DNA of 64,000 nucleotides from Acidobacteriota bacterium (GCA_027459505.1 DAIDIE010000019.1:49645-113644); one strand, 5' to 3'. Positions 1 to 64,000 are shown, counted from the stretch's first letter. Made by a program: numbers and translations. The notes: generated from the letters alone by a model not told the origin.

Positions 1-658
1 ACGTATTCACGCCGGTGGAAATCAGGATGAGTATCTTGCGCCCCTTGAGTTCCGACATGCGGTCCAGCGTGCTGGAAAGCGAATCGTACAAATCGCCCTC
101 GCTCATACCGGGGATCTGCAGTTGGTTGATGGCGTATTGAATGCGGCGTGGATCATGCGTAAAATCCACCGCAATGCGTGGGTTGAGGTCGTAGGTCACC
201 AGCGCCACCCAGTCTTGCGGCTGCATCTCCTGGGTGAAGTAGTAGCTTGCCTGCATCGTCTGGTAGATGAATTGCCACCATTGAGCGCGGTCCTCAACCA
301 GCATCACCGCGGTAATGGGCGCCTTGTCGGTGTACTCGATCCGCTGAATCGTCTGCAGCTTTCCGTTTTCCCACAGCTTAAAGTTGGCCGCCTGCAAATG
401 ACGGATGAACTGGCCGCCTTTGGTGATCACCGTAACGGGAATCTGCACCTCCCGCACGTTTTGCCGGAACACGTACTGGGGCGGCGCGGGTGTTGGCGTC
501 GGGGCGGGGACGGGAGCGCTGGGCTGCTGCTGCGGTTGTTTAGGGATGACGATCGGCCCGCTACTTCCCGTTGGCCCCCCCGCCTGCGCAAACGCCAATC
601 CACCGGTGAAAGCGGCGCAAAGCCCCGCTCCGAGTAAACACCGAAACGCGATTTTCAT
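1..658 (-). CDS. VWA-domain protein (acidobacterial VWFA-related), 3' end runs off the window
   Basis: Not in the ORF track. Manual translation from CAT at 656-658 gives MKIAFRCLLGAGLCAAFTGGLAFAQ (signal peptide), a Pro/Gln linker, then VQIPVTVITKGGQFIRHLQAANFKLWENGKLQTI...GRKILILISTG, typical of this family. Confidence 0.8.
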   Translation of the reverse strand, partial: MKIAFRCLLGAGLCAAFTGGLAFAQAGGPTGSSGPIVIPKQPQQQPSAPVPAPTPTPAPPQYVFRQNVREVQIPVTVITKGGQFIRHLQAANFKLWENGKLQTIQRIEYTDKAPITAVMLVEDRAQWWQFIYQTMQASYYFTQEMQPQDWVALVTYDLNPRIAVDFTHDPRRIQYAINQLQIPGMSEGDLYDSLSSTLDRMSELKGRKILILISTGVNT

Positions 659-804
659 AAGCTAGTCCGCAAGCCCTTGTGCAGCGGAGACCTTCCCCAC
701 TACTTCCTCATGCTAATACAGAGATGTCCGTAAAGCAGCGCTGGTTACCGCCGGTGCCTGCCAGCGCTCCCCTTCCGGCCGGGAGGGGTGGTTATGGGGA
801 AGAC

Positions 805-881
805 GGCTCTCGCCGGAGAAGGCGCATTTGACCCGCTCTGAAGCAATGCCGGCGGACGGTCAGCAGACGAGGCCGTGCCTC
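805..881 (+). repeat. Degenerate 3' part of dispersed structured repeat (subtype B)
   Basis: Ends in AGACGAGGCCGTGCCTC, identical to the 3' end of the copies at 4351-4456 and 53365-53544. Upstream GGCTCTCGCCGGAGAAGGCG resembles GGTCTCACCGCAGAACGCG of the 59455 copy. Confidence 0.55.
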
Positions 882-898
882 AATCCAGTGCCGTCACA

Positions 899-1582
899 TC
901 AGAGCTCTTTCAACGCCATCTCTGCCTCCCGCCATTGCGGGAAGCGCCGCTCCTCGGCCTGGAACTCGGGAGAGTGCACGCAGCGCCGCGATCCCTTCAT
1001 CCGCACAGGGAATTTCAAGTGCAGCATCTCGTGGTACAGCACGTACTCCAATAAAAAGCGCGGAACGCGGTTGGAATCAAATACGCGACTGATCAGAATC
1101 GTGTTGTGGGCGGCATCGTAGTGCCCTAACATGCGGCGCGCGACCGCCGGCCCCCAAGTCAGTACCGGGCGCGCGAGCAGGCCATGAAAGTAGCGCTGGT
1201 TGAGCTCTTCGAAGATCTCTTCCAGGTGGTGGACCTTGCCTTGTGGCGAAGAGATTTGTTTGCGGCCACGCATCGCACGGATGGTTTGGGTACGGGCCAC
1301 GATCTCAGGACGCCCGGCAAAGCGCCGGTAGCGGGCGTTGTAAAGCTCCGGCACCGGCAAGCGAAACAGCTTCCGTAACAAAATCTGCGCCAGGGCCTCA
1401 AGAACCGGCTCGGGCGCGGCCTCCAGAAGATCGCTCAAGCGCACCAGAATGCGGCCTTGGCGCAGCCGGATGGTGCTGTTGAGGTGAACGAAAGGAAAAA
1501 AGGACACTTCCAGTTCAGGAAGCGGCGTGCGAGGCTTAAGTTCACGGAATACAGCCAGAAACGTAGGATTCAGATCACGCAT
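899..1582 (-). CDS. SprT-like / YgjP-type zinc metallopeptidase
   Basis: HEMLH zinc-binding motif, LGHYD segment and HSPEF C-terminal motif. Confidence 0.8.
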   Translation of the reverse strand: MRDLNPTFLAVFRELKPRTPLPELEVSFFPFVHLNSTIRLRQGRILVRLSDLLEAAPEPVLEALAQILLRKLFRLPVPELYNARYRRFAGRPEIVARTQTIRAMRGRKQISSPQGKVHHLEEIFEELNQRYFHGLLARPVLTWGPAVARRMLGHYDAAHNTILISRVFDSNRVPRFLLEYVLYHEMLHLKFPVRMKGSRRCVHSPEFQAEERRFPQWREAEMALKEL

Positions 1583-1639
1583 GGAACGGCACGCTCACCC
1601 CCCGCCAGCACCTGTCCGGCGAGAAGGACAGCGACTACG

Positions 1640-2212
1640 TTACCAGAACTTGTGGCGGGAATGCTTCTTTTTGGCCAATGCTTTTTGGCGGCTGACGTTG
1701 AGTGCGTGTTGGGCGTCGTCGATGACCCCCTTGGTGGCGTCCACAGCATCATCCAGATCGTACTTGTAGTGCGATAACGTTGCCGCATTCATGTGCGTTC
1801 GCAACTGCAGGAGTTGTTGCAGGGCGCTCTGCTCTCCGCTCAGCGTGGCTTGCGAAAGCTTGCCGATTTTGGGAGGTGCGCCCATTTCTCCGGTTCTGTA
1901 GCCTCCCGCCAATTCATTTAAATTGTCATCAAGTTCGTTGGTGATCTCCGAGTACTGCCGCAGCAACCCGTAGAGTTCGTGAACATTCGGATCGGGAAGC
2001 TGCAGCCCTGAGCGGAAGCGCTGCAGACGATCCATAGCGAACGACATCAGTAGCTCCATCCGCTTTTTCGGGTTGATGGACGCGGAACGAACCTGATCGG
2101 CCTCGCTGCTCGTCAGCGGATCGTTGATCGTCTGAGCCCAAAGGCTCACACCCAAAGCAGAGAGGCTGAACAGCACAACGGCAACTCGAGTGCAGTTCCA
2201 TTGACGTCCCAT
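1640..2212 (-). CDS. Hypothetical secreted helical protein
   Basis: Signal peptide (VAVVLFSLSALGVSLWA); co-oriented and closely spaced with neighbours. Confidence 0.7.
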   Translation of the reverse strand: MGRQWNCTRVAVVLFSLSALGVSLWAQTINDPLTSSEADQVRSASINPKKRMELLMSFAMDRLQRFRSGLQLPDPNVHELYGLLRQYSEITNELDDNLNELAGGYRTGEMGAPPKIGKLSQATLSGEQSALQQLLQLRTHMNAATLSHYKYDLDDAVDATKGVIDDAQHALNVSRQKALAKKKHSRHKFW

Positions 2213-2223
2213 GGCTTATCCGG

Positions 2224-2787
2224 TCATCGCCCCCCTTGCGGGTTGGGGCTAAACGTGGCCTCTTGCAGCGCGTTCCGCCGTAGCTCACGCTTGGAACTAA
2301 ACATCAGCCGCAGCATCCGGTCCCGTAAGGCGTTTACGTAGTGATCGGCCGCTTGCAACGGCGGCCGGTCCTGCCGTTCGGCTTCTCGCGCCAGCGCCCG
2401 AAGCCCCGCATCCAGTTTGCGGAATTGCAGTTCCACTTTCTTCAGCCCCGACTTCTTGCCGTGTTCGGCATCGCTTTGCAGAACCTGCATGGCATCCGAG
2501 GCATGTTGGCTAAGCTGCCACAGGTCGTGGGAAGCCTGCCGGTAGTGGGCTCCCTGAAAGTTATTCTGCAACTGCTCCAGGTCCAAATTGGCCAATTCCG
2601 CGAACAGCGTCGCCTGCTTCTTTCCTGACGCGTGCTGGGCCTGCGCTAACAGGCGCGCGTAACCGTCTTGCTGGGCATAAAGCGGAAAACAAAACCCCGC
2701 CGCGACAATGCCCGCCATTACCCACCGCCCCCACTTCCTGCCCCGTTCCATCGCGAGTACCTCCGCGAAGCGCATCCGCCGCCTCAC
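2224..2787 (-). CDS. Hypothetical secreted helical protein
   Basis: Signal-like segment (WVMAGIVAAGFCFPLYA); operon-like spacing; start uncertain. Confidence 0.65.
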   Translation of the reverse strand: MRRRMRFAEVLAMERGRKWGRWVMAGIVAAGFCFPLYAQQDGYARLLAQAQHASGKKQATLFAELANLDLEQLQNNFQGAHYRQASHDLWQLSQHASDAMQVLQSDAEHGKKSGLKKVELQFRKLDAGLRALAREAERQDRPPLQAADHYVNALRDRMLRLMFSSKRELRRNALQEATFSPNPQGGR

Positions 2788-2811
2788 GCAGGTCTGTTGC
2801 CCGTGCGGCGG

Positions 2812-4134
2812 CTAACGTCTCTTTGGATGCAGAACGAGCTGTATGTAGATCAGTCGATGGCGAGCTTTAAAGTCATCGTCTGGATCGCGGTTCCGATCCA
2901 ACTTGAGAAACGTTTCATAGGCCTGCTGAGCGGGAATGTACTGCTGCAAGGTATCGAAGTCAACCGCCTGCAGGAAGGCTGCGCCCGCGTCCTGTGCGGC
3001 GGATTGCGGCGCAAGTCGTTGATAACGCTGCAATGCGCCCAGGCTGGTTTGAGGATCGTGACCTTTGTAGGCGGCAAAGGCTAAATTGCGCCAGGCCAGG
3101 GCATCACCAGCGTCCAGGTGCGTTGCTGTTTCCAGTTCGCTGCGTGCCGACAGAAATTCCTTGTTGCGCAGCAGGCAATCGCCGAGTGCGGCATGCCACT
3201 GCGCGGCGTTGGGCTGCTTGCGCGTCAGGACGCGGTAGTTGGCGCAGGCCTGCGTGTAAGCGCCATTGTCCATCTGCAGTTGGGCAAGGTCAGCACGATT
3301 GGAGTCCGAATCCGGCTGCAGCGCCAGCGCTTGTGCCAAATCCACCGCCGCCGAGCGCTTATCGCCCGCGGCCAGGGCGTGACTGGCCAACTGCCGATGA
3401 ATCTCGGCCGCTTCCGACGGAGTTACCACTGGAGCATTGTCAATAATCTGTCGTGCCGCAGTGTCCTTCTTTTCGTGCAGCAGGACTTCTGCGAGCAGGA
3501 ATGTATAGCGCTGCCGATTTGAGGCGGTCAGGCCCGGTTGCGCCAGCACCCAGTCCAAAGTCCTCTCAGCGCTGGCCCACTGGCGGCACTCATGGGCGGT
3601 AGTCACCAGCGCCTCAACCGTTTGTGGCACTTGGGGTGCGAGCCGGACCGCACACTCAAAAGCGGCTACCGCCCCCGTCCGGTCTCCTGTGGCGCGCAGC
3701 GCTGTGCCCAGGTTCATTTGTGCCCGTATGCTGCTCGGCTTAGCCTGCACCGCTGCGCGCAGGTGAGGAACGGCTTCCGCCGCCTGCCCATCCTGCAGCA
3801 GGAGGACTCCGTAGTTCAACTGGGCCGAAAAGTTCTGTGGCGCAGCCGAAATGCCGGCCTTGTAGTCGTTCAGCGCACGGCGGCGTTCTCCCAGCCCGCC
3901 CTCTGCGAAAGCCAGTAACAGATGGCCCGAAGCGTCGTTCGGGTGTTGCTGCACGTAGGGCTGCAACACGTCTTCTGCAAGCTTGAACTTGCCTTCACCG
4001 AGCAGTGTCTGAGCATTTTCCAGTACGCCGCTATCAGCCCGGCTGGCGGTGGGAGCCTCTGGATGCGCCGGCTGCTTTGCTGTCTTTTGTGGGACGGCGA
4101 CAAGCCAGAGTCCGAAAAGAAAGGTGAAAACCAT
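2812..4134 (-). CDS. Tetratricopeptide repeat protein, secreted
   Basis: Multiple TPR-like units (AQLNYGVLLLQDGQAAEAVPHLRAAVQAKP). The ORF extends to 4215, but the ATG at 4134 directly precedes the hydrophobic signal. Confidence 0.8.
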   Translation of the reverse strand: MVFTFLFGLWLVAVPQKTAKQPAHPEAPTASRADSGVLENAQTLLGEGKFKLAEDVLQPYVQQHPNDASGHLLLAFAEGGLGERRRALNDYKAGISAAPQNFSAQLNYGVLLLQDGQAAEAVPHLRAAVQAKPSSIRAQMNLGTALRATGDRTGAVAAFECAVRLAPQVPQTVEALVTTAHECRQWASAERTLDWVLAQPGLTASNRQRYTFLLAEVLLHEKKDTAARQIIDNAPVVTPSEAAEIHRQLASHALAAGDKRSAAVDLAQALALQPDSDSNRADLAQLQMDNGAYTQACANYRVLTRKQPNAAQWHAALGDCLLRNKEFLSARSELETATHLDAGDALAWRNLAFAAYKGHDPQTSLGALQRYQRLAPQSAAQDAGAAFLQAVDFDTLQQYIPAQQAYETFLKLDRNRDPDDDFKARHRLIYIQLVLHPKRR

Positions 4135-4323
4135 GTGCGACCCCATTGTAGCTAGTCCCCCCGGGAGCGAGCCACCGATGCGCGGCCCGGCCGGTTCACG
4201 TCCTGGCCGCTTCACGTCCGGAAAACCTGCCGGCGATCCGCCAAAGCAATATCAGTAGGCGGCTCAAGAGCGAGGCCGGGCCTCCCCCGTCGTCACTCCT
4301 GCACGCGCGATAATGAACTCACA

Positions 4324-5922
4324 ATGGACAAAGCCCGCGACAAACACAATGAGCGAGCCGCCGAGCCCTCCCCTTGGGAGAGATCGCCGGAGGGGAGATC
4401 CAGTGGACGGCCCCAAAGCTCCGAAGCGCGACCAGAAGGAGACGAGGCCGTGCCTCCCTCCGCCACCCCTCACATGACGCCGGAAGAATTCCGGCGTTAT
4501 GGCTATGCCGTAGTGGACTGGCTAGCCAACTACCAGCGGCGCGTCGAGAGCTTTCCAGTCCTCAGTCAGGCGGCGCCTAACAGCACGCGTGCCCTGCTGC
4601 CGGCCGAGGCTCCCCAACAAGGGGAACCCTTCGAACTCATCCTGGCTGACGTAGAACGCATCATCCTTCCCGGCCTGACGCACTGGCAGTCGCCTAACTT
4701 CTTCGCCTACTTCCCGGCCAACAGCTCCGGACCCTCCGTGCTGGGTGACCTGCTTTCTTCGGGACTCGGAATTCAGGGAATGCTATGGGCGACCAGCCCG
4801 GCAGCCACCGAATTGGAGACCCATGTTTTAGATTGGCTGGTGGACATGCTCGATTTGCCGCGCGGCTTTCTCTCCAGCGGAAGCGGCGGTGGGGTGATTC
4901 AGGATTCCGCATCCAGCGCCGCCCTATGCGCGATCCTCGCGGCCCGCGAACGAGCCACCGAAGGCGCCACCAATCGGTCCGGCGTCAACCAGCAGCAACA
5001 GCTTTTGGCGTACTGCTCTAGCCAGGCACACTCCTCAATAGAAAAAGGTCTTCGCGTGGCCGGCATTGGCAGCGCCAACCTTCGGCTCGTAGAAGTCGAT
5101 GAGACGTTCGCTCTGCGCCCGGATGCGCTTCGCGCTCAGATGGAAGAGGACCGTCGCGGTGGCGCAACGCCCTTCTTTGTTGCAGCCACTGCCGGTACGA
5201 CCTCCTCCAATGCCATGGACCCACTCGACCGGATCGGGCGCGTCTGCAATGAGTTCGGTGCCTGGCTTCACGTCGATGCCGCTATGAGCGGTACCGCTGC
5301 GCTTTGCCCCGAGCTTCGCTTCATCCATAAGGGTTTGGACTATGCCGACAGCTACTGCTTTGACCCGCACAAGTGGATGTTCACCAATTTTGATTGCACT
5401 GCCTTCTACGTGCGGGAACGGCAGCGCCTGATTTCCGCCCTGACGATCATTCCCGAATACCTGCGCAACCAGGCCAGCGAATCAGGAGCAGTTTGGGATT
5501 ACCGCGATTGGCACGTACCGCTGGGGCGCCGCTTTCGTGCGCTGAAACTGTGGTTTGTCATCCGCCATTTCGGGGTGGAGGGTCTACGCCAATATGTCCG
5601 GCGACACGTGGCCTGGGGGCGGCAGTTTGCCGGCTGGGTTCGCGACGATCGTCATTTCCAGCTCATGGCGCCGGCGCCACTTAACCTGGTCTGCTTCCGG
5701 CACGTGGGCCCGGACGACTTCAATGCGGAGTTGTTGCGGCGCATCAACCAGACCGGGCGGGCCTACCTGACTCACACCCGCCTGAGCGGCGCCTTTACCC
5801 TGCGCTTCTGTGTGGGGCAGACCAATACCGAGCTACGGCACGTGGAAGCCGCCTGGTTGCTCATTCAACAAACGGCGGCGCAGATGCGGCTGGAAGCGGC
5901 AGGGCACAACAGCCCAATCTAG
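4324..5922 (+). CDS. Aromatic L-amino-acid decarboxylase (group II PLP-dependent)
   Basis: MTPEEFRRYG, THWQSPNFFAYFP, HVDAA, PHKW (PLP lysine) and PLGRRFRALKLW motifs. Alternative start at ATG 4474. Confidence 0.9.
   Translation: MDKARDKHNERAAEPSPWERSPEGRSSGRPQSSEARPEGDEAVPPSATPHMTPEEFRRYGYAVVDWLANYQRRVESFPVLSQAAPNSTRALLPAEAPQQGEPFELILADVERIILPGLTHWQSPNFFAYFPANSSGPSVLGDLLSSGLGIQGMLWATSPAATELETHVLDWLVDMLDLPRGFLSSGSGGGVIQDSASSAALCAILAARERATEGATNRSGVNQQQQLLAYCSSQAHSSIEKGLRVAGIGSANLRLVEVDETFALRPDALRAQMEEDRRGGATPFFVAATAGTTSSNAMDPLDRIGRVCNEFGAWLHVDAAMSGTAALCPELRFIHKGLDYADSYCFDPHKWMFTNFDCTAFYVRERQRLISALTIIPEYLRNQASESGAVWDYRDWHVPLGRRFRALKLWFVIRHFGVEGLRQYVRRHVAWGRQFAGWVRDDRHFQLMAPAPLNLVCFRHVGPDDFNAELLRRINQTGRAYLTHTRLSGAFTLRFCVGQTNTELRHVEAAWLLIQQTAAQMRLEAAGHNSPI
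4351..4456 (+). repeat. Dispersed structured repeat, short subtype B copy inside the 5' end of the decarboxylase ORF
   Basis: Starts GAGCGAGCCGCCGAGCCCTCCCCTTGGGAGAGATCGC and ends GAAGGAGACGAGGCCGTGCCTC. Both ends match the 53365-53544 (minus) and 59455-59655 copies, with a shortened interior. Confidence 0.75.
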
Positions 5923-6024
5923 CGCGGTGGCAGCAGGATGCGGGTGGGCCTGCACCGGCAAGGCCGAGGCCCTTGGGAAACTGTCACGCGATCATCGATC
6001 AGATCCGCGCTACGGCGCTTACTC

Positions 6025-9000
6025 CTACCGCCTTCCCTCCGCGGAGTGCGCCTCGCTGAACTTCCTGTCCTGCTTCAGCACTCGTGCCAGGTAGCGTCCG
6101 GTGAGGCTCTGTTTGCAGGCGGCGATCTGTTCCGGGGTTCCCGCCGCGACCAGCGTTCCACCTCCCGCGCCCGCTTCCGGACCGAGATCCACAATCCAAT
6201 CGGCCGCTTTGATCAGATCCAGATTGTGTTCAATCACCAGCACCGAGCCTCCGGCGTCGATCAGGCGGTGCAACGCGGCCAGCAGTTTCTTGATGTCGTC
6301 GAAGTGCAATCCGGTGGTGGGCTCGTCCAATAGGAAGAGCGTATTCGTCACCGATTCGGGAGACGCCAGATGCGCCGCCAGCTTGATCCGCTGCGCCTCG
6401 CCCCCGGATAACGTGGTGGCCGATTGTCCCAGCCGCAGATATCCCAGCCCGACTTCGTCCAGAACATGCAGCGGCTTCACGACCTTATTGTGGCCTGCGA
6501 AAAACGCCATCGCTTCATGAACGGTGAGCTGCAGAACTTCGTGGATATTCTTGCCCCGGAATGGCACATCCAGGATGCGGGATTGGAAACGCGTCCCACG
6601 GCAGTCCTCGCAGGGCAGTTCCACGTCGGCGAGAAACTGCATTTCCACGGTGACCACGCCTTCGCCCTGGCAGGTTTCGCAGCGGCCGCCGGCGACGTTG
6701 AACGAGAAGTGTCCAGCGGTTAACCCTTGACGGCGCGCTTCCGGGGTCGCGGCAAAGAGGGCGCGAATGGCGTCAAACGCTTTAACGTAGGTGACCGGAT
6801 TGGAGCGTGGCGTACGCCCAATCGGGCTCTGGTCCACCAGCACCAGATCAGAGACCTGATGCGCTCCTTCAATCGCCCGGCATGTTTCCAGCGTGGTAAA
6901 CGGATTGAGGCGCAGCGCCTCCAGCCCTTCGTAGAGGACCTGATGGACTAATGTGCTCTTGCCCGAGCCGGAGACGCCGGTCACCGCAACCAATAGCCCC
7001 AAGGGAATCTCCACGGTGAGGTCGCGGAGGTTGTGCATGCGGGCTTCCACAACGCGCAATTTGTGCGTACCCGGCTTTCGCCGTGTCCGTGGCAATGGCA
7101 CGTGGGCTTCCCCGGCCAGATAGCGCCCAGTGAGCGACTGCGAATCGCGCTGCACCTCTTCCGGCGTTCCCGCCGAAACCAGCTCACCCCCATGTTCGCC
7201 CGCCTGCGGTCCCATATCGAGCAGGCGGTCGGCGGCGCGAATGACGTCGGGATCGTGTTCGACGACAACAATGGTGTTTCCCAGATCGCGCAGGTCGCGC
7301 AGGATGTCGATCAGCCGGTGCGTGTCACGTGTATGCAGCCCAATCGAAGGCTCGTCCAGGACGTAGAGCGCTCCCACCAGGTGCGAACCAAGGCAAGTCG
7401 CCAATTGAATGCGCTGCGATTCACCGCCTGACAGTGTTGAAGCCAGCCGGTCCAGCGTGAGGTACTCCAGTCCCACCTTGGCCAGGAAATGCAGGCGGCT
7501 CCGGATTTCCAGCAGGATCAGCTCGGCAATTCCGGCTTCAGCCGGAGAAAGCTCCAACCGGTCGAAAAGCCGCAGTGCATCTCCGATCGTCAGACTGCAG
7601 ACATCCCGGATGTTGCGTACTTCGATGCCGGAAACTGGAACTTCACTCTGCCGGGCCTGGCGGGGCTCTTGGGTGGCGCCGTTCCGTGTGCCTGAAGCCC
7701 CGGGCGTGGCGTTGCCACTGGTGGCGGCCTCCGCCGTGCGTTCACGCAGGTAAACCTGAAGGGCCTCCTGGCGCAGCCGTCCGCCACGGCACTCCGGGCA
7801 AAGTGCGTATCCGCGGTAACGGCTGAGGAAAACGCGGACATGCAGCTTGTACTTTTTGTGCTCCAGCGCCGCAAAAAATCCGTCGATGCCGCCAAAACGT
7901 CCGCTGCCGTGCAGAATCAGGTCGCGCTGCTCCTGCCGTAAATCCTGCCAGGGCCGGTCCCACGCGATGGCTTCGCTCTGACAAAAGCGCTTGAGATCAG
8001 CGGCCCAGCCCCGGAAGCGCGGCTTGGTCCAGGGCTCGATCGCGCCCTGCGCCAGCGTCTTGCGCGGGTCGGGCACGATTTTGTGGATATCAAAATCGAT
8101 GGTGTTACCAAAACCCTGGCAACGCGGACAGGCGCCAAACGGATTGTTGAACGAAAACAGCCGGGGCTCGGGTGGCTCAAAGCCGCGGCCACATTGTTTG
8201 CATTCAAAGCGCTCGTGAAAGCGCAAAGCCTGAAAGCGGCTGGAGGCCGCCTCCTGCGCGTCGTCAGTGGGAAACTCCAGTCTCGCTTCACCGCTTTCAC
8301 GATAGGCGGTTTCAATGGCGTCCACCACACGGCCGCGCGATTCGGCTTCCAGGCTAAGCCGGTCCGCCACGACATAGACCGGAGCGGAAAAATCCAGGTT
8401 CAGCAGCGACTCGGGAGTGGAGAACTCCACCATGGCGCCCGCCTGATAGAGGCGGGGAAAACCTTTTGCCCGCAACTCCTGCAGACGGTTTTGCAATGCC
8501 AGTTGGGCGTCAGTCGCTGCCGCTTTCACCCGCGCCTTGCTGGCGCGAGGCCGCTTTGGGGCGGGCGCTTCCCCATCGCTTGGCAATCCATGAGCGCTAC
8601 CGGCAGGGAACAGCGGAAACAGCACATAGGCCCGCATGCCGGAGCGCGTGCGTAGAAGCTGATCCGCCGCCTGATCAACGGTGTCGCGCTCGATCCACAA
8701 GCCGCATTCCGGGCAGCGCGTGTGGCCAATGCGCGCAAACAGCAGCCGCAGGTAGTCGTAAATTTCCGTGGCCGTGCCCACGGTGGAGCGTGGATTCCGG
8801 GTACTGTTCTTCTGCCGGATCGCGATGGCGGGCGCTACGCCGTCAATGCTGTCCACGGCGGGCTTTTCCATGCGCTCCAAAAACTGCCGGGCGTAGGCGG
8901 AGAGCGACTCCACGTAGCGCCGCTGGCCCTCCGCGTAGAGCGTGTCAAATGCGAGGCTGCTCTTGCCGGAGCCGGAAACGCCGGTGATCACCGTCAAGCC

Positions 9001-9078
9001 GTTGATCGGCAAATCGCAGTCCACCCCTTTCAGGTTGTGAACGCGAGCCCCGCGGATTTGAATCTGCTCTCCACTCAT
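6025..9078 (-). CDS. uvrA: Excinuclease ABC subunit A
   Basis: Two ABC ATPase modules (GVSGSGKS twice, LSGGE signatures, LDEP) and zinc fingers. Start placed at MSGEQIQIRGAR. Confidence 0.95.
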   Translation of the reverse strand: MSGEQIQIRGARVHNLKGVDCDLPINGLTVITGVSGSGKSSLAFDTLYAEGQRRYVESLSAYARQFLERMEKPAVDSIDGVAPAIAIRQKNSTRNPRSTVGTATEIYDYLRLLFARIGHTRCPECGLWIERDTVDQAADQLLRTRSGMRAYVLFPLFPAGSAHGLPSDGEAPAPKRPRASKARVKAAATDAQLALQNRLQELRAKGFPRLYQAGAMVEFSTPESLLNLDFSAPVYVVADRLSLEAESRGRVVDAIETAYRESGEARLEFPTDDAQEAASSRFQALRFHERFECKQCGRGFEPPEPRLFSFNNPFGACPRCQGFGNTIDFDIHKIVPDPRKTLAQGAIEPWTKPRFRGWAADLKRFCQSEAIAWDRPWQDLRQEQRDLILHGSGRFGGIDGFFAALEHKKYKLHVRVFLSRYRGYALCPECRGGRLRQEALQVYLRERTAEAATSGNATPGASGTRNGATQEPRQARQSEVPVSGIEVRNIRDVCSLTIGDALRLFDRLELSPAEAGIAELILLEIRSRLHFLAKVGLEYLTLDRLASTLSGGESQRIQLATCLGSHLVGALYVLDEPSIGLHTRDTHRLIDILRDLRDLGNTIVVVEHDPDVIRAADRLLDMGPQAGEHGGELVSAGTPEEVQRDSQSLTGRYLAGEAHVPLPRTRRKPGTHKLRVVEARMHNLRDLTVEIPLGLLVAVTGVSGSGKSTLVHQVLYEGLEALRLNPFTTLETCRAIEGAHQVSDLVLVDQSPIGRTPRSNPVTYVKAFDAIRALFAATPEARRQGLTAGHFSFNVAGGRCETCQGEGVVTVEMQFLADVELPCEDCRGTRFQSRILDVPFRGKNIHEVLQLTVHEAMAFFAGHNKVVKPLHVLDEVGLGYLRLGQSATTLSGGEAQRIKLAAHLASPESVTNTLFLLDEPTTGLHFDDIKKLLAALHRLIDAGGSVLVIEHNLDLIKAADWIVDLGPEAGAGGGTLVAAGTPEQIAACKQSLTGRYLARVLKQDRKFSEAHSAEGRR

Positions 9079-9235
9079 GAGCGCCACACAGCGGCCATTT
9101 CCGTGTGCATGGAAACCTCCATTATAAATCCGCCCGGCGGCTGACCCCGGTGTCAGCTCCGCTACGGCCTCGCCATACCGCCTCGCCAACCCCACCTGCG
9201 CCCAAGGAGCCGTCGCCGGAGTTTAAAACCACCGC

Positions 9236-9280
9236 TGTCGAGAGGCCGTGCGCGCCCGATCGCCCCTACGCCTCTCGACA
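9236..9280. other. Inverted repeat in the uvrA / beta-CASP divergent intergenic region
   Basis: TGTCGAGAGGC (9236-9246) and GCCTCTCGACA (9270-9280) are perfect 11-bp complements; function unknown. Confidence 0.5.
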
Positions 9281-9335
9281 AGTTCACCGGGCTGCGCGCG
9301 AACCGTCTCGCTGCCGGCGTGCTACTCTCCCCGGT

Positions 9336-10745
9336 ATGAACTCGCTGCGCTTTCTCGGAGCTGCGGACGTCGTCACAGGGTCCAAACATCTGTTGACCTG
9401 GGATGATCACCGGGTGTTGGTCGATTGCGGATTGTTTCAAGGTCAACGGCAGTGGCGTGAGCGCAATTGGCAGGATCTGCCAGTCCCGGTGCAGGAAATC
9501 GAGGCGGTGGTGCTCACTCATGCCCATCTCGATCACACCGGCTATTTGCCACGCCTGGAGCGGCAGGGCTTCGGCGGTCCGGTGTATGCGTCGGAGGGCA
9601 CTGCGGAGTTGTGCGCAGTGGTGCTGCCCGATTCCGGGCGGCTGCAGGAGGAAGATGCGGCTTTTCATAACCGCGCCAAAAGCAGCCGCCACACTCCCGC
9701 CCTGCCGCTCTATACCGAGCAGGATGCCCTGAATACGCTCAAGCTGTTGCGGCCAGTGGCGTTGGAGCAGCCAACCTCCGTGGCGCCCGGCATCAGCCTC
9801 CGCTTTCATCGCGCGGCCCACATTCTGGGCTCGTGTTTCGCGGACTTTCAAGTGGGCAGCGGCGCCGCCACGCGCCGCATCGTGTTCACCGGCGACTTGG
9901 GACGTCTGAAACAAGGCAGCGCACAAACTCTCTCCTCGGGTCCTTCCCGCGTGAATAGCGGCGCGCCGGTGGACTACCTGGTGATGGAATCCACCTATGG
10001 CAACCGCGAACATCCTGATGTGGACCCCACCCCGGCCATGGCCGCCGCCGTCAACGCCGCACTCCAGCGCGGTGGCTCGGTGGTCATTCCCGCCTTTGCG
10101 GTCGAGCGCACGCAGAAACTGCTCTTTTTGCTCAAGCAAATGATGGTTGCGGGCCAGATTCCGCAAGTGCCGATCCATATCGACAGCCCCATGGCGATCA
10201 AAGCCATCGATATCTTTCTGGAACACACCGGCGAATTCAACGAGCCTACCCAGGCTTTGATCCGCAAGTTTGGTTCACCGCACCAGTGGCAGGATGTTTA
10301 CTTTGATCAGACGCCGCAGCAGAGCAAGGCGATCAACAACGTGCAGCGCTGTATCATCATCTCCTCCAGCGGTATGGCAGCCGGCGGCCGCGTGCTGCAC
10401 CATCTCGCCAACCGCCTTCCCGATCCGCGCAACCTGGTGTTTTTTGTGGGCTATCAAAGCCCGGGCACCCTGGGCCAGTTGATCAAAGATGGAAAAAACC
10501 CGGTTCTGATCCACAAGCAGCCAGTGCCTGTCCGCGCGCAGATTGCGGCCTTCGAGCAGTTCTCCGATCACGCCGATGCGGATGAAATTCTCACCTGGCT
10601 GCGCACCTTCAGCCAGGCGCCGCGTTGCACCTACCTCGTGCACGGAGAGCCGGACTCGGCCGCCGCCTTGGCTGCCCGCATCGAAAAGGAGCTGGGCTGG
10701 AATGTACAACCTGCCCATTGGCTTCAGGAAGTTCCTCTGGAGTGA
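9336..10745 (+). CDS. MBL-fold beta-CASP ribonuclease (YSH1/CPSF-like)
   Basis: THAHLDHTG motif, MESTYG, PAFAVERTQ, SDHAD and LVHGE. Start placed at MNSLRFLGAA. Confidence 0.9.
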   Translation: MNSLRFLGAADVVTGSKHLLTWDDHRVLVDCGLFQGQRQWRERNWQDLPVPVQEIEAVVLTHAHLDHTGYLPRLERQGFGGPVYASEGTAELCAVVLPDSGRLQEEDAAFHNRAKSSRHTPALPLYTEQDALNTLKLLRPVALEQPTSVAPGISLRFHRAAHILGSCFADFQVGSGAATRRIVFTGDLGRLKQGSAQTLSSGPSRVNSGAPVDYLVMESTYGNREHPDVDPTPAMAAAVNAALQRGGSVVIPAFAVERTQKLLFLLKQMMVAGQIPQVPIHIDSPMAIKAIDIFLEHTGEFNEPTQALIRKFGSPHQWQDVYFDQTPQQSKAINNVQRCIIISSSGMAAGGRVLHHLANRLPDPRNLVFFVGYQSPGTLGQLIKDGKNPVLIHKQPVPVRAQIAAFEQFSDHADADEILTWLRTFSQAPRCTYLVHGEPDSAAALAARIEKELGWNVQPAHWLQEVPLE

Positions 10746-10914
10746 TGCCGGGCGCGCTCCTCGCAAACGCTTGCCGATCCGGGGCACCCAGGTTCTGCGC
10801 AGCGTGTGCCGCTCTGTGCGCCAACTGCTCACCATGCCCTGACCGAGGGTCCACTCTCTCTCGCCTCCTCTCCTGCTACCATGAACGGTTGACGTTTTTC
10901 CGGAAGGAATCTTC

Positions 10915-12321
10915 ATGGCGGATCAGAACAAGGTGTATGACGTTGCCATCGTGGGCAGTGGCCCCGGCGGTTATTGGGCGGCCGTGCGCGCCGCCGAGTA
11001 TGGGCTCTCCACGGTTGTCATCGAGAAGGACGAAAAGCTGGGCGGTACCTGCCTGCTGGTGGGCTGCATTCCAACCAAAGCCTTTCTGCAGAACGCGGAC
11101 GTGCTCGACACACTGCGCAACGCCGCGGAATTCGGCGTCAAGACTGGCGACTTTTCCTTGCAATGGGACCAGGTCCTGAACCGCAAAAACAAGATCGTCG
11201 CCAAACACTCCAAGGGAATTGAATTCCTGTTCCGGAAAAACAAGGTGGAGACGGTTCGCGGCTACGCCCGTTGGGCTGGCCCGGGAGTCCTGGAGGTGGA
11301 AAACGGCGGCAAGAAGTCGCAGGTCAAGGCAAAGAACATCATTTTTGCCACCGGCTCGTCCGCTCGCATGCTGCCCGGGCTCCAGGCTGATGATCGTATT
11401 CTCACCAACGTGGAAATCCTCGACCTGCCCGCCGTCCCGAAACGCATCGTGGTGATTGGCGCCGGCGCGGTCGGCATAGAATTCGCCTCCGCCTTTAAGC
11501 GCTTTGGGAGCGAGGTGACCGTACTGGAAATGTTGCCGCGCGTGGTGCCCATTGAAGACGATGACATCGCCAAAGAGCTGGAAAAAGCGCTGCGCAAACA
11601 GAAGATCGATATCCATACCAGCACCAAAGTGGACAAGGTTGAGAAAACCGCCCAGGGAGTGAACGTCACCTTTACACCCCCGGACGGCAAGGCGCAGGTG
11701 CTGCAGGCCGACAAGGTGCTGGTCGCGGTGGGGCGCAAGCCCATGACCGAGGGCATGAACCTGGAGAAAACCAAGATCCAGTTGGACCGCGGCTTTATCA
11801 AGACCGACGGTTTTATGCGCACCGCGGAGCCGAATGTCTACGCTATTGGCGACATCGTGGCGGGGTCGCCGCAATTGGCGCACGTCGCCTCCATGGAAGG
11901 CCTGATTGCGGTCGGCCACATCGCCGGCAAGAAGGTGCAACCCATTGAGCTGGGGAAAGTTCCCAACGCCACCTATTGCGAGCCGCAGGTCGCCTCCGTC
12001 GGGCTCACCGAGCGGGCAGCGAAAGAGAAGGGTCTGCGCTACAAAGTCGGCAAGTTCCCCTTCGTCGGCAATTCCAAGGCGACTATCCTGGGCAATCATG
12101 AAGGCTTCATCAAAATGATTGCCGACGAGAAAGACGGCACCGTCCTCGGCATTCACATGATTGGTCCGCTGGTGACCGAACTGCTGTCGGAAGCCGCGCT
12201 GGGCCTGTCACTCAACATCGCGGTGGAGGAGTTCATGGAGACCATCCATGCCCATCCCACCCTGTACGAAGCCATGCTGGACGCCGCCAACTCCGTCTAC
12301 GGTCTGACGATCAACATGTAG
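10915..12321 (+). CDS. lpdA: Dihydrolipoyl dehydrogenase
   Basis: GSGPGG FAD motif, GGTCLLVGCIP redox disulfide, HAHPTLYE. Confidence 0.95.
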   Translation: MADQNKVYDVAIVGSGPGGYWAAVRAAEYGLSTVVIEKDEKLGGTCLLVGCIPTKAFLQNADVLDTLRNAAEFGVKTGDFSLQWDQVLNRKNKIVAKHSKGIEFLFRKNKVETVRGYARWAGPGVLEVENGGKKSQVKAKNIIFATGSSARMLPGLQADDRILTNVEILDLPAVPKRIVVIGAGAVGIEFASAFKRFGSEVTVLEMLPRVVPIEDDDIAKELEKALRKQKIDIHTSTKVDKVEKTAQGVNVTFTPPDGKAQVLQADKVLVAVGRKPMTEGMNLEKTKIQLDRGFIKTDGFMRTAEPNVYAIGDIVAGSPQLAHVASMEGLIAVGHIAGKKVQPIELGKVPNATYCEPQVASVGLTERAAKEKGLRYKVGKFPFVGNSKATILGNHEGFIKMIADEKDGTVLGIHMIGPLVTELLSEAALGLSLNIAVEEFMETIHAHPTLYEAMLDAANSVYGLTINM

Positions 12322-12424
12322 CTGGACGGCACAAAATGGAGCTCGCATCCGGGCGCGTGCCCGGTGCGAGCTCTTCACCCCAACATCACGGCACCGCTCT
12401 TCAGCGCTGCCGCTTGCTCCCGGC

Positions 12425-13192
12425 ATGATCGCTGTCCTCGAATACGACTCGCTTCCCTACCGGGAAGCGGAGCGCCTGCAGCAGCAACTGGTCCAGTCCC
12501 GCAAAGACGCCCGTGCTTCCGACACGCTGATTCTGCTGGAACATCCCCCGGTGATTACGTTGGGCCGCAACGCTCATCGCGAACACGTCCTTCTCGCCCC
12601 TGGGGAACTTGCACGCCGCGGTATTGACCTGGTGGAATGCAATCGCGGTGGCGATGTGACTTACCACGGTCCGGGCCAACTGGTCGGCTATCCCATTTTT
12701 GATCTAAGGCAACTGCGTCGGCCGGCGTTTATGCCGGTCAAAGGCCACGAAGCCGCCAACGTGCGCACTATCGGCCTGGGGCCGGTGGATTTTGTACGTG
12801 CGTTGGAGGAGATACTGATCCGGACGCTGGCGCAGTTTGGGCTCGCGGCGCAGCGGGTCAACGGCCTTACCGGAGTCTGGACGCGTGGCGCGGACGCAAC
12901 TTCCCTGGAAGGCCAACCCCAGCTCCGCAAACTGGCGGCGATTGGAATTCACGTCTCCCGCGGTGTCACCAGCCATGGTTTCGCACTCAACGTCACGACT
13001 CCGCCGGAAGACTTTTCCGCCATTGTGCCCTGCGGCATCCGCGATTTCGGGGTCACGTCGATCGCGCGGGAGCTGGGAGAAGCCGCCCCCGCCATGCCCC
13101 TGGTGCGCAACGCCCTCCTGCGCCAGTTCGGCCAGGTCTTCTCCACGCAGATCCTGCGCCTGGACTCCCCTCCGCCACGGCTCGAATCCTGA
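12425..13192 (+). CDS. lipB: Lipoyl(octanoyl) transferase
   Basis: LEHPPVITLG, RGGDVTYHGPGQLVGYP, KLAAIG, HGFALNV and PCGI motifs. Confidence 0.95.
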   Translation: MIAVLEYDSLPYREAERLQQQLVQSRKDARASDTLILLEHPPVITLGRNAHREHVLLAPGELARRGIDLVECNRGGDVTYHGPGQLVGYPIFDLRQLRRPAFMPVKGHEAANVRTIGLGPVDFVRALEEILIRTLAQFGLAAQRVNGLTGVWTRGADATSLEGQPQLRKLAAIGIHVSRGVTSHGFALNVTTPPEDFSAIVPCGIRDFGVTSIARELGEAAPAMPLVRNALLRQFGQVFSTQILRLDSPPPRLES

Positions 13193-13296
13193 AGGGCGGC
13201 TGCTCCGGGAGCGGGCTTTTGGCCGCGGCCCCAAACCGGGGTAAAGGGCGCAATGCGCAGAAACCAGAACCGGCGCAGGGCCGTCAGGGCACCCTT

Positions 13297-13328
13297 GTGA
13301 TCACGACAATGATCACCGCTTGGGTGAT
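13297..13328. promoter_or_regulatory. Putative VapB operator
   Basis: GTGATCAC palindrome (13297-13304) and ATCACC-N5-GGTGAT inverted repeat (13312-13328) just upstream of the antitoxin start. TA operons are typically autoregulated through such sites. Confidence 0.45.
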
Positions 13329-13339
13329 AAGGTTTCACC

Positions 13340-13537
13340 ATGAAAGCCACGGTTTCGCTGGATGACGAACTGTTACGGCGGGCGCAAGAGTACAGCGGCC
13401 TGACCGAGCGCACCGCTCTGCTGCGTGAGGCGCTGAAGGCACTGATCGAACGTGAGGCTGCCCGCAGCCTGGCGGCTTTGGAGGGTAGCATGCCCGATCT
13501 CAAACGCATACGACGCTTAAGGGTGGAAGACCTGTGA
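13340..13537 (+). CDS. vapB: Type II antitoxin, VapB family
   Basis: MKATVSLDDELLRRAQEYSGLTERTALLREALKALIEREAARSLAALEGS matches the VapB family pattern; overlaps the toxin start (GTGA). Confidence 0.85.
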   Translation: MKATVSLDDELLRRAQEYSGLTERTALLREALKALIEREAARSLAALEGSMPDLKRIRRLRVEDL

Positions 13538-13900
13538 TCTTGGCGGACACAGGTATCTGGGTCGAATGTTTGCGGCGGCGCAAGCCCGCGCTGCGCTCGT
13601 TGCTCGCTAGCAGCCAGGTTGTTGATGCATCCGCTGGTGGTAGCGGAGTTGGCGCTCGGCTCCTTGCAGGACCGCTCTGGAACTTTGGCTCAGCTCGACA
13701 GCCTTCCCAAGCTTTCGGTGGTCAGTTTGCCTGATGTGACGCACATGATCGAAATACGCGCCCTCTATTCGCGAGGCATTGGACTGACCGACGCTCATCT
13801 TCTGGCGTCTTGTCTCGTTACTCCTGGTACGTTGTTGTGGACCAGCGATGTGCGCCTTGCGAATATCGCGCAGGAACTCGGAATCGGCGCCAGCTTGTAA
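13534..13900 (+). pseudogene. vapC: VapC PIN toxin with +1 frameshift near 13619
   Basis: MILADTGIW...SSQV in one frame continues as LMHPLVVAELALGSL...GIGLTDAHLLAS...LWTSD in another. The span is 367 nt (3n+1); removing one T from CAGGTTGTTG restores QVLMHP. Confidence 0.8.
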
Positions 13901-13977
13901 ATGACAGGATTGTTTTCTGCCTCGGCGCCCGAGCTTTCGTCCGCAGCTGCCGGGAATGGCTTCGGGGCCGGCTCCCG

Positions 13978-14016
13978 AAAAAAACAACCCTGTCCTCTTT
14001 GGAGAACAGGGTTGTT
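13978..14016 (-). terminator. Rho-independent terminator after moeZ
   Basis: AACAACCCTGT/ACAGGGTTGTT stem followed by a T-run on the minus strand, about 40 nt past the stop. Confidence 0.8.
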
Positions 14017-14055
14017 GGTGTTCCGCCGCCCAGGAATGGGCGTACGCTCTAACGC

Positions 14056-15237
14056 CTAGTACTTGGGCACGCTGGGATCGACTTCATCGCTCCAGGCCAG
14101 GATGCCGCCCTCCAGGTTGCGCACCTTCTTGAAGCCCGACTTCTGCAGGTAATCCAGCGCCTGCGCCGAGCGCCCACCCATTTTGCAATGCACCACGATG
14201 TCCTGCTCCGGGCTGAGCTCATGGGCGCGCTTCGGCAACTCGCCCAACGGGATCAGGATGGAGTTGGGAATGCGGCAGATCTGGTATTCATTGGGCTCGC
14301 GAACGTCGACGATCACCAACGGCTTGCCGGCGTCGATTTCGTCTTTCAACTCTAACGCGGTGATTTGCTTCATGCCGGCGATTTCCGGCACTGGCTGTGC
14401 CTCCTCCACGGCACGCATGCCACAGAACTCCTGGTAGTCGATCAGGTGCTTGATGGTCGGATGGGTGCCGCACACCGGGCAGTCCGGGTTCTTGCGCAGC
14501 TTGAGCTCGCGGAACTTCATCTGCAGCGCGTCAAACAGCATCACCCGGTTTTTGAGCGGCTGTCCAATGCCAAGGATGAGCTTAATGGTCTCCATGGCCT
14601 GCAGTGTGCCCATGATGCCGGGCAACACGCCCAGCACGCCGCCCTCGGCACAGCTCGGAACCAAGCCCGGGGGCGGCGGTTCCGGATACCAGCAGCGATA
14701 GCAAGGTCCATCCGGCAGAGCCAGCACCGACGCCTGTCCCTCAAAGCGGAAAATGCTGGCGTAGACGTTGGGAATTCCGGTCAGAACGCAGGCGTCATTC
14801 ACGAGATAGCGGGTGGGGAAGTTGTCGGTCCCGTCCACCACCAGGTCGTAGTCCTTAAAGATCTGCAACGCGTTTTCGCTGGTGAGCTTTTCGGCGTAGC
14901 CCACCACTTTAACGTTGGGATTGATCTCGGTAATCGTGTTGCGCGCCGACTCCAGCTTGAGCCGCCCCACATCGCCGGTGCCATGGATCACCTGGCGCTG
15001 CAGGTTGGTGAAGTCGACTGTGTCGTAGTCGACCACACCCAGCGTGCCAACTCCGGCGGCGGCCAGGTAGAGAGCCACCGGCGCGCCCAGACCGCCGGCG
15101 CCAATCATCAGAACGCGCGCGGCCTTGAGTTTACGCTGTCCTTCAATGCCGACCTCGGGAATGATGAGGTGGCGGCTGTAGCGCATGATTTCATCGTTGC
15201 TGAGATTCACCGAAACCGGTTCAGCCGTGGTTGCCAT
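14056..15237 (-). CDS. moeZ: ThiF/MoeB adenylyltransferase fused to rhodanese (MoeZ)
   Basis: RYSRH, GAGGLG, NLQRQ, CYRC/CPVC zinc sites and a C-terminal rhodanese (DVRE, HCKMGGRS). Confidence 0.9.
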   Translation of the reverse strand: MATTAEPVSVNLSNDEIMRYSRHLIIPEVGIEGQRKLKAARVLMIGAGGLGAPVALYLAAAGVGTLGVVDYDTVDFTNLQRQVIHGTGDVGRLKLESARNTITEINPNVKVVGYAEKLTSENALQIFKDYDLVVDGTDNFPTRYLVNDACVLTGIPNVYASIFRFEGQASVLALPDGPCYRCWYPEPPPPGLVPSCAEGGVLGVLPGIMGTLQAMETIKLILGIGQPLKNRVMLFDALQMKFRELKLRKNPDCPVCGTHPTIKHLIDYQEFCGMRAVEEAQPVPEIAGMKQITALELKDEIDAGKPLVIVDVREPNEYQICRIPNSILIPLGELPKRAHELSPEQDIVVHCKMGGRSAQALDYLQKSGFKKVRNLEGGILAWSDEVDPSVPKY

Positions 15238-15304
15238 AAAAAATACCTCGTGGGCGTTGACGCCCTGAAAGGCCTTTCAAGCGCGGCGGTGACGCGCAGG
15301 CCTT

Positions 15305-15332
15305 GCTTAATCTTCAAAGCTTAATCTTCAAA
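15305..15332. repeat. Tandem 14-mer duplication
   Basis: GCTTAATCTTCAAA occurs twice, exactly, between cysO and moeZ; AT-rich against the background. Confidence 0.7.
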
Positions 15333-15374
15333 ATCCGGGAGAGCCGAGGGCCGGGAGGAGCGGCCGCGAGCCGA

Positions 15375-15683
15375 TCAACATCGGCTACAACAACAGGCAG
15401 AAGCGGGCGAGCCGCCCGCGATGGAGGGGACGATCGAGAGCGTGTCGCTCGGTTTCACCGGCGTCTTCTCGGCGCCGGTGTAACGGATGTCTTCGTCGTT
15501 CAAATAGACGTTGACGAAGCTCCGCAGCTTGCCTTCCGCGGTAAATAGGTGACTCTTGAGCTGGGGATGGGAGCTGACCAACTGCTGCAGCACCTCGCCC
15601 ACATCGCTTCCAGACACCTCCACCGCGTCTTTTCGGTCCGTATAGGGCCGCAAGGGGGTGGGGATATAAACCTTCACTGCCAT
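15375..15683 (-). CDS. cysO: MoaD/ThiS-family sulfur carrier (CysO-like) with C-terminal extension
   Basis: MAVKVYIPTPLR...FVNVYLNDEDIRY...SIVPSIAGG followed by SPASACCCSRC; GGAGAGG RBS upstream of ATG 15683. Confidence 0.85.
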   Translation of the reverse strand: MAVKVYIPTPLRPYTDRKDAVEVSGSDVGEVLQQLVSSHPQLKSHLFTAEGKLRSFVNVYLNDEDIRYTGAEKTPVKPSDTLSIVPSIAGGSPASACCCSRC

Positions 15684-15704
15684 TGTTCTGATCCTCTCCA
15701 AACC

Positions 15705-15875
15705 AGCCAGCGCCGAGTCGAACTGCGTTCGAGTTCGCAATCGCAGGCCGAAGTCGTAGCGAAGGTCCGGGGTTGCCGTTAGGTCCCGAACCGCTGGCGA
15801 CTCATAAAGCGCAACGGCCCATCCGTGAGCTTCGGCCCAACACCGAAGCAAGTGGAAAAAAAGCGGCCGTGCCGC
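15705..15875 (+). repeat. Dispersed structured repeat, subtype A (full copy)
   Basis: Aligns by eye with 30581-30793, 27706-27820 and 19298-19348: AGCCAG.GCCGAGTCGAACT...AGTTCG..ATCGCAGGCCGAAG...GGGGTTGCCGTT...ACCGCTGGCGACT...GCGGCCGTGCCGC. Confidence 0.9.
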
Positions 15876-16088
15876 CTCCGCCTGCCCAGCTTGGCTGAGC
15901 AACGATTCGCTGCGGCGCCTTCCGAACCAGGTTTTCAACGAGCTTGCTCACCTGATTCCAGCCCCGGCGTCGAACTTGCATTTGACGCCGGTCACCGACA
16001 CCGGTCCGCGATACTGGACAGCTCAACCCAGCGGCCACTCGAGCCCTTGGCGCGAGGTGAATAGCCGGTGTCCCTGCCCAGTCTTTCT

Positions 16089-16118
16089 ATTATCGGCTAT
16101 TTAGGCCCCGCTTGCCAA
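16089..16118 (-). promoter_or_regulatory. Putative sigma70 promoter toward cysO-moeZ
   Basis: Minus strand TTGGCA-N18-GATAAT. Confidence 0.4.
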
Positions 16119-16195
16119 AGGCGGGGCGGCTGGAGCCCAAGCGGGGGGCAGCCAGCCCGGCCTCCGCAACCTTGGGGGCCAGGCTGGAATGACAG

Positions 16196-16633
16196 CTAGA
16201 GGTCCGCGCCTGCTACCGCCAGCTCTTCCTGGATGAAGTGGCTGCGATCCTCAGCCAATTCAAAGGAGTTCACCGCACCCGTTTTCCCTTGCGCCACCGA
16301 CATGATCACGTAGGAATAGCCCGGCCAACTGGCGTGATCCAGATCGAATTGCGAAGGACGCGCCGGATGATCCGGGTGCGAGTGATAAAAGCCGATGATC
16401 TCCAATCCTCGCTCCCGGGCTTCGCGCTGCACCCGAAGGTGCTCGCGAGGATCGAAGTCAAAGCGGTTTTCCGGTGTCGCCGCGTTTACGTTGCGCATGC
16501 GCACCACACCCTGGACCTGGCGCTGCTCCGCTTGCGAGGTGCCCAGCAATATGCCACAACATTCGTGCGGATACGTATCCTGCCCATGCCGGCGCAGTTC
16601 CTCGTAATCGGCTGGATTGAAGACGATGGCCAT
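16196..16633 (-). CDS. JAB/Mov34 (M67) metallopeptidase, Mec-like
   Basis: YPHECCG and YHSHPDHPARPSQFD JAMM motif; clustered with cysO, moeZ and cysM. Confidence 0.9.
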   Translation of the reverse strand: MAIVFNPADYEELRRHGQDTYPHECCGILLGTSQAEQRQVQGVVRMRNVNAATPENRFDFDPREHLRVQREARERGLEIIGFYHSHPDHPARPSQFDLDHASWPGYSYVIMSVAQGKTGAVNSFELAEDRSHFIQEELAVAGADL

Positions 16634-16712
16634 GCAAAACCCCGCTGTTCCGGCTCGAAATACGGTAAATCCGCGCCGGTGGAAGGGAATTTCAGTATAG
16701 CAATCCGCCGCT

Positions 16713-17444
16713 TCACTCCCGCGGGAGTTGGAAAACCAAAGTGATTCGCGTCGTTACCTGAACGGGGTTTCCATCCAATAGCGTGGGCGAGAAGCGCCAT
16801 TGAGAAACGGCGCGCAGCGCCTCGCCAACGAAGATAGGGCTGCCACTGGCTGCCCGGCAGCGCAGGATGTGCCCATCGCTGCCCACGAGCGCCTCAATCA
16901 CCACCGTCCCGCTCATGTTCGTGGCGCGCGCCAGAGCGGGGTACTCCGGCGCCGGACAGAACAGGCAATGCGCCTCCAGCACGCCGCTGCTGATTCGCTG
17001 TGCCGCAGCCCCGGTAACGTGCTGCCTCGCGCGGCCGGGGTTGGATCCGTTGCTATTGGCTCCAGGCTGGAAAACGCCTGGAGCGCTGTTTACAAAGCCG
17101 CGAAAGGGCAGGGAAGCGGTGCCAGTAGCAGTCGTGAAGTTGAAGTTGGGCGCCGGCACTGCCGTTGCCGGCGCGCCGGTCGATACCATCTGGGGCGGCG
17201 CGGGAACTGGCGACGGGGTGTTGACCACTTGATGAACGCGCGTTACGGACACCTCTGCCGGCGGGGTCATAACGGGAAAGTCCACGTTGAGAGGAGAGGT
17301 GGGCACCGGCGGCATTGGGCAACGGTAGAGCGGCTGCAACAGAAACAGGCTGAGCGCCGCTGCCTGAATCCCAGTTGCGATCAACAACGAGCGGGTACGG
17401 GGAAACGCCGCCGCGCTTTCGGGGAGCAGGATTTCCTGGAACAT
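16713..17444 (-). CDS. TonB-family energy transducer
   Basis: N-terminal TM, Pro-rich linker and C-terminal PEYPALAR...GTVVIEALV...AVSQWRFSP; AGGAGG RBS before ATG 17444. Confidence 0.85.
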   Translation of the reverse strand: MFQEILLPESAAAFPRTRSLLIATGIQAAALSLFLLQPLYRCPMPPVPTSPLNVDFPVMTPPAEVSVTRVHQVVNTPSPVPAPPQMVSTGAPATAVPAPNFNFTTATGTASLPFRGFVNSAPGVFQPGANSNGSNPGRARQHVTGAAAQRISSGVLEAHCLFCPAPEYPALARATNMSGTVVIEALVGSDGHILRCRAASGSPIFVGEALRAVSQWRFSPTLLDGNPVQVTTRITLVFQLPRE

Positions 17445-17656
17445 AACTTCCAAGCCTCCTGCCGGAATAGAACCCGCGCGGCACAGGTTTGTTCCCAGCG
17501 GAAAACAAATCGGGGAACGGCTGGCAGACAATGACAACCTGTGCAACCAAGGTCGCCCCTCATCGTCTGCGCCGTTCCCCATGCCCCGGGGCTCCTGGAA
17601 CTTCCCCATGGGCAAACTGTTACTGCGACAGCTTTCTCTGAGCTAACTCATCGGGA

Positions 17657-19015
17657 CTAGCCCACCAGCGTTACCACCGATTGCGCGGGGATGGTGATGG
17701 TTACCGTTCCGCCGCTGACTGGAACCGGGCTCAGTACCGCCTGGTTTTCGGTCGAGGAGGTGCGGTACGGAGTCAAGCTGGAAGGCAGCGTCGAAATGCC
17801 TTTAAACGTGACCGTGGTGGTGATGTTCTGCTTGGATTTATTCGTGAGCACCACTGCTACGCTGCCGCTAGTGGGTTGAACCGCGGTCGGCTCGAGATTG
17901 GAGTTGGAGGTGCTGGTGGTCAGTACAATCGAGCCCGGGCGCATGAAGCGGCTGAAGTTTCCGATCACGTATAGACGCTTGGGCACCTGGTAGGTGAAGG
18001 TGGTGTTGTTGTACTGAATGAGCCCCTCGTTGTCGTTGTTGTAGTTCATGCACCACCACCACAGCCAGGCGCGGAAGTTGCCGGTGTTGAGTGCGCCGTA
18101 GATGGAGTCGGCCCAGTTCAACGCTTCGGTGATCGTTCCGCTGTAGGAGCCACTGGTCGTGCTGATTTCCGTCATCCAGATGGGCTTGTTGTACTGAATG
18201 GCGGACTGCGACGGATCGGCAAGGTTGCTGGTCGAGCCATAGCCGTGCGTCGCCAGAATGTCGAGATCGGCGTCCATCTGCGCGTTGCTCAGCAGCGGGT
18301 CGCCCCAATTGCTGTCGAAGTAGGAGGCACCGCCGTACACCGCCGGTTCCGGCAGCATGAGTTTGCTGGTCAGGCCGGCGTTCACCATCGCCGGCTTGAG
18401 GTAGCCAGTCACGAAGGAGATGAATTGCGCCGGTGTGTAGCTTGCGCTGTCATAGCTGGTGCTGGTGGACGGCTCGTTCTGCGTACTCCAGATATTGACC
18501 TCCTGCCCCAGTTGAGCCTTGGCGTCCTGCATCCACAGCACCATGGTGTTGGCCAGGTCGGGATAATACTGCGTCAGCACCGAGCCGCCGTTGGAACAGG
18601 AGCCGTTGGACTTCATGAAGGCGGGTGGCGTCCAGGTGGTCACCATGAACTGGTTCACCCCGTAGGTGGACTTCACCCGGTTCATCCAGTTCATCTCGGA
18701 TTGAATCAGCGGGTCGTTGAAGTTGTAGGTGCCCGCGGAAGGCTCGAACTGGCAGAGCATGGAGCCGGCGCGGATAATGCTCAGGCCGGCGCTGGGCATG
18801 GAGGTGTTGTAAAGGTCGTCGAGAATCGCGGTTTGATCGGCGGCGGAAAAGTTGCTCAGGTCGTTGGCGGTCCAGGTGATGGACCCGCCGAAGCCGGCAA
18901 GGGTTTGCTTGGGCTGGCTGTAGTCAACCGTGACGTTGGCGGTGGCGGCCTGTAACGGTATAGCCGTGAGGGCTAAGGCGAGGGCGGCTAGGCCCCAGTG
19001 GCGAGACTGCAACAT
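17657..19015 (-). CDS. GH30 glycoside hydrolase (glucuronoxylanase-like), secreted
   Basis: Signal peptide, GFGGS, WTPPAFMKSN, QNEP (acid/base), WMTE (nucleophile), FSRFMRPG; AGGAG RBS. Confidence 0.85.
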   Translation of the reverse strand: MLQSRHWGLAALALALTAIPLQAATANVTVDYSQPKQTLAGFGGSITWTANDLSNFSAADQTAILDDLYNTSMPSAGLSIIRAGSMLCQFEPSAGTYNFNDPLIQSEMNWMNRVKSTYGVNQFMVTTWTPPAFMKSNGSCSNGGSVLTQYYPDLANTMVLWMQDAKAQLGQEVNIWSTQNEPSTSTSYDSASYTPAQFISFVTGYLKPAMVNAGLTSKLMLPEPAVYGGASYFDSNWGDPLLSNAQMDADLDILATHGYGSTSNLADPSQSAIQYNKPIWMTEISTTSGSYSGTITEALNWADSIYGALNTGNFRAWLWWWCMNYNNDNEGLIQYNNTTFTYQVPKRLYVIGNFSRFMRPGSIVLTTSTSNSNLEPTAVQPTSGSVAVVLTNKSKQNITTTVTFKGISTLPSSLTPYRTSSTENQAVLSPVPVSGGTVTITIPAQSVVTLVG

Positions 19016-19095
19016 TTTGCGTTCTCCTGGTGTGAGCACGAGCAGGGTGCTCAACGAATTAGAGGGCTCTCCGGGAGAGCTACACTGGCTCGCAA

Positions 19096-19244
19096 CTATA
19101 CCGCTGCAGATTCAGAAATCAACAAGTTTTTTGGTTGGCGCCGCCGCAACTATTATTTTTTTGCAAGCGCTTGCAGCGCTCCCCCCCCGGCCTAACCCCC
19201 GCCGCGGCAAAGACTTAGGCCGGTTTCCGCCTGTACCGCTATAG
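19096..19244. promoter_or_regulatory. Three LacI-type operator-like sites upstream of GH30
   Basis: CTATACCGCTGCA (19096-19108), perfect palindrome TGCAAGCGCTTGCA (19162-19175) and TGTACCGCTATAG (19232-19244). Confidence 0.65.
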
Positions 19245-19297
19245 TTCCCGCGCGCGCCTCCAAAAAAATCGCGCAACGCGCCTCCGGTCCCGTCAGC

Positions 19298-19348
19298 ACG
19301 AGCCAGGGCCGAGTCGAACTTCTTTCGAGTTCGAGAGCGCAGGCCGAA
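19298..19348 (+). repeat. Dispersed structured repeat, subtype A (5' part)
   Basis: ACGAGCCAGGGCCGAGTCGAACTTCTTTCGAGTTCGAGAGCGCAGGCCGAA; weaker similarity continues to about 19385. Confidence 0.85.
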
Positions 19349-19404
19349 CTGGGGGGGGCTACTAGGTCCCGCCCCTGCGGCGAAATCCCTCCGCCGGCGC
19401 CGTT

Positions 19405-20343
19405 CTACTCCAGCGCCCAGAAGCGTTCGCTCAGGTACTTGTCGGCGTTGTCGGGAAAAACCGTGACGATCACCGCCGCTTGCTCACAGTTTCTCGCGAC
19501 GCGTAAGGCGCCCACCATGGCGGCGCCGGCGCTGACGCCCACCAGCAGGCCTTCTTCCCGCGCCAGCCGCTTCACCATCTCGTAGGCCTCTTCCGTGCCG
19601 ATGCCCAAATTCTCATTGGCCAACTCGGGAGAGTAAATCGCCGGAACCAGCGCCGATTCCATATGCTTCCAGCCTTCCAGGCCGTGAAACGGGGAATCGG
19701 GCTGCAAGGAGATCAGGCGCACCGCCGGATTCAACTCCCGCAGCCGCAGACCGGTTCCCATGAAAGTGCCGCTGGTGCCCAGCCCGGCAACGAAGTGGGT
19801 GACGCGGCCCTCGGTCTGACGCCAGATCTCCTCCGCGGTGGAGTGGTAATGAGCTTTCCAGTTATTCGGGTTGCTGTATTGATCGATGTAGTGATAGCGC
19901 CCCGGATTTTCCGCCACCATGGCTTGCGCTTTGCGGATTGCGCCGTCGGTGGACTCGCCAGGATCGGTCAGCACCAGTTCGGCGTTGTAGGCGCGCAGAA
20001 TGCGTTTGCGTTCGGGGCTGGCGTTTTCCGGCAGGCAGAGGCAGACGCGGTAACCCCGCACCGCCCCGATCATCGCTAGCGCAATGCCGGTGTTGCCGCT
20101 GGTCGCGTCGAGAATAATCTTGTCTGGGGTAAGCTCTCCGCTGGCCTCCGCCGCCCGCACCATGCTCAGCGCCGCACGGTCTTTGACGCTGCCGCCAGGA
20201 TTGAACCACTCCGCTTTGACTAGGATCCGCACGTGGGGGAACTCGCTGGCAATGCGTTCCAGGCGCAGTAAAGGTGTGTTTCCAATCCGCTCCAGCAGGG
20301 ATTGGCCAAGTGCAGTGGAAGTTGAGGCGGTGGACATCGACAT
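19405..20343 (-). CDS. cysM: Cysteine synthase (CysM-type, PLP)
   Basis: IGNTPL, NPGGSVKDR (PLP lysine), TSGNTG, GTSGT, DKYLS. Start 20343 or 20337. Confidence 0.9.
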   Translation of the reverse strand: MSMSTASTSTALGQSLLERIGNTPLLRLERIASEFPHVRILVKAEWFNPGGSVKDRAALSMVRAAEASGELTPDKIILDATSGNTGIALAMIGAVRGYRVCLCLPENASPERKRILRAYNAELVLTDPGESTDGAIRKAQAMVAENPGRYHYIDQYSNPNNWKAHYHSTAEEIWRQTEGRVTHFVAGLGTSGTFMGTGLRLRELNPAVRLISLQPDSPFHGLEGWKHMESALVPAIYSPELANENLGIGTEEAYEMVKRLAREEGLLVGVSAGAAMVGALRVARNCEQAAVIVTVFPDNADKYLSERFWALE

Positions 20344-20413
20344 TGCACTTCTATTATGACGGAGAGGCACCCACAACCGGCACCCTGCCGCCGCCTATGC
20401 CGCCGTGTTCACC

Positions 20414-21079
20414 CTAGCGATGCTCGTAGTAATGCTCATAACGGCGCACGTAACCCAGCACACGGATGCGCACCCGTGCGATGCCCCGGCCCAACATGTG
20501 CAAACGCGCGGCGGCAGCCTGCGAAAGATCCATAATGCGGCTGCGAGGTTGCGGACCCCGGTCATTGACTACGACCCGCACCGACTTGCGGTTGTGCAGA
20601 TTCGTAACCTTCACCACCGAGCCCAATGGCAGCGAGCGGCTGGCCGCGCTCAAACGCTGTGGGTTGTAACGAATACCGGAAGTCGTTTTCCTTCCCGCCA
20701 GGCCGGGCCCGTACCAGGAGGCCACTCCGACCTGCACGCGCGGAGCCGCCGGCACAATTCGCGCATGCGGGGGAACCGGTACGCCCCTCGCTCTGAGGAC
20801 TGGGGCTCTGAGGGCTGACGCCTTCAAAGTGGCATGCAAACCCTTGGGCGCCTCGGCGCCGGCAGTCACCCGCACTTGCGCACGCCCGCCGTGAGAGGCG
20901 CTCCCCTTCCAGCCGCCCTTCGACGCTTGGCGTGCCTTTTTGTGAACCACCGTTGCCCTCTTTTTTGCATGCCTTCCCGGCGGAGAGGTGGATTGCGCTG
21001 CCGCACCGTAGAGCGGCATTAGCAGCGCCACCATACACGCGGTTCGTCGAATGGCACAAATTTGTCCGTCAATAACCAT
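20414..21079 (-). CDS. rlpA: RlpA-family septal ring lytic transglycosylase (DPBB)
   Basis: GVASWYG, AASRSLPLGSVVKVTN, VNDRGP, RIMDLS; start uncertain (21079 or 21034). Confidence 0.85.
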   Translation of the reverse strand: MVIDGQICAIRRTACMVALLMPLYGAAAQSTSPPGRHAKKRATVVHKKARQASKGGWKGSASHGGRAQVRVTAGAEAPKGLHATLKASALRAPVLRARGVPVPPHARIVPAAPRVQVGVASWYGPGLAGRKTTSGIRYNPQRLSAASRSLPLGSVVKVTNLHNRKSVRVVVNDRGPQPRSRIMDLSQAAAARLHMLGRGIARVRIRVLGYVRRYEHYYEHR

Positions 21080-21330
21080 ACCCTTAAGACGGCCAACCGG
21101 CGCACGCAGGTTGGGTGAGCGTGCCCCGCGTTCCACTGTGTTGGCCAATATTGCGAGTCGGGACGCACGGCGATGGAACCGCATGGACATCTCAATGGAC
21201 ACGGCTGGCTTCGAACAACTACGCGGACTTTGTGAATAAAAGTCTCGGCCCAATAGCCAGAAAGCTCCAGACAGCCATGAGAAAAGCCGAACAGAGTATA
21301 AGCAGTAAAGTGTCTGCCAGATCCGCCACC

Positions 21331-22407
21331 ATGAGCTCCGCCATGACGGCACTGAAGCGTGGCGGGCAGGTGGCGGCCGCCGTGAGCATCGCGGCGGTTG
21401 TGGCTGCTCGTGTTTACCGTAGCCGGAACCGCATGGATCTGCGGGGCCGCTCGGTGCTCATTACCGGGGGTTCCCGGGGCCTCGGCTTCGCGCTGGCCGG
21501 TGAGTTTCTCGACCGCGGCGCGCGGGTCGCCTTATGCGCCCGCGACGAAGCGGAACTTGCCGGGGCCAAGCGCCAGCTTGAGAATCGCGACGGCACGCTG
21601 GCCCAAGCCTTTGGTGAGGTGCACACCGTGGTCTGCGACCTGCGCAACGCCGAGTCTGTGGCTCAAATGATGGAAGAGGTGCGCCTGCGCTTTGGCGCCA
21701 TTGACGTCCTGGTCAACAACGCCGGTGTCATTCAGGTGGGCCCCTGGCAGACCATGACCGAACACGACTATCAGGAGGCGATGGAGCTTTATTTCTGGGC
21801 GCCCCTGCGCTGTATGCAGGCCGCTGCGCCGCACATGATTCGTCGCGGGGAAGGGCGCATTGTCAACATCAGCTCCATTGGTGGCTTGGTCGCGATTCCC
21901 CATCTGCTGCCCTACACAGCGGCGAAATTCGCCCTCACCGGACTCTCGGAGGGCTGGCGCGCCGAACTCCATCGCCATGGCATTCGCGTCACCACGGTCT
22001 GTCCTGGGCTGATGCGCACGGGTTCGCAGCACGAGGCCTTATTCAAAGGCCAGTCCCAGCGGGAGTTCGCCTGGTTCGCCGCTGGAGGCGCCAATCCGCT
22101 CCTGGCCATCAGCGCGCAACGCGCCGCGCGGCGTATTGTGGAGGCGTGTCGGGAAGGCCGCGCGCAAATCGTCCTCAGCCTCCCAGCTCAAATGCTGGCC
22201 TTCGCCCACGGTGTTGCGCCGGGATTGGTCAGTGAAGTCATGGCGCTGGCGAATCGCGCCCTGCCCGAGGCCGGCGGCTCCGGCAAGCAAGCCTTGCCGG
22301 GTAGGGAGACGTCGCCCGCCCTGGGCGGTATTTTGCACAAGGCAGTCGAACGCCAGGGTCGCAAGTACAACCAGCATGGCCGTGAAGTGCTCCGCACGGG
22401 AACGTAG
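21331..22407 (+). CDS. Short-chain dehydrogenase/reductase
   Basis: TGGSRGLG, NNAG and YTAAK catalytic motif; start uncertain. Confidence 0.9.
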   Translation: MSSAMTALKRGGQVAAAVSIAAVVAARVYRSRNRMDLRGRSVLITGGSRGLGFALAGEFLDRGARVALCARDEAELAGAKRQLENRDGTLAQAFGEVHTVVCDLRNAESVAQMMEEVRLRFGAIDVLVNNAGVIQVGPWQTMTEHDYQEAMELYFWAPLRCMQAAAPHMIRRGEGRIVNISSIGGLVAIPHLLPYTAAKFALTGLSEGWRAELHRHGIRVTTVCPGLMRTGSQHEALFKGQSQREFAWFAAGGANPLLAISAQRAARRIVEACREGRAQIVLSLPAQMLAFAHGVAPGLVSEVMALANRALPEAGGSGKQALPGRETSPALGGILHKAVERQGRKYNQHGREVLRTGT

Positions 22408-22488
22408 TAAACCTTCGCCCGCCCTGCCTGCAAACTCCACACGGTTGAAGGCGACGCAGGGCAGCGCCGCCATGATGCCTCATTTGGC

Positions 22489-23391
22489 ATGAGCTCGGGG
22501 GCGCCCCCGTACAATACGGGTATGAGCGAAACCCCCGTTGCACCTGTGGACCGCGGTCTTGCGGGCATCACGGTTGCCCTCCTGGAGACACGCCGCGAAC
22601 GCGAATTCCGCGGCATGTTTGAAATGCGCGGAGCCCAGGTCCTTTCCTGCCCGCTGATTTTTCCGGAAAATGACGGTGTCGAACCGCAGGTCCGCCGCTT
22701 TATCGATGGCGCGCTTGCCGGCGAGTTTCAGGCGGCCGTCTTCTACACGGGGTTGGGGGTTCTGACCATCCTGGAAGCAGCGCGTGCCCTGGGCCTCGAT
22801 GCTAAACTGCGCACGGCGCTTGCCGCCATTCCCCTGATTGCCCGCGGCCCCAAAGTTCGCGCCGCCTTAAGGCGAGAACAACTGCAACCGGCGGCGTTAG
22901 CGGAACCCGCCACCACGGAAGGGCTCATGGCTCTCATGGCGGCCATGTCGTTTGCGCCTGGCGCCGCGATCGCGGTGGCCCTGGCTGGAGATCAGCCCAC
23001 CGCTCTGCTGCCCGCATTACGGCAGCGCGGATTCGAGGTCTACGATTTCCCGCCCTATCACTACCGCCTCCCCGACAACCTCGACGAAGCCGGCCAGTTC
23101 ATCGAACAGCTTTGCCGCCCTGGCCAAGTGCGGTGGATCGCCTTCACCAGCCAGCCGCAGGTGGGAATTCTCTTTCAATGCGCGGAAACACTGGGGGCCA
23201 GGGAGCGCCTGGAACAAGCGTTGCAAAGAGAGGTGCGGGTCGCCTCCATCGGAACCGTCACCACCGCGGCCCTGTCGCGCCATGGCATCCCCATCAGCGC
23301 CCATGCGCCAGCGGAGCAGGAGACCATGATTGGCTTGGTGAAACAGATCGTGGCGGCGGAGAGTAGCGCTCAGCGGCAAGACCCAAACTGA
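22489..23391 (+). CDS. hemD: Uroporphyrinogen-III synthase
   Basis: VALLETRR, ARGPK, FTSQPQV and ASIGTVT motifs of the HemD family. Confidence 0.8.
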   Translation: MSSGAPPYNTGMSETPVAPVDRGLAGITVALLETRREREFRGMFEMRGAQVLSCPLIFPENDGVEPQVRRFIDGALAGEFQAAVFYTGLGVLTILEAARALGLDAKLRTALAAIPLIARGPKVRAALRREQLQPAALAEPATTEGLMALMAAMSFAPGAAIAVALAGDQPTALLPALRQRGFEVYDFPPYHYRLPDNLDEAGQFIEQLCRPGQVRWIAFTSQPQVGILFQCAETLGARERLEQALQREVRVASIGTVTTAALSRHGIPISAHAPAEQETMIGLVKQIVAAESSAQRQDPN

Positions 23392-23404
23392 CGCCGCCGC
23401 CCGC

Positions 23405-23818
23405 TCAGGCGCTGGGCTCGCCTGTCACGCCGTTTTGCCGCGTCTGCACGAGTTCTTCAACACCGGCAACCAGGCTGAGGATCTCGGTTTGCGTGAACGG
23501 CTTCGTGACGTAGAAGTTGACGCCCGCCTCCACGCTGCGTTGCCGTGTGCGGTCGTCCTGAACCTGGGTCACCATAAAAATGGGGAGTGTTTCATAGGCC
23601 GCGCTGGTGCGCAGCTGACGGGTCAGCTCAAAACCGTCGACCCAGGGCATTTGAATGTCAAGAAAGGCGGCGTCCAGCGGCTCCTGACGGGCGATCAGCC
23701 GGGCCGCTTCCCGGCTGTCCTGAAAGGCTTCCACCTGGCAGCCAGCCTCTTGCAGCATGCTCGCCAGTGTGTCGAGCACATCCGGATCGTCGTCAACAAC
23801 CATTACGCGTAAGCTCAT
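23405..23818 (-). CDS. Single-domain response regulator (CheY-like)
   Basis: VVDDD, LDIQMP (phospho-Asp), DGFEL, YVTKPF. Confidence 0.9.
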   Translation of the reverse strand: MSLRVMVVDDDPDVLDTLASMLQEAGCQVEAFQDSREAARLIARQEPLDAAFLDIQMPWVDGFELTRQLRTSAAYETLPIFMVTQVQDDRTRQRSVEAGVNFYVTKPFTQTEILSLVAGVEELVQTRQNGVTGEPSA

Positions 23819-23970
23819 AATTCAAGGCGCCGCGGCGGGCTTGGCACAGACTACTACAATCCCGGCAAGGGCACCAGATGCGAAGCCGGGGAAAAAGGGC
23901 CTTTTCCCTCGCTGGGGAGCGCCATGCCGCTTCTAAGCGCTTCTTAAATTTCTCGCCGGACGCTAAAAAT

Positions 23971-23983
23971 CTATAGCGCTACA
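23971..23983. promoter_or_regulatory. LacI-type operator upstream of GH3
   Basis: CTATAGCGCTACA is the exact reverse complement of the TGTAGCGCTATAG site upstream of the GH30 gene at 28038. Confidence 0.7.
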
Positions 23984-24013
23984 AATCCTCGCAAATGGGT
24001 TTATCATAACGGC

Positions 24014-26749
24014 GTGAACGGCACTACTCCCCGCAACATGCGCCGGCGCGATTTTCTCGCCGGTATGAGTGAAGCGACCGCGTTAGCCCTGTTGCTACCC
24101 AGCGGATCGGCGCTGGCGCAGCAGGTGCATCACGCTCTTGACCAGGGATTGCGCAGGCTGGGCAGCCTGGACCCGCGCGCCATCCGCCGCGCCAAGCGAC
24201 GCGCCGCGGCGTTGGTCGCCAAAATGACGCTGGCGGAAAAAGCCAGCCAGGTGGGAAATACGGTTCCCGCCATACCGCGGCTGAAATTGCCCGAGTATCA
24301 ATACTGGAGCGAGGCGCTGCATGGGTTGGCGCGCGGCTTTCCCGGCCCTTCCACCTCTTTTCCGGTGCCCCTCGCCCTGGCCAACACCTGGAATCCGGCG
24401 CTCAGTGAGTCCATCTATACCGCGATTTCCGACGAAGCGCGTGCCTATCACAACGCGAAGAATACGCCCCTGGCGTTTTACTCGCCGCAGACCCTGAACA
24501 CCGCCAAAGACCCGCGCTGGGGCCGCATTGACGAAACCCTCGGCGAGGATCCCTGTCTGATTACCCATATGGTGCAGGCCACGGTGCGCGGCATGCAGGG
24601 CGCTAATCCCAACTACCTGAAGACGGTTTGCTGCGCCAAGCACTTCATCGGCAATGAGACCGAGGACGACCGCCATGTCACCTCGGCGGATATCGGGCCG
24701 CGCAGCTTCTGGGAGTACTACACGCGCCCCTTCCGTGCCGCCATCGACGCCGGTGTGTATCAGGTGATGAGCGCCTACAACTCGCTCAATGGCGTACCCT
24801 GCAGCGCCGACCGCTTTCTTCTTACTGAACTGCTGCGCAACCGTTGGGGCTTTGAGGGCTATGTGACCAGCGACTGCGACGCGGTGGGCGACACTTATCA
24901 GACGCACCATTACGTTCCGACCGGCGAACAGGCCGCCGCGCTGGCCGTGCAGGCCGGCGTGGATCTGAACTGCGGCGACACCATGCAGAAGTTCCTGGTC
25001 AGCGCCGTTGCCAAGGAGATGCTGAGCGAAAAAGACATCGACCGGGCGCTGACCCGGCTGCTGTCGGTGCGTTTTCTGTTTGGCGATTTCGATTCCAAAG
25101 CGCAGACCCCATGGAATCGCATTCCCATGTCGGTTGTGGATGGCGCCGCACATCGCGCTCTGGCGCTCAACGCGGCCCGGCAAACGCTCACGCTGCTGAA
25201 AAACGAGAACAACACCCTGCCGCTCAACAAGAGCGAGCTGAAGAACGTCCTCGTCATTGGACCGCTGGCGCGGCGCACCAACTTTGGCGGGTACACCGGC
25301 GCGCCGACCGTGCACGTCTCCCCGGCGGAAGGCATCGCCCGCATGTTGGGCGCCTCCCTGGAAAACCCCGGCCGCATCCAGGCGACCGACGTGGTCAACG
25401 TAAGCTGGTTCTACTTCCTGCGTCCCTTCGTTGAGCCCGATAACACGCTTGGAAACATGCTCAGCGGCGACAACGTCACGCTGCCCTCGCAAAATTTCGA
25501 CGGCAAGACCTCCATTCGCGTGCGCGTGGCCAGCGCGCTCTCCGGTGGTTCAATCGAAGTTCGCCTCGACAGCAGCCATGGTCCGCTGGTCGCCACCGTC
25601 CCCGTTCCCAACACCGGGGGCTGGGACCAATGGAAGGTGGTGGAAGCTCCGCTGCACAACGCCAGCGGCAACCATCCCCTGAACCTGAGCTTCCAGAGCA
25701 CCGCGCCGCAACCCAAGCAACCGCCCGCTTTGACCTCGCTTCCGCACATTGTCGGCAATCCGCTGATGAAGGTCGACTGGCTGGAGTTGTTGCCGCTTCC
25801 GCAAACGCAGCCAGCCTCCGGCGGTCCCAAGGTCACCACCATGCTGGGCACCACCGTCCTCGGCCCGGCTGTCGAGGCTTGGTTTGCCCAGGCTGAGCAG
25901 GCGGCGCGCGAGGCGGATGTGGTGATCGCTATCGTGGGCACCGACGAGTCGGTGGCGCACGAGCAACACGACCGCAAAGACATCACCCTGCCCGGCGCGC
26001 AGACTCAACTTCTGCAGCGGCTCTATGCAGCCAACAAACGCACCGTTGCGGTGCTGTCCTCTATTGCGCCCCTGGCGGTGCCCTGGGAAGCGCGGAACCT
26101 GCCTGCCATTCTCTGTGCCTATGCCGCCGGTCAGGCGCAAGGGCAGGCCATCGCCGATGCGCTGTTCGGGGAGCACAATCCCGGCGGCAAGCTGGCTGAG
26201 ACCTGGTACACGGGATTGGAGCAGTTGCCCAGCTTCCACGAGTACAACATCGAAAACAACCGCACTTACATGTACTTCGAGGGCAAGCCGTTGTTTCCCT
26301 TCGGCCACGGCCTCAGCTACACGGAGTTCACCTACAGCAATCTCGTCCTGAGCAGCCAGACCCTGGGTGCGGGGCAGACGTTACGCGTCAGCGCCACCGT
26401 CCGCAACACCGGCAAGCGCGCGGGTGTCGAAGTGGCGCAGCTTTACGTCACTGCGCCGCAATCGCCGGTGAAACGGCCCATCCGCCAGTTGGCGGGCTTC
26501 GCCCGGGTGGAGCTGCGCCCCGGACAATCGCGCCGGGTCACCTTTGAGCTGCCCTACGCCGAACCGGCGTTATGGTACTGGAAGGAAGACGAGCGCCGTT
26601 TCGTGCTGCAGCCCGGCGCCTTGCAGATCGCGGTGGGCGCCTCATCGGCGGACCTCCGCCTGCACGACAAGGTGCAGCTCCACGCCAACACCGATCCCAA
26701 ACTGGGTGGCCCGGAGACGCTGCACTGGAATCCAGTGCGGATTGGCTAA
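24014..26749 (+). CDS. GH3 beta-xylosidase/glucosidase with inserted CBM6 and C-terminal Fn3-like domain, Tat signal
   Basis: RRRDFL Tat motif, WSEALHG, DPRWGR, KHF, VTSDC nucleophile; CBM6-like RVAS..GGSIEVRLDS..PNTGGW insert; PFGHGLSYT. Confidence 0.9.
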   Translation: MNGTTPRNMRRRDFLAGMSEATALALLLPSGSALAQQVHHALDQGLRRLGSLDPRAIRRAKRRAAALVAKMTLAEKASQVGNTVPAIPRLKLPEYQYWSEALHGLARGFPGPSTSFPVPLALANTWNPALSESIYTAISDEARAYHNAKNTPLAFYSPQTLNTAKDPRWGRIDETLGEDPCLITHMVQATVRGMQGANPNYLKTVCCAKHFIGNETEDDRHVTSADIGPRSFWEYYTRPFRAAIDAGVYQVMSAYNSLNGVPCSADRFLLTELLRNRWGFEGYVTSDCDAVGDTYQTHHYVPTGEQAAALAVQAGVDLNCGDTMQKFLVSAVAKEMLSEKDIDRALTRLLSVRFLFGDFDSKAQTPWNRIPMSVVDGAAHRALALNAARQTLTLLKNENNTLPLNKSELKNVLVIGPLARRTNFGGYTGAPTVHVSPAEGIARMLGASLENPGRIQATDVVNVSWFYFLRPFVEPDNTLGNMLSGDNVTLPSQNFDGKTSIRVRVASALSGGSIEVRLDSSHGPLVATVPVPNTGGWDQWKVVEAPLHNASGNHPLNLSFQSTAPQPKQPPALTSLPHIVGNPLMKVDWLELLPLPQTQPASGGPKVTTMLGTTVLGPAVEAWFAQAEQAAREADVVIAIVGTDESVAHEQHDRKDITLPGAQTQLLQRLYAANKRTVAVLSSIAPLAVPWEARNLPAILCAYAAGQAQGQAIADALFGEHNPGGKLAETWYTGLEQLPSFHEYNIENNRTYMYFEGKPLFPFGHGLSYTEFTYSNLVLSSQTLGAGQTLRVSATVRNTGKRAGVEVAQLYVTAPQSPVKRPIRQLAGFARVELRPGQSRRVTFELPYAEPALWYWKEDERRFVLQPGALQIAVGASSADLRLHDKVQLHANTDPKLGGPETLHWNPVRIG

Positions 26750-26858
26750 GGGCACGTCAGTAAACGCAATTGGGCGTGGCAACAGCGGCGCGGGGAGATG
26801 TTTCACCGGATCTCCCCGCGCCGTCTGCTTTTTCGGGGAAGACCTGGAAGTGTGCTTA

Positions 26859-26935
26859 TGGTGCGCCTGGAGGGAATCGAACCCCCGACACGCGGTTTAG
26901 GAAACCGCTGCTCTATCCTTCTGAGCTACAGGCGC
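26859..26935 (-). tRNA. tRNA-Arg(CCT)
   Basis: Minus strand GCGCCTG TAGCTCAGAAGGATAGAGC A GCGGT TT CCT AA ACCGC ... GGTTCGATTCC ... CAGGCGC ACCA; full cloverleaf with encoded CCA. Confidence 0.95.
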
Positions 26936-27065
26936 ACGCTGCGCCGGACTGCCTCCATTTTACTTGAGCCCCGGCGTGGCGCCTGGATTGGATGCTTGCC
27001 TTGCTTGCTCACCCAGCTGCGCCGAACGAGGCCGTGCCACGCTCAGGCGCCGCCCGTGCCGCTCG

Positions 27066-27503
27066 TCAGATCGAGTTGCGGCGCACTCGCCGCAGGCTGT
27101 AAAGGTACAAGGCTCCCGCCAAAGCGAGCAGCAGGGCCGCCAGCGCAGCGAGCGTCGCATTCGAGGCTGTTTTCACCTCGACAACAAGAACCTTTCGCGC
27201 CACCGCCACCAGCGCCACCTCCAGGACGAACTCCACCCTGACCGTCTGCTCGGCCAGGCAGGCCTTCATGATGTCCAGGAGTTCGACGCCGATGACCACC
27301 AGCAGCAACAGACCAAAGGCGTCCAGCAATTGTCCAACGCCCAAAAGGACAAATGGTGGCGAGGAAACGTCTTTTGCCATCATCCACGCCAGGTCCACCG
27401 TGGAGGCGAGTACGACGACTGCGATCATCGCCACCAGCGACCCCACAATGACCTTCTCAAACTTCTGCAACGTTGAGCCAAGCAGCGAAACATGCGGTTG
27501 CAT
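27066..27503 (-). CDS. Phosphate-starvation-inducible PsiE-family membrane protein
   Basis: Four TM helices with LLVVIGVELL and VALVAVARKV motifs. Start set at MQPHVS; the upstream ORF extension is shadow. Confidence 0.8.
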   Translation of the reverse strand: MQPHVSLLGSTLQKFEKVIVGSLVAMIAVVVLASTVDLAWMMAKDVSSPPFVLLGVGQLLDAFGLLLLVVIGVELLDIMKACLAEQTVRVEFVLEVALVAVARKVLVVEVKTASNATLAALAALLLALAGALYLYSLRRVRRNSI

Positions 27504-27535
27504 AGGCAAGAGCGTTTCCGTATGACCAGAATCTG

Positions 27536-27685
27536 TCAGCCAGCCTTGCGCAGGTGCCGCGCGTAATGGCCCATCAGCTCCGCCTGCTCCAGAATCTTTC
27601 CCTGCATGGCGGCCATCACTTGGCGGTACTTGGCGCCGGGCGGCATGTCCAGCTTTTGGTTGAGCGCGTACTGAACCCTGAACCA
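27536..27685 (-). pseudogene. C-terminal remnant of YbhB/YbcL (PEBP/Raf-kinase-inhibitor-like) gene
   Basis: YALNQKLDMPPGAKYRQVMAAMQGKILEQAELMGHYAR matches the YbhB C-terminus (YALD..L.L.PGA....V..AM.G.IL..AEL.G.Y.R). The N-terminal part is absent and a repeat copy follows. Confidence 0.65.
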
Positions 27686-27705
27686 GCGTTCGGCCTTCAA
27701 CCCAA

Positions 27706-27820
27706 ACGAGCCAGGGCCGAGTCGAACTCGTTTCGAGTTCGAAGTCGCAGGCGGAAGTGACAACGAAGGCCCGGGGTTGCCGTTTAGGTCTCACACCGCT
27801 GGCGACTAAAGGCCGGCCAC
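27706..27820 (+). repeat. Dispersed structured repeat, subtype A (core)
   Basis: ACGAGCCAGGGCCGAGTCGAACTCGTTTCGAGTTCGAAGTCGCAGG...GGGGTTGCCGTTTAGGTC...ACCGCTGGCGACTAAAG.CCGGCCAC. Confidence 0.9.
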
Positions 27821-27966
27821 TTAACCCCCCCCTAGAAAAAAGCTTTTGCGCCTCGCCGCGGGGTGTTCCCCCACCAGGTGGATCCTTAGTTCCACAGGAC
27901 TTTCCGGGGCCGACCGTCCCGCTCAACCAAACCTCCAAATGCGATTGTGAAATGATCAATTTTTCG

Positions 27967-28009
27967 TTGACTTCTCTGCAATTGCGGCCAATAATCTGTA
28001 GCGCTATAG
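27967..28009 (+). promoter_or_regulatory. sigma70 promoter with overlapping LacI-type operator
   Basis: TTGACT-N17-AATAAT (27967-27995), followed directly by TGTAGCGCTATAG (27997-28009) over the expected start site. Confidence 0.7.
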
Positions 28010-28037
28010 AACGAAATCATTGTGTGCGGAGCATCTC

Positions 28038-29651
28038 ATGCGTCGTCTGGTGACTGCTGCCTTGGCTTGTTTGCCCCTCTTTCTCACCGCATGCGGCGGT
28101 GGAGGGTCATCCACGTCCTCTTCAATATTGATGTCAACGACCCCCGCCCCCGGGGTGACCGCTACCTCGCCGCAAAGCGGTGCGACCTTCGTCGCTGTCA
28201 ATGGCACAATCACCGCGACGTTTAATCAGGCGATGAGTGCCTCCAGCCTGACTAGCACTACCTTTACGCTTTCCTCGGCCGCCGGCGGCGCCGTGACCGG
28301 TTCAGTTACCTACGACAGCACCAAGACGACCGCGACCTTTACTCCTTCGGCCAATCTGGCCTTCAGTACCTTGTATACGGCTACTCTGACCACTGGCGTG
28401 ACTTCGGCGGCCGGAACGCCTCTTGGAATTGCATATTCGTGGACGTTTACCACGCAAGCCACCGCCAACGATCAGGCCGTTCTGGATTTCGCAACTACCC
28501 ACCAGACCATTCGCGGCTTTGGTGGTTCCACCGCCTGGATGCCGGCCATGCCCACCTCTGAAGCCAGCGCTCTATTTGGCACTGGCAATAACCAGATCGG
28601 CCTCAGCATCCTGCGTGTGCGCATCGACCCCAGTTCCGTCACCGGCGGCTCGAATTGGGCGACCGAGCTCACCAACGCACAGGAGGCGATCGCGGCGGGG
28701 AGCAACGTCAGCATCATCGCCACTCCATGGACGCCGCCGGCCGCATGGAAAAGCAACAACAGCACCGTCATGGGTTCGCTCAATCCGGCCAATTACGGCG
28801 ATTACGCCAACTACCTGGAGAGTTTCGTAAATTATTTCGCCACCGGCGGCGTCCCGCTCTACGCCATCTCCATGCAGAACGAACCCGACGCGAACGTCAA
28901 TTATGAATCCTGCGCCTGGACGGGAGCGCAGATGGACACCTGGGTGGCGAACAACTCTTCCGTATTGACTACCCGCCTGATGATGCCCGAATCAGAAGGC
29001 TTCAATCCCGCCTATTCCGACCCCTCTCTCAACGACCCCAACGCGGTCGGCAAGATTTCAATCATTGCGGGACACATCTACGGAACTTCTCCCAGCTACT
29101 ACACCAATGCCGAAAATGCCGGCAAAGAAGTTTGGATGACCGAGCATTATCTCTCGCCAGTGGGCGGCTCAACCGCCGCGGCCACGATTTCCGATGGCCT
29201 GCTCGCAGCCAAAGAGATTAACGACGCCCTCACCACAGCTGACTACAACGCTTATGTCTGGTGGTGGGTGGCAAACTGGAACCCGGGTAGCCCAACCAAC
29301 ACTGGCTTGGTGGATACCAGCTACGCGCCAACCTATTTTGGCTGGGCGATGGCGCAGTTTGCTCGCTTCATCCGTCCGGGATACGTGCGTGTGGACTCGA
29401 CCTTGAATCCCGCGCCCAATGTGTATGTTTCGGCCTATCAGGGCGGCGGCCACTTCGTCGTAGTCGCCATCAACATGGGGACTACCGATGTGAGTCAGGC
29501 GTTCCTGGTGCAAAACCAGGCCTTGGCCACGTTAACGCCTTATCAGACCAGCGCGACGGCCACGGTAGCGCAGCAGAACCCGGTTGCCGTTACCGGCGGC
29601 CAGTTCAGTTACACGCTTCCGGCCCAGAGCATCACCACCTTTGTGCAGTAG
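28038..29651 (+). CDS. GH30 glucuronoxylanase-like lipoprotein with N-terminal Ig-like (Big_5/SbsA) domain
   Basis: Lipobox LTAC, Ig-like ITATFNQAM..TATFTP..YSWTFTT, then GFGGS, QNEPD, WMTEH, FARFIRPG. Confidence 0.85.
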   Translation: MRRLVTAALACLPLFLTACGGGGSSTSSSILMSTTPAPGVTATSPQSGATFVAVNGTITATFNQAMSASSLTSTTFTLSSAAGGAVTGSVTYDSTKTTATFTPSANLAFSTLYTATLTTGVTSAAGTPLGIAYSWTFTTQATANDQAVLDFATTHQTIRGFGGSTAWMPAMPTSEASALFGTGNNQIGLSILRVRIDPSSVTGGSNWATELTNAQEAIAAGSNVSIIATPWTPPAAWKSNNSTVMGSLNPANYGDYANYLESFVNYFATGGVPLYAISMQNEPDANVNYESCAWTGAQMDTWVANNSSVLTTRLMMPESEGFNPAYSDPSLNDPNAVGKISIIAGHIYGTSPSYYTNAENAGKEVWMTEHYLSPVGGSTAAATISDGLLAAKEINDALTTADYNAYVWWWVANWNPGSPTNTGLVDTSYAPTYFGWAMAQFARFIRPGYVRVDSTLNPAPNVYVSAYQGGGHFVVVAINMGTTDVSQAFLVQNQALATLTPYQTSATATVAQQNPVAVTGGQFSYTLPAQSITTFVQ

Positions 29652-29672
29652 CGCTGTGTGCCGCGTGGCGGC

Positions 29673-30554
29673 TTAAACGTTGCAGAGCCGCACCGCCCGG
29701 CGCAGGCTATCGAGCGGTGCGCCGGTGGGAACGAACTCGTGAGCCACATAACCCTGGAATCCAGTGGCCAGGATGGCCCGCATCACTCCGTCCCAGCGAA
29801 CTTCCTGATGGCCATCCAACTCATGGCGGTTGGGAACCCCACCGGTGTGGAAGTGCGCAATCCACTGATGATCAGCCTGGATCGTGCGAATGAGATCCCC
29901 TTCCATGATCTGCATGTGGTAGATGTCGTAAAGTAATTTCACGCGCGGCGAGTTTACCGCCTGCATAACTCCGGCGCCCCAGGCGGTGTGATCGCACATA
30001 TAGCCCGGATGGTCCACTTTGCTGTTGAGCAACTCCATGCACAGTGTGACGCCGAAGTCCTCCGCCATGGCCTTCACACGGTTAAGGCCGGTAATGCAAT
30101 TGGCGGCGCCTTGCGCGTCATCCATACCGTCCCGGCGTCCGGAGAAGAGGATCACGTTTGGCACCCCTTGCTTCTTCGCCAACGGCAGGTATTTCCGCAA
30201 ACACTTTTCCATGAAGGGGTGGAACTCCAGCCGGTTGATGCCGTGGTACAGATCAGTCATGCCGGCGTAGCCCATGGCACAGACCAAGCCATACCTTCTG
30301 GGGATGGACCACTCCTCCGGCTGCAGCAGGTCAATGCCCCGGAGTCCCATCTCCGCGCCCGCCCGGCAGAGTTCGTCCACCGACAGATGCGGATAGCACC
30401 AACGCGCCGCCGACTGCTTTAATCGTCCGGCGCCTGGCTTCGGAGGTTCCCCGTCCGGCGTGTTCTGCGCAGGTAATGCTTGCGGATGCACAAGTGCGGC
30501 CGCGACACCGGCAAGTGAGCGGCCAAGCCAGCCGCGGCGAGTCCAGGTGCTCAT
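29673..30554 (-). CDS. Hydroxypyruvate isomerase-family TIM barrel, Tat signal
   Basis: TRRGWL Tat-like motif, MELLNSKVDHPGY, LYDIYHMQIMEGD, HFHTGGVP, HEF. Confidence 0.85.
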   Translation of the reverse strand: MSTWTRRGWLGRSLAGVAAALVHPQALPAQNTPDGEPPKPGAGRLKQSAARWCYPHLSVDELCRAGAEMGLRGIDLLQPEEWSIPRRYGLVCAMGYAGMTDLYHGINRLEFHPFMEKCLRKYLPLAKKQGVPNVILFSGRRDGMDDAQGAANCITGLNRVKAMAEDFGVTLCMELLNSKVDHPGYMCDHTAWGAGVMQAVNSPRVKLLYDIYHMQIMEGDLIRTIQADHQWIAHFHTGGVPNRHELDGHQEVRWDGVMRAILATGFQGYVAHEFVPTGAPLDSLRRAVRLCNV

Positions 30555-30580
30555 AAGATGAAATCCAGGTTGTGCTTCTG

Positions 30581-30793
30581 ACGAGCCAGAGCCGAGTCGA
30601 ACTGCTTTCGAGTTTGAAATCGCAGGCCGAAGCCGTAGCAAAGGTTCGGGGTTGCCGTTTTGGTTCCGCACCGCTGGCGACTAGTAAAGCCCGGCCACCA
30701 TCCGTGAGCTTCGGCCGGGGTCCCCGCGCCGCGCCGCGCGGCGTGGGGTGGGGCCGGACACCGAAGCGGGTGGAATAAAAGCGGCCGTGCCGC
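30581..30793 (+). repeat. Dispersed structured repeat, subtype A (full copy with expanded hairpin)
   Basis: Colinear with 15705-15875, but the loop of the GCTTCGG/CCGAAGC stem carries an extra CCCCGCGCCGCG/CGCGGCGTGGGG hairpin. Confidence 0.9.
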
Positions 30794-30818
30794 TGAACCG
30801 CCAACCTTAGGCCGCCGG

Positions 30819-31478
30819 CTACTCCGGCAGCCAGCCTGGTTCGGATTGCAAGGCGTCCCATTGGTCCATGCAAAAGCGCGACCAGGTTTCCAGCTCAATA
30901 TACCCGGACTGTCCCTGCGCCGCACGAAGATTGTCAATGGACTCGAAGCGCGGCTGCGCGATTTTGCTTTCGCGGCGCTTCACCACCGGCTCGGACAGTT
31001 CCCAGAGGTGAATGATGCCAAAGTGAACCTTGCCGACCTCGTTGCTGTCGTCGTTGATCACCCCCACCATTCGCCGCCGGCCCACCAGACCGGAAGGAAT
31101 CTCGATCTCCTCGTCCACCTCGCGATCCAGCGCCGCCTCGTAAGCCGGCCACCCCGGGGCGGCAAAAATGGATTCGTCGGTGGGATTCACATGGCCTCCT
31201 ACGCCGATCGACGTTTGCGCCACCAGCCGGCTCTCCCCAGAGGCCTTGCCGCGTTTGTAGGTAAACACCTGATCGCCGCAGTAGAGAATGACGTAAGGGA
31301 TGATCTGTTTCCAGGCTGGGTCCTGTTCGGCGTCGCGGCGCGCCAGAAAGCGGCTGTTGGAAGGGTCGAAAACGAAACGCAACAGCTCCTGAGCCCCGGC
31401 CAGCGCGCCGTGAACCCGCTGTTTGGCGAACAATGCGGCGGTGGGTACCGCCAAGACCAGTTCATCCGCAACATTCAT
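30819..31478 (-). CDS. Predicted Nudix-fold phosphoesterase
   Basis: AEQDPAWKQIIPY, ESRL, SIGVGGH, REVDEE Nudix-like box, INDDSNEVGKVHFG, LETWS. Confidence 0.8.
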   Translation of the reverse strand: MNVADELVLAVPTAALFAKQRVHGALAGAQELLRFVFDPSNSRFLARRDAEQDPAWKQIIPYVILYCGDQVFTYKRGKASGESRLVAQTSIGVGGHVNPTDESIFAAPGWPAYEAALDREVDEEIEIPSGLVGRRRMVGVINDDSNEVGKVHFGIIHLWELSEPVVKRRESKIAQPRFESIDNLRAAQGQSGYIELETWSRFCMDQWDALQSEPGWLPE

Positions 31479-31594
31479 GGCCCGTGTACACTAGCTGTTT
31501 AAAGCCCCTCTCCAGAATTGGACTGGCAGCCAGTCTATTGTGACAGGCGGAACGGCGTGGCGCGAGCCCTGCCGGGAGGGGATGGGAGGCTTCT

Positions 31595-32596
31595 TTGGTC
31601 ATCGGCCTGACAGGCACCAACGGTTCTGGGAAGACAACGCTCGCCAACCATCTGCAGGCGAAGGGCTTTTATCCGCTCTCCCTGTCGGACGAAATTCGCG
31701 AGGAGTTGCAGCGGCTGCATCTCCCCGTCGACCGCCCCCACATGATCGAAAAGGGCAACGAGCTGCGCCGCAACTATGGGCAGAACGTGCTGGCGGTGCG
31801 AACCCTGCGCAAGATTCAGCCGGACCGCAACTACACCGTCGATTCCATTCGTCATCCCACCGAGATCGAGGCGCTGCGCGGATTGCAGGGTTTTCACCTG
31901 CTGCATGTGGATGCGCCGCTGCGTGTTCGTTATGAACGCGCCTTGCAGCGCCAGGATGCGCGCACCCCGAAAACCTATGAGGAATTCGTGGAGTTGGAAG
32001 CGCGCGAGCTGAGCGGCTCCACGCCCGAGGGACAGAACCTCAACGCCTGCGCGGCCATGGCCGACGTGGTGCTGCAGAACGACGGCACCGTGGAACAGTT
32101 CCTGGCAAAAGCGGAAAAACAGATCATCGACTGGATGCGCCATCATCCCCGCCCCGGCTGGGACGAATATTTTATGCGCATCGCCCGCATGACCGCCTTG
32201 CGCAGCAACTGCGTCAAGCGCAAGGTCGCCGCCATCATCGTGCGCGACCGTCGCATCATTTCGACTGGGTACAACGGCACGCCGCGCGGCGTCACCAACT
32301 GTAATGAGGGCGGCTGCCAGCGCTGCAACAGCCTCGCCGCCAGCGGGACCAGACTGGATGAATGCGTCTGCTCCCATGGCGAGGAAAACGCCATCGTGCA
32401 GGCCGCCTATCATGGCATCAGCATCAAGGACGCGGTGCTCTACTCCACCTTTGCGCCCTGCCTGCAATGTACGAAAATGATCATCAACGCCGGAATTCGC
32501 GAGGTGGTATTCAACGCCCATTACCCGCTTAATGACACCGCTCTGCAAATCATGCAGCAGGCAGGCGTCACGCTCCGGCAAATCGAATTGGACTAG
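31595..32596 (+). CDS. P-loop nucleotide kinase-like domain fused to dCMP deaminase
   Basis: N-terminal IGLTGTNGSGKTT and DSIRHP; C-terminal PGWDEYFM, STGYNG, HGEENA (HxE), PCLQC. TTG start with GGAGG RBS. Confidence 0.9.
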   Translation: MVIGLTGTNGSGKTTLANHLQAKGFYPLSLSDEIREELQRLHLPVDRPHMIEKGNELRRNYGQNVLAVRTLRKIQPDRNYTVDSIRHPTEIEALRGLQGFHLLHVDAPLRVRYERALQRQDARTPKTYEEFVELEARELSGSTPEGQNLNACAAMADVVLQNDGTVEQFLAKAEKQIIDWMRHHPRPGWDEYFMRIARMTALRSNCVKRKVAAIIVRDRRIISTGYNGTPRGVTNCNEGGCQRCNSLAASGTRLDECVCSHGEENAIVQAAYHGISIKDAVLYSTFAPCLQCTKMIINAGIREVVFNAHYPLNDTALQIMQQAGVTLRQIELD

Positions 32597-32620
32597 AGGG
32601 ATTGGAAGGAGAAGATCAGG

Positions 32621-33031
32621 ATGTATCCGGAATTCATGATTGCCCCCATGCGTGAAGAATTGACCAGGGTGGGAGTTGAAGAGACCCGTAGCCCTGAGCA
32701 AGTCGACGCCGCTATCGCCCAGCCAGGGACGCTGCTGGTGGTCGTCAACTCAGTCTGTGGCTGCGCGGCGGCCAAGGCCCGGCCGGGCGTTGCGATGGCG
32801 CTCAATCACGCCAAGCGCCCGCAGCGGGCCATCACCGTCTTTGCTGGCGCCGATATGGAAGCTACCGAACGCGCCCGCGGCTACTTTGCCCCGTATCGCC
32901 CCTCCTCGCCCCAGATCGCCCTCTTCCGTGATGGAAAGCTGGTGCACATGCTGGAGCGGCACCAGATTGAGGGCCGCACCGCCATCGACATTGCCGCCGA
33001 CCTGACCGCCGCCTTCGATCAGCACTGCTGA
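32621..33031 (+). CDS. Bacilliredoxin BrxA/BrxB family
   Basis: NSVCGCAA, ARPG, TVFAG, PSSP and ERHQIEG motifs. Confidence 0.9.
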   Translation: MYPEFMIAPMREELTRVGVEETRSPEQVDAAIAQPGTLLVVVNSVCGCAAAKARPGVAMALNHAKRPQRAITVFAGADMEATERARGYFAPYRPSSPQIALFRDGKLVHMLERHQIEGRTAIDIAADLTAAFDQHC

Positions 33032-33213
33032 GCCGCCGGAGCGGTGCTCTCAGCTCCCGGGCAGTCCTGCTCCGCAGCACTGCAAACGCGCTGCCTTTGC
33101 CTCCCAAGGGCGCAACTTGACTGCCGGATGCGTGCATCTGTGCAGGTATCGAGTATGAGTCTGCGCGCTCGGCTTCAAAGGCTGGCGCGGTCGCATTTTC
33201 ACGTCAGGAGGGG

Positions 33214-33483
33214 ATGATGGATAAGTTCTACGCATTTTTGGGCGGATTGGGTGTTGGGGCGTTGATTGGCGTCTTGTATGCGCCGCGCTCCGGCGAGGAG
33301 ACGCGCAACTTCATCGCACAGAAGGCACAGGACAGCAAGGAATACGTCTCGCGCCAGGCCGCCGACCTCAGCCAGCGCGCGAATGACCTGGTCGAACGCG
33401 GCAAAGCCGTTGTCGGACAGCAGAAAGACCGCTTCAACGAGGCGGTGGATCGCGGCACCCAGGCCTATCGCGAAGCCCTGTAA
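33214..33483 (+). CDS. YtxH-domain protein
   Basis: FLGGLGVGALIGVLYAPRSGEETR followed by a coiled coil; AGGAGG RBS. Confidence 0.85.
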   Translation: MMDKFYAFLGGLGVGALIGVLYAPRSGEETRNFIAQKAQDSKEYVSRQAADLSQRANDLVERGKAVVGQQKDRFNEAVDRGTQAYREAL

Positions 33484-33498
33484 GTGAAGTTCAGATGA

Positions 33499-33542
33499 AA
33501 ACGGCAAAGGCGGCTCGCCGCGGCGAGCCGCCTTTGCCGTTT
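33499..33542. terminator. Perfect 44-bp palindrome between convergent genes (likely bidirectional terminator)
   Basis: AAACGGCAAAGGCGGCTCGCCG|CGGCGAGCCGCCTTTGCCGTTT, with no spacer. Confidence 0.7.
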
Positions 33543-33564
33543 GTTGAAGTGTTGCTGTTGCCCT

Positions 33565-34062
33565 TCAGAAGGTTTTGGCGACCGCGTGCGCCGCCTTGTG
33601 AAAACCATGCGCGGTGGCGTGAGCCGTGGCCCGCGCTCCGTGCCGTGTCGCCCGCGCGGTCTTATGCAGACCATGCCGGGTGGCTCGTGTGGTCTTGTGC
33701 AAGCCCCGGCGGGTCTTGTGAGCGGTGGTATGGGCGAAGCGCCGCGTTTTGTGGGCGCTCTTATGGGCAACGCGCCGGGTGGTATGCGCCGTGCGGTGCG
33801 CGACATGGCGGGTGCCACGCGCGGTGCGATGCGCCACCTTCCTGGTGCCGTGGACCGCCTTGCGCGTCCCCTTGCGGACGGCATGCGCAGTCTTGTGGGA
33901 GCCACGCTTGATGGCGTGCCCCGTATCCTGCGCGGCATCCTGCGCTTTGTGCAGAATAGTCATGCCCAGAGCGGAGGCCCGCAGCGGTCCACCCACGATA
34001 ACCAGTCCAGCGGCTAAACAAGTGCAGTAAAAAATGCGGCGGAGTTCCTGAATCGTGCTCAT
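33565..34062 (-). CDS. Secreted His/Arg/Lys-rich 11-mer repeat protein
   Basis: Signal peptide, then repeats TRKVAHRTARG / TRHVAHRTAHT / TRRVAHKSAHK / TRRFAHTTAHK / TRRGLHKTTRA / TRHGLHKTARA. Confidence 0.75.
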   Translation of the reverse strand: MSTIQELRRIFYCTCLAAGLVIVGGPLRASALGMTILHKAQDAAQDTGHAIKRGSHKTAHAVRKGTRKAVHGTRKVAHRTARGTRHVAHRTAHTTRRVAHKSAHKTRRFAHTTAHKTRRGLHKTTRATRHGLHKTARATRHGARATAHATAHGFHKAAHAVAKTF

Positions 34063-34147
34063 GTGTACTTAGATGCAGATGGCCGGCAAAAGATTTCATT
34101 AAGCCTGGAATAAACCCGCACTCCCCCGCCTGTTCCGGCGAACGGCC

Positions 34148-34795
34148 TTAGCGGCCTGTCCCACCGCCGGCCGGGCAGCTCCAGCGGTCCACCAACTCCC
34201 ACCAGAGTAGCTTTTCCCATTCCGTGCTGACCGTCTTCATCCATTCGCGCCGCCTCCACCAGTGTTTCCCGAAAAGCGGATGGTAATGCGCGTCAGCCAC
34301 CGACCAGCGGTACTGCGGCAGGCAATGGCGCATAATGGCCAGCGCGCGCCGGCTATGGTAATCGGAGGTCACCAGCAGAACCGAGTGGATCGGCGGCGTC
34401 TGCGCCTGGAGGCAGCGCGCAATCGCCCGCGTCTCCCCCTTGGTGGAATCGGCCCAGGTCGGGCAGACATGGACGCGCGCGGCCAGGGTCCCGGCGCTGG
34501 CCGCAATGAAGGCCGGAGCCCGCTGCGCGTCGGTTTGCCCCAAATTCACCCAGCGCGCATTCACGTCAACGTAGAGTTGCTCCCCCTCGGCGGCGCGCAG
34601 TTCATCCAGTCCCTTCCAGTAGCGTGAATCGTTGGCGTCCCCGGCCAGCACGACGATCGCGTCCGAGGGTTCGGGATGGTTCCGAACCAGCCACACAGCC
34701 GCATGCCGTGCCACCCAAACCGCGAGCAAAAGCACGAGCACTGCCAGGGCCAATTTCACGATCTGGCCGCGACGGCGAGTCAAGAAGCCGGTCAA
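34148..34795 (-). CDS. YdcF/DUF218-family protein
   Basis: TM anchor, DAIVVLAG, STKGE, LLVTSDYHSRRA, EWEK; start uncertain. Confidence 0.8.
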   Translation of the reverse strand: MTGFLTRRRGQIVKLALAVLVLLLAVWVARHAAVWLVRNHPEPSDAIVVLAGDANDSRYWKGLDELRAAEGEQLYVDVNARWVNLGQTDAQRAPAFIAASAGTLAARVHVCPTWADSTKGETRAIARCLQAQTPPIHSVLLVTSDYHSRRALAIMRHCLPQYRWSVADAHYHPLFGKHWWRRREWMKTVSTEWEKLLWWELVDRWSCPAGGGTGR

Positions 34796-35634
34796 CGCAC
34801 CGCCTCGATGTACTGCCGCACGATATCCGCAATCCACCCACCCTGCAGCGCGTAGCTTTGCGCCGCGAATTCCGCCTCAAACGCCTCCCACTGTTGTGGC
34901 GTGACCGTCAGACGGAAAGGTCGCAAAAACAGGGCGCCAGCGAATTTTAGATAGGCTTCGCGGTCGGGAAGTTCGGCCGGTGTGGGCTCCTCCCAGACCT
35001 GCACCTGGCGGTAGCCGCAGGCTTTCAACTGCTCGCGTGTGTCCTCCGCCGCCGGAATCGACAGTTCGGCCCACGACTGATGCAGAACTTCTTGCAGCCC
35101 CAGATCGCGCGCCGCCCGGTACGCGGCGGCATGCACCTTGCGCAGTGAGCCCTCTCCGTGCAGGCGCGCGGTCAGGCGGCCGCCTGCTTTCAGCAGCAGG
35201 TGCAAGCCCTTGTACAGATCCAGTTTGCTGGAAATGAAATGGAAGACCGAATTGGAAAGGATGCGGTCGATCGACTCGGGCCGCGGCAGGTCGCCTTCCC
35301 CGCGCAGCACCCGGTTCGGCAGCGCGAGCAGGTCGCAATGCGCGAGATGGACCCGCTCGCCGCCCGCTAATTGCTTCAGTTTGTGCCGCGCCTCCTCCAG
35401 CATGGCGGGATCGTTATCCACCGCCCAGATCTGGCCTTGAGGAACCCGTTCCAGCAATGCGGGGAGCAGCCGTCCGGAACCGCAGCCGGCATCCAGCACA
35501 TTGCGCACGCTCGCCCAGCTATGCCGGTCAAAAGCCGGCGCCCACGGCGGAGACTGAAACGCCGAGGCTGCCTCGTATTCACGCGGACTCCAGCGGGCGG
35601 GTGGCGGGCTGCCGGTGGCATCGTGCGAGTTCAT
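34792..35634 (-). CDS. Class I SAM-dependent methyltransferase (trans-aconitate MTase-like)
   Basis: VLDAGCGSG, AVDNDPAML, DRILSNSVFHF, LKAGGRL. Confidence 0.85.
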   Translation of the reverse strand: MNSHDATGSPPPARWSPREYEAASAFQSPPWAPAFDRHSWASVRNVLDAGCGSGRLLPALLERVPQGQIWAVDNDPAMLEEARHKLKQLAGGERVHLAHCDLLALPNRVLRGEGDLPRPESIDRILSNSVFHFISSKLDLYKGLHLLLKAGGRLTARLHGEGSLRKVHAAAYRAARDLGLQEVLHQSWAELSIPAAEDTREQLKACGYRQVQVWEEPTPAELPDREAYLKFAGALFLRPFRLTVTPQQWEAFEAEFAAQSYALQGGWIADIVRQYIEAVR

Positions 35635-35674
35635 AACCTAGATCATAGGAGACTTCGTGCCCCGCCGCTGGCGT

Positions 35675-35690
35675 TCCAGAGGAGCGAGCC
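35675..35690 (+). repeat. 5'-end fragment of dispersed repeat subtype B
   Basis: TCCAGAGGAGCGAGCC is identical (16 nt) to the outer end of the minus-strand copy near 53534-53549. GGCCCCGGTGGGAG at about 35808 resembles an internal B segment. Confidence 0.45.
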
Positions 35691-35857
35691 CTTTGCAACG
35701 CGCCGTTTGCTTGAAAAACAAAATTCCCCGAAAATGTTGCAAGCCCTCCATCCTCCGGCAACAAGCGGGCGTACCTTTCTGAATCAGGCACTCACGCCAT
35801 GGCCGCCGGCCCCGGTGGGAGGCCAGACGCCAGCGCCGGTCTTCGAGGCCCAACCCT

Positions 35858-36748
35858 ATGAGTCGCACAGTTCAGGTGGCAGTGCTCCAAACCTATGCCG
35901 GGGTGGATCCCGGCGATAACCTGCATCGCACGGTCGCGCTGGTGGAAGAAGCGGCCTCGCGCGGCGCGCAGATCATCTGCACCCAGGAACTTTTCCGCTC
36001 GCGCTATTTCTGCCAAAGCGAGGACCACGCCAATTTCGAACTGGCCGAAACGATTCCCGGCCCCAGCACGGAAGCGCTCGCCCGGGTAGCTCGCGCCAGG
36101 GGTGTCGTGATTGTGGCCTCGTTGTTTGAGCGCCGCGCGCCCGGCTTGTTTCATAACACAGCGGTCGTGCTGGACGCCGATGGCGCCCTTGCGGGAATGT
36201 ACCGCAAGATGCATATACCCGACGACCCGCTCTACTACGAGAAGTTCTACTTCACGCCGGGCGACCTCGGGTTCCGCAGCTTTGCCACCCGCTTTGGCCG
36301 GGTGGGCGTTCTGGTCTGCTGGGATCAATGGTTTCCCGAGGCGGCCCGCATGACCGCGCTGACCGGGGCGGAGATCCTGTTCTATCCCACCGCCATTGGC
36401 TGGCATCCCTCGGAAAAGCAGCAGTACGGAGAACGGCAGCAGCGCTCCTGGGAACTGATTCAGCGCAGCCATGCGATCGCCAACGGCCTGTTCGTCGCCG
36501 TTCCAAACCGCGTTGGGCACGAAGATGGCGTGGGCGAGGGCATCCAGTTCTGGGGCAACAGTTTCATCTGCGACACCTCCGGATCGCTGCTGGCCAAGGC
36601 CGGCTCCGAACGCGAGGAAATCCTGATTGCCGCTTGCGATCTGGATGAGCTGCAGACGGCGCGTACCCATTGGCCGTTTTTGCGTGACCGTCGCGTGGAC
36701 GCCTATGCCGGCCTCTGCCAGCGCTGGCTGGGAGAACCCGCGGGTTGA
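35858..36748 (+). CDS. Carbon-nitrogen hydrolase, N-carbamoylputrescine amidase-like
   Basis: Nitrilase triad: QELF, YRKMHIPDDP..YEKFYF, VCWDQWFPE, YPTAIG, FLRDRR. Confidence 0.9.
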   Translation: MSRTVQVAVLQTYAGVDPGDNLHRTVALVEEAASRGAQIICTQELFRSRYFCQSEDHANFELAETIPGPSTEALARVARARGVVIVASLFERRAPGLFHNTAVVLDADGALAGMYRKMHIPDDPLYYEKFYFTPGDLGFRSFATRFGRVGVLVCWDQWFPEAARMTALTGAEILFYPTAIGWHPSEKQQYGERQQRSWELIQRSHAIANGLFVAVPNRVGHEDGVGEGIQFWGNSFICDTSGSLLAKAGSEREEILIAACDLDELQTARTHWPFLRDRRVDAYAGLCQRWLGEPAG

Positions 36749-36765
36749 TCGCAAGCCTGCGGCAT

Positions 36766-39700
36766 TCAGCGCCGTCGATGCCGGAAGTGAAATGACATCG
36801 AGTAGATGCCGAACTGGTCGCGGCTGAGCGCCAGGCCCAGGTGCTTGCTGATGGTCCACTCGACCCGGATGATGTCCTGCGAGCTGGTGGTCATGTTTTG
36901 CGTGTAGACCAGCGTCAGGTTGCGTGACACCTGCTGCTTGATGGTGACTGTGCCGCTGCCGGTCGATCCGGCGTTGCCCCCCAGATTGGGATTGACCTGT
37001 ATTTGTGTCACCCCGAACAGCCGCTGCAGCCGGCTGGCGACGATGTTGCTCAGCGCCTGCCCCAGTAACTGTTCGCCCTGTCCGACGAACGTGGTGGCGG
37101 ACTGCTGGCTGACCACTGCCTGGTGTTCCGCTGTCTGGCCCGTCGCCAGCAGCGAGATGATGTCGGTATTGGAAAGCGGCGGGTCGCTGCGGTAGGTGAC
37201 GTTCAGTTTGTCCACCGGGCCGGTCACGTTCAGCGTGATGTTGTACTGCTGAACCGTCGTGCTGAGCGCCACGTCGAGATCGGGGTCGATGCGGAAGGGA
37301 TTATCAAAGCTCACCAGCCCCTTGCTGACCGTGTACTTGTTGCCGGCGAATTGAATCTGACCCTGCTCGGCATTTACGCGGCCAATCACCACGGGGCTTC
37401 CGGCGGTGCCCTGGATATGCAGATCGGCCGCCATCTGCACGCTGGCAATGCTGCTGGCAAAGCCCACCTGGGGCCCGGTAATGAAATGCACGTTCAAGCG
37501 GATGTGCGACAGGAAAGCGTTGGGAGGCGCGCTGGCGGCCGAAGATGTGCGGTTATTCGCCAGGGCCACGGCCAAGTCGAACTGCGGGGTGAGCGCCAGT
37601 CGCGTGAGCTCGACATCTCCGGAGACCAGTCCGGATGACTGCGTCCCGGTCAGTGTGAGGTTGAGATCGTTGGTGACGCTCACCCCCTGGTAGAGCAGCC
37701 TGAGGTTGCGGCCAACGGCGGTCAGGTTATAGGCCATCCGGCCGGCGTTGTAGACGCCATAGCCCAGCACGCGTAACGTTCCCCCTCCCGTCTGGGCGGT
37801 GAGGTGGTCAATGTCCACGCGGTTACCGCTGAAGCGCAGCAATCCTTCAATGCGATCAAACGCCACCGGCAACCCCTCCTGGGCAACGCTGGCGTCTTTG
37901 ACCTCCACAGTGCCGTCAATCATCGGTTGGCGCAGCGTGCCGCTGAGGTCGGCATTCATCACCAACTCGCCGGAGGAATGCGTTTTGGCGCTCAGCGCGT
38001 GCAGCAAAGCCAGATTCAAGTTCCCTTGGGCGCGAAAAGCGATGGGGCCCACCTTGCGCAGTTGCGCCGTGCCGGCGAACGCAATATCGGTATCGGTGCC
38101 CACAATATGGGAGGACGCCAGGGTCAGCACGCCATTGGCCACCGTGGCATGGATGGGGCCGGCGTTGGTCAAAACCACGTGTTCAATGGCGAGATGCACG
38201 GGGTTCAGCAGCGCGTCAGCCTGAATAGCTTTCGGATTCTGCAGCGGGCCCCTCAGCGTGATCACGCCGCCCACCTCGCTGTGTCCGGTAATGCGAACGT
38301 TGGTGAAGCGGCGCAGCAGCGCGTCGATATCGTAGTTCTGGAAGGTCAGGCGCGCGTTGGTGGCGTAAGGCGCGCTCAGGTTCACGCCGGCCACCGCCGC
38401 CAGCCGTCCGCCGGGCAATTGAATGACGCCATTCAGGTTGGCCACCTGGCCGTTGGAGACGACGCTGGCGCGAACCCTGCCCAGCGTCTCGCCGCCCGCA
38501 CGGAGATTGCGTGTGTCCAACGTCAGCGTTCCCGAAGGATGGCGCAGCGTTCCCTGCGCTTGCAGCGTAAACAGCAGTTCGCCAGTGGGATGGAGCTTGG
38601 CGGAATTGACTACCGCAATGTCTTCAAGTTGAACGCCGGAGCTCGACAAATGAGCCGTCAGCGCGCCGCTATTGAGGGCATAGGAGCCGCTGCCGGTGAT
38701 GAGGGAATGCCGCAGCGCGACGCGAATCTGGCTCGCGTGCACCACGCCTTGCACTATGTTGAGTTGCGCGCTAACGGAACGGACGGGCTGGCCGGCGGCG
38801 ATCACGTGGCTCGCCATGATCTGCCCGCTTCCGTTTGGGGCGGCTTTGGTACCCCTGATGTGCGCCTGAAAACTCACCATTCCACTGACCGGCAGCGTGG
38901 GTTTACCAATGATGGATTTCAGTTGCGCCACGCTCAGCGCCCGCCCCGCCGTGTTCAGATTCAGTTGGCTTTGATCCGTCAGCGCGTAATTGCTCAGGCC
39001 AACTGTTCCGGCTGCGGTGATTTGAGAGCCACCGTAACGGTAGAGCAGGCTTTGCATGGTCAATCCCGAGCGCCCAATCGCACCCTGGAACTGCAACTGA
39101 TCCGCCGCGTACTGGTTGAAATGCAAGCCGCTGGCTTGTACCGTGCCGGTGAAGTCCGGAGCGTTCAAAGTGCCGCTCAGTACCCCTGTCACGTTCGCAC
39201 TCCCCGCCAGCCGCGGCGGCGGTTGCGGCGCGGTTATCGAAGCCAGCCATGGGGTAAGTTGGCTCAAGTCCGTGCTGGTGAATTGAACCTGCAGCCGTGA
39301 AGCGTGCGCGGCTACGCTTCCGTTAGCCTGCAACGAGGAGTTCGGCAATGCGAGCTGCAACTGTTGAATCGCTGCGGTTTGGCGGAACACGGCGACGCTG
39401 GCAATGAGATGCCCATTGACGGGAAGCGCCTGCGAGGTCCGGGCGGGCGCTTCAACATGGAGATCGACATGAGCCTGCAGATTGGGATTGAGCGGCCCCT
39501 GGGAAAACGCCTGGAAGCTGCCGTTCAATACGCCCGACAGAGGCCGGCTGATGTAGCGATGGACGCGCGCCCCACCCAGGCGAAGCAGGCGCGCCACTTC
39601 CATGCCGCTCACCGTTCCGCTCGCCCGCAGATTGCGCCAGTCAAGGTATTTGCCCTGCAGCGCAATGGTCCCGCCCAGCGCGAACACCTTCAAAGCGGGA

Positions 39701-40689
39701 ACGGTCAATCCCGTGTTGGACGCCCGGAAGCTGCCGCCCGCGCTGAGCGCGCCAAGGCCCTGGGGGGCGGAACGCAGCCGCAGGTCGTTGGCCGCGACGA
39801 TTCCGCTAATCTGCCACTTCCCCGCCTGGTACCGAACCGTCCCGGTAATGACCGCGCTGCCGGCGCGCAGGGCGTTGCCGCGCTGCAGGGCGCTCCAGCG
39901 CGCCAGGTCGCCTTCCAGGTGAAACCCGCCGCTCACCGTGGGCGCGGACAGGTTGTGCACCATCAGTTCGGCGTTGAGGGCGCTGTTCTCCCCCTCCAAA
40001 TGCACCGCATCCAGCCGCAAGTCATTGGGCCAGAGCGCAAAGTTGAAGCGCGCGCTGTGAAAGACCGGAAGCACCGTTCCGTAGGTGATCGAACTGGCGC
40101 CATAGCTTACGCGGCCGGTGTAGTAGCCGCCGGGGTTGGGACCGCTGTGATAGCCCAAAGTAACCCCGAGGTTGTGGAAGTCTCCCTCCAGCGGAATGGT
40201 GCGGTCCTGCAGTCTCAGTTCCCCCCGCTGGACCTGTAATTGCTGAATGCCCAATTGGAACAGTGTCTCCGCGGGCGGCCCTTGCGCGCCTTTGGCGGGA
40301 GGCGCCGGCAAATTGCTTTCCCCATCCGGCATGACGTAGACATGCAGTTCGGGATGATCGACAAAGACCTGCCGCAGATCGACTCCGGCATGGAGCAGAG
40401 AGGTCAGGGTGAGGCCCAAGTAGAGGTGTCGAATTTGCGCGAAGGGCTGTTCGCCGGCAGGCTCCTTGCCGTGCAGCACCACATTGCGCATGTCGATGGC
40501 CAGCGGGCGAAACGAAAAATGAAACTGTCCAACCGTGACGCGCGCCCCGGTCTTGCCCTGCAGTTGGGCGATCACGATGCCGCGCATGATCCGCTGAAAG
40601 CGGGGCGAATGCAGAAAAATCGCCGTGGCGGCGGCAAGCGCCAGCAGCAGCGCCACCAACCCCAGCAGCAGTTTTCGCCAGTGTCTCAT
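36766..40689 (-). CDS. tamB: Translocation/assembly module TamB-family protein
   Basis: N-terminal TM, long beta-rich body and C-terminal SDPPLSNTDIISLLATG; adjacent to an Omp85 gene. Confidence 0.85.
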   Translation of the reverse strand: MRHWRKLLLGLVALLLALAAATAIFLHSPRFQRIMRGIVIAQLQGKTGARVTVGQFHFSFRPLAIDMRNVVLHGKEPAGEQPFAQIRHLYLGLTLTSLLHAGVDLRQVFVDHPELHVYVMPDGESNLPAPPAKGAQGPPAETLFQLGIQQLQVQRGELRLQDRTIPLEGDFHNLGVTLGYHSGPNPGGYYTGRVSYGASSITYGTVLPVFHSARFNFALWPNDLRLDAVHLEGENSALNAELMVHNLSAPTVSGGFHLEGDLARWSALQRGNALRAGSAVITGTVRYQAGKWQISGIVAANDLRLRSAPQGLGALSAGGSFRASNTGLTVPALKVFALGGTIALQGKYLDWRNLRASGTVSGMEVARLLRLGGARVHRYISRPLSGVLNGSFQAFSQGPLNPNLQAHVDLHVEAPARTSQALPVNGHLIASVAVFRQTAAIQQLQLALPNSSLQANGSVAAHASRLQVQFTSTDLSQLTPWLASITAPQPPPRLAGSANVTGVLSGTLNAPDFTGTVQASGLHFNQYAADQLQFQGAIGRSGLTMQSLLYRYGGSQITAAGTVGLSNYALTDQSQLNLNTAGRALSVAQLKSIIGKPTLPVSGMVSFQAHIRGTKAAPNGSGQIMASHVIAAGQPVRSVSAQLNIVQGVVHASQIRVALRHSLITGSGSYALNSGALTAHLSSSGVQLEDIAVVNSAKLHPTGELLFTLQAQGTLRHPSGTLTLDTRNLRAGGETLGRVRASVVSNGQVANLNGVIQLPGGRLAAVAGVNLSAPYATNARLTFQNYDIDALLRRFTNVRITGHSEVGGVITLRGPLQNPKAIQADALLNPVHLAIEHVVLTNAGPIHATVANGVLTLASSHIVGTDTDIAFAGTAQLRKVGPIAFRAQGNLNLALLHALSAKTHSSGELVMNADLSGTLRQPMIDGTVEVKDASVAQEGLPVAFDRIEGLLRFSGNRVDIDHLTAQTGGGTLRVLGYGVYNAGRMAYNLTAVGRNLRLLYQGVSVTNDLNLTLTGTQSSGLVSGDVELTRLALTPQFDLAVALANNRTSSAASAPPNAFLSHIRLNVHFITGPQVGFASSIASVQMAADLHIQGTAGSPVVIGRVNAEQGQIQFAGNKYTVSKGLVSFDNPFRIDPDLDVALSTTVQQYNITLNVTGPVDKLNVTYRSDPPLSNTDIISLLATGQTAEHQAVVSQQSATTFVGQGEQLLGQALSNIVASRLQRLFGVTQIQVNPNLGGNAGSTGSGTVTIKQQVSRNLTLVYTQNMTTSSQDIIRVEWTISKHLGLALSRDQFGIYSMSFHFRHRRR

Positions 40690-40703
40690 CGCGTTTGCCG
40701 GCC

Positions 40704-41498
40704 TCAGCGCTGGGCGCCTTCAGGGGCCGCCTTAGGCGCATCCGGTTCTTCGATCTGAATTCTGGCATTAGTCCGCAACGCCGTCAGCCAGCGCGCTTGC
40801 AACTGCTGTAAGCGCCGCTGTTGCAGGATCTCGCGGATCTGCGTCCGCACGGTTGCCAATGGCGGCGTGCTTAGGTGCTGGCGCTGGGCCGCCGGCACAA
40901 AAACCTTCGCGTAATATTGCTGGATATCGGCCGGCGCGATGGCCAGTTGCAGGCGGAAGTACCCATTCAGAAAACTGACAATCGACAGTTGCTGCCGGAG
41001 AGATGCTTTGACCTCTTCGCCCGTGAGCTGATATTTCGCCAGGAGTCCGGCCCAGGCCACCGGGCCGCCCGCCAGTTTCACCAAATGCTCGTACTGGGTG
41101 CTCACCTCCCGCGCCGATGCCGCCGGGTAGCCATCTGCGCGCCGTTGTATCTGCAGCAAACGCAAATCGATGGACCGGTGCAGTGCCGTGCCGTACTCCT
41201 GCTGGGTGAGGGGCGCGGGTGCGGAGATCTCCGGGGCGCCTGTGGTGTTGAGCGCGGCGGAGAGCCGGGCAAACCGGGCGGCGTCCTCCACCTCGTTTTC
41301 GGTAATCGCCTGGTTATCGACTTCCGCGGCGATCTGGTCAACGACCGTGCCGCGCCGGCTGGGACCGCCATCCCCTTCATAGGGCGCGGTACTGGCCAGC
41401 ACCGTCAGCACGGCAATGAATAGCAGCAGAAGAGCCAGCCAGCGCCCACGAGGCAGCCGGTCGGGGGTGCGGGCGTCGAATTGCGAGTGCAGGGCCAT
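40704..41498 (-). CDS. SurA N-terminal-domain-like periplasmic chaperone
   Basis: VVDQIAAEVDNQAITENEV and WLTALRTNARIQI motifs; lies between bamA-like and tamB genes. Confidence 0.7.
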   Translation of the reverse strand: MALHSQFDARTPDRLPRGRWLALLLLFIAVLTVLASTAPYEGDGGPSRRGTVVDQIAAEVDNQAITENEVEDAARFARLSAALNTTGAPEISAPAPLTQQEYGTALHRSIDLRLLQIQRRADGYPAASAREVSTQYEHLVKLAGGPVAWAGLLAKYQLTGEEVKASLRQQLSIVSFLNGYFRLQLAIAPADIQQYYAKVFVPAAQRQHLSTPPLATVRTQIREILQQRRLQQLQARWLTALRTNARIQIEEPDAPKAAPEGAQR

Positions 41499-41501
41499 GA
41501 T

Positions 41502-44500
41502 CTAAAACGTCTGTCCAATACTAAAGAAGAAGTTCCAGTGCTTCAGAGTGGTTGGCGGCGCCCATTGCGGATTCGTGCAATTACTGTTGTAAACAACGTT
41601 CTGAATCTGTGGTGGATTCAGGTTGTACCCCAAATCCAGCCGAATGGGGCCCACCGGAGTGTTGTAGCGCAGCCCCACCCCCAGGGTGTTGGAGGTGTAG
41701 TCGGGCTTCTCGGTGGAGCGCGCCTTAAAAACCAGCAGCGAATGCAGCACGGCGGGCAAAGTGGTGTAGACATTGCCCGCATCCCAAAACAGCACGCCGC
41801 CGACGTTCGGACCCAGCAGGGGATAGCGGAACTCCACGTTGTTGATAAACAGGGCGTTGCCGCCAATCGGAAAACCGGTAATCGGATCGCGCGGGCCGGC
41901 CTGGTCAATGGCGAAGCCGCGCAGGCTATCGGGACCGCCGCTGTAGAAGCGCTCCGGCAGCGGCAGCACATATTGCAATGAACTCACCGAACAGGGAACC
42001 ACCGCCCCATTGGCGTTCAGGCACTGCCCGGCGCTGTTGACCACCGGGTCATTGGTGCTCACCAGCTTTTGCGGACCAAAGGGATGTTCAAACCCTATGC
42101 GTGTTGATCGTGCCAGCACGAATTTCCCTTTGCGGCCAAACGGGTAGTAGGTGGAGTTCTCGTAATAGAAGCGCGCGAAATCCGCGTAGCCACCAAAGCT
42201 CTTGGCAAGCGTTGCCACCGCGTTCTGATACATGCCGCGATGCGTGTTGAGCGGATCATCGCGGTGGTCGTCGATAAAGTTGGCGCTGGCCTCCGCCAAA
42301 TCCGCGGGCAACGACAGTACCGGTATCTCCGCGGGCGAGACCACGGGGTTGCGGACGTCGGCCCGCCGGTAGCCCACATGGTAGATGAAGCGCACCGCGT
42401 GGCTTTTTTCGTCCTCCAGTTGCAATCCCGCCTCTTCGCGTATCGCCCGGAACGTCAGCACGTCGTAGGAGTCGTCGTACAACGTGGTCGCATCCAGCTT
42501 CAGGCTGTTGTCGTTCAGAAACCGGGGTATGTCATAGGAGAGCAGGGCGCGCTTATGCAGCGATCCGTAGTTGCCATCCAGGGAAAGCGTCTGCGGCCGC
42601 CCGGTCACCGCCAGGCGTGTGACTCCAAACGACAGCAGCGGCGACCAGCCCGCGCTCCCCTGATAAACCGGGGTGTCGCTGGTAGCCGTCGAGTAGGTGG
42701 GGCAGGCCAGATCCTGGTTGCTGGCGCGCCCGGCGCCGCTCTGGTATTGAAAGCCGACGCCTTCGGTGAAGGTGTAGCGTCGCGCCTCGTGCACCGAGAC
42801 CAGCACGTTCTTGCGGCTTTCCATGCCGTTGGGATTCTCCACGGAAACCGCGACATCGGTGAATACTCCGGTACGGTAAAGGCGGCGCTGAGTATTCAGC
42901 ATGGCGGCCTGGCTGAGGGGGGCGCCGGCCTGCACGCTCAAGCGCTGTCCCACCACGCGCGGCTTGACGAAGCGGGTGCCGCTCACATACACATTGTTCA
43001 CCGAGAACTGCCGTCCCTCGGTGATGGCAAACGAGACGTCTTCCAGGTTCTTTCCCTTCACCGGGATGGCTTGCGTGGTGCAATGCGCCTCAAGGTAGCC
43101 GTGATCGAAGTAGTACTGCAGCACCTGATCGCGGTCGGTGGCCAGATTCACGCGCGAGTAGGGCTGTTGCGGGGCGGTGGTTAACAGGCCTTCAATAGCC
43201 GCGGTGGATACCGCCTTGTTCCCCTGCACCGCGAGCTTGCGCACCAGCGTCTGCGGACCTTCCACGATGTTGTAGGTCACGGCCAGATGGTTCTTGCGCC
43301 CCTGGAAGTGGCGGTTCAGCACGGGAGTGACCTTCACATCCTGAAAGCCGTTGGCCTGGTACTGTCCCGTGATGGCGCTCGCGTCGTCGTCCATCATGCC
43401 GGTGTTGAAATGACCGCGGCCGCCGGGAATGATATTGGGAATGAACAGGCTTTCCGGCCGCACCGCGACCAAGTCACGCAGATCATCGGAGCTGAAGTAC
43501 TTGTTGCCGCGGAAGCGGATCGTCTGCAGCGTTTCGCGCGGCCCGAGATTGATGAGGTAGATGATGTTGAGTTGGCTGGAACTGGGCTGGCGGCGCTCGT
43601 AGTCCACGCGCGCCTGGAAATAGCCTTTGGACTGGAAATAATTCTGCAGGTTGGCGCGGCCTTCCTCGATCAGTTCGGCGTCGGCCGCATGCTCCTGAAA
43701 AACGGGCACTTCGCGCTTCAGCGTCCGCCGCCCCACCTTGGCGCCTTCGGCGCTGATGCTGACCTGGGGTCCCGCATCCACCTTGATGGTGAGGTCGGCG
43801 CGATTGCTGGCGCGGTGGTACTGCGGCCGCAACAGCCGCACCCTGGCGGCCAGGTGCTGACGCTTGGCGTAATAGCTCTGAATACGGCTGAGAGCTTTTT
43901 GCACGGTTGCTTGCGTGAGCTTTTGTCCAGGCTTCAACCTGCTGGCCGCCAGCAGGGCGTTGGCGGGCAACAATGTCGCGCCCAGCACCCGCACTGTTCC
44001 TACCCGGGCTAAGGGGCCGGCTGTAATGAGAAGCGTAATGCGCGCCTGCGAGCCCGGTTGCAAAACGGTTTTAGCCGAGACCTTGGCCTGGTAGTAGCCG
44101 TAGCTACGCAACCGCGCCTGAATGTTTTCCCCCGCCTCGCTCACCTCGTCGGGCGAGTACAGCTTGCCGGGCTCCAGCCCGCTGGCGTCGAACAACTCCG
44201 AATCGGTGGCCGGCGAGGGGGCGCCGAAAACGCGCACCGTGCCATTGAAGTAGTTGGGCGTGGTTTCAAACACCAGCCGCACCCCTCCCGTCGCCGGGTA
44301 CTCTACCGCCCGCACAGTGGCGAACTCCCCGCTGGCGAACAGCCGTTCAATACTTTGCCGGATGGCCACCGGCGACGCCGGCGCGTTGATCTGCTGCGAA
44401 ACGCGGCCGATAAACTGCGACTCGGGGCGGTCCGGCGGCGGTTGCACGGCGATCGACACCACGAGCGGCGCGCTTTGGGCGCAAAGGGGCACAACAGAAC

Positions 44501-44675
44501 CGGCCAGCAGCAAGAGCAGAGATGTGAACAGCAGCGCGGCGCCAGCCAGGCTCGCCGCGGCGCGTCCGCACCCCACCCGCTTCTCCGGGCGGCCACAGCC
44601 AGCATGAAGGCCTTTCCGGAGCAGAGTGGAAGTCCGGCCGAAGCCGCTTCTGTTTGCCGCCCACGCAATCGTCAA
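41502..44675 (-). CDS. Omp85/BamA-TamA family outer membrane protein with POTRA repeats
   Basis: POTRA motifs ([10 protein letters not shown]), [21 protein letters not shown] and C-terminal IGQTF; start uncertain. Confidence 0.9.
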
Positions 44676-44948
44676 AAACCGCGCCCCTCAATCCAAAGTA
44701 CCTGCTTGCCCTATGGTACAGATGAATCGACCTTTGCTGCCGGTTGCGCGTTGCCGACTGGGGTAACCCTTGCGAGTCCAGCACCGCCAGCGGGAAACGG
44801 GCGCAGCCGCCCGTTTCTCCAACCCTGGTCCCGGCGCTGGTTCTACCGCGGCCCGCCCCTGCTATCCTCAATAGGAAGGGCTGCGCCCTCACCAGCATCG
44901 CTGCTGGCGGAGGCGTTGCGGCCGTTGTGCGTTTTGGAGTTGAAAACT

Positions 44949-45224
44949 ATGGCGCGGATGGTGAAGTGCGTGAAGTTGGGGCGGGAACTGCCTGGTTTGG
45001 AAGAGGCGCCCTGGCCCGGTGAACTGGGGCAGCGAATTTATGACAACGTCTCGGCGGAGGCCTGGAACCTCTGGAAGGAACACGCCAAGATGCTGATGAA
45101 TGAGTACCGGCTGGCCCCCTGGACCGACGAGGCCCGCAACATGATCAATGAACAGCTCGAGCAGTTCTTCTTTGGTGAAGGCGCGCAATTACCGCCGGGC
45201 TTTGTCCCGCAGCGGGCCAAGTAG
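44949..45224 (+). CDS. yggX: Fe(II)-trafficking / oxidative damage protection protein
   Basis: [36 protein letters not shown]......NEYRL; forms the C-terminal part of ORF 44058-45224. Confidence 0.9.
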
Positions 45225-45227
45225 CGC

Positions 45228-46088
45228 TCAACCGCCGCCCACGAAGCGCTCGATCTCCGCGGCGAAAAGCGCCGGCTGTTCCTCGAACATCAGGTGGCCA
45301 GTGCCGGGCAACAGCTTGAAACGGGCATTGGGCAGCGCCGCCGCCAGTTGCCGCCCGCTTTGTGGCGGAACCACCCGATCCAACTCTCCCCAGAGTGCCA
45401 GGACGGGCTGGTGTATTTCGCTCAACTGCTGCCGCAGCGCGAGCCATTCCCGCCGGTACTGACGCGCATAGGCCATGGCCGTACGCCAGGCGGTCCTCCC
45501 GCGTAACGAGGCGACGTAGCCCTTCATCACGTCTTTGGTCAATTGATGGGTATCCGTCCATACCTGCGCCAGGAAATGGCGCCGCAGCCACAGCGGTGAA
45601 CGCGCGGAGACGGGAACCATCCAGGGCAGTACCCAGGGCCGCAGCAGAAGCGACTGGCGGAAACTGGGGTGGAAAAACGAACTGACCCCGCCGGCAATCA
45701 CTACTTTGCTGACGCGCTGAGGCGCCAGCCGCGCCCAGGCCAGCGCAAAGCTTCCCGCCCACGAAACCCCCACCACCGTCACTTGCGCAAGGCTGCCAGA
45801 GGAGGTGTTGCCTCCAGCGGAGCCGCCCGCCCATTGTTCCAACGCCGCAGCGACGGATTGCGGATCGTGATGCCAGCCGGGCAGATGCGCCGATCCCAGA
45901 ATTCCCGGTAAATCCAGCGCAAAGACCCGGTAATGCCGGGCCAGCAACGGCATGACACGCCGGAAACAAAAGCTGCTGTTCATGAAGCCGGGCAGCAGCA
46001 CCAGCGGCGCTCCCTGGCCGGCCTCGCGCCACTGCAGCCCTCCCCAGGGCATTGGGCGGGTCATGAGTGTGGGTTGGGAATCCGGCAT
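45228..46088 (-). CDS. Alpha/beta-fold hydrolase
   Basis: LVLLPG, ALDLPG, GVSWAG nucleophile elbow, WGELD, GTGH. Confidence 0.85.
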   Translation of the reverse strand: MPDSQPTLMTRPMPWGGLQWREAGQGAPLVLLPGFMNSSFCFRRVMPLLARHYRVFALDLPGILGSAHLPGWHHDPQSVAAALEQWAGGSAGGNTSSGSLAQVTVVGVSWAGSFALAWARLAPQRVSKVVIAGGVSSFFHPSFRQSLLLRPWVLPWMVPVSARSPLWLRRHFLAQVWTDTHQLTKDVMKGYVASLRGRTAWRTAMAYARQYRREWLALRQQLSEIHQPVLALWGELDRVVPPQSGRQLAAALPNARFKLLPGTGHLMFEEQPALFAAEIERFVGGG

Positions 46089-46222
46089 GGCAGAGCGGGT
46101 GGTGGGTGGCGGTGTTTTGTATACTGGTAAGCGCTCTCAAGCTCAGCGCATGCTGGCGAGCGTGTGGCCTGAGATCGATTCAGGTGCCGCGCCACACAAA
46201 CATACAGGAGATTATCGTAGCC

Positions 46223-46993
46223 TTGTTTGCCCAAACCTCAGCCCCGGCCTATCTACCTTATGTCGCGATCCCTATTGCCGCGGTTGGGGCTTGGCTGGTA
46301 TGGAACTTCCGCCGCGGCGCCCAGAAACGCCAGGGGCATGCGCGCGAGCTCAAAGAGAAGGTGCTGCAGCCGCTGCGCCAGCAACTGGACGGCTTTTATC
46401 GCGGCCTGGTCACCACCCGGCAACCGGCGGTGGAGTACGTCGAGCCGGCGCAGCCCGGTGGGCACGCCATTCTGCGTCCGGTAACGCCTCCCGAGCTGGA
46501 AGACGCGCGCCTTTGGCCGGATGCGCGGCAACATCATTTCCCCGAGCTGCTGCAGGAATTTGAGGGCTTCAAACGCGACTTTCTCCGCCTCACCGCGGAT
46601 CTTGCGGACTGGATTCCGGTGCTGGCCGCTGACCTGCATCAGGTCTCCGGATTGCCGGAGGGCGATCCCACCCAGACCTCCGCACCCTGTTTGAACAGCA
46701 TCCGCCTCGCCCACTATATCTACCGGCGACATCACGGCATGGCCGACGCCGACCTGGTGGCCACGCCGGAAGGCGCGCTGCAGGCCGGCAGCGAGCTCTT
46801 TGGCCGCGGTACCGAGGCGCAGGCGCGGGCCTGCCGCGATGAAGTCGAGCACCTGCTGCGCAGCCGCCTGCCCGACAGCCTCGCCTTCCGCGAGCGTTTC
46901 ACCAAACTGCAGGTGCAGCAGGATCGCATGCTTTATCACGCCGCCGTGCATATGAACCGCCTGCGCGTCGACGGACCCTGCGGTCTGGCCTGA
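46223..46993 (+). CDS. Hypothetical membrane-anchored protein
   Basis: AGGAG upstream of TTG 46223; single TM (VAIPIAAVGAWLVW); no recognisable family. Confidence 0.6.
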   Translation: MFAQTSAPAYLPYVAIPIAAVGAWLVWNFRRGAQKRQGHARELKEKVLQPLRQQLDGFYRGLVTTRQPAVEYVEPAQPGGHAILRPVTPPELEDARLWPDARQHHFPELLQEFEGFKRDFLRLTADLADWIPVLAADLHQVSGLPEGDPTQTSAPCLNSIRLAHYIYRRHHGMADADLVATPEGALQAGSELFGRGTEAQARACRDEVEHLLRSRLPDSLAFRERFTKLQVQQDRMLYHAAVHMNRLRVDGPCGLA

Positions 46994-46998
46994 GCGGT

Positions 46999-48012
46999 TC
47001 AGTCCGCCAGCCAGAGGTTTTCCGCGAACGGCCATTCCTGGTCCACCCATTGCCTACGGGGTAGAAACCCGCTGTGGCGCGCCCACGCGTTCAGCTCTTC
47101 CGGGTTGAACTTGTGACTGGCTTCGGTCCAGATCGTCTCACCGCGGCGCAAGTGGCACGAGAAGCCGTTTTTCGCGATGGTCACACCCTGCTCGCGAAGC
47201 GATAGAACATGCATTTCAATGCGCCGCTGCCGCCGGTCGTAGCGCGCTTGATGGCGAAAGGCGCTCAGGTCGAAGTTGGCGCCCAGCACGCGATTCGCAT
47301 GCCCAAGCACGTTCAGGTTAAACGCCGCGGTCACCCCCAGTGCGTCGTCATATGCGGAAAGCAGCAGGGCTTCCGGCTTTTCCAGATCGGCGCCCAGCAG
47401 CAGCGCGTCCCCCTGGCGCAGCGCTCCGCGCAACTCGCGCAGGAAGGCGAGCGCCGCCGGCCGATCGAAGTTTCCGATCGTGCTTCCCAGAAATAACACC
47501 AGCAGCCGCTCTTCCGCGTGCCGCTGCCGCGCAACTTCGCGCAAGCCGTTGAGGTAATCCGTCTCCAGGCCGACGATGTGAATGCGCTGGGGCCCGGCTG
47601 CGGTCACCTCCTCCAGTTCCTGCCGGCAGCGGCGCAATGCGCTGGTGGAAATGTCGATCGGGAAGTACCGCACCGGCTGGCGGCGTTGCAGCGCCTCCAG
47701 AATGGGTCGCGTCTTCTTCCCCGTCCCACTGCCCAACTCGGTCACGAGCAAAGGTCCGGGAAGCTGGCCGATCACCGCTTCCGCATGGGTTCGTAAAAGG
47801 CGCTCATCGGCCCGGGTGAGGCCGTACTCCGGCAAAAGCGTGATCGCTTCAAACAATGCGGAGCCGAGCTCATCGTAGAGCAGCCGTGAGGGGAGTTCCT
47901 TTTGCTGCTTGCTCAGCCCCTGACATACTTCCGTCAATAAGCCGGAAGAGGCGGGGGAAGCAGCATCGAGTTGACCGGAGTCGTGAAAGGGAAGCGTGCG
48001 TGTGAGCGCCAT
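46999..48012 (-). CDS. egtD: L-histidine N-alpha-methyltransferase
   Basis: LYDELGSALFEAITLLPEYGLTRA, ELGSG, FLGSTIGN, AYDDALGVTAAFNLN, IWTEASHKF. Confidence 0.92.
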   Translation of the reverse strand: MALTRTLPFHDSGQLDAASPASSGLLTEVCQGLSKQQKELPSRLLYDELGSALFEAITLLPEYGLTRADERLLRTHAEAVIGQLPGPLLVTELGSGTGKKTRPILEALQRRQPVRYFPIDISTSALRRCRQELEEVTAAGPQRIHIVGLETDYLNGLREVARQRHAEERLLVLFLGSTIGNFDRPAALAFLRELRGALRQGDALLLGADLEKPEALLLSAYDDALGVTAAFNLNVLGHANRVLGANFDLSAFRHQARYDRRQRRIEMHVLSLREQGVTIAKNGFSCHLRRGETIWTEASHKFNPEELNAWARHSGFLPRRQWVDQEWPFAENLWLAD

Positions 48013-48213
48013 GGGTGTTCAGCGTGGGGCGTATGCCCCCGGATGCAATAGGGCTCAACTAAGGGCGGCTTTGAAGAGCCGGTTTGACCAAGCGCGGCCG
48101 CACTTGGACATCGCCCTCGCGATTGCGCCCTCAAGTGCGCTCGCGAAAGAGACAGCCGGTTGGCATACGCTCTCTGACCGGCGGTTTTTTTCCGGCGACG
48201 CAATCCGGCGACC

Positions 48214-49473
48214 TCAATCCGGATAGACACACCGGAACGCCCCATACAGATATGGATAACTTGGCCGGAACCAGTTGCGGAACGAGCGCCGCAGCAGGGG
48301 CGCGGCGGTGCGCGCCGAACCGCCTTTCAAAACGAAGTGGCTGTCATCGAAAAAGTTGGCGGAGTAGCCGGGATAAAAGCTGAAAGGCCCGAAACCGGGG
48401 AAGGGGGCGAAGCGTGTCGCCGTCCATTCCCAGCCGTTGCCCACTAACTGGGAAACGCCGAAGGCGCTATCGCCGCCCGGCGTGGCGTGTACGGGGACCG
48501 GATCCCACGCCGCGAAGTCGAAGTTGCCGGTTGAGCGGCCCTGCTCGTCGTGGCTGGTGAACTCGTTGCCCCAAGGGAAGGCGCGCTCGGCGCCACCCTC
48601 GTCCGCCTCCGGCGTTCCGTAGGCGGCGCGATGAAACTGCGCCTCGGTGGGAAGGCTCGCCTGTTTCCAGGCGGCAAAGCTTTCCGCCTGATCGTGGGAG
48701 ACGTACACTGGCCAGTCCAGCGGCAGCGGAACGCGGCCAAACATCGTTCTCCAGTACCAGCGCCCGTTCTGCTCAAGCCAGAAGTGGGGTGGCGCGGCGC
48801 CCGCGGCAACAAACTCCAGGTAGTCGCGGTTGGTCACCTTGAAGCGATCGATGCGGAAGGCGGGGACCAAGACGGAGTGTTCGTCGTACTCGTTGTCCCA
48901 TCCAAAGCCGGGACTGGATTGGGAACGGCCCAGGGTGGCCCATCCGGCGGGGATCAAAACGGTTTCATGGCGCGGCGCGGGACCGGCGGAGTCGTCCGTT
49001 TGCAGGGGCGCCGCCGCCTTGGGCTTCAGCTCCGGCGCCAGGTTATGCAGCATGTAGGCAAATGTCTCGGCGTGTTCCAGGCGGTGCTCGATGCACACCT
49101 GCTGAATCACCTCGGGAACGTGTCCGGAGGCAAAGGCTTCGGCGGCGGCCAGACGGGCGCGGCGCGCGTAAGCCTCGACCTGCTCCCGGCGCGGCCACGC
49201 CTCGGGCGGCTCGCTGGGAAGCAGGCCTTGCGCTGGATCAATGCCAAAGGAAAAAAGGTGGTCCAGCTCCGCGTCAAAGGCGGGGAGTTGGAGCGCTTCC
49301 CGCACCTGGTTCCAGTCGAAGGCCTCGAGGTGGCCCAGATAAAAGATGATGCGGTGCCGCTCCGGAATCGGCCGCACATAGAAGGTTGACGGCGCGAGGA
49401 GGGCAAAGAGCGCGTCGCTCTGCTCGCAGCCGGCCAGCCAGGCGGACGAGACCCCAACGGAAGCGGATGGCAT
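48214..49473 (-). CDS. egtB: EgtB-like sulfoxide synthase (DinB-like + FGE-sulfatase domain)
   Basis: FYLGH and EHRLEHAE iron ligands, FGWDNE, LPTEAQ, GNGWEWT, FRNW; adjacent to egtD; start uncertain. Confidence 0.8.
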   Translation of the reverse strand: MPSASVGVSSAWLAGCEQSDALFALLAPSTFYVRPIPERHRIIFYLGHLEAFDWNQVREALQLPAFDAELDHLFSFGIDPAQGLLPSEPPEAWPRREQVEAYARRARLAAAEAFASGHVPEVIQQVCIEHRLEHAETFAYMLHNLAPELKPKAAAPLQTDDSAGPAPRHETVLIPAGWATLGRSQSSPGFGWDNEYDEHSVLVPAFRIDRFKVTNRDYLEFVAAGAAPPHFWLEQNGRWYWRTMFGRVPLPLDWPVYVSHDQAESFAAWKQASLPTEAQFHRAAYGTPEADEGGAERAFPWGNEFTSHDEQGRSTGNFDFAAWDPVPVHATPGGDSAFGVSQLVGNGWEWTATRFAPFPGFGPFSFYPGYSANFFDDSHFVLKGGSARTAAPLLRRSFRNWFRPSYPYLYGAFRCVYPD

Positions 49474-50345
49474 CTGCAGTGAGAACCGCTGCCCAACCGC
49501 GAGGTTGCCTTCGCAAGCGGTATCGGCGGGAATCTGGCAGCACCACACTGACCTTGCGTCGCCATACGCGGCGATGAGACAGGTCTTTTGACCAAAGGGC
49601 CCTCGACGGCTCGCATTTTCCCTAGTGGCGCATTGCATGTGGCAGATCTGCTCGGCAAAACTCACGAACCGCGGGTGTCTCATTCGATGATGGCGATCAC
49701 CGCTCGCGGGTGGGGAGCTTGTCAGGCGCGGTGAGACACAACTCTTTGTCCCAAGTACCGCTGCTGTGAGTGGTATTCGCTTATCTCACAAGCGAAATCG
49801 GGGGCACACCGGTCCGGAATGGACGATTTTGTGTGTCTCATTTGTTGATGGTCCTCACAGATTGCAGAGTGCGTACGCCGCACACCGTGAAAAGTCGCGC
49901 CTCCTGAACAGCGTGAGACGCCTGAATTCGTTCGGCGATATCCGCCTTTTCCTGTTACGAGAGCAGCGGCAGGATGCTGGGCTCCGGATTCGGGGCCGGC
50001 TGCGGCCGGAAGGGGAGGGGACAAGGTTTGTGTGGGCGATAGTGTTTGCGGGGCCTTTTCGACTTGGCCATGACAGTAGCTCCTTGAAGTGGTTAGAGCG
50101 GCTCCGGTGAAAAGAAAAGCGTGCGGAGAGAGCCGGGCTCCGGCAGACACGCGTGCATCCGCGCGGAATGTGACTGCGAGCGCGCGGTGTGCAGTAGGTG
50201 CGCAGTGATGGGATGCGGCAGGAAGTGGGACGGGTTCTACGGCAGTGCAGTCACTTTATTGTTGCGGGAATGTTACGGAGTTGTTGCGAGCGGGGAAGGT
50301 TGACAGTGCACAGTGCACAGCTCACCGTAGGGCGCGGCGGGGGTG

Positions 50346-50431
50346 GGTTCGGGGCACTTCACCGCCGGTAACAGCCACGTGGTGCTTGCCTCGACGCAGT
50401 TTTCGCCGTATGGTCTGGTGATGCGCCATGC
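50346..50431 (+). repeat. Direct repeat copy 1, Rhs-core-like relic
   Basis: About 86 nt, roughly 90% identical to 51866-51951; encodes GSGHFTAGNSHVVLASTQFSPYGLV. Confidence 0.8.
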
Positions 50432-50562
50432 GGGGAGGAATACCGCGGGTCCAAGATGTGCGACTTACAAGACCACCCGTTGGCGGGGCTGGGCCGTCAG
50501 TGTGAGGGTCCTAACTCTGGGAACGGTGCTCGTCCGTTTCCGGCGCGGCGCTTTGTGGCGCT

Positions 50563-50721
50563 GGCATCGAGATGATTGCGCCCAATCAACGGAACCGAGG
50601 GCGCACCCAGGATGGCCGGACCGTCCGCCGAAAGCGCCACAGGTGGCTGGTCGAACGGGTGTTCGCCTGGCTTCACAACTTCCGGCGGCTCGTGACGCGC
50701 TAAAAACATCATGTCGAGAAT
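50563..50721 (+). mobile_element. IS5-family transposase C-terminal remnant
   Basis: Manual translation [52 protein letters not shown] carries the IS5 RW.VER.FAWL..FRRL motif, with an in-frame stop at 50701. Confidence 0.85.
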
Positions 50722-50773
50722 CGCTTATTCTGCAGTGATAGAATCCATCCCACACCAGTGTGGTTAGCCAACC

Positions 50774-51070
50774 ATGATTGAAAGCAATAGCCCCACATCC
50801 CCTAATGAGAAGAACCGCCGAGACGAAAGACTTATGTTTATTGTTATAAGCGGTGCGCTGCTTTTTGTATGGGCACAGTTCCTGGTGCGCCTGATCGCGC
50901 GGTGGAGCGGGCTAACGGAAGTTGCTCGCAGAGACGTTGGCGGCCTAATGTTGTTCTTCTGCTTAACGTGGGTCAGCCTGCTCCGCGGCAAGAGGAATCC
51001 AATCTCGGTCCTAATGTTGCTGGTTCTGCTCATGTTTGCATGGAAGGTCGTCAGATTGGCTGGAGTGTAG
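50774..51070 (+). CDS. Small hypothetical membrane protein (candidate orphan immunity protein)
   Basis: 98 aa with three hydrophobic segments; visibly lower GC than the flanks. Confidence 0.55.
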   Translation: MIESNSPTSPNEKNRRDERLMFIVISGALLFVWAQFLVRLIARWSGLTEVARRDVGGLMLFFCLTWVSLLRGKRNPISVLMLLVLLMFAWKVVRLAGV

Positions 51071-51258
51071 TGAGGGCTGGACCGGAACGCGCCTCGGATG
51101 TGGTAAGTATTAAGGAGAGGGAACAGACCAGGCCTCGCCCCAGGCGTGCTGGCTCAGCCCCGACCCCGCCGGCCTGTCCGTGGTGGATCCCAGCAATTGT
51201 CTGAAATAGGCAACGCGTTGTTCAATCTAGCCAAGGGCTCTGAACGCCCTGTCCAGTA

Positions 51259-51702
51259 ATGCCTGCCAATGACCGGGTGGATGCCAGGCGTGTGCTGCTT
51301 GTGGGACTGATCAATATGACAGAACAGATGTCTACCTTTAACGAGGAAAGCGGCGGGAGGCCAACTTCGCCCCGTTACAGCCTTAACCTCAGTAATGTCG
51401 TTCGCGCGGCGGCCACGTTGCTTTTCCTGGTGACTGAGGCAATAGCTATCGCCGTTCTAGCCAGATACCGAAGCTCGTCCTTCAACGGCAGTCTTGTTGC
51501 TAGCTTGGTGCCCGTGCTGGCCGCGGTGCCATGGCTAGCAGGGGTATTGGCCCATTTGCGCGTCCAAAAGATCGTTGCACCTCCCCAGCTTCGAGAGGAG
51601 ACCGTGGATCGCTTGACGGCACTCGTTGCTAATATGGTCGCAGCTTCATATTGTGCCCTTTTGCCGTGCGAATTATTGCTAGTGAACCTACTGCCCCGTT
51701 GA
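51259..51702 (+). CDS. Hypothetical membrane protein (candidate orphan immunity protein)
   Basis: Three TM segments; atypical composition; start uncertain. Confidence 0.55.
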   Translation: MPANDRVDARRVLLVGLINMTEQMSTFNEESGGRPTSPRYSLNLSNVVRAAATLLFLVTEAIAIAVLARYRSSSFNGSLVASLVPVLAAVPWLAGVLAHLRVQKIVAPPQLREETVDRLTALVANMVAASYCALLPCELLLVNLLPR

Positions 51703-51865
51703 ACATCCGAGCAACCTGGGTTTTGCGTTCGCCGCCTCCACTCTGCGTCCGTGCTGGGTTTGGCTAGGCGCGCGGGAAGACAAGGCCACAAGAGACCGAA
51801 GTATCGGCGGTGCAAGGGGTGCGGCCGCGTCGCGGAAGCGGCCCTGCCAGTACGCTTGCTGGCTC

Positions 51866-51951
51866 GGTTCGGGGAGCTTCACCACCGACAACAGCCACGT
51901 GGTGCTTGCCTCGATGCAGTTTTCGCCGTATGGTCTGGTGATGAGCAATGC
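51866..51951 (+). repeat. Direct repeat copy 2, Rhs-core-like relic
   Basis: With its flank it encodes YACWLGSGSFTTDNSHVVLASMQFSPYGLVMSNA, resembling the Rhs core D(H/W)LGS....TD..G......Y.PYG. Confidence 0.8.
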
Positions 51952-51973
51952 CGAGGAGCAACAAGGAGGCGTG

Positions 51974-52681
51974 ATGGATAATCACGATACCCCGGACGAA
52001 ATAGGTGCGCGCGGTGACCTCACTCGTCTGGTCTTTGCTCTCGCGGGGCCTGGGGTGGCCTATTTTATAGCAAGCATGCTTCTTTCCCACTCTTTGGCTC
52101 GAGGCATCAAGTCTGGGCAGTTTGGTTTGATCTTCCGCGTTGGGTATCCAGGGCTTCTTATCATCTATACCCTGGCAATGCTCGCAGCAATCCTGTCGTA
52201 CGGCCCGCGGCGCGCGAGTTTCCGATGGGAAAAAGATGAGGAATGCCGGAGCACTCATCGACTGCTGAGTATTGGCCTCGGCATTGCAGGAGGACTGGCC
52301 TGTTGCGCTATCGCCGTGCCGGTCATGTTGACTCAAAATGAGGGCATCATCCTCGCCATCAACCCGGTCGTTTCGATTCACGGGCTTCTGCAGCTATTCC
52401 TTCTTGTGATTGCGATCCCATTCACCTCTGAAATCGTGTTTCGAGGGATGGTGTTCAGGCGACTTGCCGAGCATATGACCCTATCTGCCGCGGTGATAGC
52501 TAGTACCGCCTTATTTATGATGTGGTGGCCAGTTCTAGGATGGTATGCAGCAGCCAGCTTAGGCCTTGTCTCGGCTGGCCTCTTTAGAAAGACCGGGACT
52601 CTTACGGCCTCAATTACTGCAAGTGCGGTTCTCAGCCTGGGCAGCACGGTCCTGATTCTGCTGTTTGGATACAGGCAATAG
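51974..52681 (+). CDS. CPBP/Abi (CAAX protease-like) membrane protein with degenerate active site
   Basis: AGGAGG RBS; multi-TM; PFTSEIVFRG and KTGTLTASI motifs; conserved His residues absent. Confidence 0.7.
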   Translation: MDNHDTPDEIGARGDLTRLVFALAGPGVAYFIASMLLSHSLARGIKSGQFGLIFRVGYPGLLIIYTLAMLAAILSYGPRRASFRWEKDEECRSTHRLLSIGLGIAGGLACCAIAVPVMLTQNEGIILAINPVVSIHGLLQLFLLVIAIPFTSEIVFRGMVFRRLAEHMTLSAAVIASTALFMMWWPVLGWYAAASLGLVSAGLFRKTGTLTASITASAVLSLGSTVLILLFGYRQ

Positions 52682-52753
52682 CGTGTATGGTAGGCGGCAT
52701 TTCGGTGGCTGCCAGCACGCCGACTGGTTTGCGGCCGCGTTAGGGGGGGGCTC

Positions 52754-53320
52754 GTGAGACATCAAAGCTCAGTACTTGCAGTGTTGCTATTGTTGGGCAG
52801 CGCTCTTACCGTCAAAGCAGCGCTGCCATCGAGGGAAGTATTGCTGCTCGAAAATGATGCGACCCGACAGTGGTGCGCATATGGCAGCGAAACCCGTTGG
52901 AAGAAAGACAGGGACAGGACAGAAGCCTTAGCCGTTGGTAGTGTGACCTACGCAGACGGCCATATCGCCCAAATTACCGTCACAGAAGAGGGTGAGTCCG
53001 GTGATTGGATTGTAAAAGACCAATACAGTCTCGCCAGAACTGGGGACATCACTTCTTTACTGCGCAGGATACATGTGCTCCCGGGGCGCAGGAGCGTTAC
53101 GATCCGTTACCGTATTTGCAAACGAAAAGCAATCGAGACTGCCAGGGTGGAGAAGGACCTGAGCACAGGCGCCGTGCTTACCCGGCCGGAGGCGATTTGG
53201 TTGCCAGACTACCCAATCCGTACCCGCGTTGAGCAGTTTCCGTATGCTGCCATGTTCAAGCTTGGTCAGAGGCTGCTCAGCGGGAGGCATTGCGTTTCAG
53301 AGGCAGCTCGCAAGCACTAG
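52754..53320 (+). CDS. Hypothetical secreted protein
   Basis: Signal peptide (VLAVLLLLGSALTVKA); beta-rich mature region; no family recognised. Confidence 0.6.
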   Translation: MRHQSSVLAVLLLLGSALTVKAALPSREVLLLENDATRQWCAYGSETRWKKDRDRTEALAVGSVTYADGHIAQITVTEEGESGDWIVKDQYSLARTGDITSLLRRIHVLPGRRSVTIRYRICKRKAIETARVEKDLSTGAVLTRPEAIWLPDYPIRTRVEQFPYAAMFKLGQRLLSGRHCVSEAARKH

Positions 53321-53364
53321 CAGGCCGTGGCCACCTCACATCGTGCCAATGGCGACACTTCGTA

Positions 53365-53544
53365 GAGGCACGGCCTCGTCTCCTTCAGGCCGCCCGCTCC
53401 CGTTGGTCGCTGGCACGTTCTCCAGTGAAAACGTGAAGCCGCCGATGCCGGGCTCCTCTCCCGCGCGAGGGGGCCGCCCTTCGGAATTTCGCGGCCCTCC
53501 ACCTGCGATCTCCTCCCGCAGGGAGGACTCGGTGGCTCGCTCCT
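53365..53544 (-). repeat. Dispersed structured repeat, subtype B (full copy, minus strand)
   Basis: The reverse complement aligns end to end with 59455-59655: AGGAGCGAGCC.CCGAGTC...GGGAGGAGATC..CGCAGGTG.AGGGCCGCGAAATTCCG..GGGCGGCCCC...CCCGGC.TCGGCGGCTT...CTGAAGGAGACGAG.CCGTG.CTC. Confidence 0.9.
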
Positions 53545-53847
53545 CTGGAGCCAGTCCTTGGCGCTGGCCGCCTGGCGCTAGGGGCTCTATCCCGCCTGCG
53601 ATGGAAGTGGACTTGTGCGCTGAGGCGGGACGGGGCGTGGAGGCTGCGCGGCTATCGTTCGGAAACTGCACTCGCGGCGGCCTCCAGGGCTACCAGCACG
53701 CCGGCTGGCTGGACTTGGGGCGCTTCACGGCTGAAAAAGTGTTGCGGGGCAAGCGGTCCATTGGGATAGGATGAGGCGTCCTTCCCCTGAAGCTGGCGGG
53801 GAGGATCGAAACGTTCGCGGCATGAGCAGGGCAAGGAGTGTGCACAT

Positions 53848-54255
53848 ATGTTGAAGGGTTTCCGTGATTTCGTGTTGCGCGGCAACGTGATGGATCTGGC
53901 GGTTGCGGTGGTCATCGGCGCCGCGTTTACCCGCATTGTGGGCGCGCTGGTGAAGGATATTATCAATCCGCTGATCGCCGCGATTTTCCATCAACCGAAC
54001 TTCGCCTCGCTGGTGGTGACGATCCATGGCGGCAAGATTCTGTACGGCAGTTTTTTGAATGAGGTGATCAACTTCATTCTGATCGCGGCGGTTGTCTACT
54101 TTGTCTTTGTCGTTCCGGTGAACAAGCTGATGGCGCGATTGTTTCCGGCGAAGGCGGAGCCCGCCAAGACCATGCCTTGCCCGGAGTGCATGAGCGACAT
54201 CCCGATAGGGGCGAGGCGATGCGCGCACTGCGCTCAGCCGGTAGTGACGGCCTGA
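53848..54255 (+). CDS. mscL: Large-conductance mechanosensitive channel with C-terminal zinc ribbon
   Basis: FRDFVLRGNVMDLAVAVVIGAAF, YGSFLNEVINF and tail CPEC..IP..ARRCAHC. Confidence 0.95.
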   Translation: MLKGFRDFVLRGNVMDLAVAVVIGAAFTRIVGALVKDIINPLIAAIFHQPNFASLVVTIHGGKILYGSFLNEVINFILIAAVVYFVFVVPVNKLMARLFPAKAEPAKTMPCPECMSDIPIGARRCAHCAQPVVTA

Positions 54256-54411
54256 CGGGGAGCGGTGAAAAGCGCGGAACGGCTGTGTTATTGACAGTCG
54301 ATAGCCGGCGCTTGGCCACGGAAGACAAGGCCGCTTGCTGGGCGGCAAGTGCTTGGGGCAAGGTGAATGCGCGATGACTAAGCGCAAGCGCGCCTGTGCG
54401 CGTCACAGGCG

Positions 54412-55989
54412 TTAAGGTTGTAAGGTGTCCGCGAATAATGCTCGCTGCCGCTCTACGCGGGCATGGCTTCCGATAAGCTTGAGTATTTCAACGGCTGGGG
54501 CCTGCGCGAGCTCCCTTGGCTCGACCTTGTGCAGGCCTCCGCCGTACACCCTGCCCTCCGAAACCAGGCGGGAGGGTGCGATGCGCTGGAGGGCGTTGAA
54601 GACCTGCTCCGCCAGCGCCGGTCGCGTTTCTATGGCGGCCGTCAAGTGTGCCTTGGGATAGAGCAGGAGGTAGACGTTGTGCGCGGTCGCCTGAGAGCGG
54701 TTCCACAGAAAACGGAAGGCGGAGTTCCGCCTGCCCGCGCGGCCCATGTAGGTACAGAGAAATGGCGCGGCAGGGCGCCGCTCCTGGGCATACCAGGGAG
54801 CGCGATGGCTGGCGAGGTAAGAGTCCGGCACGCCCTCGCGATGTCCCTTCTGAAGGTAGTCATAAAGGCGCGGCCAGCGGCTTCGGATCACCTCTTCCGG
54901 CTCGGCGCAGTCAAGCAGGTAAAGCCGTGGTTCAACGTCCGGGTCACCATTTGGAAGTGCGGAAATCACGTCCGCGCCGAGGTGCCGGGGGCTGGGAAGT
55001 ATGGGTTTGACACAGGCCCGCGGTATACCCCAGTCGCGCATCTGCCCCGGCGTCAATATAAAGAAAGAATTCGCCCCGGTGGCCAGGCCGCGCTTGATAT
55101 CGAAGAGCTCACCAAGGCGCGGTTCGTCCGCAGGTACGGCAGAGGGCCTCTCAAGAAGCTGCGTCCATTTCCGGGAGGCGCGCAAAGCGGGAAGGGTGAG
55201 GCGCGCCTCGCGCTCTGGCGCTTCAATCCCGCCGCCATAGGAGAACTTCACCAGGTGCGCGGCGGGGGGAAGCGACTTCCGGAAGACGACTACGCAAGAG
55301 GAGACCAGAGCATCCGCGAATTGAACGTCGTGAGGGCTGAAGCGGTGGAGGTGCAATAAGGTCACCCGCTCGGAGAGATAGTGGCGCAGGCTTGACCCAT
55401 AGTTGACGTCCATGAACTCGGAAGGCACCAGCCACAACCCAAGCCCTTGTTCATCCAGCCAATCGTGAGAGAGGAGCAGGAAATAACAGTAGAGTCCAGC
55501 GAGGCCGCTCATCTTCATGCGCAGAGAGCCGAAAAGACGCTCTCTGAGGCGCTGCTTGTGAACAGGATCGAGATGGTGGTGGCGCACGTACGGCGGATTA
55601 GTGAGGATAAAGTTGGCGCGGCGCTTTGGCGCCGGCTCGCTGGTGAAGTCTCCACGCCGAACGTTCAAGCCCGCCATCCCCCAGAGCTCCCGCGCCGCGT
55701 CCGCGAAGAGTGGATCCAGCTCGACACCTTCCGCCGACTCGATTAATCGCGACGGAACGGATTGCGACAACGCCGAGAAAAAGGCTCCCGTGCCAAGCGC
55801 GGGATCAAGAAAGCGGATCGGGCCACCGCCGAACAGTTTGCAGGCGTAGGTTGTCAGGCTGAGCGCAAGCGCCGCGGGTGTGGCGAACTGGCCCCACTGG
55901 TTGCGTTCGGCGGGCGACTTCAGGCAGTCGAGCCGCTGCTGTTCAGCCTGGCGCAGGAGTTCGATTTGGCGCAGCCGCTTTGCATTCAT
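54412..55989 (-). CDS. Type II N6-adenine DNA methyltransferase (gamma class, XamI/TaqI-like)
   Basis: GQFATP, motif I FLDPALGTGAF preceding motif IV NPPY, RGLATGANSFF; 4 nt downstream of the REase stop. Confidence 0.9.
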   Translation of the reverse strand: MNAKRLRQIELLRQAEQQRLDCLKSPAERNQWGQFATPAALALSLTTYACKLFGGGPIRFLDPALGTGAFFSALSQSVPSRLIESAEGVELDPLFADAARELWGMAGLNVRRGDFTSEPAPKRRANFILTNPPYVRHHHLDPVHKQRLRERLFGSLRMKMSGLAGLYCYFLLLSHDWLDEQGLGLWLVPSEFMDVNYGSSLRHYLSERVTLLHLHRFSPHDVQFADALVSSCVVVFRKSLPPAAHLVKFSYGGGIEAPEREARLTLPALRASRKWTQLLERPSAVPADEPRLGELFDIKRGLATGANSFFILTPGQMRDWGIPRACVKPILPSPRHLGADVISALPNGDPDVEPRLYLLDCAEPEEVIRSRWPRLYDYLQKGHREGVPDSYLASHRAPWYAQERRPAAPFLCTYMGRAGRRNSAFRFLWNRSQATAHNVYLLLYPKAHLTAAIETRPALAEQVFNALQRIAPSRLVSEGRVYGGGLHKVEPRELAQAPAVEILKLIGSHARVERQRALFADTLQP

Positions 55990-55993
55990 CGCT

Positions 55994-56953
55994 TCAAATT
56001 CCGAGCTTGTCCAGGTCCTGAGGGCGATGCTCCCAAACCCAGTCTATGCCTTCGGCAGCCTCGTAGCCGAGGTAGGCTGCATCAAAGTATCCGCACAGAA
56101 ACAGCACAAAAACAACCTGGCCGTAGGTCGCTTTGAGCTGGGTCATTTTTGTGGCCTCCTCCTTGCGGCGCTTATTGACGTTGGTGAAGTCGCCGGCGGA
56201 TTTCGCCTCAATGAAGATAGGAAGGTGCGGCGGCTTGGCGCTTTTGGGCTGCACCACGGCGTCAATGGGGATTTTGACCATCCGCTCCTCGGAACCGCTT
56301 GACTTTGCCTGCACATTGAAGCGAAACGAAAACGTGCCAGGCGTCATTTGGTTGAGATGCTGGCCTGATGAAGGTACCTGAAGCCGGTAGCCGCGGGCCT
56401 CAAGGTACTTGCGAAGCAGCGTGAGTTGCCGCTGTTCCTGAGCATTGCGAACAATGGGGTCTGCCAACGAGCCGCAAAGCCGGTCGGCCACAATCGTGGC
56501 GGCGCGGTACCGCTCCTGCCGCTTCGGTGGGCGGCCCTCCGCCAGCCAGGGGAAAATTTCGCCGTCGAGCATTAGCCGCAAAATTCTGGTGATCTTCTTC
56601 AATTCGGCGTCGAGCGCCTTGGGGGCCATGTGCGGAGGCAGCTTGCCCTCTTCCAAGCACCCAACCAGATTCTTGCCGCAGCCGGATAGGCCAACAAGGC
56701 GGTCGCGGGCAAGCGGAGGACAGGTGGACATGCGCAGCATGGGTAGGATCTCCGGGTTGGACTTGAGCAACCCGGGGGTGAGGGCGGACAGTCCCTGGCT
56801 TATGTTCAGGCCCGCTTCCACTCCTTCGACGGTGCGCTCCCGGGTTCGCCGGTAGGCCTCCGGCGCGAATTTCATGAACCACCGGTTGAACTGATCCACG
56901 GAGGCGCAGGTATCGGCCTTCCACAAATGCGGCTTGTCGGCATTAATGGACAT
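55994..56953 (-). CDS. XamI-family type II restriction endonuclease
   Basis: MSINADKPHLWKAD start, RNAQEQRQ, PD-(D/E)xK core IDAVV...IEAKSAGDFTNVNKRRKEE, WVWEHR. Confidence 0.85.
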   Translation of the reverse strand: MSINADKPHLWKADTCASVDQFNRWFMKFAPEAYRRTRERTVEGVEAGLNISQGLSALTPGLLKSNPEILPMLRMSTCPPLARDRLVGLSGCGKNLVGCLEEGKLPPHMAPKALDAELKKITRILRLMLDGEIFPWLAEGRPPKRQERYRAATIVADRLCGSLADPIVRNAQEQRQLTLLRKYLEARGYRLQVPSSGQHLNQMTPGTFSFRFNVQAKSSGSEERMVKIPIDAVVQPKSAKPPHLPIFIEAKSAGDFTNVNKRRKEEATKMTQLKATYGQVVFVLFLCGYFDAAYLGYEAAEGIDWVWEHRPQDLDKLGI

Positions 56954-57179
56954 GCACCAATTTAGCAGTGAATGACTCGGGAGCGGCATCTGCGCCGCGG
57001 CTGTGGCCGGGTGCGGGAGGTTGGAGGAACGCGGCGCTTGTACTGTGGTCGAGTAGCAGGCGGATGGGGCCGTGGTGGCCGGTTTCCAGAAGCACTGTTC
57101 CGAATGCTTTATATTGCGCCCTCTTTTTCCACCCAACCTTGTGCGGGGCGGGGGAATCACTCTGCTGAGAGGCGCTTGC

Positions 57180-58274
57180 ATGGGCGACACCATTCCTATT
57201 CGTGATCTCCGGGTGGAGATCTTCACCGTTCCCACGCAGACCCCTGAGTCGGACGGCACCCTGTCGTGGAATAAGACCACCCTCGTGCTGGTCTCGATTA
57301 CCGCGGGAGGCAAAACCGGCATGGGCTACACCTATGCCGACAGCAGCGTCGCCACGCTGATCAACGGAACGCTTGCCGAAAAGCTGCGTGGCGAGGACGC
57401 GTTGGCCATTCCCCGCCTGTGGGAGCTGCAGGTCTCCGCCATTCGCAACCTCGGCCGTCCCGGCATCTGCTCCATGGCGATCTCCGCGGTGGACATCGCA
57501 CTGTGGGACCTCAAGGCGCGTCTGTTGGAGGTCTCGCTGGTGGATCTGTGGGGGGCGGTGCGCGATTCAGTGGAGGCCTATGGATCGGGGGGCTTTACCT
57601 CCTACTCGCTGGCGCAATTGGAAGAGCAGTTGGGCGGCTGGGCGGCGCAGGGACTGCCGGCGGTCAAGATGAAGGTGGGCACCCATCCCCAGCAGGACCC
57701 CGAGCGCGTGCGCGCGGCGCGCCATGCCATTGGGCCCGGCGTTGCCCTCTTCGTGGATGCCAATGGCGCCTACAGCCGCAAGCAGGCGCTGGGGATGGCG
57801 GAGCGCTTTGCGGCCGAAGGGGTGTGCTGGTTCGAGGAACCGGTCAGCTCCGATGACCTGGACGGGTTGCATCTGCTGCGCGACCGCGTGCCCGCACCCA
57901 TGGAAGTCGCGGCGGGCGAGTACGGTTACGATCAGGTCTACTTCCAGCGCATGCTGCAGGCGCGCGCAGTGGATGTCTTGCAGGCGGACGCCACCCGCTG
58001 CGCCGGCTTCACCGGCTTTTTCCAGGCGAATGCTCTGTGCGCCGCCTGGGAGCTGCCGCTCTCGGCGCATACCTCGCCCACCCTGCATGGACACATTGGG
58101 TGCGCCGCACACCGGCTGCGCAATGTGGAGTACTTCCACGACCACGCACGCATCGAACACATGTTTTTTGAAGGGGCATTGACGCCGGAGCGAGGCCGCC
58201 TGCATCCGGATCGCAGCCGGCCCGGCCTGGGATTGGAGTTGAAGCGCAGAGATGCGCGCCGCTTCGCGGCCTGA
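57180..58274 (+). CDS. Mandelate racemase/muconate lactonizing (enolase superfamily) protein
   Basis: AISAVDIALWDL, KMK, VDANG, WFEEP, AGEY, SAH. Confidence 0.9.
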   Translation: MGDTIPIRDLRVEIFTVPTQTPESDGTLSWNKTTLVLVSITAGGKTGMGYTYADSSVATLINGTLAEKLRGEDALAIPRLWELQVSAIRNLGRPGICSMAISAVDIALWDLKARLLEVSLVDLWGAVRDSVEAYGSGGFTSYSLAQLEEQLGGWAAQGLPAVKMKVGTHPQQDPERVRAARHAIGPGVALFVDANGAYSRKQALGMAERFAAEGVCWFEEPVSSDDLDGLHLLRDRVPAPMEVAAGEYGYDQVYFQRMLQARAVDVLQADATRCAGFTGFFQANALCAAWELPLSAHTSPTLHGHIGCAAHRLRNVEYFHDHARIEHMFFEGALTPERGRLHPDRSRPGLGLELKRRDARRFAA

Positions 58275-58347
58275 AGCGGATGAGATCGCCACCAGCCAGG
58301 GCTAGGCTGAAGAGCGGCCGGAAACTTCAACCGGTTTCTTCCCCCCG

Positions 58348-58770
58348 CTACAGCGGCGCCCTTTCCGGTGCCGCGATGAAGCCAATACCAGGCACATCTA
58401 GTTTCAGCAGCCGGGCGTCGTTGGTCAGAAATAAATCCACTCCGCATTGCGCTGCGCAGGCCAACTGAATGGCATCCGCGTTGCGCAGCCCGTGGGCGGC
58501 TCGCAGCCTCGCATAGCGCCGCGCCGCCAGCTCGTCAAAACAGACGATGACAGCCGACGCCCGCAGCGCCCTGGCGTACTCCTCAGCCAGCGCGCTCCGG
58601 CCAAGTTCCATCGGCTTGACGAGAATCTCCCCCAGTGTCATGGCCGAGGTAACAAGCCGGTCGCCCCGCTCCAGCATTCGTCTCCGGATTTCCACCACCC
58701 GGCTCCGGTAGGGTTCGCGGCCCTCAAATAGATAGATAAACAGGTTTGTGTCGAAGAAAATGCGTCTCAT
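58348..58770 (-). CDS. vapC: VapC PIN-domain toxin
   Basis: FFDTNLFIY, TLGEILV, DAIQLA, FLTND; overlaps the upstream gene (ATGA). Confidence 0.9.
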   Translation of the reverse strand: MRRIFFDTNLFIYLFEGREPYRSRVVEIRRRMLERGDRLVTSAMTLGEILVKPMELGRSALAEEYARALRASAVIVCFDELAARRYARLRAAHGLRNADAIQLACAAQCGVDLFLTNDARLLKLDVPGIGFIAAPERAPL

Positions 58771-59273
58771 CCGGGCTCATTTCGCAAGCGGTTGACATAG
58801 GCGTCAGCGTGCTCCTGCGCCCAAACCCCCTTACCCGATCCCGACAGGCGGATCAGCGCATCCCGCGCGCCTGGTGGCCCGCCGGCATGGGAGTGTTTGC
58901 GAGACCACTGTTCATACCAGTCGAGCAGCGGCCAATAGCGCGCGGGCGTCTCGGCCGCTTGCGGCATATGTTTCGAGGGCCGCTTCGATTGACGTTCCGG
59001 GTGCACGTCGTCGCCCGCACGGAAAAGCCTGAGATGCCCAGCACGTGTTTCATACAGCATCCGGTACTTGCCGCCGCAAGGTTTGGTGTTGGCAACCAAG
59101 TGCTGTTTGAGATGTGCGTTCACCGATCCCGGTCCCGCCCCATCGCTCAATCCGGATTCACGCAGCGATTCCCGTATCTCGTCCCTTGTGAAATCCCCGC
59201 GCCGCGGATAGCGGCGGTGCAGCAGCGCCACGGCAACCCAAATACGGTCCGCCAGTTTCAGCCGTTTTTCCAT
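58767..59273 (-). CDS. Putative large antitoxin (uncharacterised N-domain plus antitoxin-like tail)
   Basis: Translationally coupled to vapC; C-terminal LSGSGKGVWAQEHADAYVNRLRNE resembles VapB neutralising tails. Confidence 0.65.
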   Translation of the reverse strand: MEKRLKLADRIWVAVALLHRRYPRRGDFTRDEIRESLRESGLSDGAGPGSVNAHLKQHLVANTKPCGGKYRMLYETRAGHLRLFRAGDDVHPERQSKRPSKHMPQAAETPARYWPLLDWYEQWSRKHSHAGGPPGARDALIRLSGSGKGVWAQEHADAYVNRLRNEPG

Positions 59274-59295
59274 GGCTCTTGCACGCCTCAAAACG

Positions 59296-59358
59296 ATGAT
59301 ACCTCACGTAACTAGGTATGTGAGGGCCTGGTATGCGCGGACGTGGTATGCGAGGGCG
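59296..59358 (-). promoter_or_regulatory. Putative promoter and operator array of the TA operon
   Basis: Minus strand CTCACA-N17-TATCAT; ATACCT/AGGTAT inverted repeat; three tandem 15-mers AGGTATGTGAGGGCC, TGGTATGCGCGGACG, TGGTATGCGAGGGCG (59314-59358). Confidence 0.55.
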
Positions 59359-59374
59359 TGCTGACCGGCAGGAT

Positions 59375-59420
59375 GGGCCGGAGGCCGAAGCGGGTGGAAG
59401 AAACAGCGGTCCGTGCCGCT
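59375..59420 (+). repeat. 3' tail of dispersed repeat subtype A
   Basis: GGGCCGGAGGCCGAAGCGGGTGGAAGAAACAGCGGTCCGTGCCGCT versus GGGCCGGACACCGAAGCGGGTGGAATAAAAGCGGCCGTGCCGCT at the end of the 30581 copy. Confidence 0.75.
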
Positions 59421-59454
59421 CCTTGCGCGATCCCCGCCGAGGAGGCGCCGGGTT

Positions 59455-59655
59455 AGGAGCGAGCCCCCGAGTCGTTCCTATGGGAGGAGATCCCCGCCCA
59501 GCAACGGCAGAATCGCAGGTGCAGGGCCGCGAAATTCCGCTGGGCGGCCCCGGCGGGAGTGGCGCCCGGCCTCGGCGGCTTGGCGGTCTCACCGCAGAAC
59601 GCGGCAGGGGTCATCAACCGGAACGGCCGGTCTGAAGGAGACGAGCCCGTGGCTC
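59455..59655 (+). repeat. Dispersed structured repeat, subtype B (full copy)
   Basis: Inverted homolog of 53365-53544 with a ~22-nt insertion; terminal hairpin GAGCC-CGT-GGCTC. Confidence 0.9.
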
Positions 59656-59659
59656 CGCT

Positions 59660-61036
59660 TTACAGCGTCTCCTGCGCTCCGGGGGCGAACTCCTGGATCT
59701 TGGCCTGAATGCGGTCATGAATCCAGTGCGGGTCCCACCACTCGGCGGGGTCGACCTGTTGCCCGTCCAGCAACACACTGAAGTGCAGGTGGTCGCCGCC
59801 AGCCAAGCCAGTTGAATCGCTATGGGCGATGAGCTGGCCCTTCTTCACGAAGTCTCCGGGATGCGCCACGAAGTCGTTGAGGTGGGCGTACAGGGTCATC
59901 AACCCAAAGCCGTGATCGATGACGATGCAGTTGCCATAGATGCCGAAGTACTTGGCCATGATCACCTTGCCGTCATTGGAGGCCAGCACCGGCGTATGCG
60001 CCACCGCCGCCAGATCGTAGCCAAGGTGATACTCGTCGTCGATGATTTTGCCTTTATAGGTATAAATGCGGTGATCGGCGTAATGCGCCTCGACGGCGGA
60101 ATGGCCCAGCTGCAGAAACGCGCCATGCCAGTAGAACTGGTTCGCGCTCTGCGGCGCCAGGTCGATCAGCTCCTGCGTCTGTTGGGCGCGCAGGTCATGG
60201 TTAATTTCGTAAAAGTTCTTGATCAGCGAGCCTTCGTCCTGCAGAGAGGGCGTGTTGGCCATGATGGCGGGAACCACCTTGGCCAGGAACGAATCGGGCA
60301 GCTCGAATTTTCGCGGCGGCCAGGGATGGGGATAGGTTTTGGCGGGCAGCTCCTCCTGGTTCTGATTGCCGGCATCATCTTTGGCGATCAGCACCGGCTT
60401 GGAGTTGGCGGGAGCGTTGTAGGGAAAAGCGAAAATCGAAAACATGGTACCGGCGGGCGCCCCGGGCAGCGCGTGTCCGGCGAAAAACACCCCGCCCATT
60501 TCCACGCCGCTGCTGGTCGTGCCCCGGGAGACATGGTAGACCGCCATGTCGCAGCCGCCCTGGTGGATGTAATGCTGCGTGGTCAGCAGCGCCAGTTGCG
60601 GCGGCACGGAACGGATCTCGACCGGCTTCTTCCATGTCGTGGTTGAATCGCGCAGGTTTGCCGCCCGCGCCTGGATGATCAGCGTGGCCGCGCCGTCGCG
60701 CAAGCCCTGGGCGGCCATGCGTCCAATCGGCACCTGCAACTGCAGTGCCCGGGGATTCATTCCTGTGAAGAACCAATGGCGTTGGCCGGTCTCCTGATGG
60801 AAGAGCAGAAAGTCCTTGCCGTTCTGTTCGTAGGAGACGCTCACGGCGCGGATGCCGCTGCTTTGCCGCACATTGACATCAATGCTGCGGCGCGCTCCCA
60901 CCGCCTTGGGCACCTGCGCGGTGATCTTTGGAGCGCCGCCGCGCAGCACCACCCAGAAGAACAGCGCGACCAGGATCAGAACGAGGACCAGGACCAGATT
61001 GCGTCCAGTGTTGGAAGGCGCGTCGTAGCTTTTCAA
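59660..61036 (-). CDS. M23-family metallopeptidase
   Basis: TM anchor; HLGYD, YAHL and DHLHF zinc motifs. Confidence 0.9.
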   Translation of the reverse strand: MKSYDAPSNTGRNLVLVLVLILVALFFWVVLRGGAPKITAQVPKAVGARRSIDVNVRQSSGIRAVSVSYEQNGKDFLLFHQETGQRHWFFTGMNPRALQLQVPIGRMAAQGLRDGAATLIIQARAANLRDSTTTWKKPVEIRSVPPQLALLTTQHYIHQGGCDMAVYHVSRGTTSSGVEMGGVFFAGHALPGAPAGTMFSIFAFPYNAPANSKPVLIAKDDAGNQNQEELPAKTYPHPWPPRKFELPDSFLAKVVPAIMANTPSLQDEGSLIKNFYEINHDLRAQQTQELIDLAPQSANQFYWHGAFLQLGHSAVEAHYADHRIYTYKGKIIDDEYHLGYDLAAVAHTPVLASNDGKVIMAKYFGIYGNCIVIDHGFGLMTLYAHLNDFVAHPGDFVKKGQLIAHSDSTGLAGGDHLHFSVLLDGQQVDPAEWWDPHWIHDRIQAKIQEFAPGAQETL

Positions 61037-61402
61037 AACGATAAAACCTCGGGTCGGAATCGGAAGAGGGCGGCGCCAGACAGCGCCGCAACGTGCTGCT
61101 CGATTATCGCAAAGCGGAGTGGAAGTTGCACAGTGGGAATGCAGGGAAGAGTGGACAATTCACACTGCACAGTTCACCGTGGAGCGTTGCAGTTGGTTTG
61201 GCGTGGCGCACGTGCCGGGCGGGGGCGTTGAGGGCGCGCATTGGGACGAAGTCACGGGGGAGTTGCCAGTTGTCAGTTGTGCGTGGGGACTACAGGTTTT
61301 CGAAGTCGTAGGCAACGTTGAGAGGGTCTTTCAGTGCAGAGCAGGGGAATGAGCCGCTAACCGCCAGGCCGCGCGTTCGCTCGCCCCATAGACGGGATTT
61401 AG

Positions 61403-61537
61403 GAATTGCCGCCGATCCACCGTGATCCGTTCGATAGGGCGCTGATTGCTCAAGCCATCAGCGAAAACCCGCACTTTGCCACCTTGGACGAGCTTGCCAG
61501 GAGGTACGAGGTCGCAGGTTTGAAGATGCTCGTTTAA
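61403..61537 (+). pseudogene. C-terminal remnant of a PIN/VapC toxin
   Basis: Manual translation ELPPIHRDPFDRALIAQAISENPHFATLDELARRY..* carries the HRDPFDR.LIAQA PIN motif; preceded by an in-frame TAG and no start. Confidence 0.75.
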
Positions 61538-61577
61538 ATCCCAGCGCCCTGGTCCGCGGCTGCCGAGTGGGGCCGCT

Positions 61578-61947
61578 TTATCCTCTGATCAGCTCGATGC
61601 GGTTACCAAAAGGATCGTGCACATAGCAGCGCTCGACGCCGGGGATCTCATTAATCGGATTGCGGTTCGAATCCAGCCTCACTCAAGCGCCGCAGGAGAG
61701 CTTCGTAACCGGCGCAGCGCAGCGCCGGGTGAGCCTTCTTTGCTGGCCGGAAATCGGCTTCGACGCCCAGGTGCAACTGCACCTCGCCGCTTGCAAACCA
61801 GCAATTGCCGCGGGGTTGCAGCGCCTCCGGTTTCACCAGTTCACGCATGCCGAGCAGATCGCCGTAGAAAGCGCGCGCGGCGCCCTCCTGTCCGGAGGGC
61901 ATGGCGAGCTGCACGTGATCGAGGCGGAGGAAGGGCAGTGGCGGCAT
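61578..61947 (-). pseudogene. Glyoxalase/VOC-family gene with +1 frameshift near 61653
   Basis: LDHVQLAMP...KKAHPA...FEPQSD* continues in another frame as NEIPGVERCYVHDPFGNRIELIRG*. The span is 370 nt (3n+1). Confidence 0.8.
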
Positions 61948-62096
61948 CAGGTTCACGACTTTCCCACCAGACAAACGAGTCTGGAGCCCCGGCGATTTCA
62001 AGCCCGGCGCTGGCAACTTTGAGGGGAAGCACCGGTCAAAACAAAAGCACCCGGTTCCGGTTCAGCCTCATTGCCACTGCGCGCGCGCGGGGGCGC

Positions 62097-63317
62097 TTAG
62101 GTCCGGTAGCTGCCATTGATGCGGATGTATTCCTCGGTCAGGTCGCAGGTCCAGATGGTGGCCTCCGACTTGCCGGCGCGCAGATCGATGCGCACCTCGA
62201 CGTCTGGAACGTCCAGCAGCTTTTTCGCCTTGTCCTCGTCAAAGGGCAGGGCCACGCCCTTGCGATAGACCGGCAGTCCGTTGAACCAGATGAGGGCTTG
62301 CTCGGGGTCGAAGCGCGCGCCGGAATAGCCGGCGGCGGCGAGCACGCGTCCCCAATTGGGGTCGGCGCCGGCCAGGGCGGTTTTCACCAGCGGCGAGTGG
62401 GCGATGGCGCGCGCCGCCTGGTCGGCCTCGCCGTCGTTTTTCGCACCCAGCAGCGAGATGGTGACAAAGCGCCGCGCCCCTTCGCCGTCCCGCACAATCT
62501 GGCGTGCGAGTGACGTAGCTACCTGGGTCACCGCCGCGCGCAGATTCTTCAGCCCGGTCGCGCTCAGCTTGCCTTTGGCCCTGGAACTCCAGAGCGCCAC
62601 CATGTCGTTGGTGGAGGTGTCTCCATCGACGGTGATGCGGTTGAACGAAACCGCCACCGCGTCACGCAGAATGCCGCGCAGTTGCGCGGCGCTGGCGGGG
62701 GCGTCGGTAAAGATGTAACCCAGCATGGTGGCCATGCGCGGATGAATCATGCCCGAGCCCTTGCACATGCCGGCGACGCGGTACTCCGTGCGCCCGTCGC
62801 GGAAGCGCGCCGCGGCGGTCTTAACGCGCGTGTCAGTGGTGAGCAACGCCCTGGCCGCGGCTTCGGGTCCGTCTTCCCGCGCCAGCCAGAGGGGCAGCGC
62901 GGCGGTAATCTTCGCGGCATCGAGTGGTACTCCAATCACGCCGGTTGACGCCACCAGCACCTGCTCGACCTTGCAGCCAGCGGCTTGGGCAGCCGCCCGC
63001 AGTTCCGCCTTGGCCGCCTTCTCGCCGGCCTTGCCGGTGGCGCAGTTGGCGTTGCCGGAATTGACTACCAGGACCTGAGTTAGTCCTTTGCTCTCCTCGA
63101 GATTGGCGCGCGACAGCCGCACCGGCGCGGCCTGCACGCGGTTGGTGGTGAACACCGCCGCGCACGGCGTTGGAGTTCTGGTGCGGACAACGACCAGATC
63201 GGGGGATGCCGGCTTGATGCCGCAGTGGCCCGCGCTGAACTGAAAGCCTTCCGGCCAGTCAGCGGCGCCGGCCAGGGTTTCAGAGTTGGAAGGGATGGCA
63301 GTCGTGGATTTCTTCAA
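62097..63317 (-). CDS. argJ: Bifunctional ornithine acetyltransferase
   Basis: NSGNANCATG, STGVIG, KGSGMIHPRMATML, DGDTSTND, DGEGA, DPNWGR, YRT C-terminus. Confidence 0.95.
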   Translation of the reverse strand: MKKSTTAIPSNSETLAGAADWPEGFQFSAGHCGIKPASPDLVVVRTRTPTPCAAVFTTNRVQAAPVRLSRANLEESKGLTQVLVVNSGNANCATGKAGEKAAKAELRAAAQAAGCKVEQVLVASTGVIGVPLDAAKITAALPLWLAREDGPEAAARALLTTDTRVKTAAARFRDGRTEYRVAGMCKGSGMIHPRMATMLGYIFTDAPASAAQLRGILRDAVAVSFNRITVDGDTSTNDMVALWSSRAKGKLSATGLKNLRAAVTQVATSLARQIVRDGEGARRFVTISLLGAKNDGEADQAARAIAHSPLVKTALAGADPNWGRVLAAAGYSGARFDPEQALIWFNGLPVYRKGVALPFDEDKAKKLLDVPDVEVRIDLRAGKSEATIWTCDLTEEYIRINGSYRT

Positions 63318-63462
63318 GATCGGTTCACCAGAAAAAATTGCGGCTCATTCAGTATCCAGCAAAAGCGGCCGCCGAGGTGTTTCGGCCGCTTACCGCGCCG
63401 GGTGCGCGGTGGCGGGGGTTGTGGTTTGGCCGGGGCACCGGCCGCGGGGAGTGTTCCGCGCG

Positions 63463-63999
63463 TCAGGCGGGCAAGGCGGGCGCCAGCAGCGCCTCGCGCT
63501 CGTGACGGGCACGCGCGCCCTCATCGCTGGACAGCGGCGCCTGGAACACATCACAGATCACTGGAACCTGATGGCAGAGGTTCAGCTTCGGGCAGCGCAG
63601 GCAATCGCGGTTAAACTTCTGCGTGAGCTGCCCCATGTCGGATTTTTCGAACCCGAAGGGGTAAAAGAATTCCGGCGCATGGGTGAGGGCGAAAGCCTTC
63701 CAGGCCTGGTATTCGCGAGCTTCTTTCAAGAGGTGGCGCACCAGCGCGCTGCCCAGGCCATGGCCCTGGGCGCCGGCGTCGACGGCCAGCGACTGGAGCT
63801 CGGCCACGTCCTCATCCAGGAAATGCAGCGCGCCGCAGGCCAGGATGCGGCCCTGGGGATCCTCCGCCACGCTGAAGTCGCGAATGTTTTCGCAGATGTA
63901 GGCCAGAGGTCGTGGCAGCAGCAATCCTTGCCGCACGTAGGGCTGCATCAGGGCGTGAATCTCACCGGCGTCACAGAGCTTGGCTTTGCGAATGTTCAC
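63463..63999 (-). CDS. argA: GNAT N-acetylglutamate synthase-like acetyltransferase
   Basis: GLLLPR, ENIRDF, AELQSLAV, GHGLGS, FALT and DCLRCPK; upstream of argJ; starts at the window edge. Confidence 0.8.
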   Translation of the reverse strand: MNIRKAKLCDAGEIHALMQPYVRQGLLLPRPLAYICENIRDFSVAEDPQGRILACGALHFLDEDVAELQSLAVDAGAQGHGLGSALVRHLLKEAREYQAWKAFALTHAPEFFYPFGFEKSDMGQLTQKFNRDCLRCPKLNLCHQVPVICDVFQAPLSSDEGARARHEREALLAPALPA

Positions 64000-64000
64000 C

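What the first reader, a model, noticed from the sequence alone, without database searches (positions are those of the whole stretch)
805..59655. Abundant dispersed structured repeat family with two subtypes, shared end motifs and covarying hairpins
Seen in sequence: subtype A copies at 15705-15875, 19298-19348, 27706-27820 and 30581-30793, plus a tail at 59375-59420. Subtype B copies at 4351-4456, 53365-53544 (minus) and 59455-59655, plus fragments at ~805-881 and 35675-35690. The subtypes share one architecture. (1) A 5' AGCC-N-CCGAG(T/C)C motif. (2) A hairpin whose sequence differs but pairing is kept (A: CGAACT/AGTTCG; B: CTCCC/GGGAG). (3) A TCGCAGG motif in most copies. (4) A terminal hairpin with a CGT triloop and compensatory changes (GCGGC/GCCGC, GAGGC/GCCTC, GAGCC/GGCTC). 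In A, the GCTTCGG/CCGAAGC stem has a 7-nt loop in one copy and an entire extra hairpin in another, and several substitutions give G-T pairs on the + strand. All copies but one are on the + strand. Inference: selection acts on single-stranded structure, so this is either a non-autonomous mobile element (REPIN/MITE-like; one B copy has a REP-like GTAG at 53362) or a multicopy ncRNA. No cognate mobilising enzyme is in the window, and I do not recognise the family.
Basis: partly seen in the sequence, partly recalled or inferred. Interest (0 to 1): 0.82.

Follow-up and report, generated by a model that had tools for sequence, protein, structure and literature searches.

The report
Abundant structured mobile repeat, enzyme unknown
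A soil acidobacterium carries several hundred copies of a 175-190 base element that folds on one DNA strand, inserts without the usual transposon scars and occurs only in its bacterial family, so it looks like a new non-autonomous mobile element whose mobilising enzyme is still unknown.

Summary

A and B are one family. Both begin with a three-way junction: a closing helix, a conserved CCGAGTC-hairpin-GA(A/G)ATCGCAGG arm and a second hairpin. Both end in a GGC-YGT-GCC hairpin. These helices covary across at least five genera (20 of 28 pairs compensatory). A conserved G·T pair marks the + strand as the folding strand.

The elements have sharp ends, no target duplication and no inverted ends. 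They insert 3 nt after a C (89-93% of 5' flanks; 29 of 30 in a second genus). They nest in one another, form composites and are absent from a syntenic site in a congener. Neighbouring copies share a strand (277 of 346), whatever the strand of adjacent genes. Within the genome, copies decay without regard to pairing.

Best reading: a non-autonomous, single-strand ("peel-and-paste"-like) transposable element mobilised in trans. No Y1, TnpB, IS110, IS91 or RT gene carries its ends or co-occurs with it. It has no Rfam match. The closest description in print is the class 3 TnpA-Y1 "CnGA-foot" structures of Acidobacteria. I rate it a new variant of a known kind.

The parts
807..881 (+). B-type 3' fragment (profile positions 114-189) that keeps the end hairpin GAGGC-CGT-GCCTC
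   Evidence: nhmmer E=2.5e-05; the repeat finder D7 and I5
4204..4284 (+).
   Evidence: nhmmer E=7.2e-05
4350..4456 (+). Short, divergent B-type copy (about 107 nt) with the 5' GAGCC..CCGAG motif, hairpin 1 and the end hairpin
   Evidence: nhmmer 4350-4430, E=0.0015; sequence read; the repeat finder I6
15702..15875 (+). Full A-type copy. C at -4 is base 15698. Closing helix P1 is 15706-15710 with 15794-15798. CCGAGTC is 15713-15719. Hairpin 1 is 15718-15738. TCGCAGG is 15741-15747. The second hairpin (CGGGG..TCCCG) is 15768-15788. The end hairpin GCGGC-CGT-GCCGC is 15863-15875.
   Evidence: nhmmer E=2.4e-46; model R1 71 bits, E=5.8e-25; sequence; helices
19298..19383 (+). A-type 5' domain only (profile positions 1-100); the 3' part is lost
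   Evidence: nhmmer E=4.8e-14; R1 43 bits, E=4.9e-14
27706..27821 (+). A-type 5' domain (profile positions 1-119); the 3' module is missing
   Evidence: nhmmer E=5.6e-27; R1 65.3 bits
30581..30793 (+). Full A-type copy with the optional 39-nt extra hairpin (about 30716-30754) inserted in the loop of the GCTTCGG/CCGAAGC stem
   Evidence: nhmmer in two chained parts; the insert recurs at profile positions 132-137 in 23 of the 96 full A copies as a 33-41 nt form; sequence
53365..53544 (-). Full B-type copy (180-nt form). Its 5' three-way junction is 53450-53547 and its end hairpin is 53365-53377.
   Evidence: nhmmer E=1.3e-57; the A-only model R1 hits it at E=3.3e-07; first row of alignment A3
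59375..59420 (+). A-type 3' tail (CCGAAGC..GGTGGAA.. plus a degenerate end hairpin), 35 nt upstream of the next B copy
   Evidence: the repeat finder D3: 59375-59403 is 90% identical to 30751-30779; sequence
59455..59655 (+). Full B-type copy with a 22-nt insert after profile position 36. Its end hairpin is the compensated variant GAGCC-CGT-GGCTC (59643-59655).
   Evidence: nhmmer E=5.5e-28; insert listed; sequence

Best explanation
The repeats are a lineage-restricted family of non-autonomous mobile elements. They are recognised and moved as a folded single strand, the + strand as written.

Shown by the calls:
- The 5' 100 nt form a three-way junction. It has a closing helix, an arm with the invariant CCGAG(T)C / GA(A/G)ATCGCAGG internal loop capped by a free-sequence hairpin, and a second hairpin.
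- The 3' end is a 5-bp hairpin with a GGC-YGT-GCC core that stops exactly at the boundary.
- Insertion leaves no duplication and always lies 3 nt downstream of a C.
- The element itself ends in C-C-N-N.

Inferred:
- A trans-acting enzyme that works on single-stranded DNA cuts the same strand after C-N-N-N at both junctions.
- It lifts the strand out and pastes it after another C-N-N-N in DNA exposed as a single strand, most simply at replication forks. This is the logic of IS200/IS605 'peel and paste' transposition.
- The enzyme is of the HUH/Y1 kind or something not yet recognised.

The enzyme was not identified. Structure is conserved because it is needed for mobilisation. Once inserted, copies decay neutrally.
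For: - Abundance and sharp ends: 381 loci; the 176 near-full copies (83 A, 93 B) differ from the consensus by a median of about 5%.
- No target duplication at any of the k and offset settings tested, in 188 copies. No link between the flank and internal positions.
- C at -4 in 89% of 158 A and 93% of 121 B 5' flanks, and in 29 of 30 distinct 5' ends in genome G007 of another genus. Right ends read CCGC, CCTC, CCTG or CCAC.
- Nesting and composites. New copies sit after GAGTCGAA inside A copies. B joined to A from position 22 is found at three loci. Mini forms of 79-123 nt keep both ends.
- Presence or absence at a syntenic site: the element at G007:C22 about 5000 is lacking in G001:C17 about 68900-69000.
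- Copy number ranges from 0 to more than 140 among the 28 genomes of the family. There are 0 hits in 73 sister-family genomes.
- Covariation on the MAFFT alignment A1: 89.1% of cells paired against 26-43% when partners are slid, and 12 pairs changed on both sides.
- Covariation on the model-fitted A2: 90.8% against 30-44%, 20 of 28 pairs compensatory, score 0.444 against at most 0.08. Six of its 31 rows come from unpublished genomes.
- B-like copies fold de novo into the same junction, with 11 of 25 pairs compensatory.
- A conserved G·U pair in 25 of 30 rows marks the + strand as the folding strand.
- Neutral decay inside the genome: of 369 changed stem cells, 13 restore a standard pair, 71 give G·T and 285 are mismatched.
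- Co-orientation: 277 of 346 neighbouring pairs share a strand (p about 5e-21 against the 0.559 expected). Whole contigs are uniform, for example 20/0, 0/16 and 33/3. Only about 55% match the strand of the adjacent gene.
- Orientation tracks a gene-independent strand asymmetry (AT skew at third codon positions): rho=-0.64, p=0.001 over 23 contigs, and -0.56, p=2e-05 over 50 windows.
- The G007 hits listed are also uniform per contig (C6 6/6, C22 7/7, C36 6/6, C45 6/6).
- Precedent in print: class 3 TnpA-Y1 genes of Acidobacteria are flanked by atypical structures with a 5' CnGA foot, about 600 copies in one genome (PMC6006769; passages and section 27 read). Here an invariant CCGA lies 1 nt before hairpin 1.
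Against: - No enzyme was found. The two Y1_Tnp genes of this genome (C40, C42) are flanked by other hairpins, not by A or B ends.
- G007 (at least 142 copies, 96% complete) and G004 (48 copies) give no Y1_Tnp match.
- Homologues of the two Y1 proteins do not follow the element among 40 relatives.
- No ORF in this genome carries the class 3 motif YV[VI]xEQ.
- A 100-nt conserved junction with invariant unpaired bases is far more elaborate than the simple end hairpins of IS200/IS605 or REPs.
- Target specificity is one base, not a tetra- or pentanucleotide.
- The link to replication is not established. GC skew does not follow orientation. dnaA at C8 about 91 kb lies in a run of 20 co-oriented copies with no switch. 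The 2 clean switches are both divergent and none is convergent.
- Single copies fold no better than shuffles (z from -1.0 to -2.1).
- All family genomes searched are fragmented assemblies (20-470 contigs), so a missing gene is weak evidence either way.
Confidence: 0.5

Rival explanations
1. An RNA-mediated mobile element (a bacterial SINE-like or ribozyme-bearing retroelement). The element is transcribed and the 5' junction is an RNA domain, possibly one that defines its own 5' end. A reverse transcriptase copies it back into single-stranded DNA at forks.
For: - The conserved, covarying three-way junction with invariant unpaired bases and a conserved G·U looks more like a functional RNA than a transposon end.
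- Optional hairpins grow out of loops, as in structured RNAs.
- The 5' boundary lies a few bases before the closing helix.
- This genome and G007 each have an RT gene of about 700 aa.
- Reverse splicing of introns into the lagging-strand template would also give strand polarity (recalled knowledge, not checked here).
Against: - The two RTs are not orthologous (E=5.2e-07 over the RT core only). G004, G013 and G017 have elements but no RVT_1 match.
- There is no Rfam ribozyme or intron match, even at E up to 10.
- Orientation is independent of neighbouring genes, so co-transcription is not favoured.
- 5'-truncated copies (81) are not in excess over 3'-truncated copies (90).
- No conserved promoter can lie in the unrelated flanks.
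Confidence: 0.15
2. A domesticated REP-like system. The copies are kept because they serve the host, for example as transcription stops, mRNA end protectors or chromosome-organising polar sites. They are maintained by a single-copy enzyme like a RAYT.
For: - The family has persisted across at least five genera.
- Chromosome-scale co-orientation is what polar host motifs show.
- On the minus strand the A-type 3' end reads as a GC hairpin followed by T4-7 (read).
- An IS110-family element sits inside a B copy, as such elements do in REPs.
Against: - Copies decay without regard to pairing.
- Copy number runs from 0 to more than 140 among close relatives.
- There is no preference for convergent gene ends. 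The counts of upstream and downstream neighbour strand are 108 same-same, 84 same-opposite, 80 opposite-same and 79 opposite-opposite.
- The terminator scanner called nothing at 15600-16000, and B lacks the T run.
- The RAYT-like gene at C42 is flanked by a different hairpin family.
Confidence: 0.15
3. A multicopy family of working non-coding RNA genes, each copy functional.
For: Covariation and the conserved G·U pair; no coding signal was apparent.
Against: - 189 of the 381 loci are truncated.
- 285 of 369 changed stem cells are mismatched, against 13 that restore a standard pair.
- Copies nest in one another.
- The flanks share no promoter, and there are sister genomes with none.
Confidence: 0.07
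4. Non-autonomous derivatives, or dedicated targets, of the IS110/IS1111-type element found in this genome, moved by its recombinase and guide RNA.
For: The only DEDD/IS110 transposase gene of the genome (336 aa, with PF01548 and PF02371) lies inside a B copy, within the optional 42-nt hairpin. IS110 elements also lack inverted ends.
Against: - The ends of that insertion sequence do not resemble A or B ends.
- PF01548 was found in 2 of 5 genomes tested. It was not found in G007, G001 or G004, which hold 48 to more than 142 copies.
- It explains neither the C-N3 rule nor the strand polarity.
Confidence: 0.04

Closest known systems
[quoted passage not shown] 2018, PMC6006769; I read passages and section 27, and its supplementary Table S1 was closed)
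   Same: Same phylum. High copy number (about 600 in one genome, per the paper). A structured repeat that is not a canonical GTAG REP. Here an invariant CCGA (a CnGA) lies 1 nt 5' of hairpin 1.
   Different: No class 3 gene was found here. I could not see the published structures, so homology is untested. The signature of this family is at background level in 300 other genomes of the class. The element here is 175-190 nt with a three-way junction, not a simple hairpin.
IS200/IS605 insertion sequences and their gene-less derivatives (palindrome-associated transposable elements); 'peel and paste' single-strand transposition (PMC5027513 and PMC3201880, abstracts seen in the search listing)
   Same: No inverted ends and no target duplication. 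Folded ends on one strand. Insertion 3' of a short flank motif. Orientation bias over long stretches. Read-through composites.
   Different: The known ends are simple imperfect hairpins and the target is a 4-5 nt word read by base pairing. Here one C is required, the left end is a 100-nt conserved junction, and no TnpA with these ends exists in the assemblies.
REP / BIME / REPIN elements with RAYT (TnpA-REP)
   Same: Hundreds of intergenic copies, vertical persistence in a lineage, presumed action of one enzyme in trans, and use as a landing site by an IS110-family element.
   Different: REPs are 20-40 nt palindromes with a GT[AG]G foot, often in inverted pairs. These elements are 175-190 nt, co-oriented and single. 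The RAYT-like gene here (C42) carries other hairpins.
Classical bacterial MITEs (Correia, ERIC, RUP, Nezha and the like; recalled)
   Same: Small, non-coding, abundant, and with internal deletion derivatives.
   Different: MITEs have terminal inverted repeats and target duplications. Both were tested here and not found.
Integron attC sites (recalled)
   Same: Recognised as a folded single strand with structure conserved over sequence; orientation tied to replication.
   Different: attC sites sit in cassette arrays next to an integrase and have the R/L box pattern. Nothing of that kind is seen here.

Membership tests
IS200/IS605-derived non-autonomous element | No target-site duplication and no terminal inverted repeats | tested here: met
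   No k-mer (k=2-5, 15 offset pairs) is enriched between the flanks of 188 copies. The ends differ from each other.
IS200/IS605-derived non-autonomous element | Subterminal hairpins at both ends on one active strand | tested here: met
   Hairpin 1 starts 17 nt from the left end, and a 5-bp hairpin sits at the right end. Both covary. A conserved G·U marks the + strand.
IS200/IS605-derived non-autonomous element | Insertion 3' of a specific tetra- or pentanucleotide that pairs with a guide inside the left end | tested here: inconclusive
   Only C at -4 is fixed (89-93%; 29 of 30 in G007). T at -5 is about 40% and C at -3 about 50%. There is no flank-internal covariation.
IS200/IS605-derived non-autonomous element | A cognate TnpA (Y1) element with the same ends in the genome or its relatives | tested here: not met
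   There are two PF01797 hits, neither flanked by A or B ends. None in G007, G004 or G017. All assemblies are incomplete.
IS200/IS605-derived non-autonomous element | Active strand on the lagging-strand template (orientation follows the replichore) | tested here: inconclusive
   Strong co-orientation and a correlation with strand AT3 skew. However, there is no switch at dnaA, no GC-skew signal, and origin and terminus are not mapped.
REP/REPIN-RAYT | A 20-40 nt palindrome with a 5' GT[AG]G foot | tested here: not met
   The elements are 175-190 nt and the foot is CCGA(G).
REP/REPIN-RAYT | Inverted pairs (REPIN) and a RAYT gene flanked by the same REPs | tested here: not met
   277 of 346 neighbours are co-oriented. 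The C42 RAYT-like gene is flanked by CCCACTCAAC..GTTGAGTGGG hairpins.
Class 3 TnpA-Y1 associated structures | 5' CnGA foot at a hairpin, in high copy | tested here: met
   CCGA is invariant 1 nt before hairpin 1 in all 26 rows of A1. There are 381 loci.
Class 3 TnpA-Y1 associated structures | A class 3 gene (NHVH .. YV[VI]xEQ) flanked by the structures | tested here: not met
   No ORF has the Y motif, and the PF01797 hits are of the class 1 and class 2 type. The published structures could not be compared because the supplement is closed.
Classical MITE | Terminal inverted repeats and target-site duplication | tested here: not met
Any Rfam 15 family (including Acido-1, Acido-Lenti-1, self-cleaving ribozymes, group II intron domains) | Covariance-model match | tested here: not met
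   At gathering score the window gives only a tRNA. At E up to 10, the A copy gives no match. The B copy's best match is psaA at 19.9 bits against a cut-off of 50.

The most novel reading that the evidence does not exclude
The conserved 100-nt three-way junction is not just a transposase handle. It may be an active nucleic acid, for example a new small self-processing ribozyme or a scaffold for an unrecognised single-strand recombinase. In that case the family would be a new class of mobile structured element with its own mobilisation chemistry, distinct from HUH/Y1, DDE, IS110 and RT systems.
Probability: 0.15. Interest if true: 0.88.

Novelty: new variant of a known kind. Interest (0 to 1): 0.6.

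Why it matters
If the reading holds, one uncultured acidobacterial family has carried for a long time a single-strand-type mobile element. Its recognition module is a large, covarying three-way junction, and no known transposase matches it.

That makes two questions testable:
- Which enzyme moves gene-less structured repeats in genomes that lack a recognisable Y1 transposase?
- How much structure can such an enzyme read?

The element also breaks assemblies, since many contigs end in B copies. It makes up 1.4% of the genome. It offers landing sites for an IS110-family element. Its uniform orientation could be used to order contigs and infer replication direction in these genomes.

Tried and rejected
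Family matches
- Rfam at gathering score and at E up to 10: nothing usable.
- blastn of one A and one B copy against 72,556 plasmid records: no match.

Enzyme hunt
- Y1_Tnp: two genes in this genome, both with unrelated flanks.
- TnpB zinc ribbon PF07282: none.
- RVT_1: one gene of 701 aa, not orthologous to the RT of G007.
- Y2/IS91: only on the 2.6-kb contig C41 of this genome.
- IS110: this genome and G031 only.
- Regular-expression search for the class 3 Y motif: none. Its companion HUH..Y pattern was too strict to find even the two known Y1 genes, so that part is void.
- 5' ends followed by 3' ends within 8 kb gave host genes or the IS110 insertion, not an autonomous element.
- Genes between inverted copies showed no pattern.
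- ORFs next to 26 copies in low-copy relatives gave only spurious high-GC ORF clusters.

Flanks
- No target duplication, no complementarity between the 5' and 3' flanks, and no covariation between flank and interior.

Replication
- GC skew, raw or at third codon positions, does not follow orientation.
- dnaA is not at a switch point.

Other tests
- Local hopping: copies within 20 kb are only slightly more alike (divergence 0.099 against 0.129 for A, 0.086 against 0.105 for B).
- Terminator and promoter scan of 15600-16000: none called, although by eye the minus strand reads hairpin plus T7.
- Single-sequence folding is not better than shuffles.
- Expression: no RNA holder was listed. The one DNA run (X1, soil metagenome, 5% of words) laid on 14000-33900 gave only short pieces of other organisms and no joint at an element.
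- Taxonomy: the search for related loci with a window protein found nothing, and the protein atlas gave only a glycoside hydrolase family.

Literature
- Three searches listed no description of this family.
- Supplementary Table S1 of PMC6006769, which may list the acidobacterial class 3 structures, could not be opened.

Full report

Yes. The window is G000:C36:49645-113644, part of a 4.06-Mb, 45-contig assembly with about 62% G+C.

- Single copies used as nhmmer queries hit 25 to 218 places each in the genome.
- Alignment of full copies with 40-nt flanks shows that similarity starts and stops abruptly.
- A starts ACGAGCC and ends GCGGCCGTGCCGC. It is about 174 nt long.
- B starts AGGAGCGAGCC and ends GAGGCCGTGCCTC. 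It is 180 or 189 nt long.
- With trimmed profiles and chaining there are 381 loci: 216 A and 165 B, 57,084 bases or 1.4% of the genome. Of these, 96 A and 96 B keep both ends, 90 keep only the 5' end, 81 keep only the 3' end and 18 keep neither.
- The signature CCGAGTC-N12-26-TCGCAGG occurs 141 times against 2 for the reversed control.
The 13-16 nt piece near 35680 is too short to judge.
- Several contigs end inside B copies with 141-nt overlaps, so the repeat breaks the assembly.

**2. Anatomy**

A MAFFT alignment was made of 26 A-like 5' domains from this genome and four relatives of three other genera (G007, G004, G009; alignment A1).

- It shows invariant stretches (GGCCGAGTC, ATCGCAGG, GGGG..CC..GG.CCC) set between segments that differ completely between genomes.
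- RNAalifold pairs the invariant GCC/GGC and GA/TC around hairpin 1 and finds the second hairpin.
- I added the long-range closing helix seen by eye. It reads GCCAG/CTGGC here, GTTAA/TTAAC in G007, GTTCA/TGAAC and GCACCGG/CCGGTGC in G004 and G009.
- On A1 this 28-pair structure has 89.1% of cells paired against 26-43% when partners are slid by 1-3 columns. Twelve pairs change on both sides (4-7 when slid). The covariation score is 0.244 against at most 0.095.

A covariance model (R1) then aligned 31 hits from 17 genomes (A2).

- 90.8% of cells are paired against 30-44% when slid.
- 20 of 28 pairs are compensatory.
- The score is 0.444 against at most 0.08, and no shuffle out of 500 reaches it.
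- This alignment is fitted to the model, and 6 of its rows come from unpublished genomes (G015, G016, G018, G033), so A1 is the cleaner test.
- One pair is a conserved G·U in 25 of 30 rows. It would be an A·C mismatch on the other strand, so the + strand is the one that folds.

The 3' end hairpin keeps a GGC-YGT-GCC core, while its two outer pairs change together. The stems read GC/GC, GA/TC, GT/AC and CA/TG, and GAGCC/GGCTC occurs at 59643-59655.

**3. Are A and B one family?**

Yes.

- R1 was built from A-like copies only, yet it hits the B copy at 53450-53547(-) over its full length with E=3.3e-07.
- RNAalifold was run on an unguided alignment of seven B-like 5' domains from five genomes. 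It predicts the same closing helix, conserved arm, hairpin 1 and second hairpin, with 11 of 25 pairs compensatory.
- Elements of genus g6 are hybrids. They have an A-like junction followed by the B motif ACCAACGGGAG and a CAGGC-YGT-GCCTG end.
- Variants differ by whole hairpins added in loops: 39-42 nt modules at A positions 132-137, B position 62 and B position 38, and a module of about 115 nt after A position 93.

**4. Evidence that it moves, and how it inserts**

- The 176 near-full copies differ from their consensus by a median of about 5%. Copies less than 20 kb apart are only slightly more alike.
- No target duplication exists.
- The 5' flank has C at -4 in 89% of 158 A and 93% of 121 B copies, T at -5 in about 40% and C at -3 in about 50%. 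Positions -3 to -1 vary freely. The 3' flank carries no information.
- The three variable bases covary with nothing inside the element or in the other flank, so they are target DNA.
- The same rule holds in another genus: 29 of 30 distinct 5' ends in G007 have that C.
- The element's own last four bases are C-C-N-N in nearly all subfamilies. Both junctions on the + strand therefore follow C-N-N-N.
- Copies land inside other copies after GAGTCGAA (A position 21).
- A B copy joined to A from position 22 recurs at three loci, twice without the upstream A piece. This suggests that a B left end and an A right end were used together.
- Forms of 79-123 nt that keep only the two ends exist.
- At a syntenic locus, G007 has an element between a stop codon and the next gene, and its congener G001 has none. 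The intergenic DNA is too diverged to read the junction base by base.

**5. What selection acts on**

In the 96 full A copies, 369 stem cells differ from the consensus pair.

| Outcome of the change | Cells |
|---|---|
| Restores a standard pair | 13 |
| Gives G·T | 71 |
| Gives A·C | 100 |
| Gives another mismatch | 185 |

Resident copies therefore drift. The covariation seen between genomes reflects what a copy needs in order to be propagated.

**6. Orientation**

- 277 of 346 neighbouring pairs share a strand, against 0.559 expected from the overall strand counts (p about 5e-21).
- Contigs of 70-220 kb are uniform: C8 20/0, C9 0/16, C10 33/3, C42 15/0, C26 15/0, C31 1/18.
- C8 and C9 overlap end to end in the orientation that keeps all 36 copies co-oriented.
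- The strand of the adjacent gene agrees in only about 55% of cases.
- I removed the coding-strand component from third-position skews. The remaining strand component of AT skew then correlates with orientation: rho=-0.64, p=0.001 over 23 contigs, and -0.56, p=2e-05 over 50 windows. The GC component does not correlate.
- By the usual rule that the leading strand has T>A (recalled), the folding strand is the leading-strand sequence. That is the strand exposed as the lagging-strand template.
- This remains an inference. dnaA lies in a run of co-oriented copies. Only two clean switches are seen, both divergent. The origin and terminus are unmapped.
- G007 shows the same per-contig uniformity in the hits listed.

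**7. Distribution**

- R1 finds the junction in 17 of 28 genomes of the taxonomic family: at least 141 here, at least 142 in G007 (both capped), 71 in G001, 48 in G004, 15 in G009 and 1-11 in genus g6. It finds none in genera g3, g4 and g7.
- It finds none in 73 genomes of the sister family.
- The simple signature is at background level in 300 other genomes of the class.
- In a scan of 185,579 species genomes, it occurs more than once per genome only in records titled 'MAG: Acidobacteria bacterium'.

**8. The enzyme**

It was not found.

- The two Y1 genes here are of the IS200-like and RAYT-like types and have their own, different hairpins.
- They do not follow the element among relatives.
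- TnpB, IS91/Y2, IS110 and RT were each checked and do not fit.
- No autonomous copy exists in this assembly.
- All family genomes searched are fragmented assemblies (20-470 contigs), and repeat-flanked or plasmid-borne genes are easily lost from such assemblies.

**9. Comparison with what is known**

- The behaviour matches IS200/IS605 single-strand transposition in its logic: no duplication, no inverted ends, folded ends on one strand, insertion after a flank motif, and orientation bias.
- It fails the membership test on the cognate transposase, and it differs in the size and conservation of the left-end structure.
- It is not a REP/REPIN, not a classical MITE and not an Rfam family.
- The nearest description in print is the class 3 TnpA-Y1 group of Acidobacteria and Planctomycetes. 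Those genes are flanked by atypical structures with a 5' CnGA foot, about 600 copies in one acidobacterial genome (PMC6006769).
- Here CCGA lies 1 nt before hairpin 1, but no class 3 gene was detected and the published structures could not be inspected.
- Three literature searches listed no description of this family.

**10. Verdict**

- The feature is real, abundant and restricted to one lineage.
- It is very likely a mobile non-autonomous element (about 0.85).
- It is most likely moved as single-stranded DNA by an unidentified trans-acting enzyme (0.5).
- An RNA-mediated route (0.15) and a host-serving REP-like role (0.15) remain open.
- I rate it a new variant of a known kind, with interest 0.6.

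Noticed in passing
L011 about 600-2050 (G000:C22 about 4226-5676): A 1.45-kb IS110-family element (336-aa transposase with PF01548 and PF02371, and a long 3' non-coding end of about 330 nt) is inserted in the opposite orientation inside a B copy. It sits within the optional 42-nt hairpin. It is the only PF01548 hit in the genome.
   Followed up: partly
L010 (G000:C42:122203-125457), gene at 1486-2040: A RAYT-like Y1 gene (184 aa) is flanked on both sides by CCCACTCAAC..GTTGAGTGGG hairpins and by runs of a GTTGCCA/GTTGTCA heptamer. This is a second repeat system, unrelated to A and B.
   Followed up: no
L009 (G000:C40:6975-8772): An IS200-like Y1 gene is cut off by the contig end, with a GTAG-footed hairpin (GTAGCCAGGGA..TCCCTGG) downstream. 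No other contig continues it.
   Followed up: partly
G000 contigs C1, C33, C45, C29: The strand component of GC skew at third codon positions reaches +0.33 (C1, first 60 kb) and -0.32 (C33, 40-80 kb). That is far larger than elsewhere in the genome and is unrelated to repeat orientation. It remains unexplained.
   Followed up: no
G001, many contigs: G001 carries a homogeneous mini-variant of the 5' junction, 75 nt long. About 27 of the listed hits share the identical score of 33.1 bits, which suggests a very recent burst of a deleted form.
   Followed up: no
L012 253-2358 (G000:C39:89640-91745): A 701-aa protein whose only Pfam match is RVT_1 (residues 76-286). It is possibly a defence-type reverse transcriptase. 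Relatives have only distant counterparts.
   Followed up: partly
G000:C41 (2,646-bp contig): An IS91-type Y2 transposase (PF04986, E=1.7e-40) with a second ORF lies on a short stand-alone contig. It was not found in the four relatives tested.
   Followed up: no
window 26862-26935 (-) and 27026-27052: A tRNA gene (Rfam, 66.8 bits) lies about 90 nt from a 13-nt match to the B-type 3' end (ACGAGGCCGTGCC).
   Followed up: no
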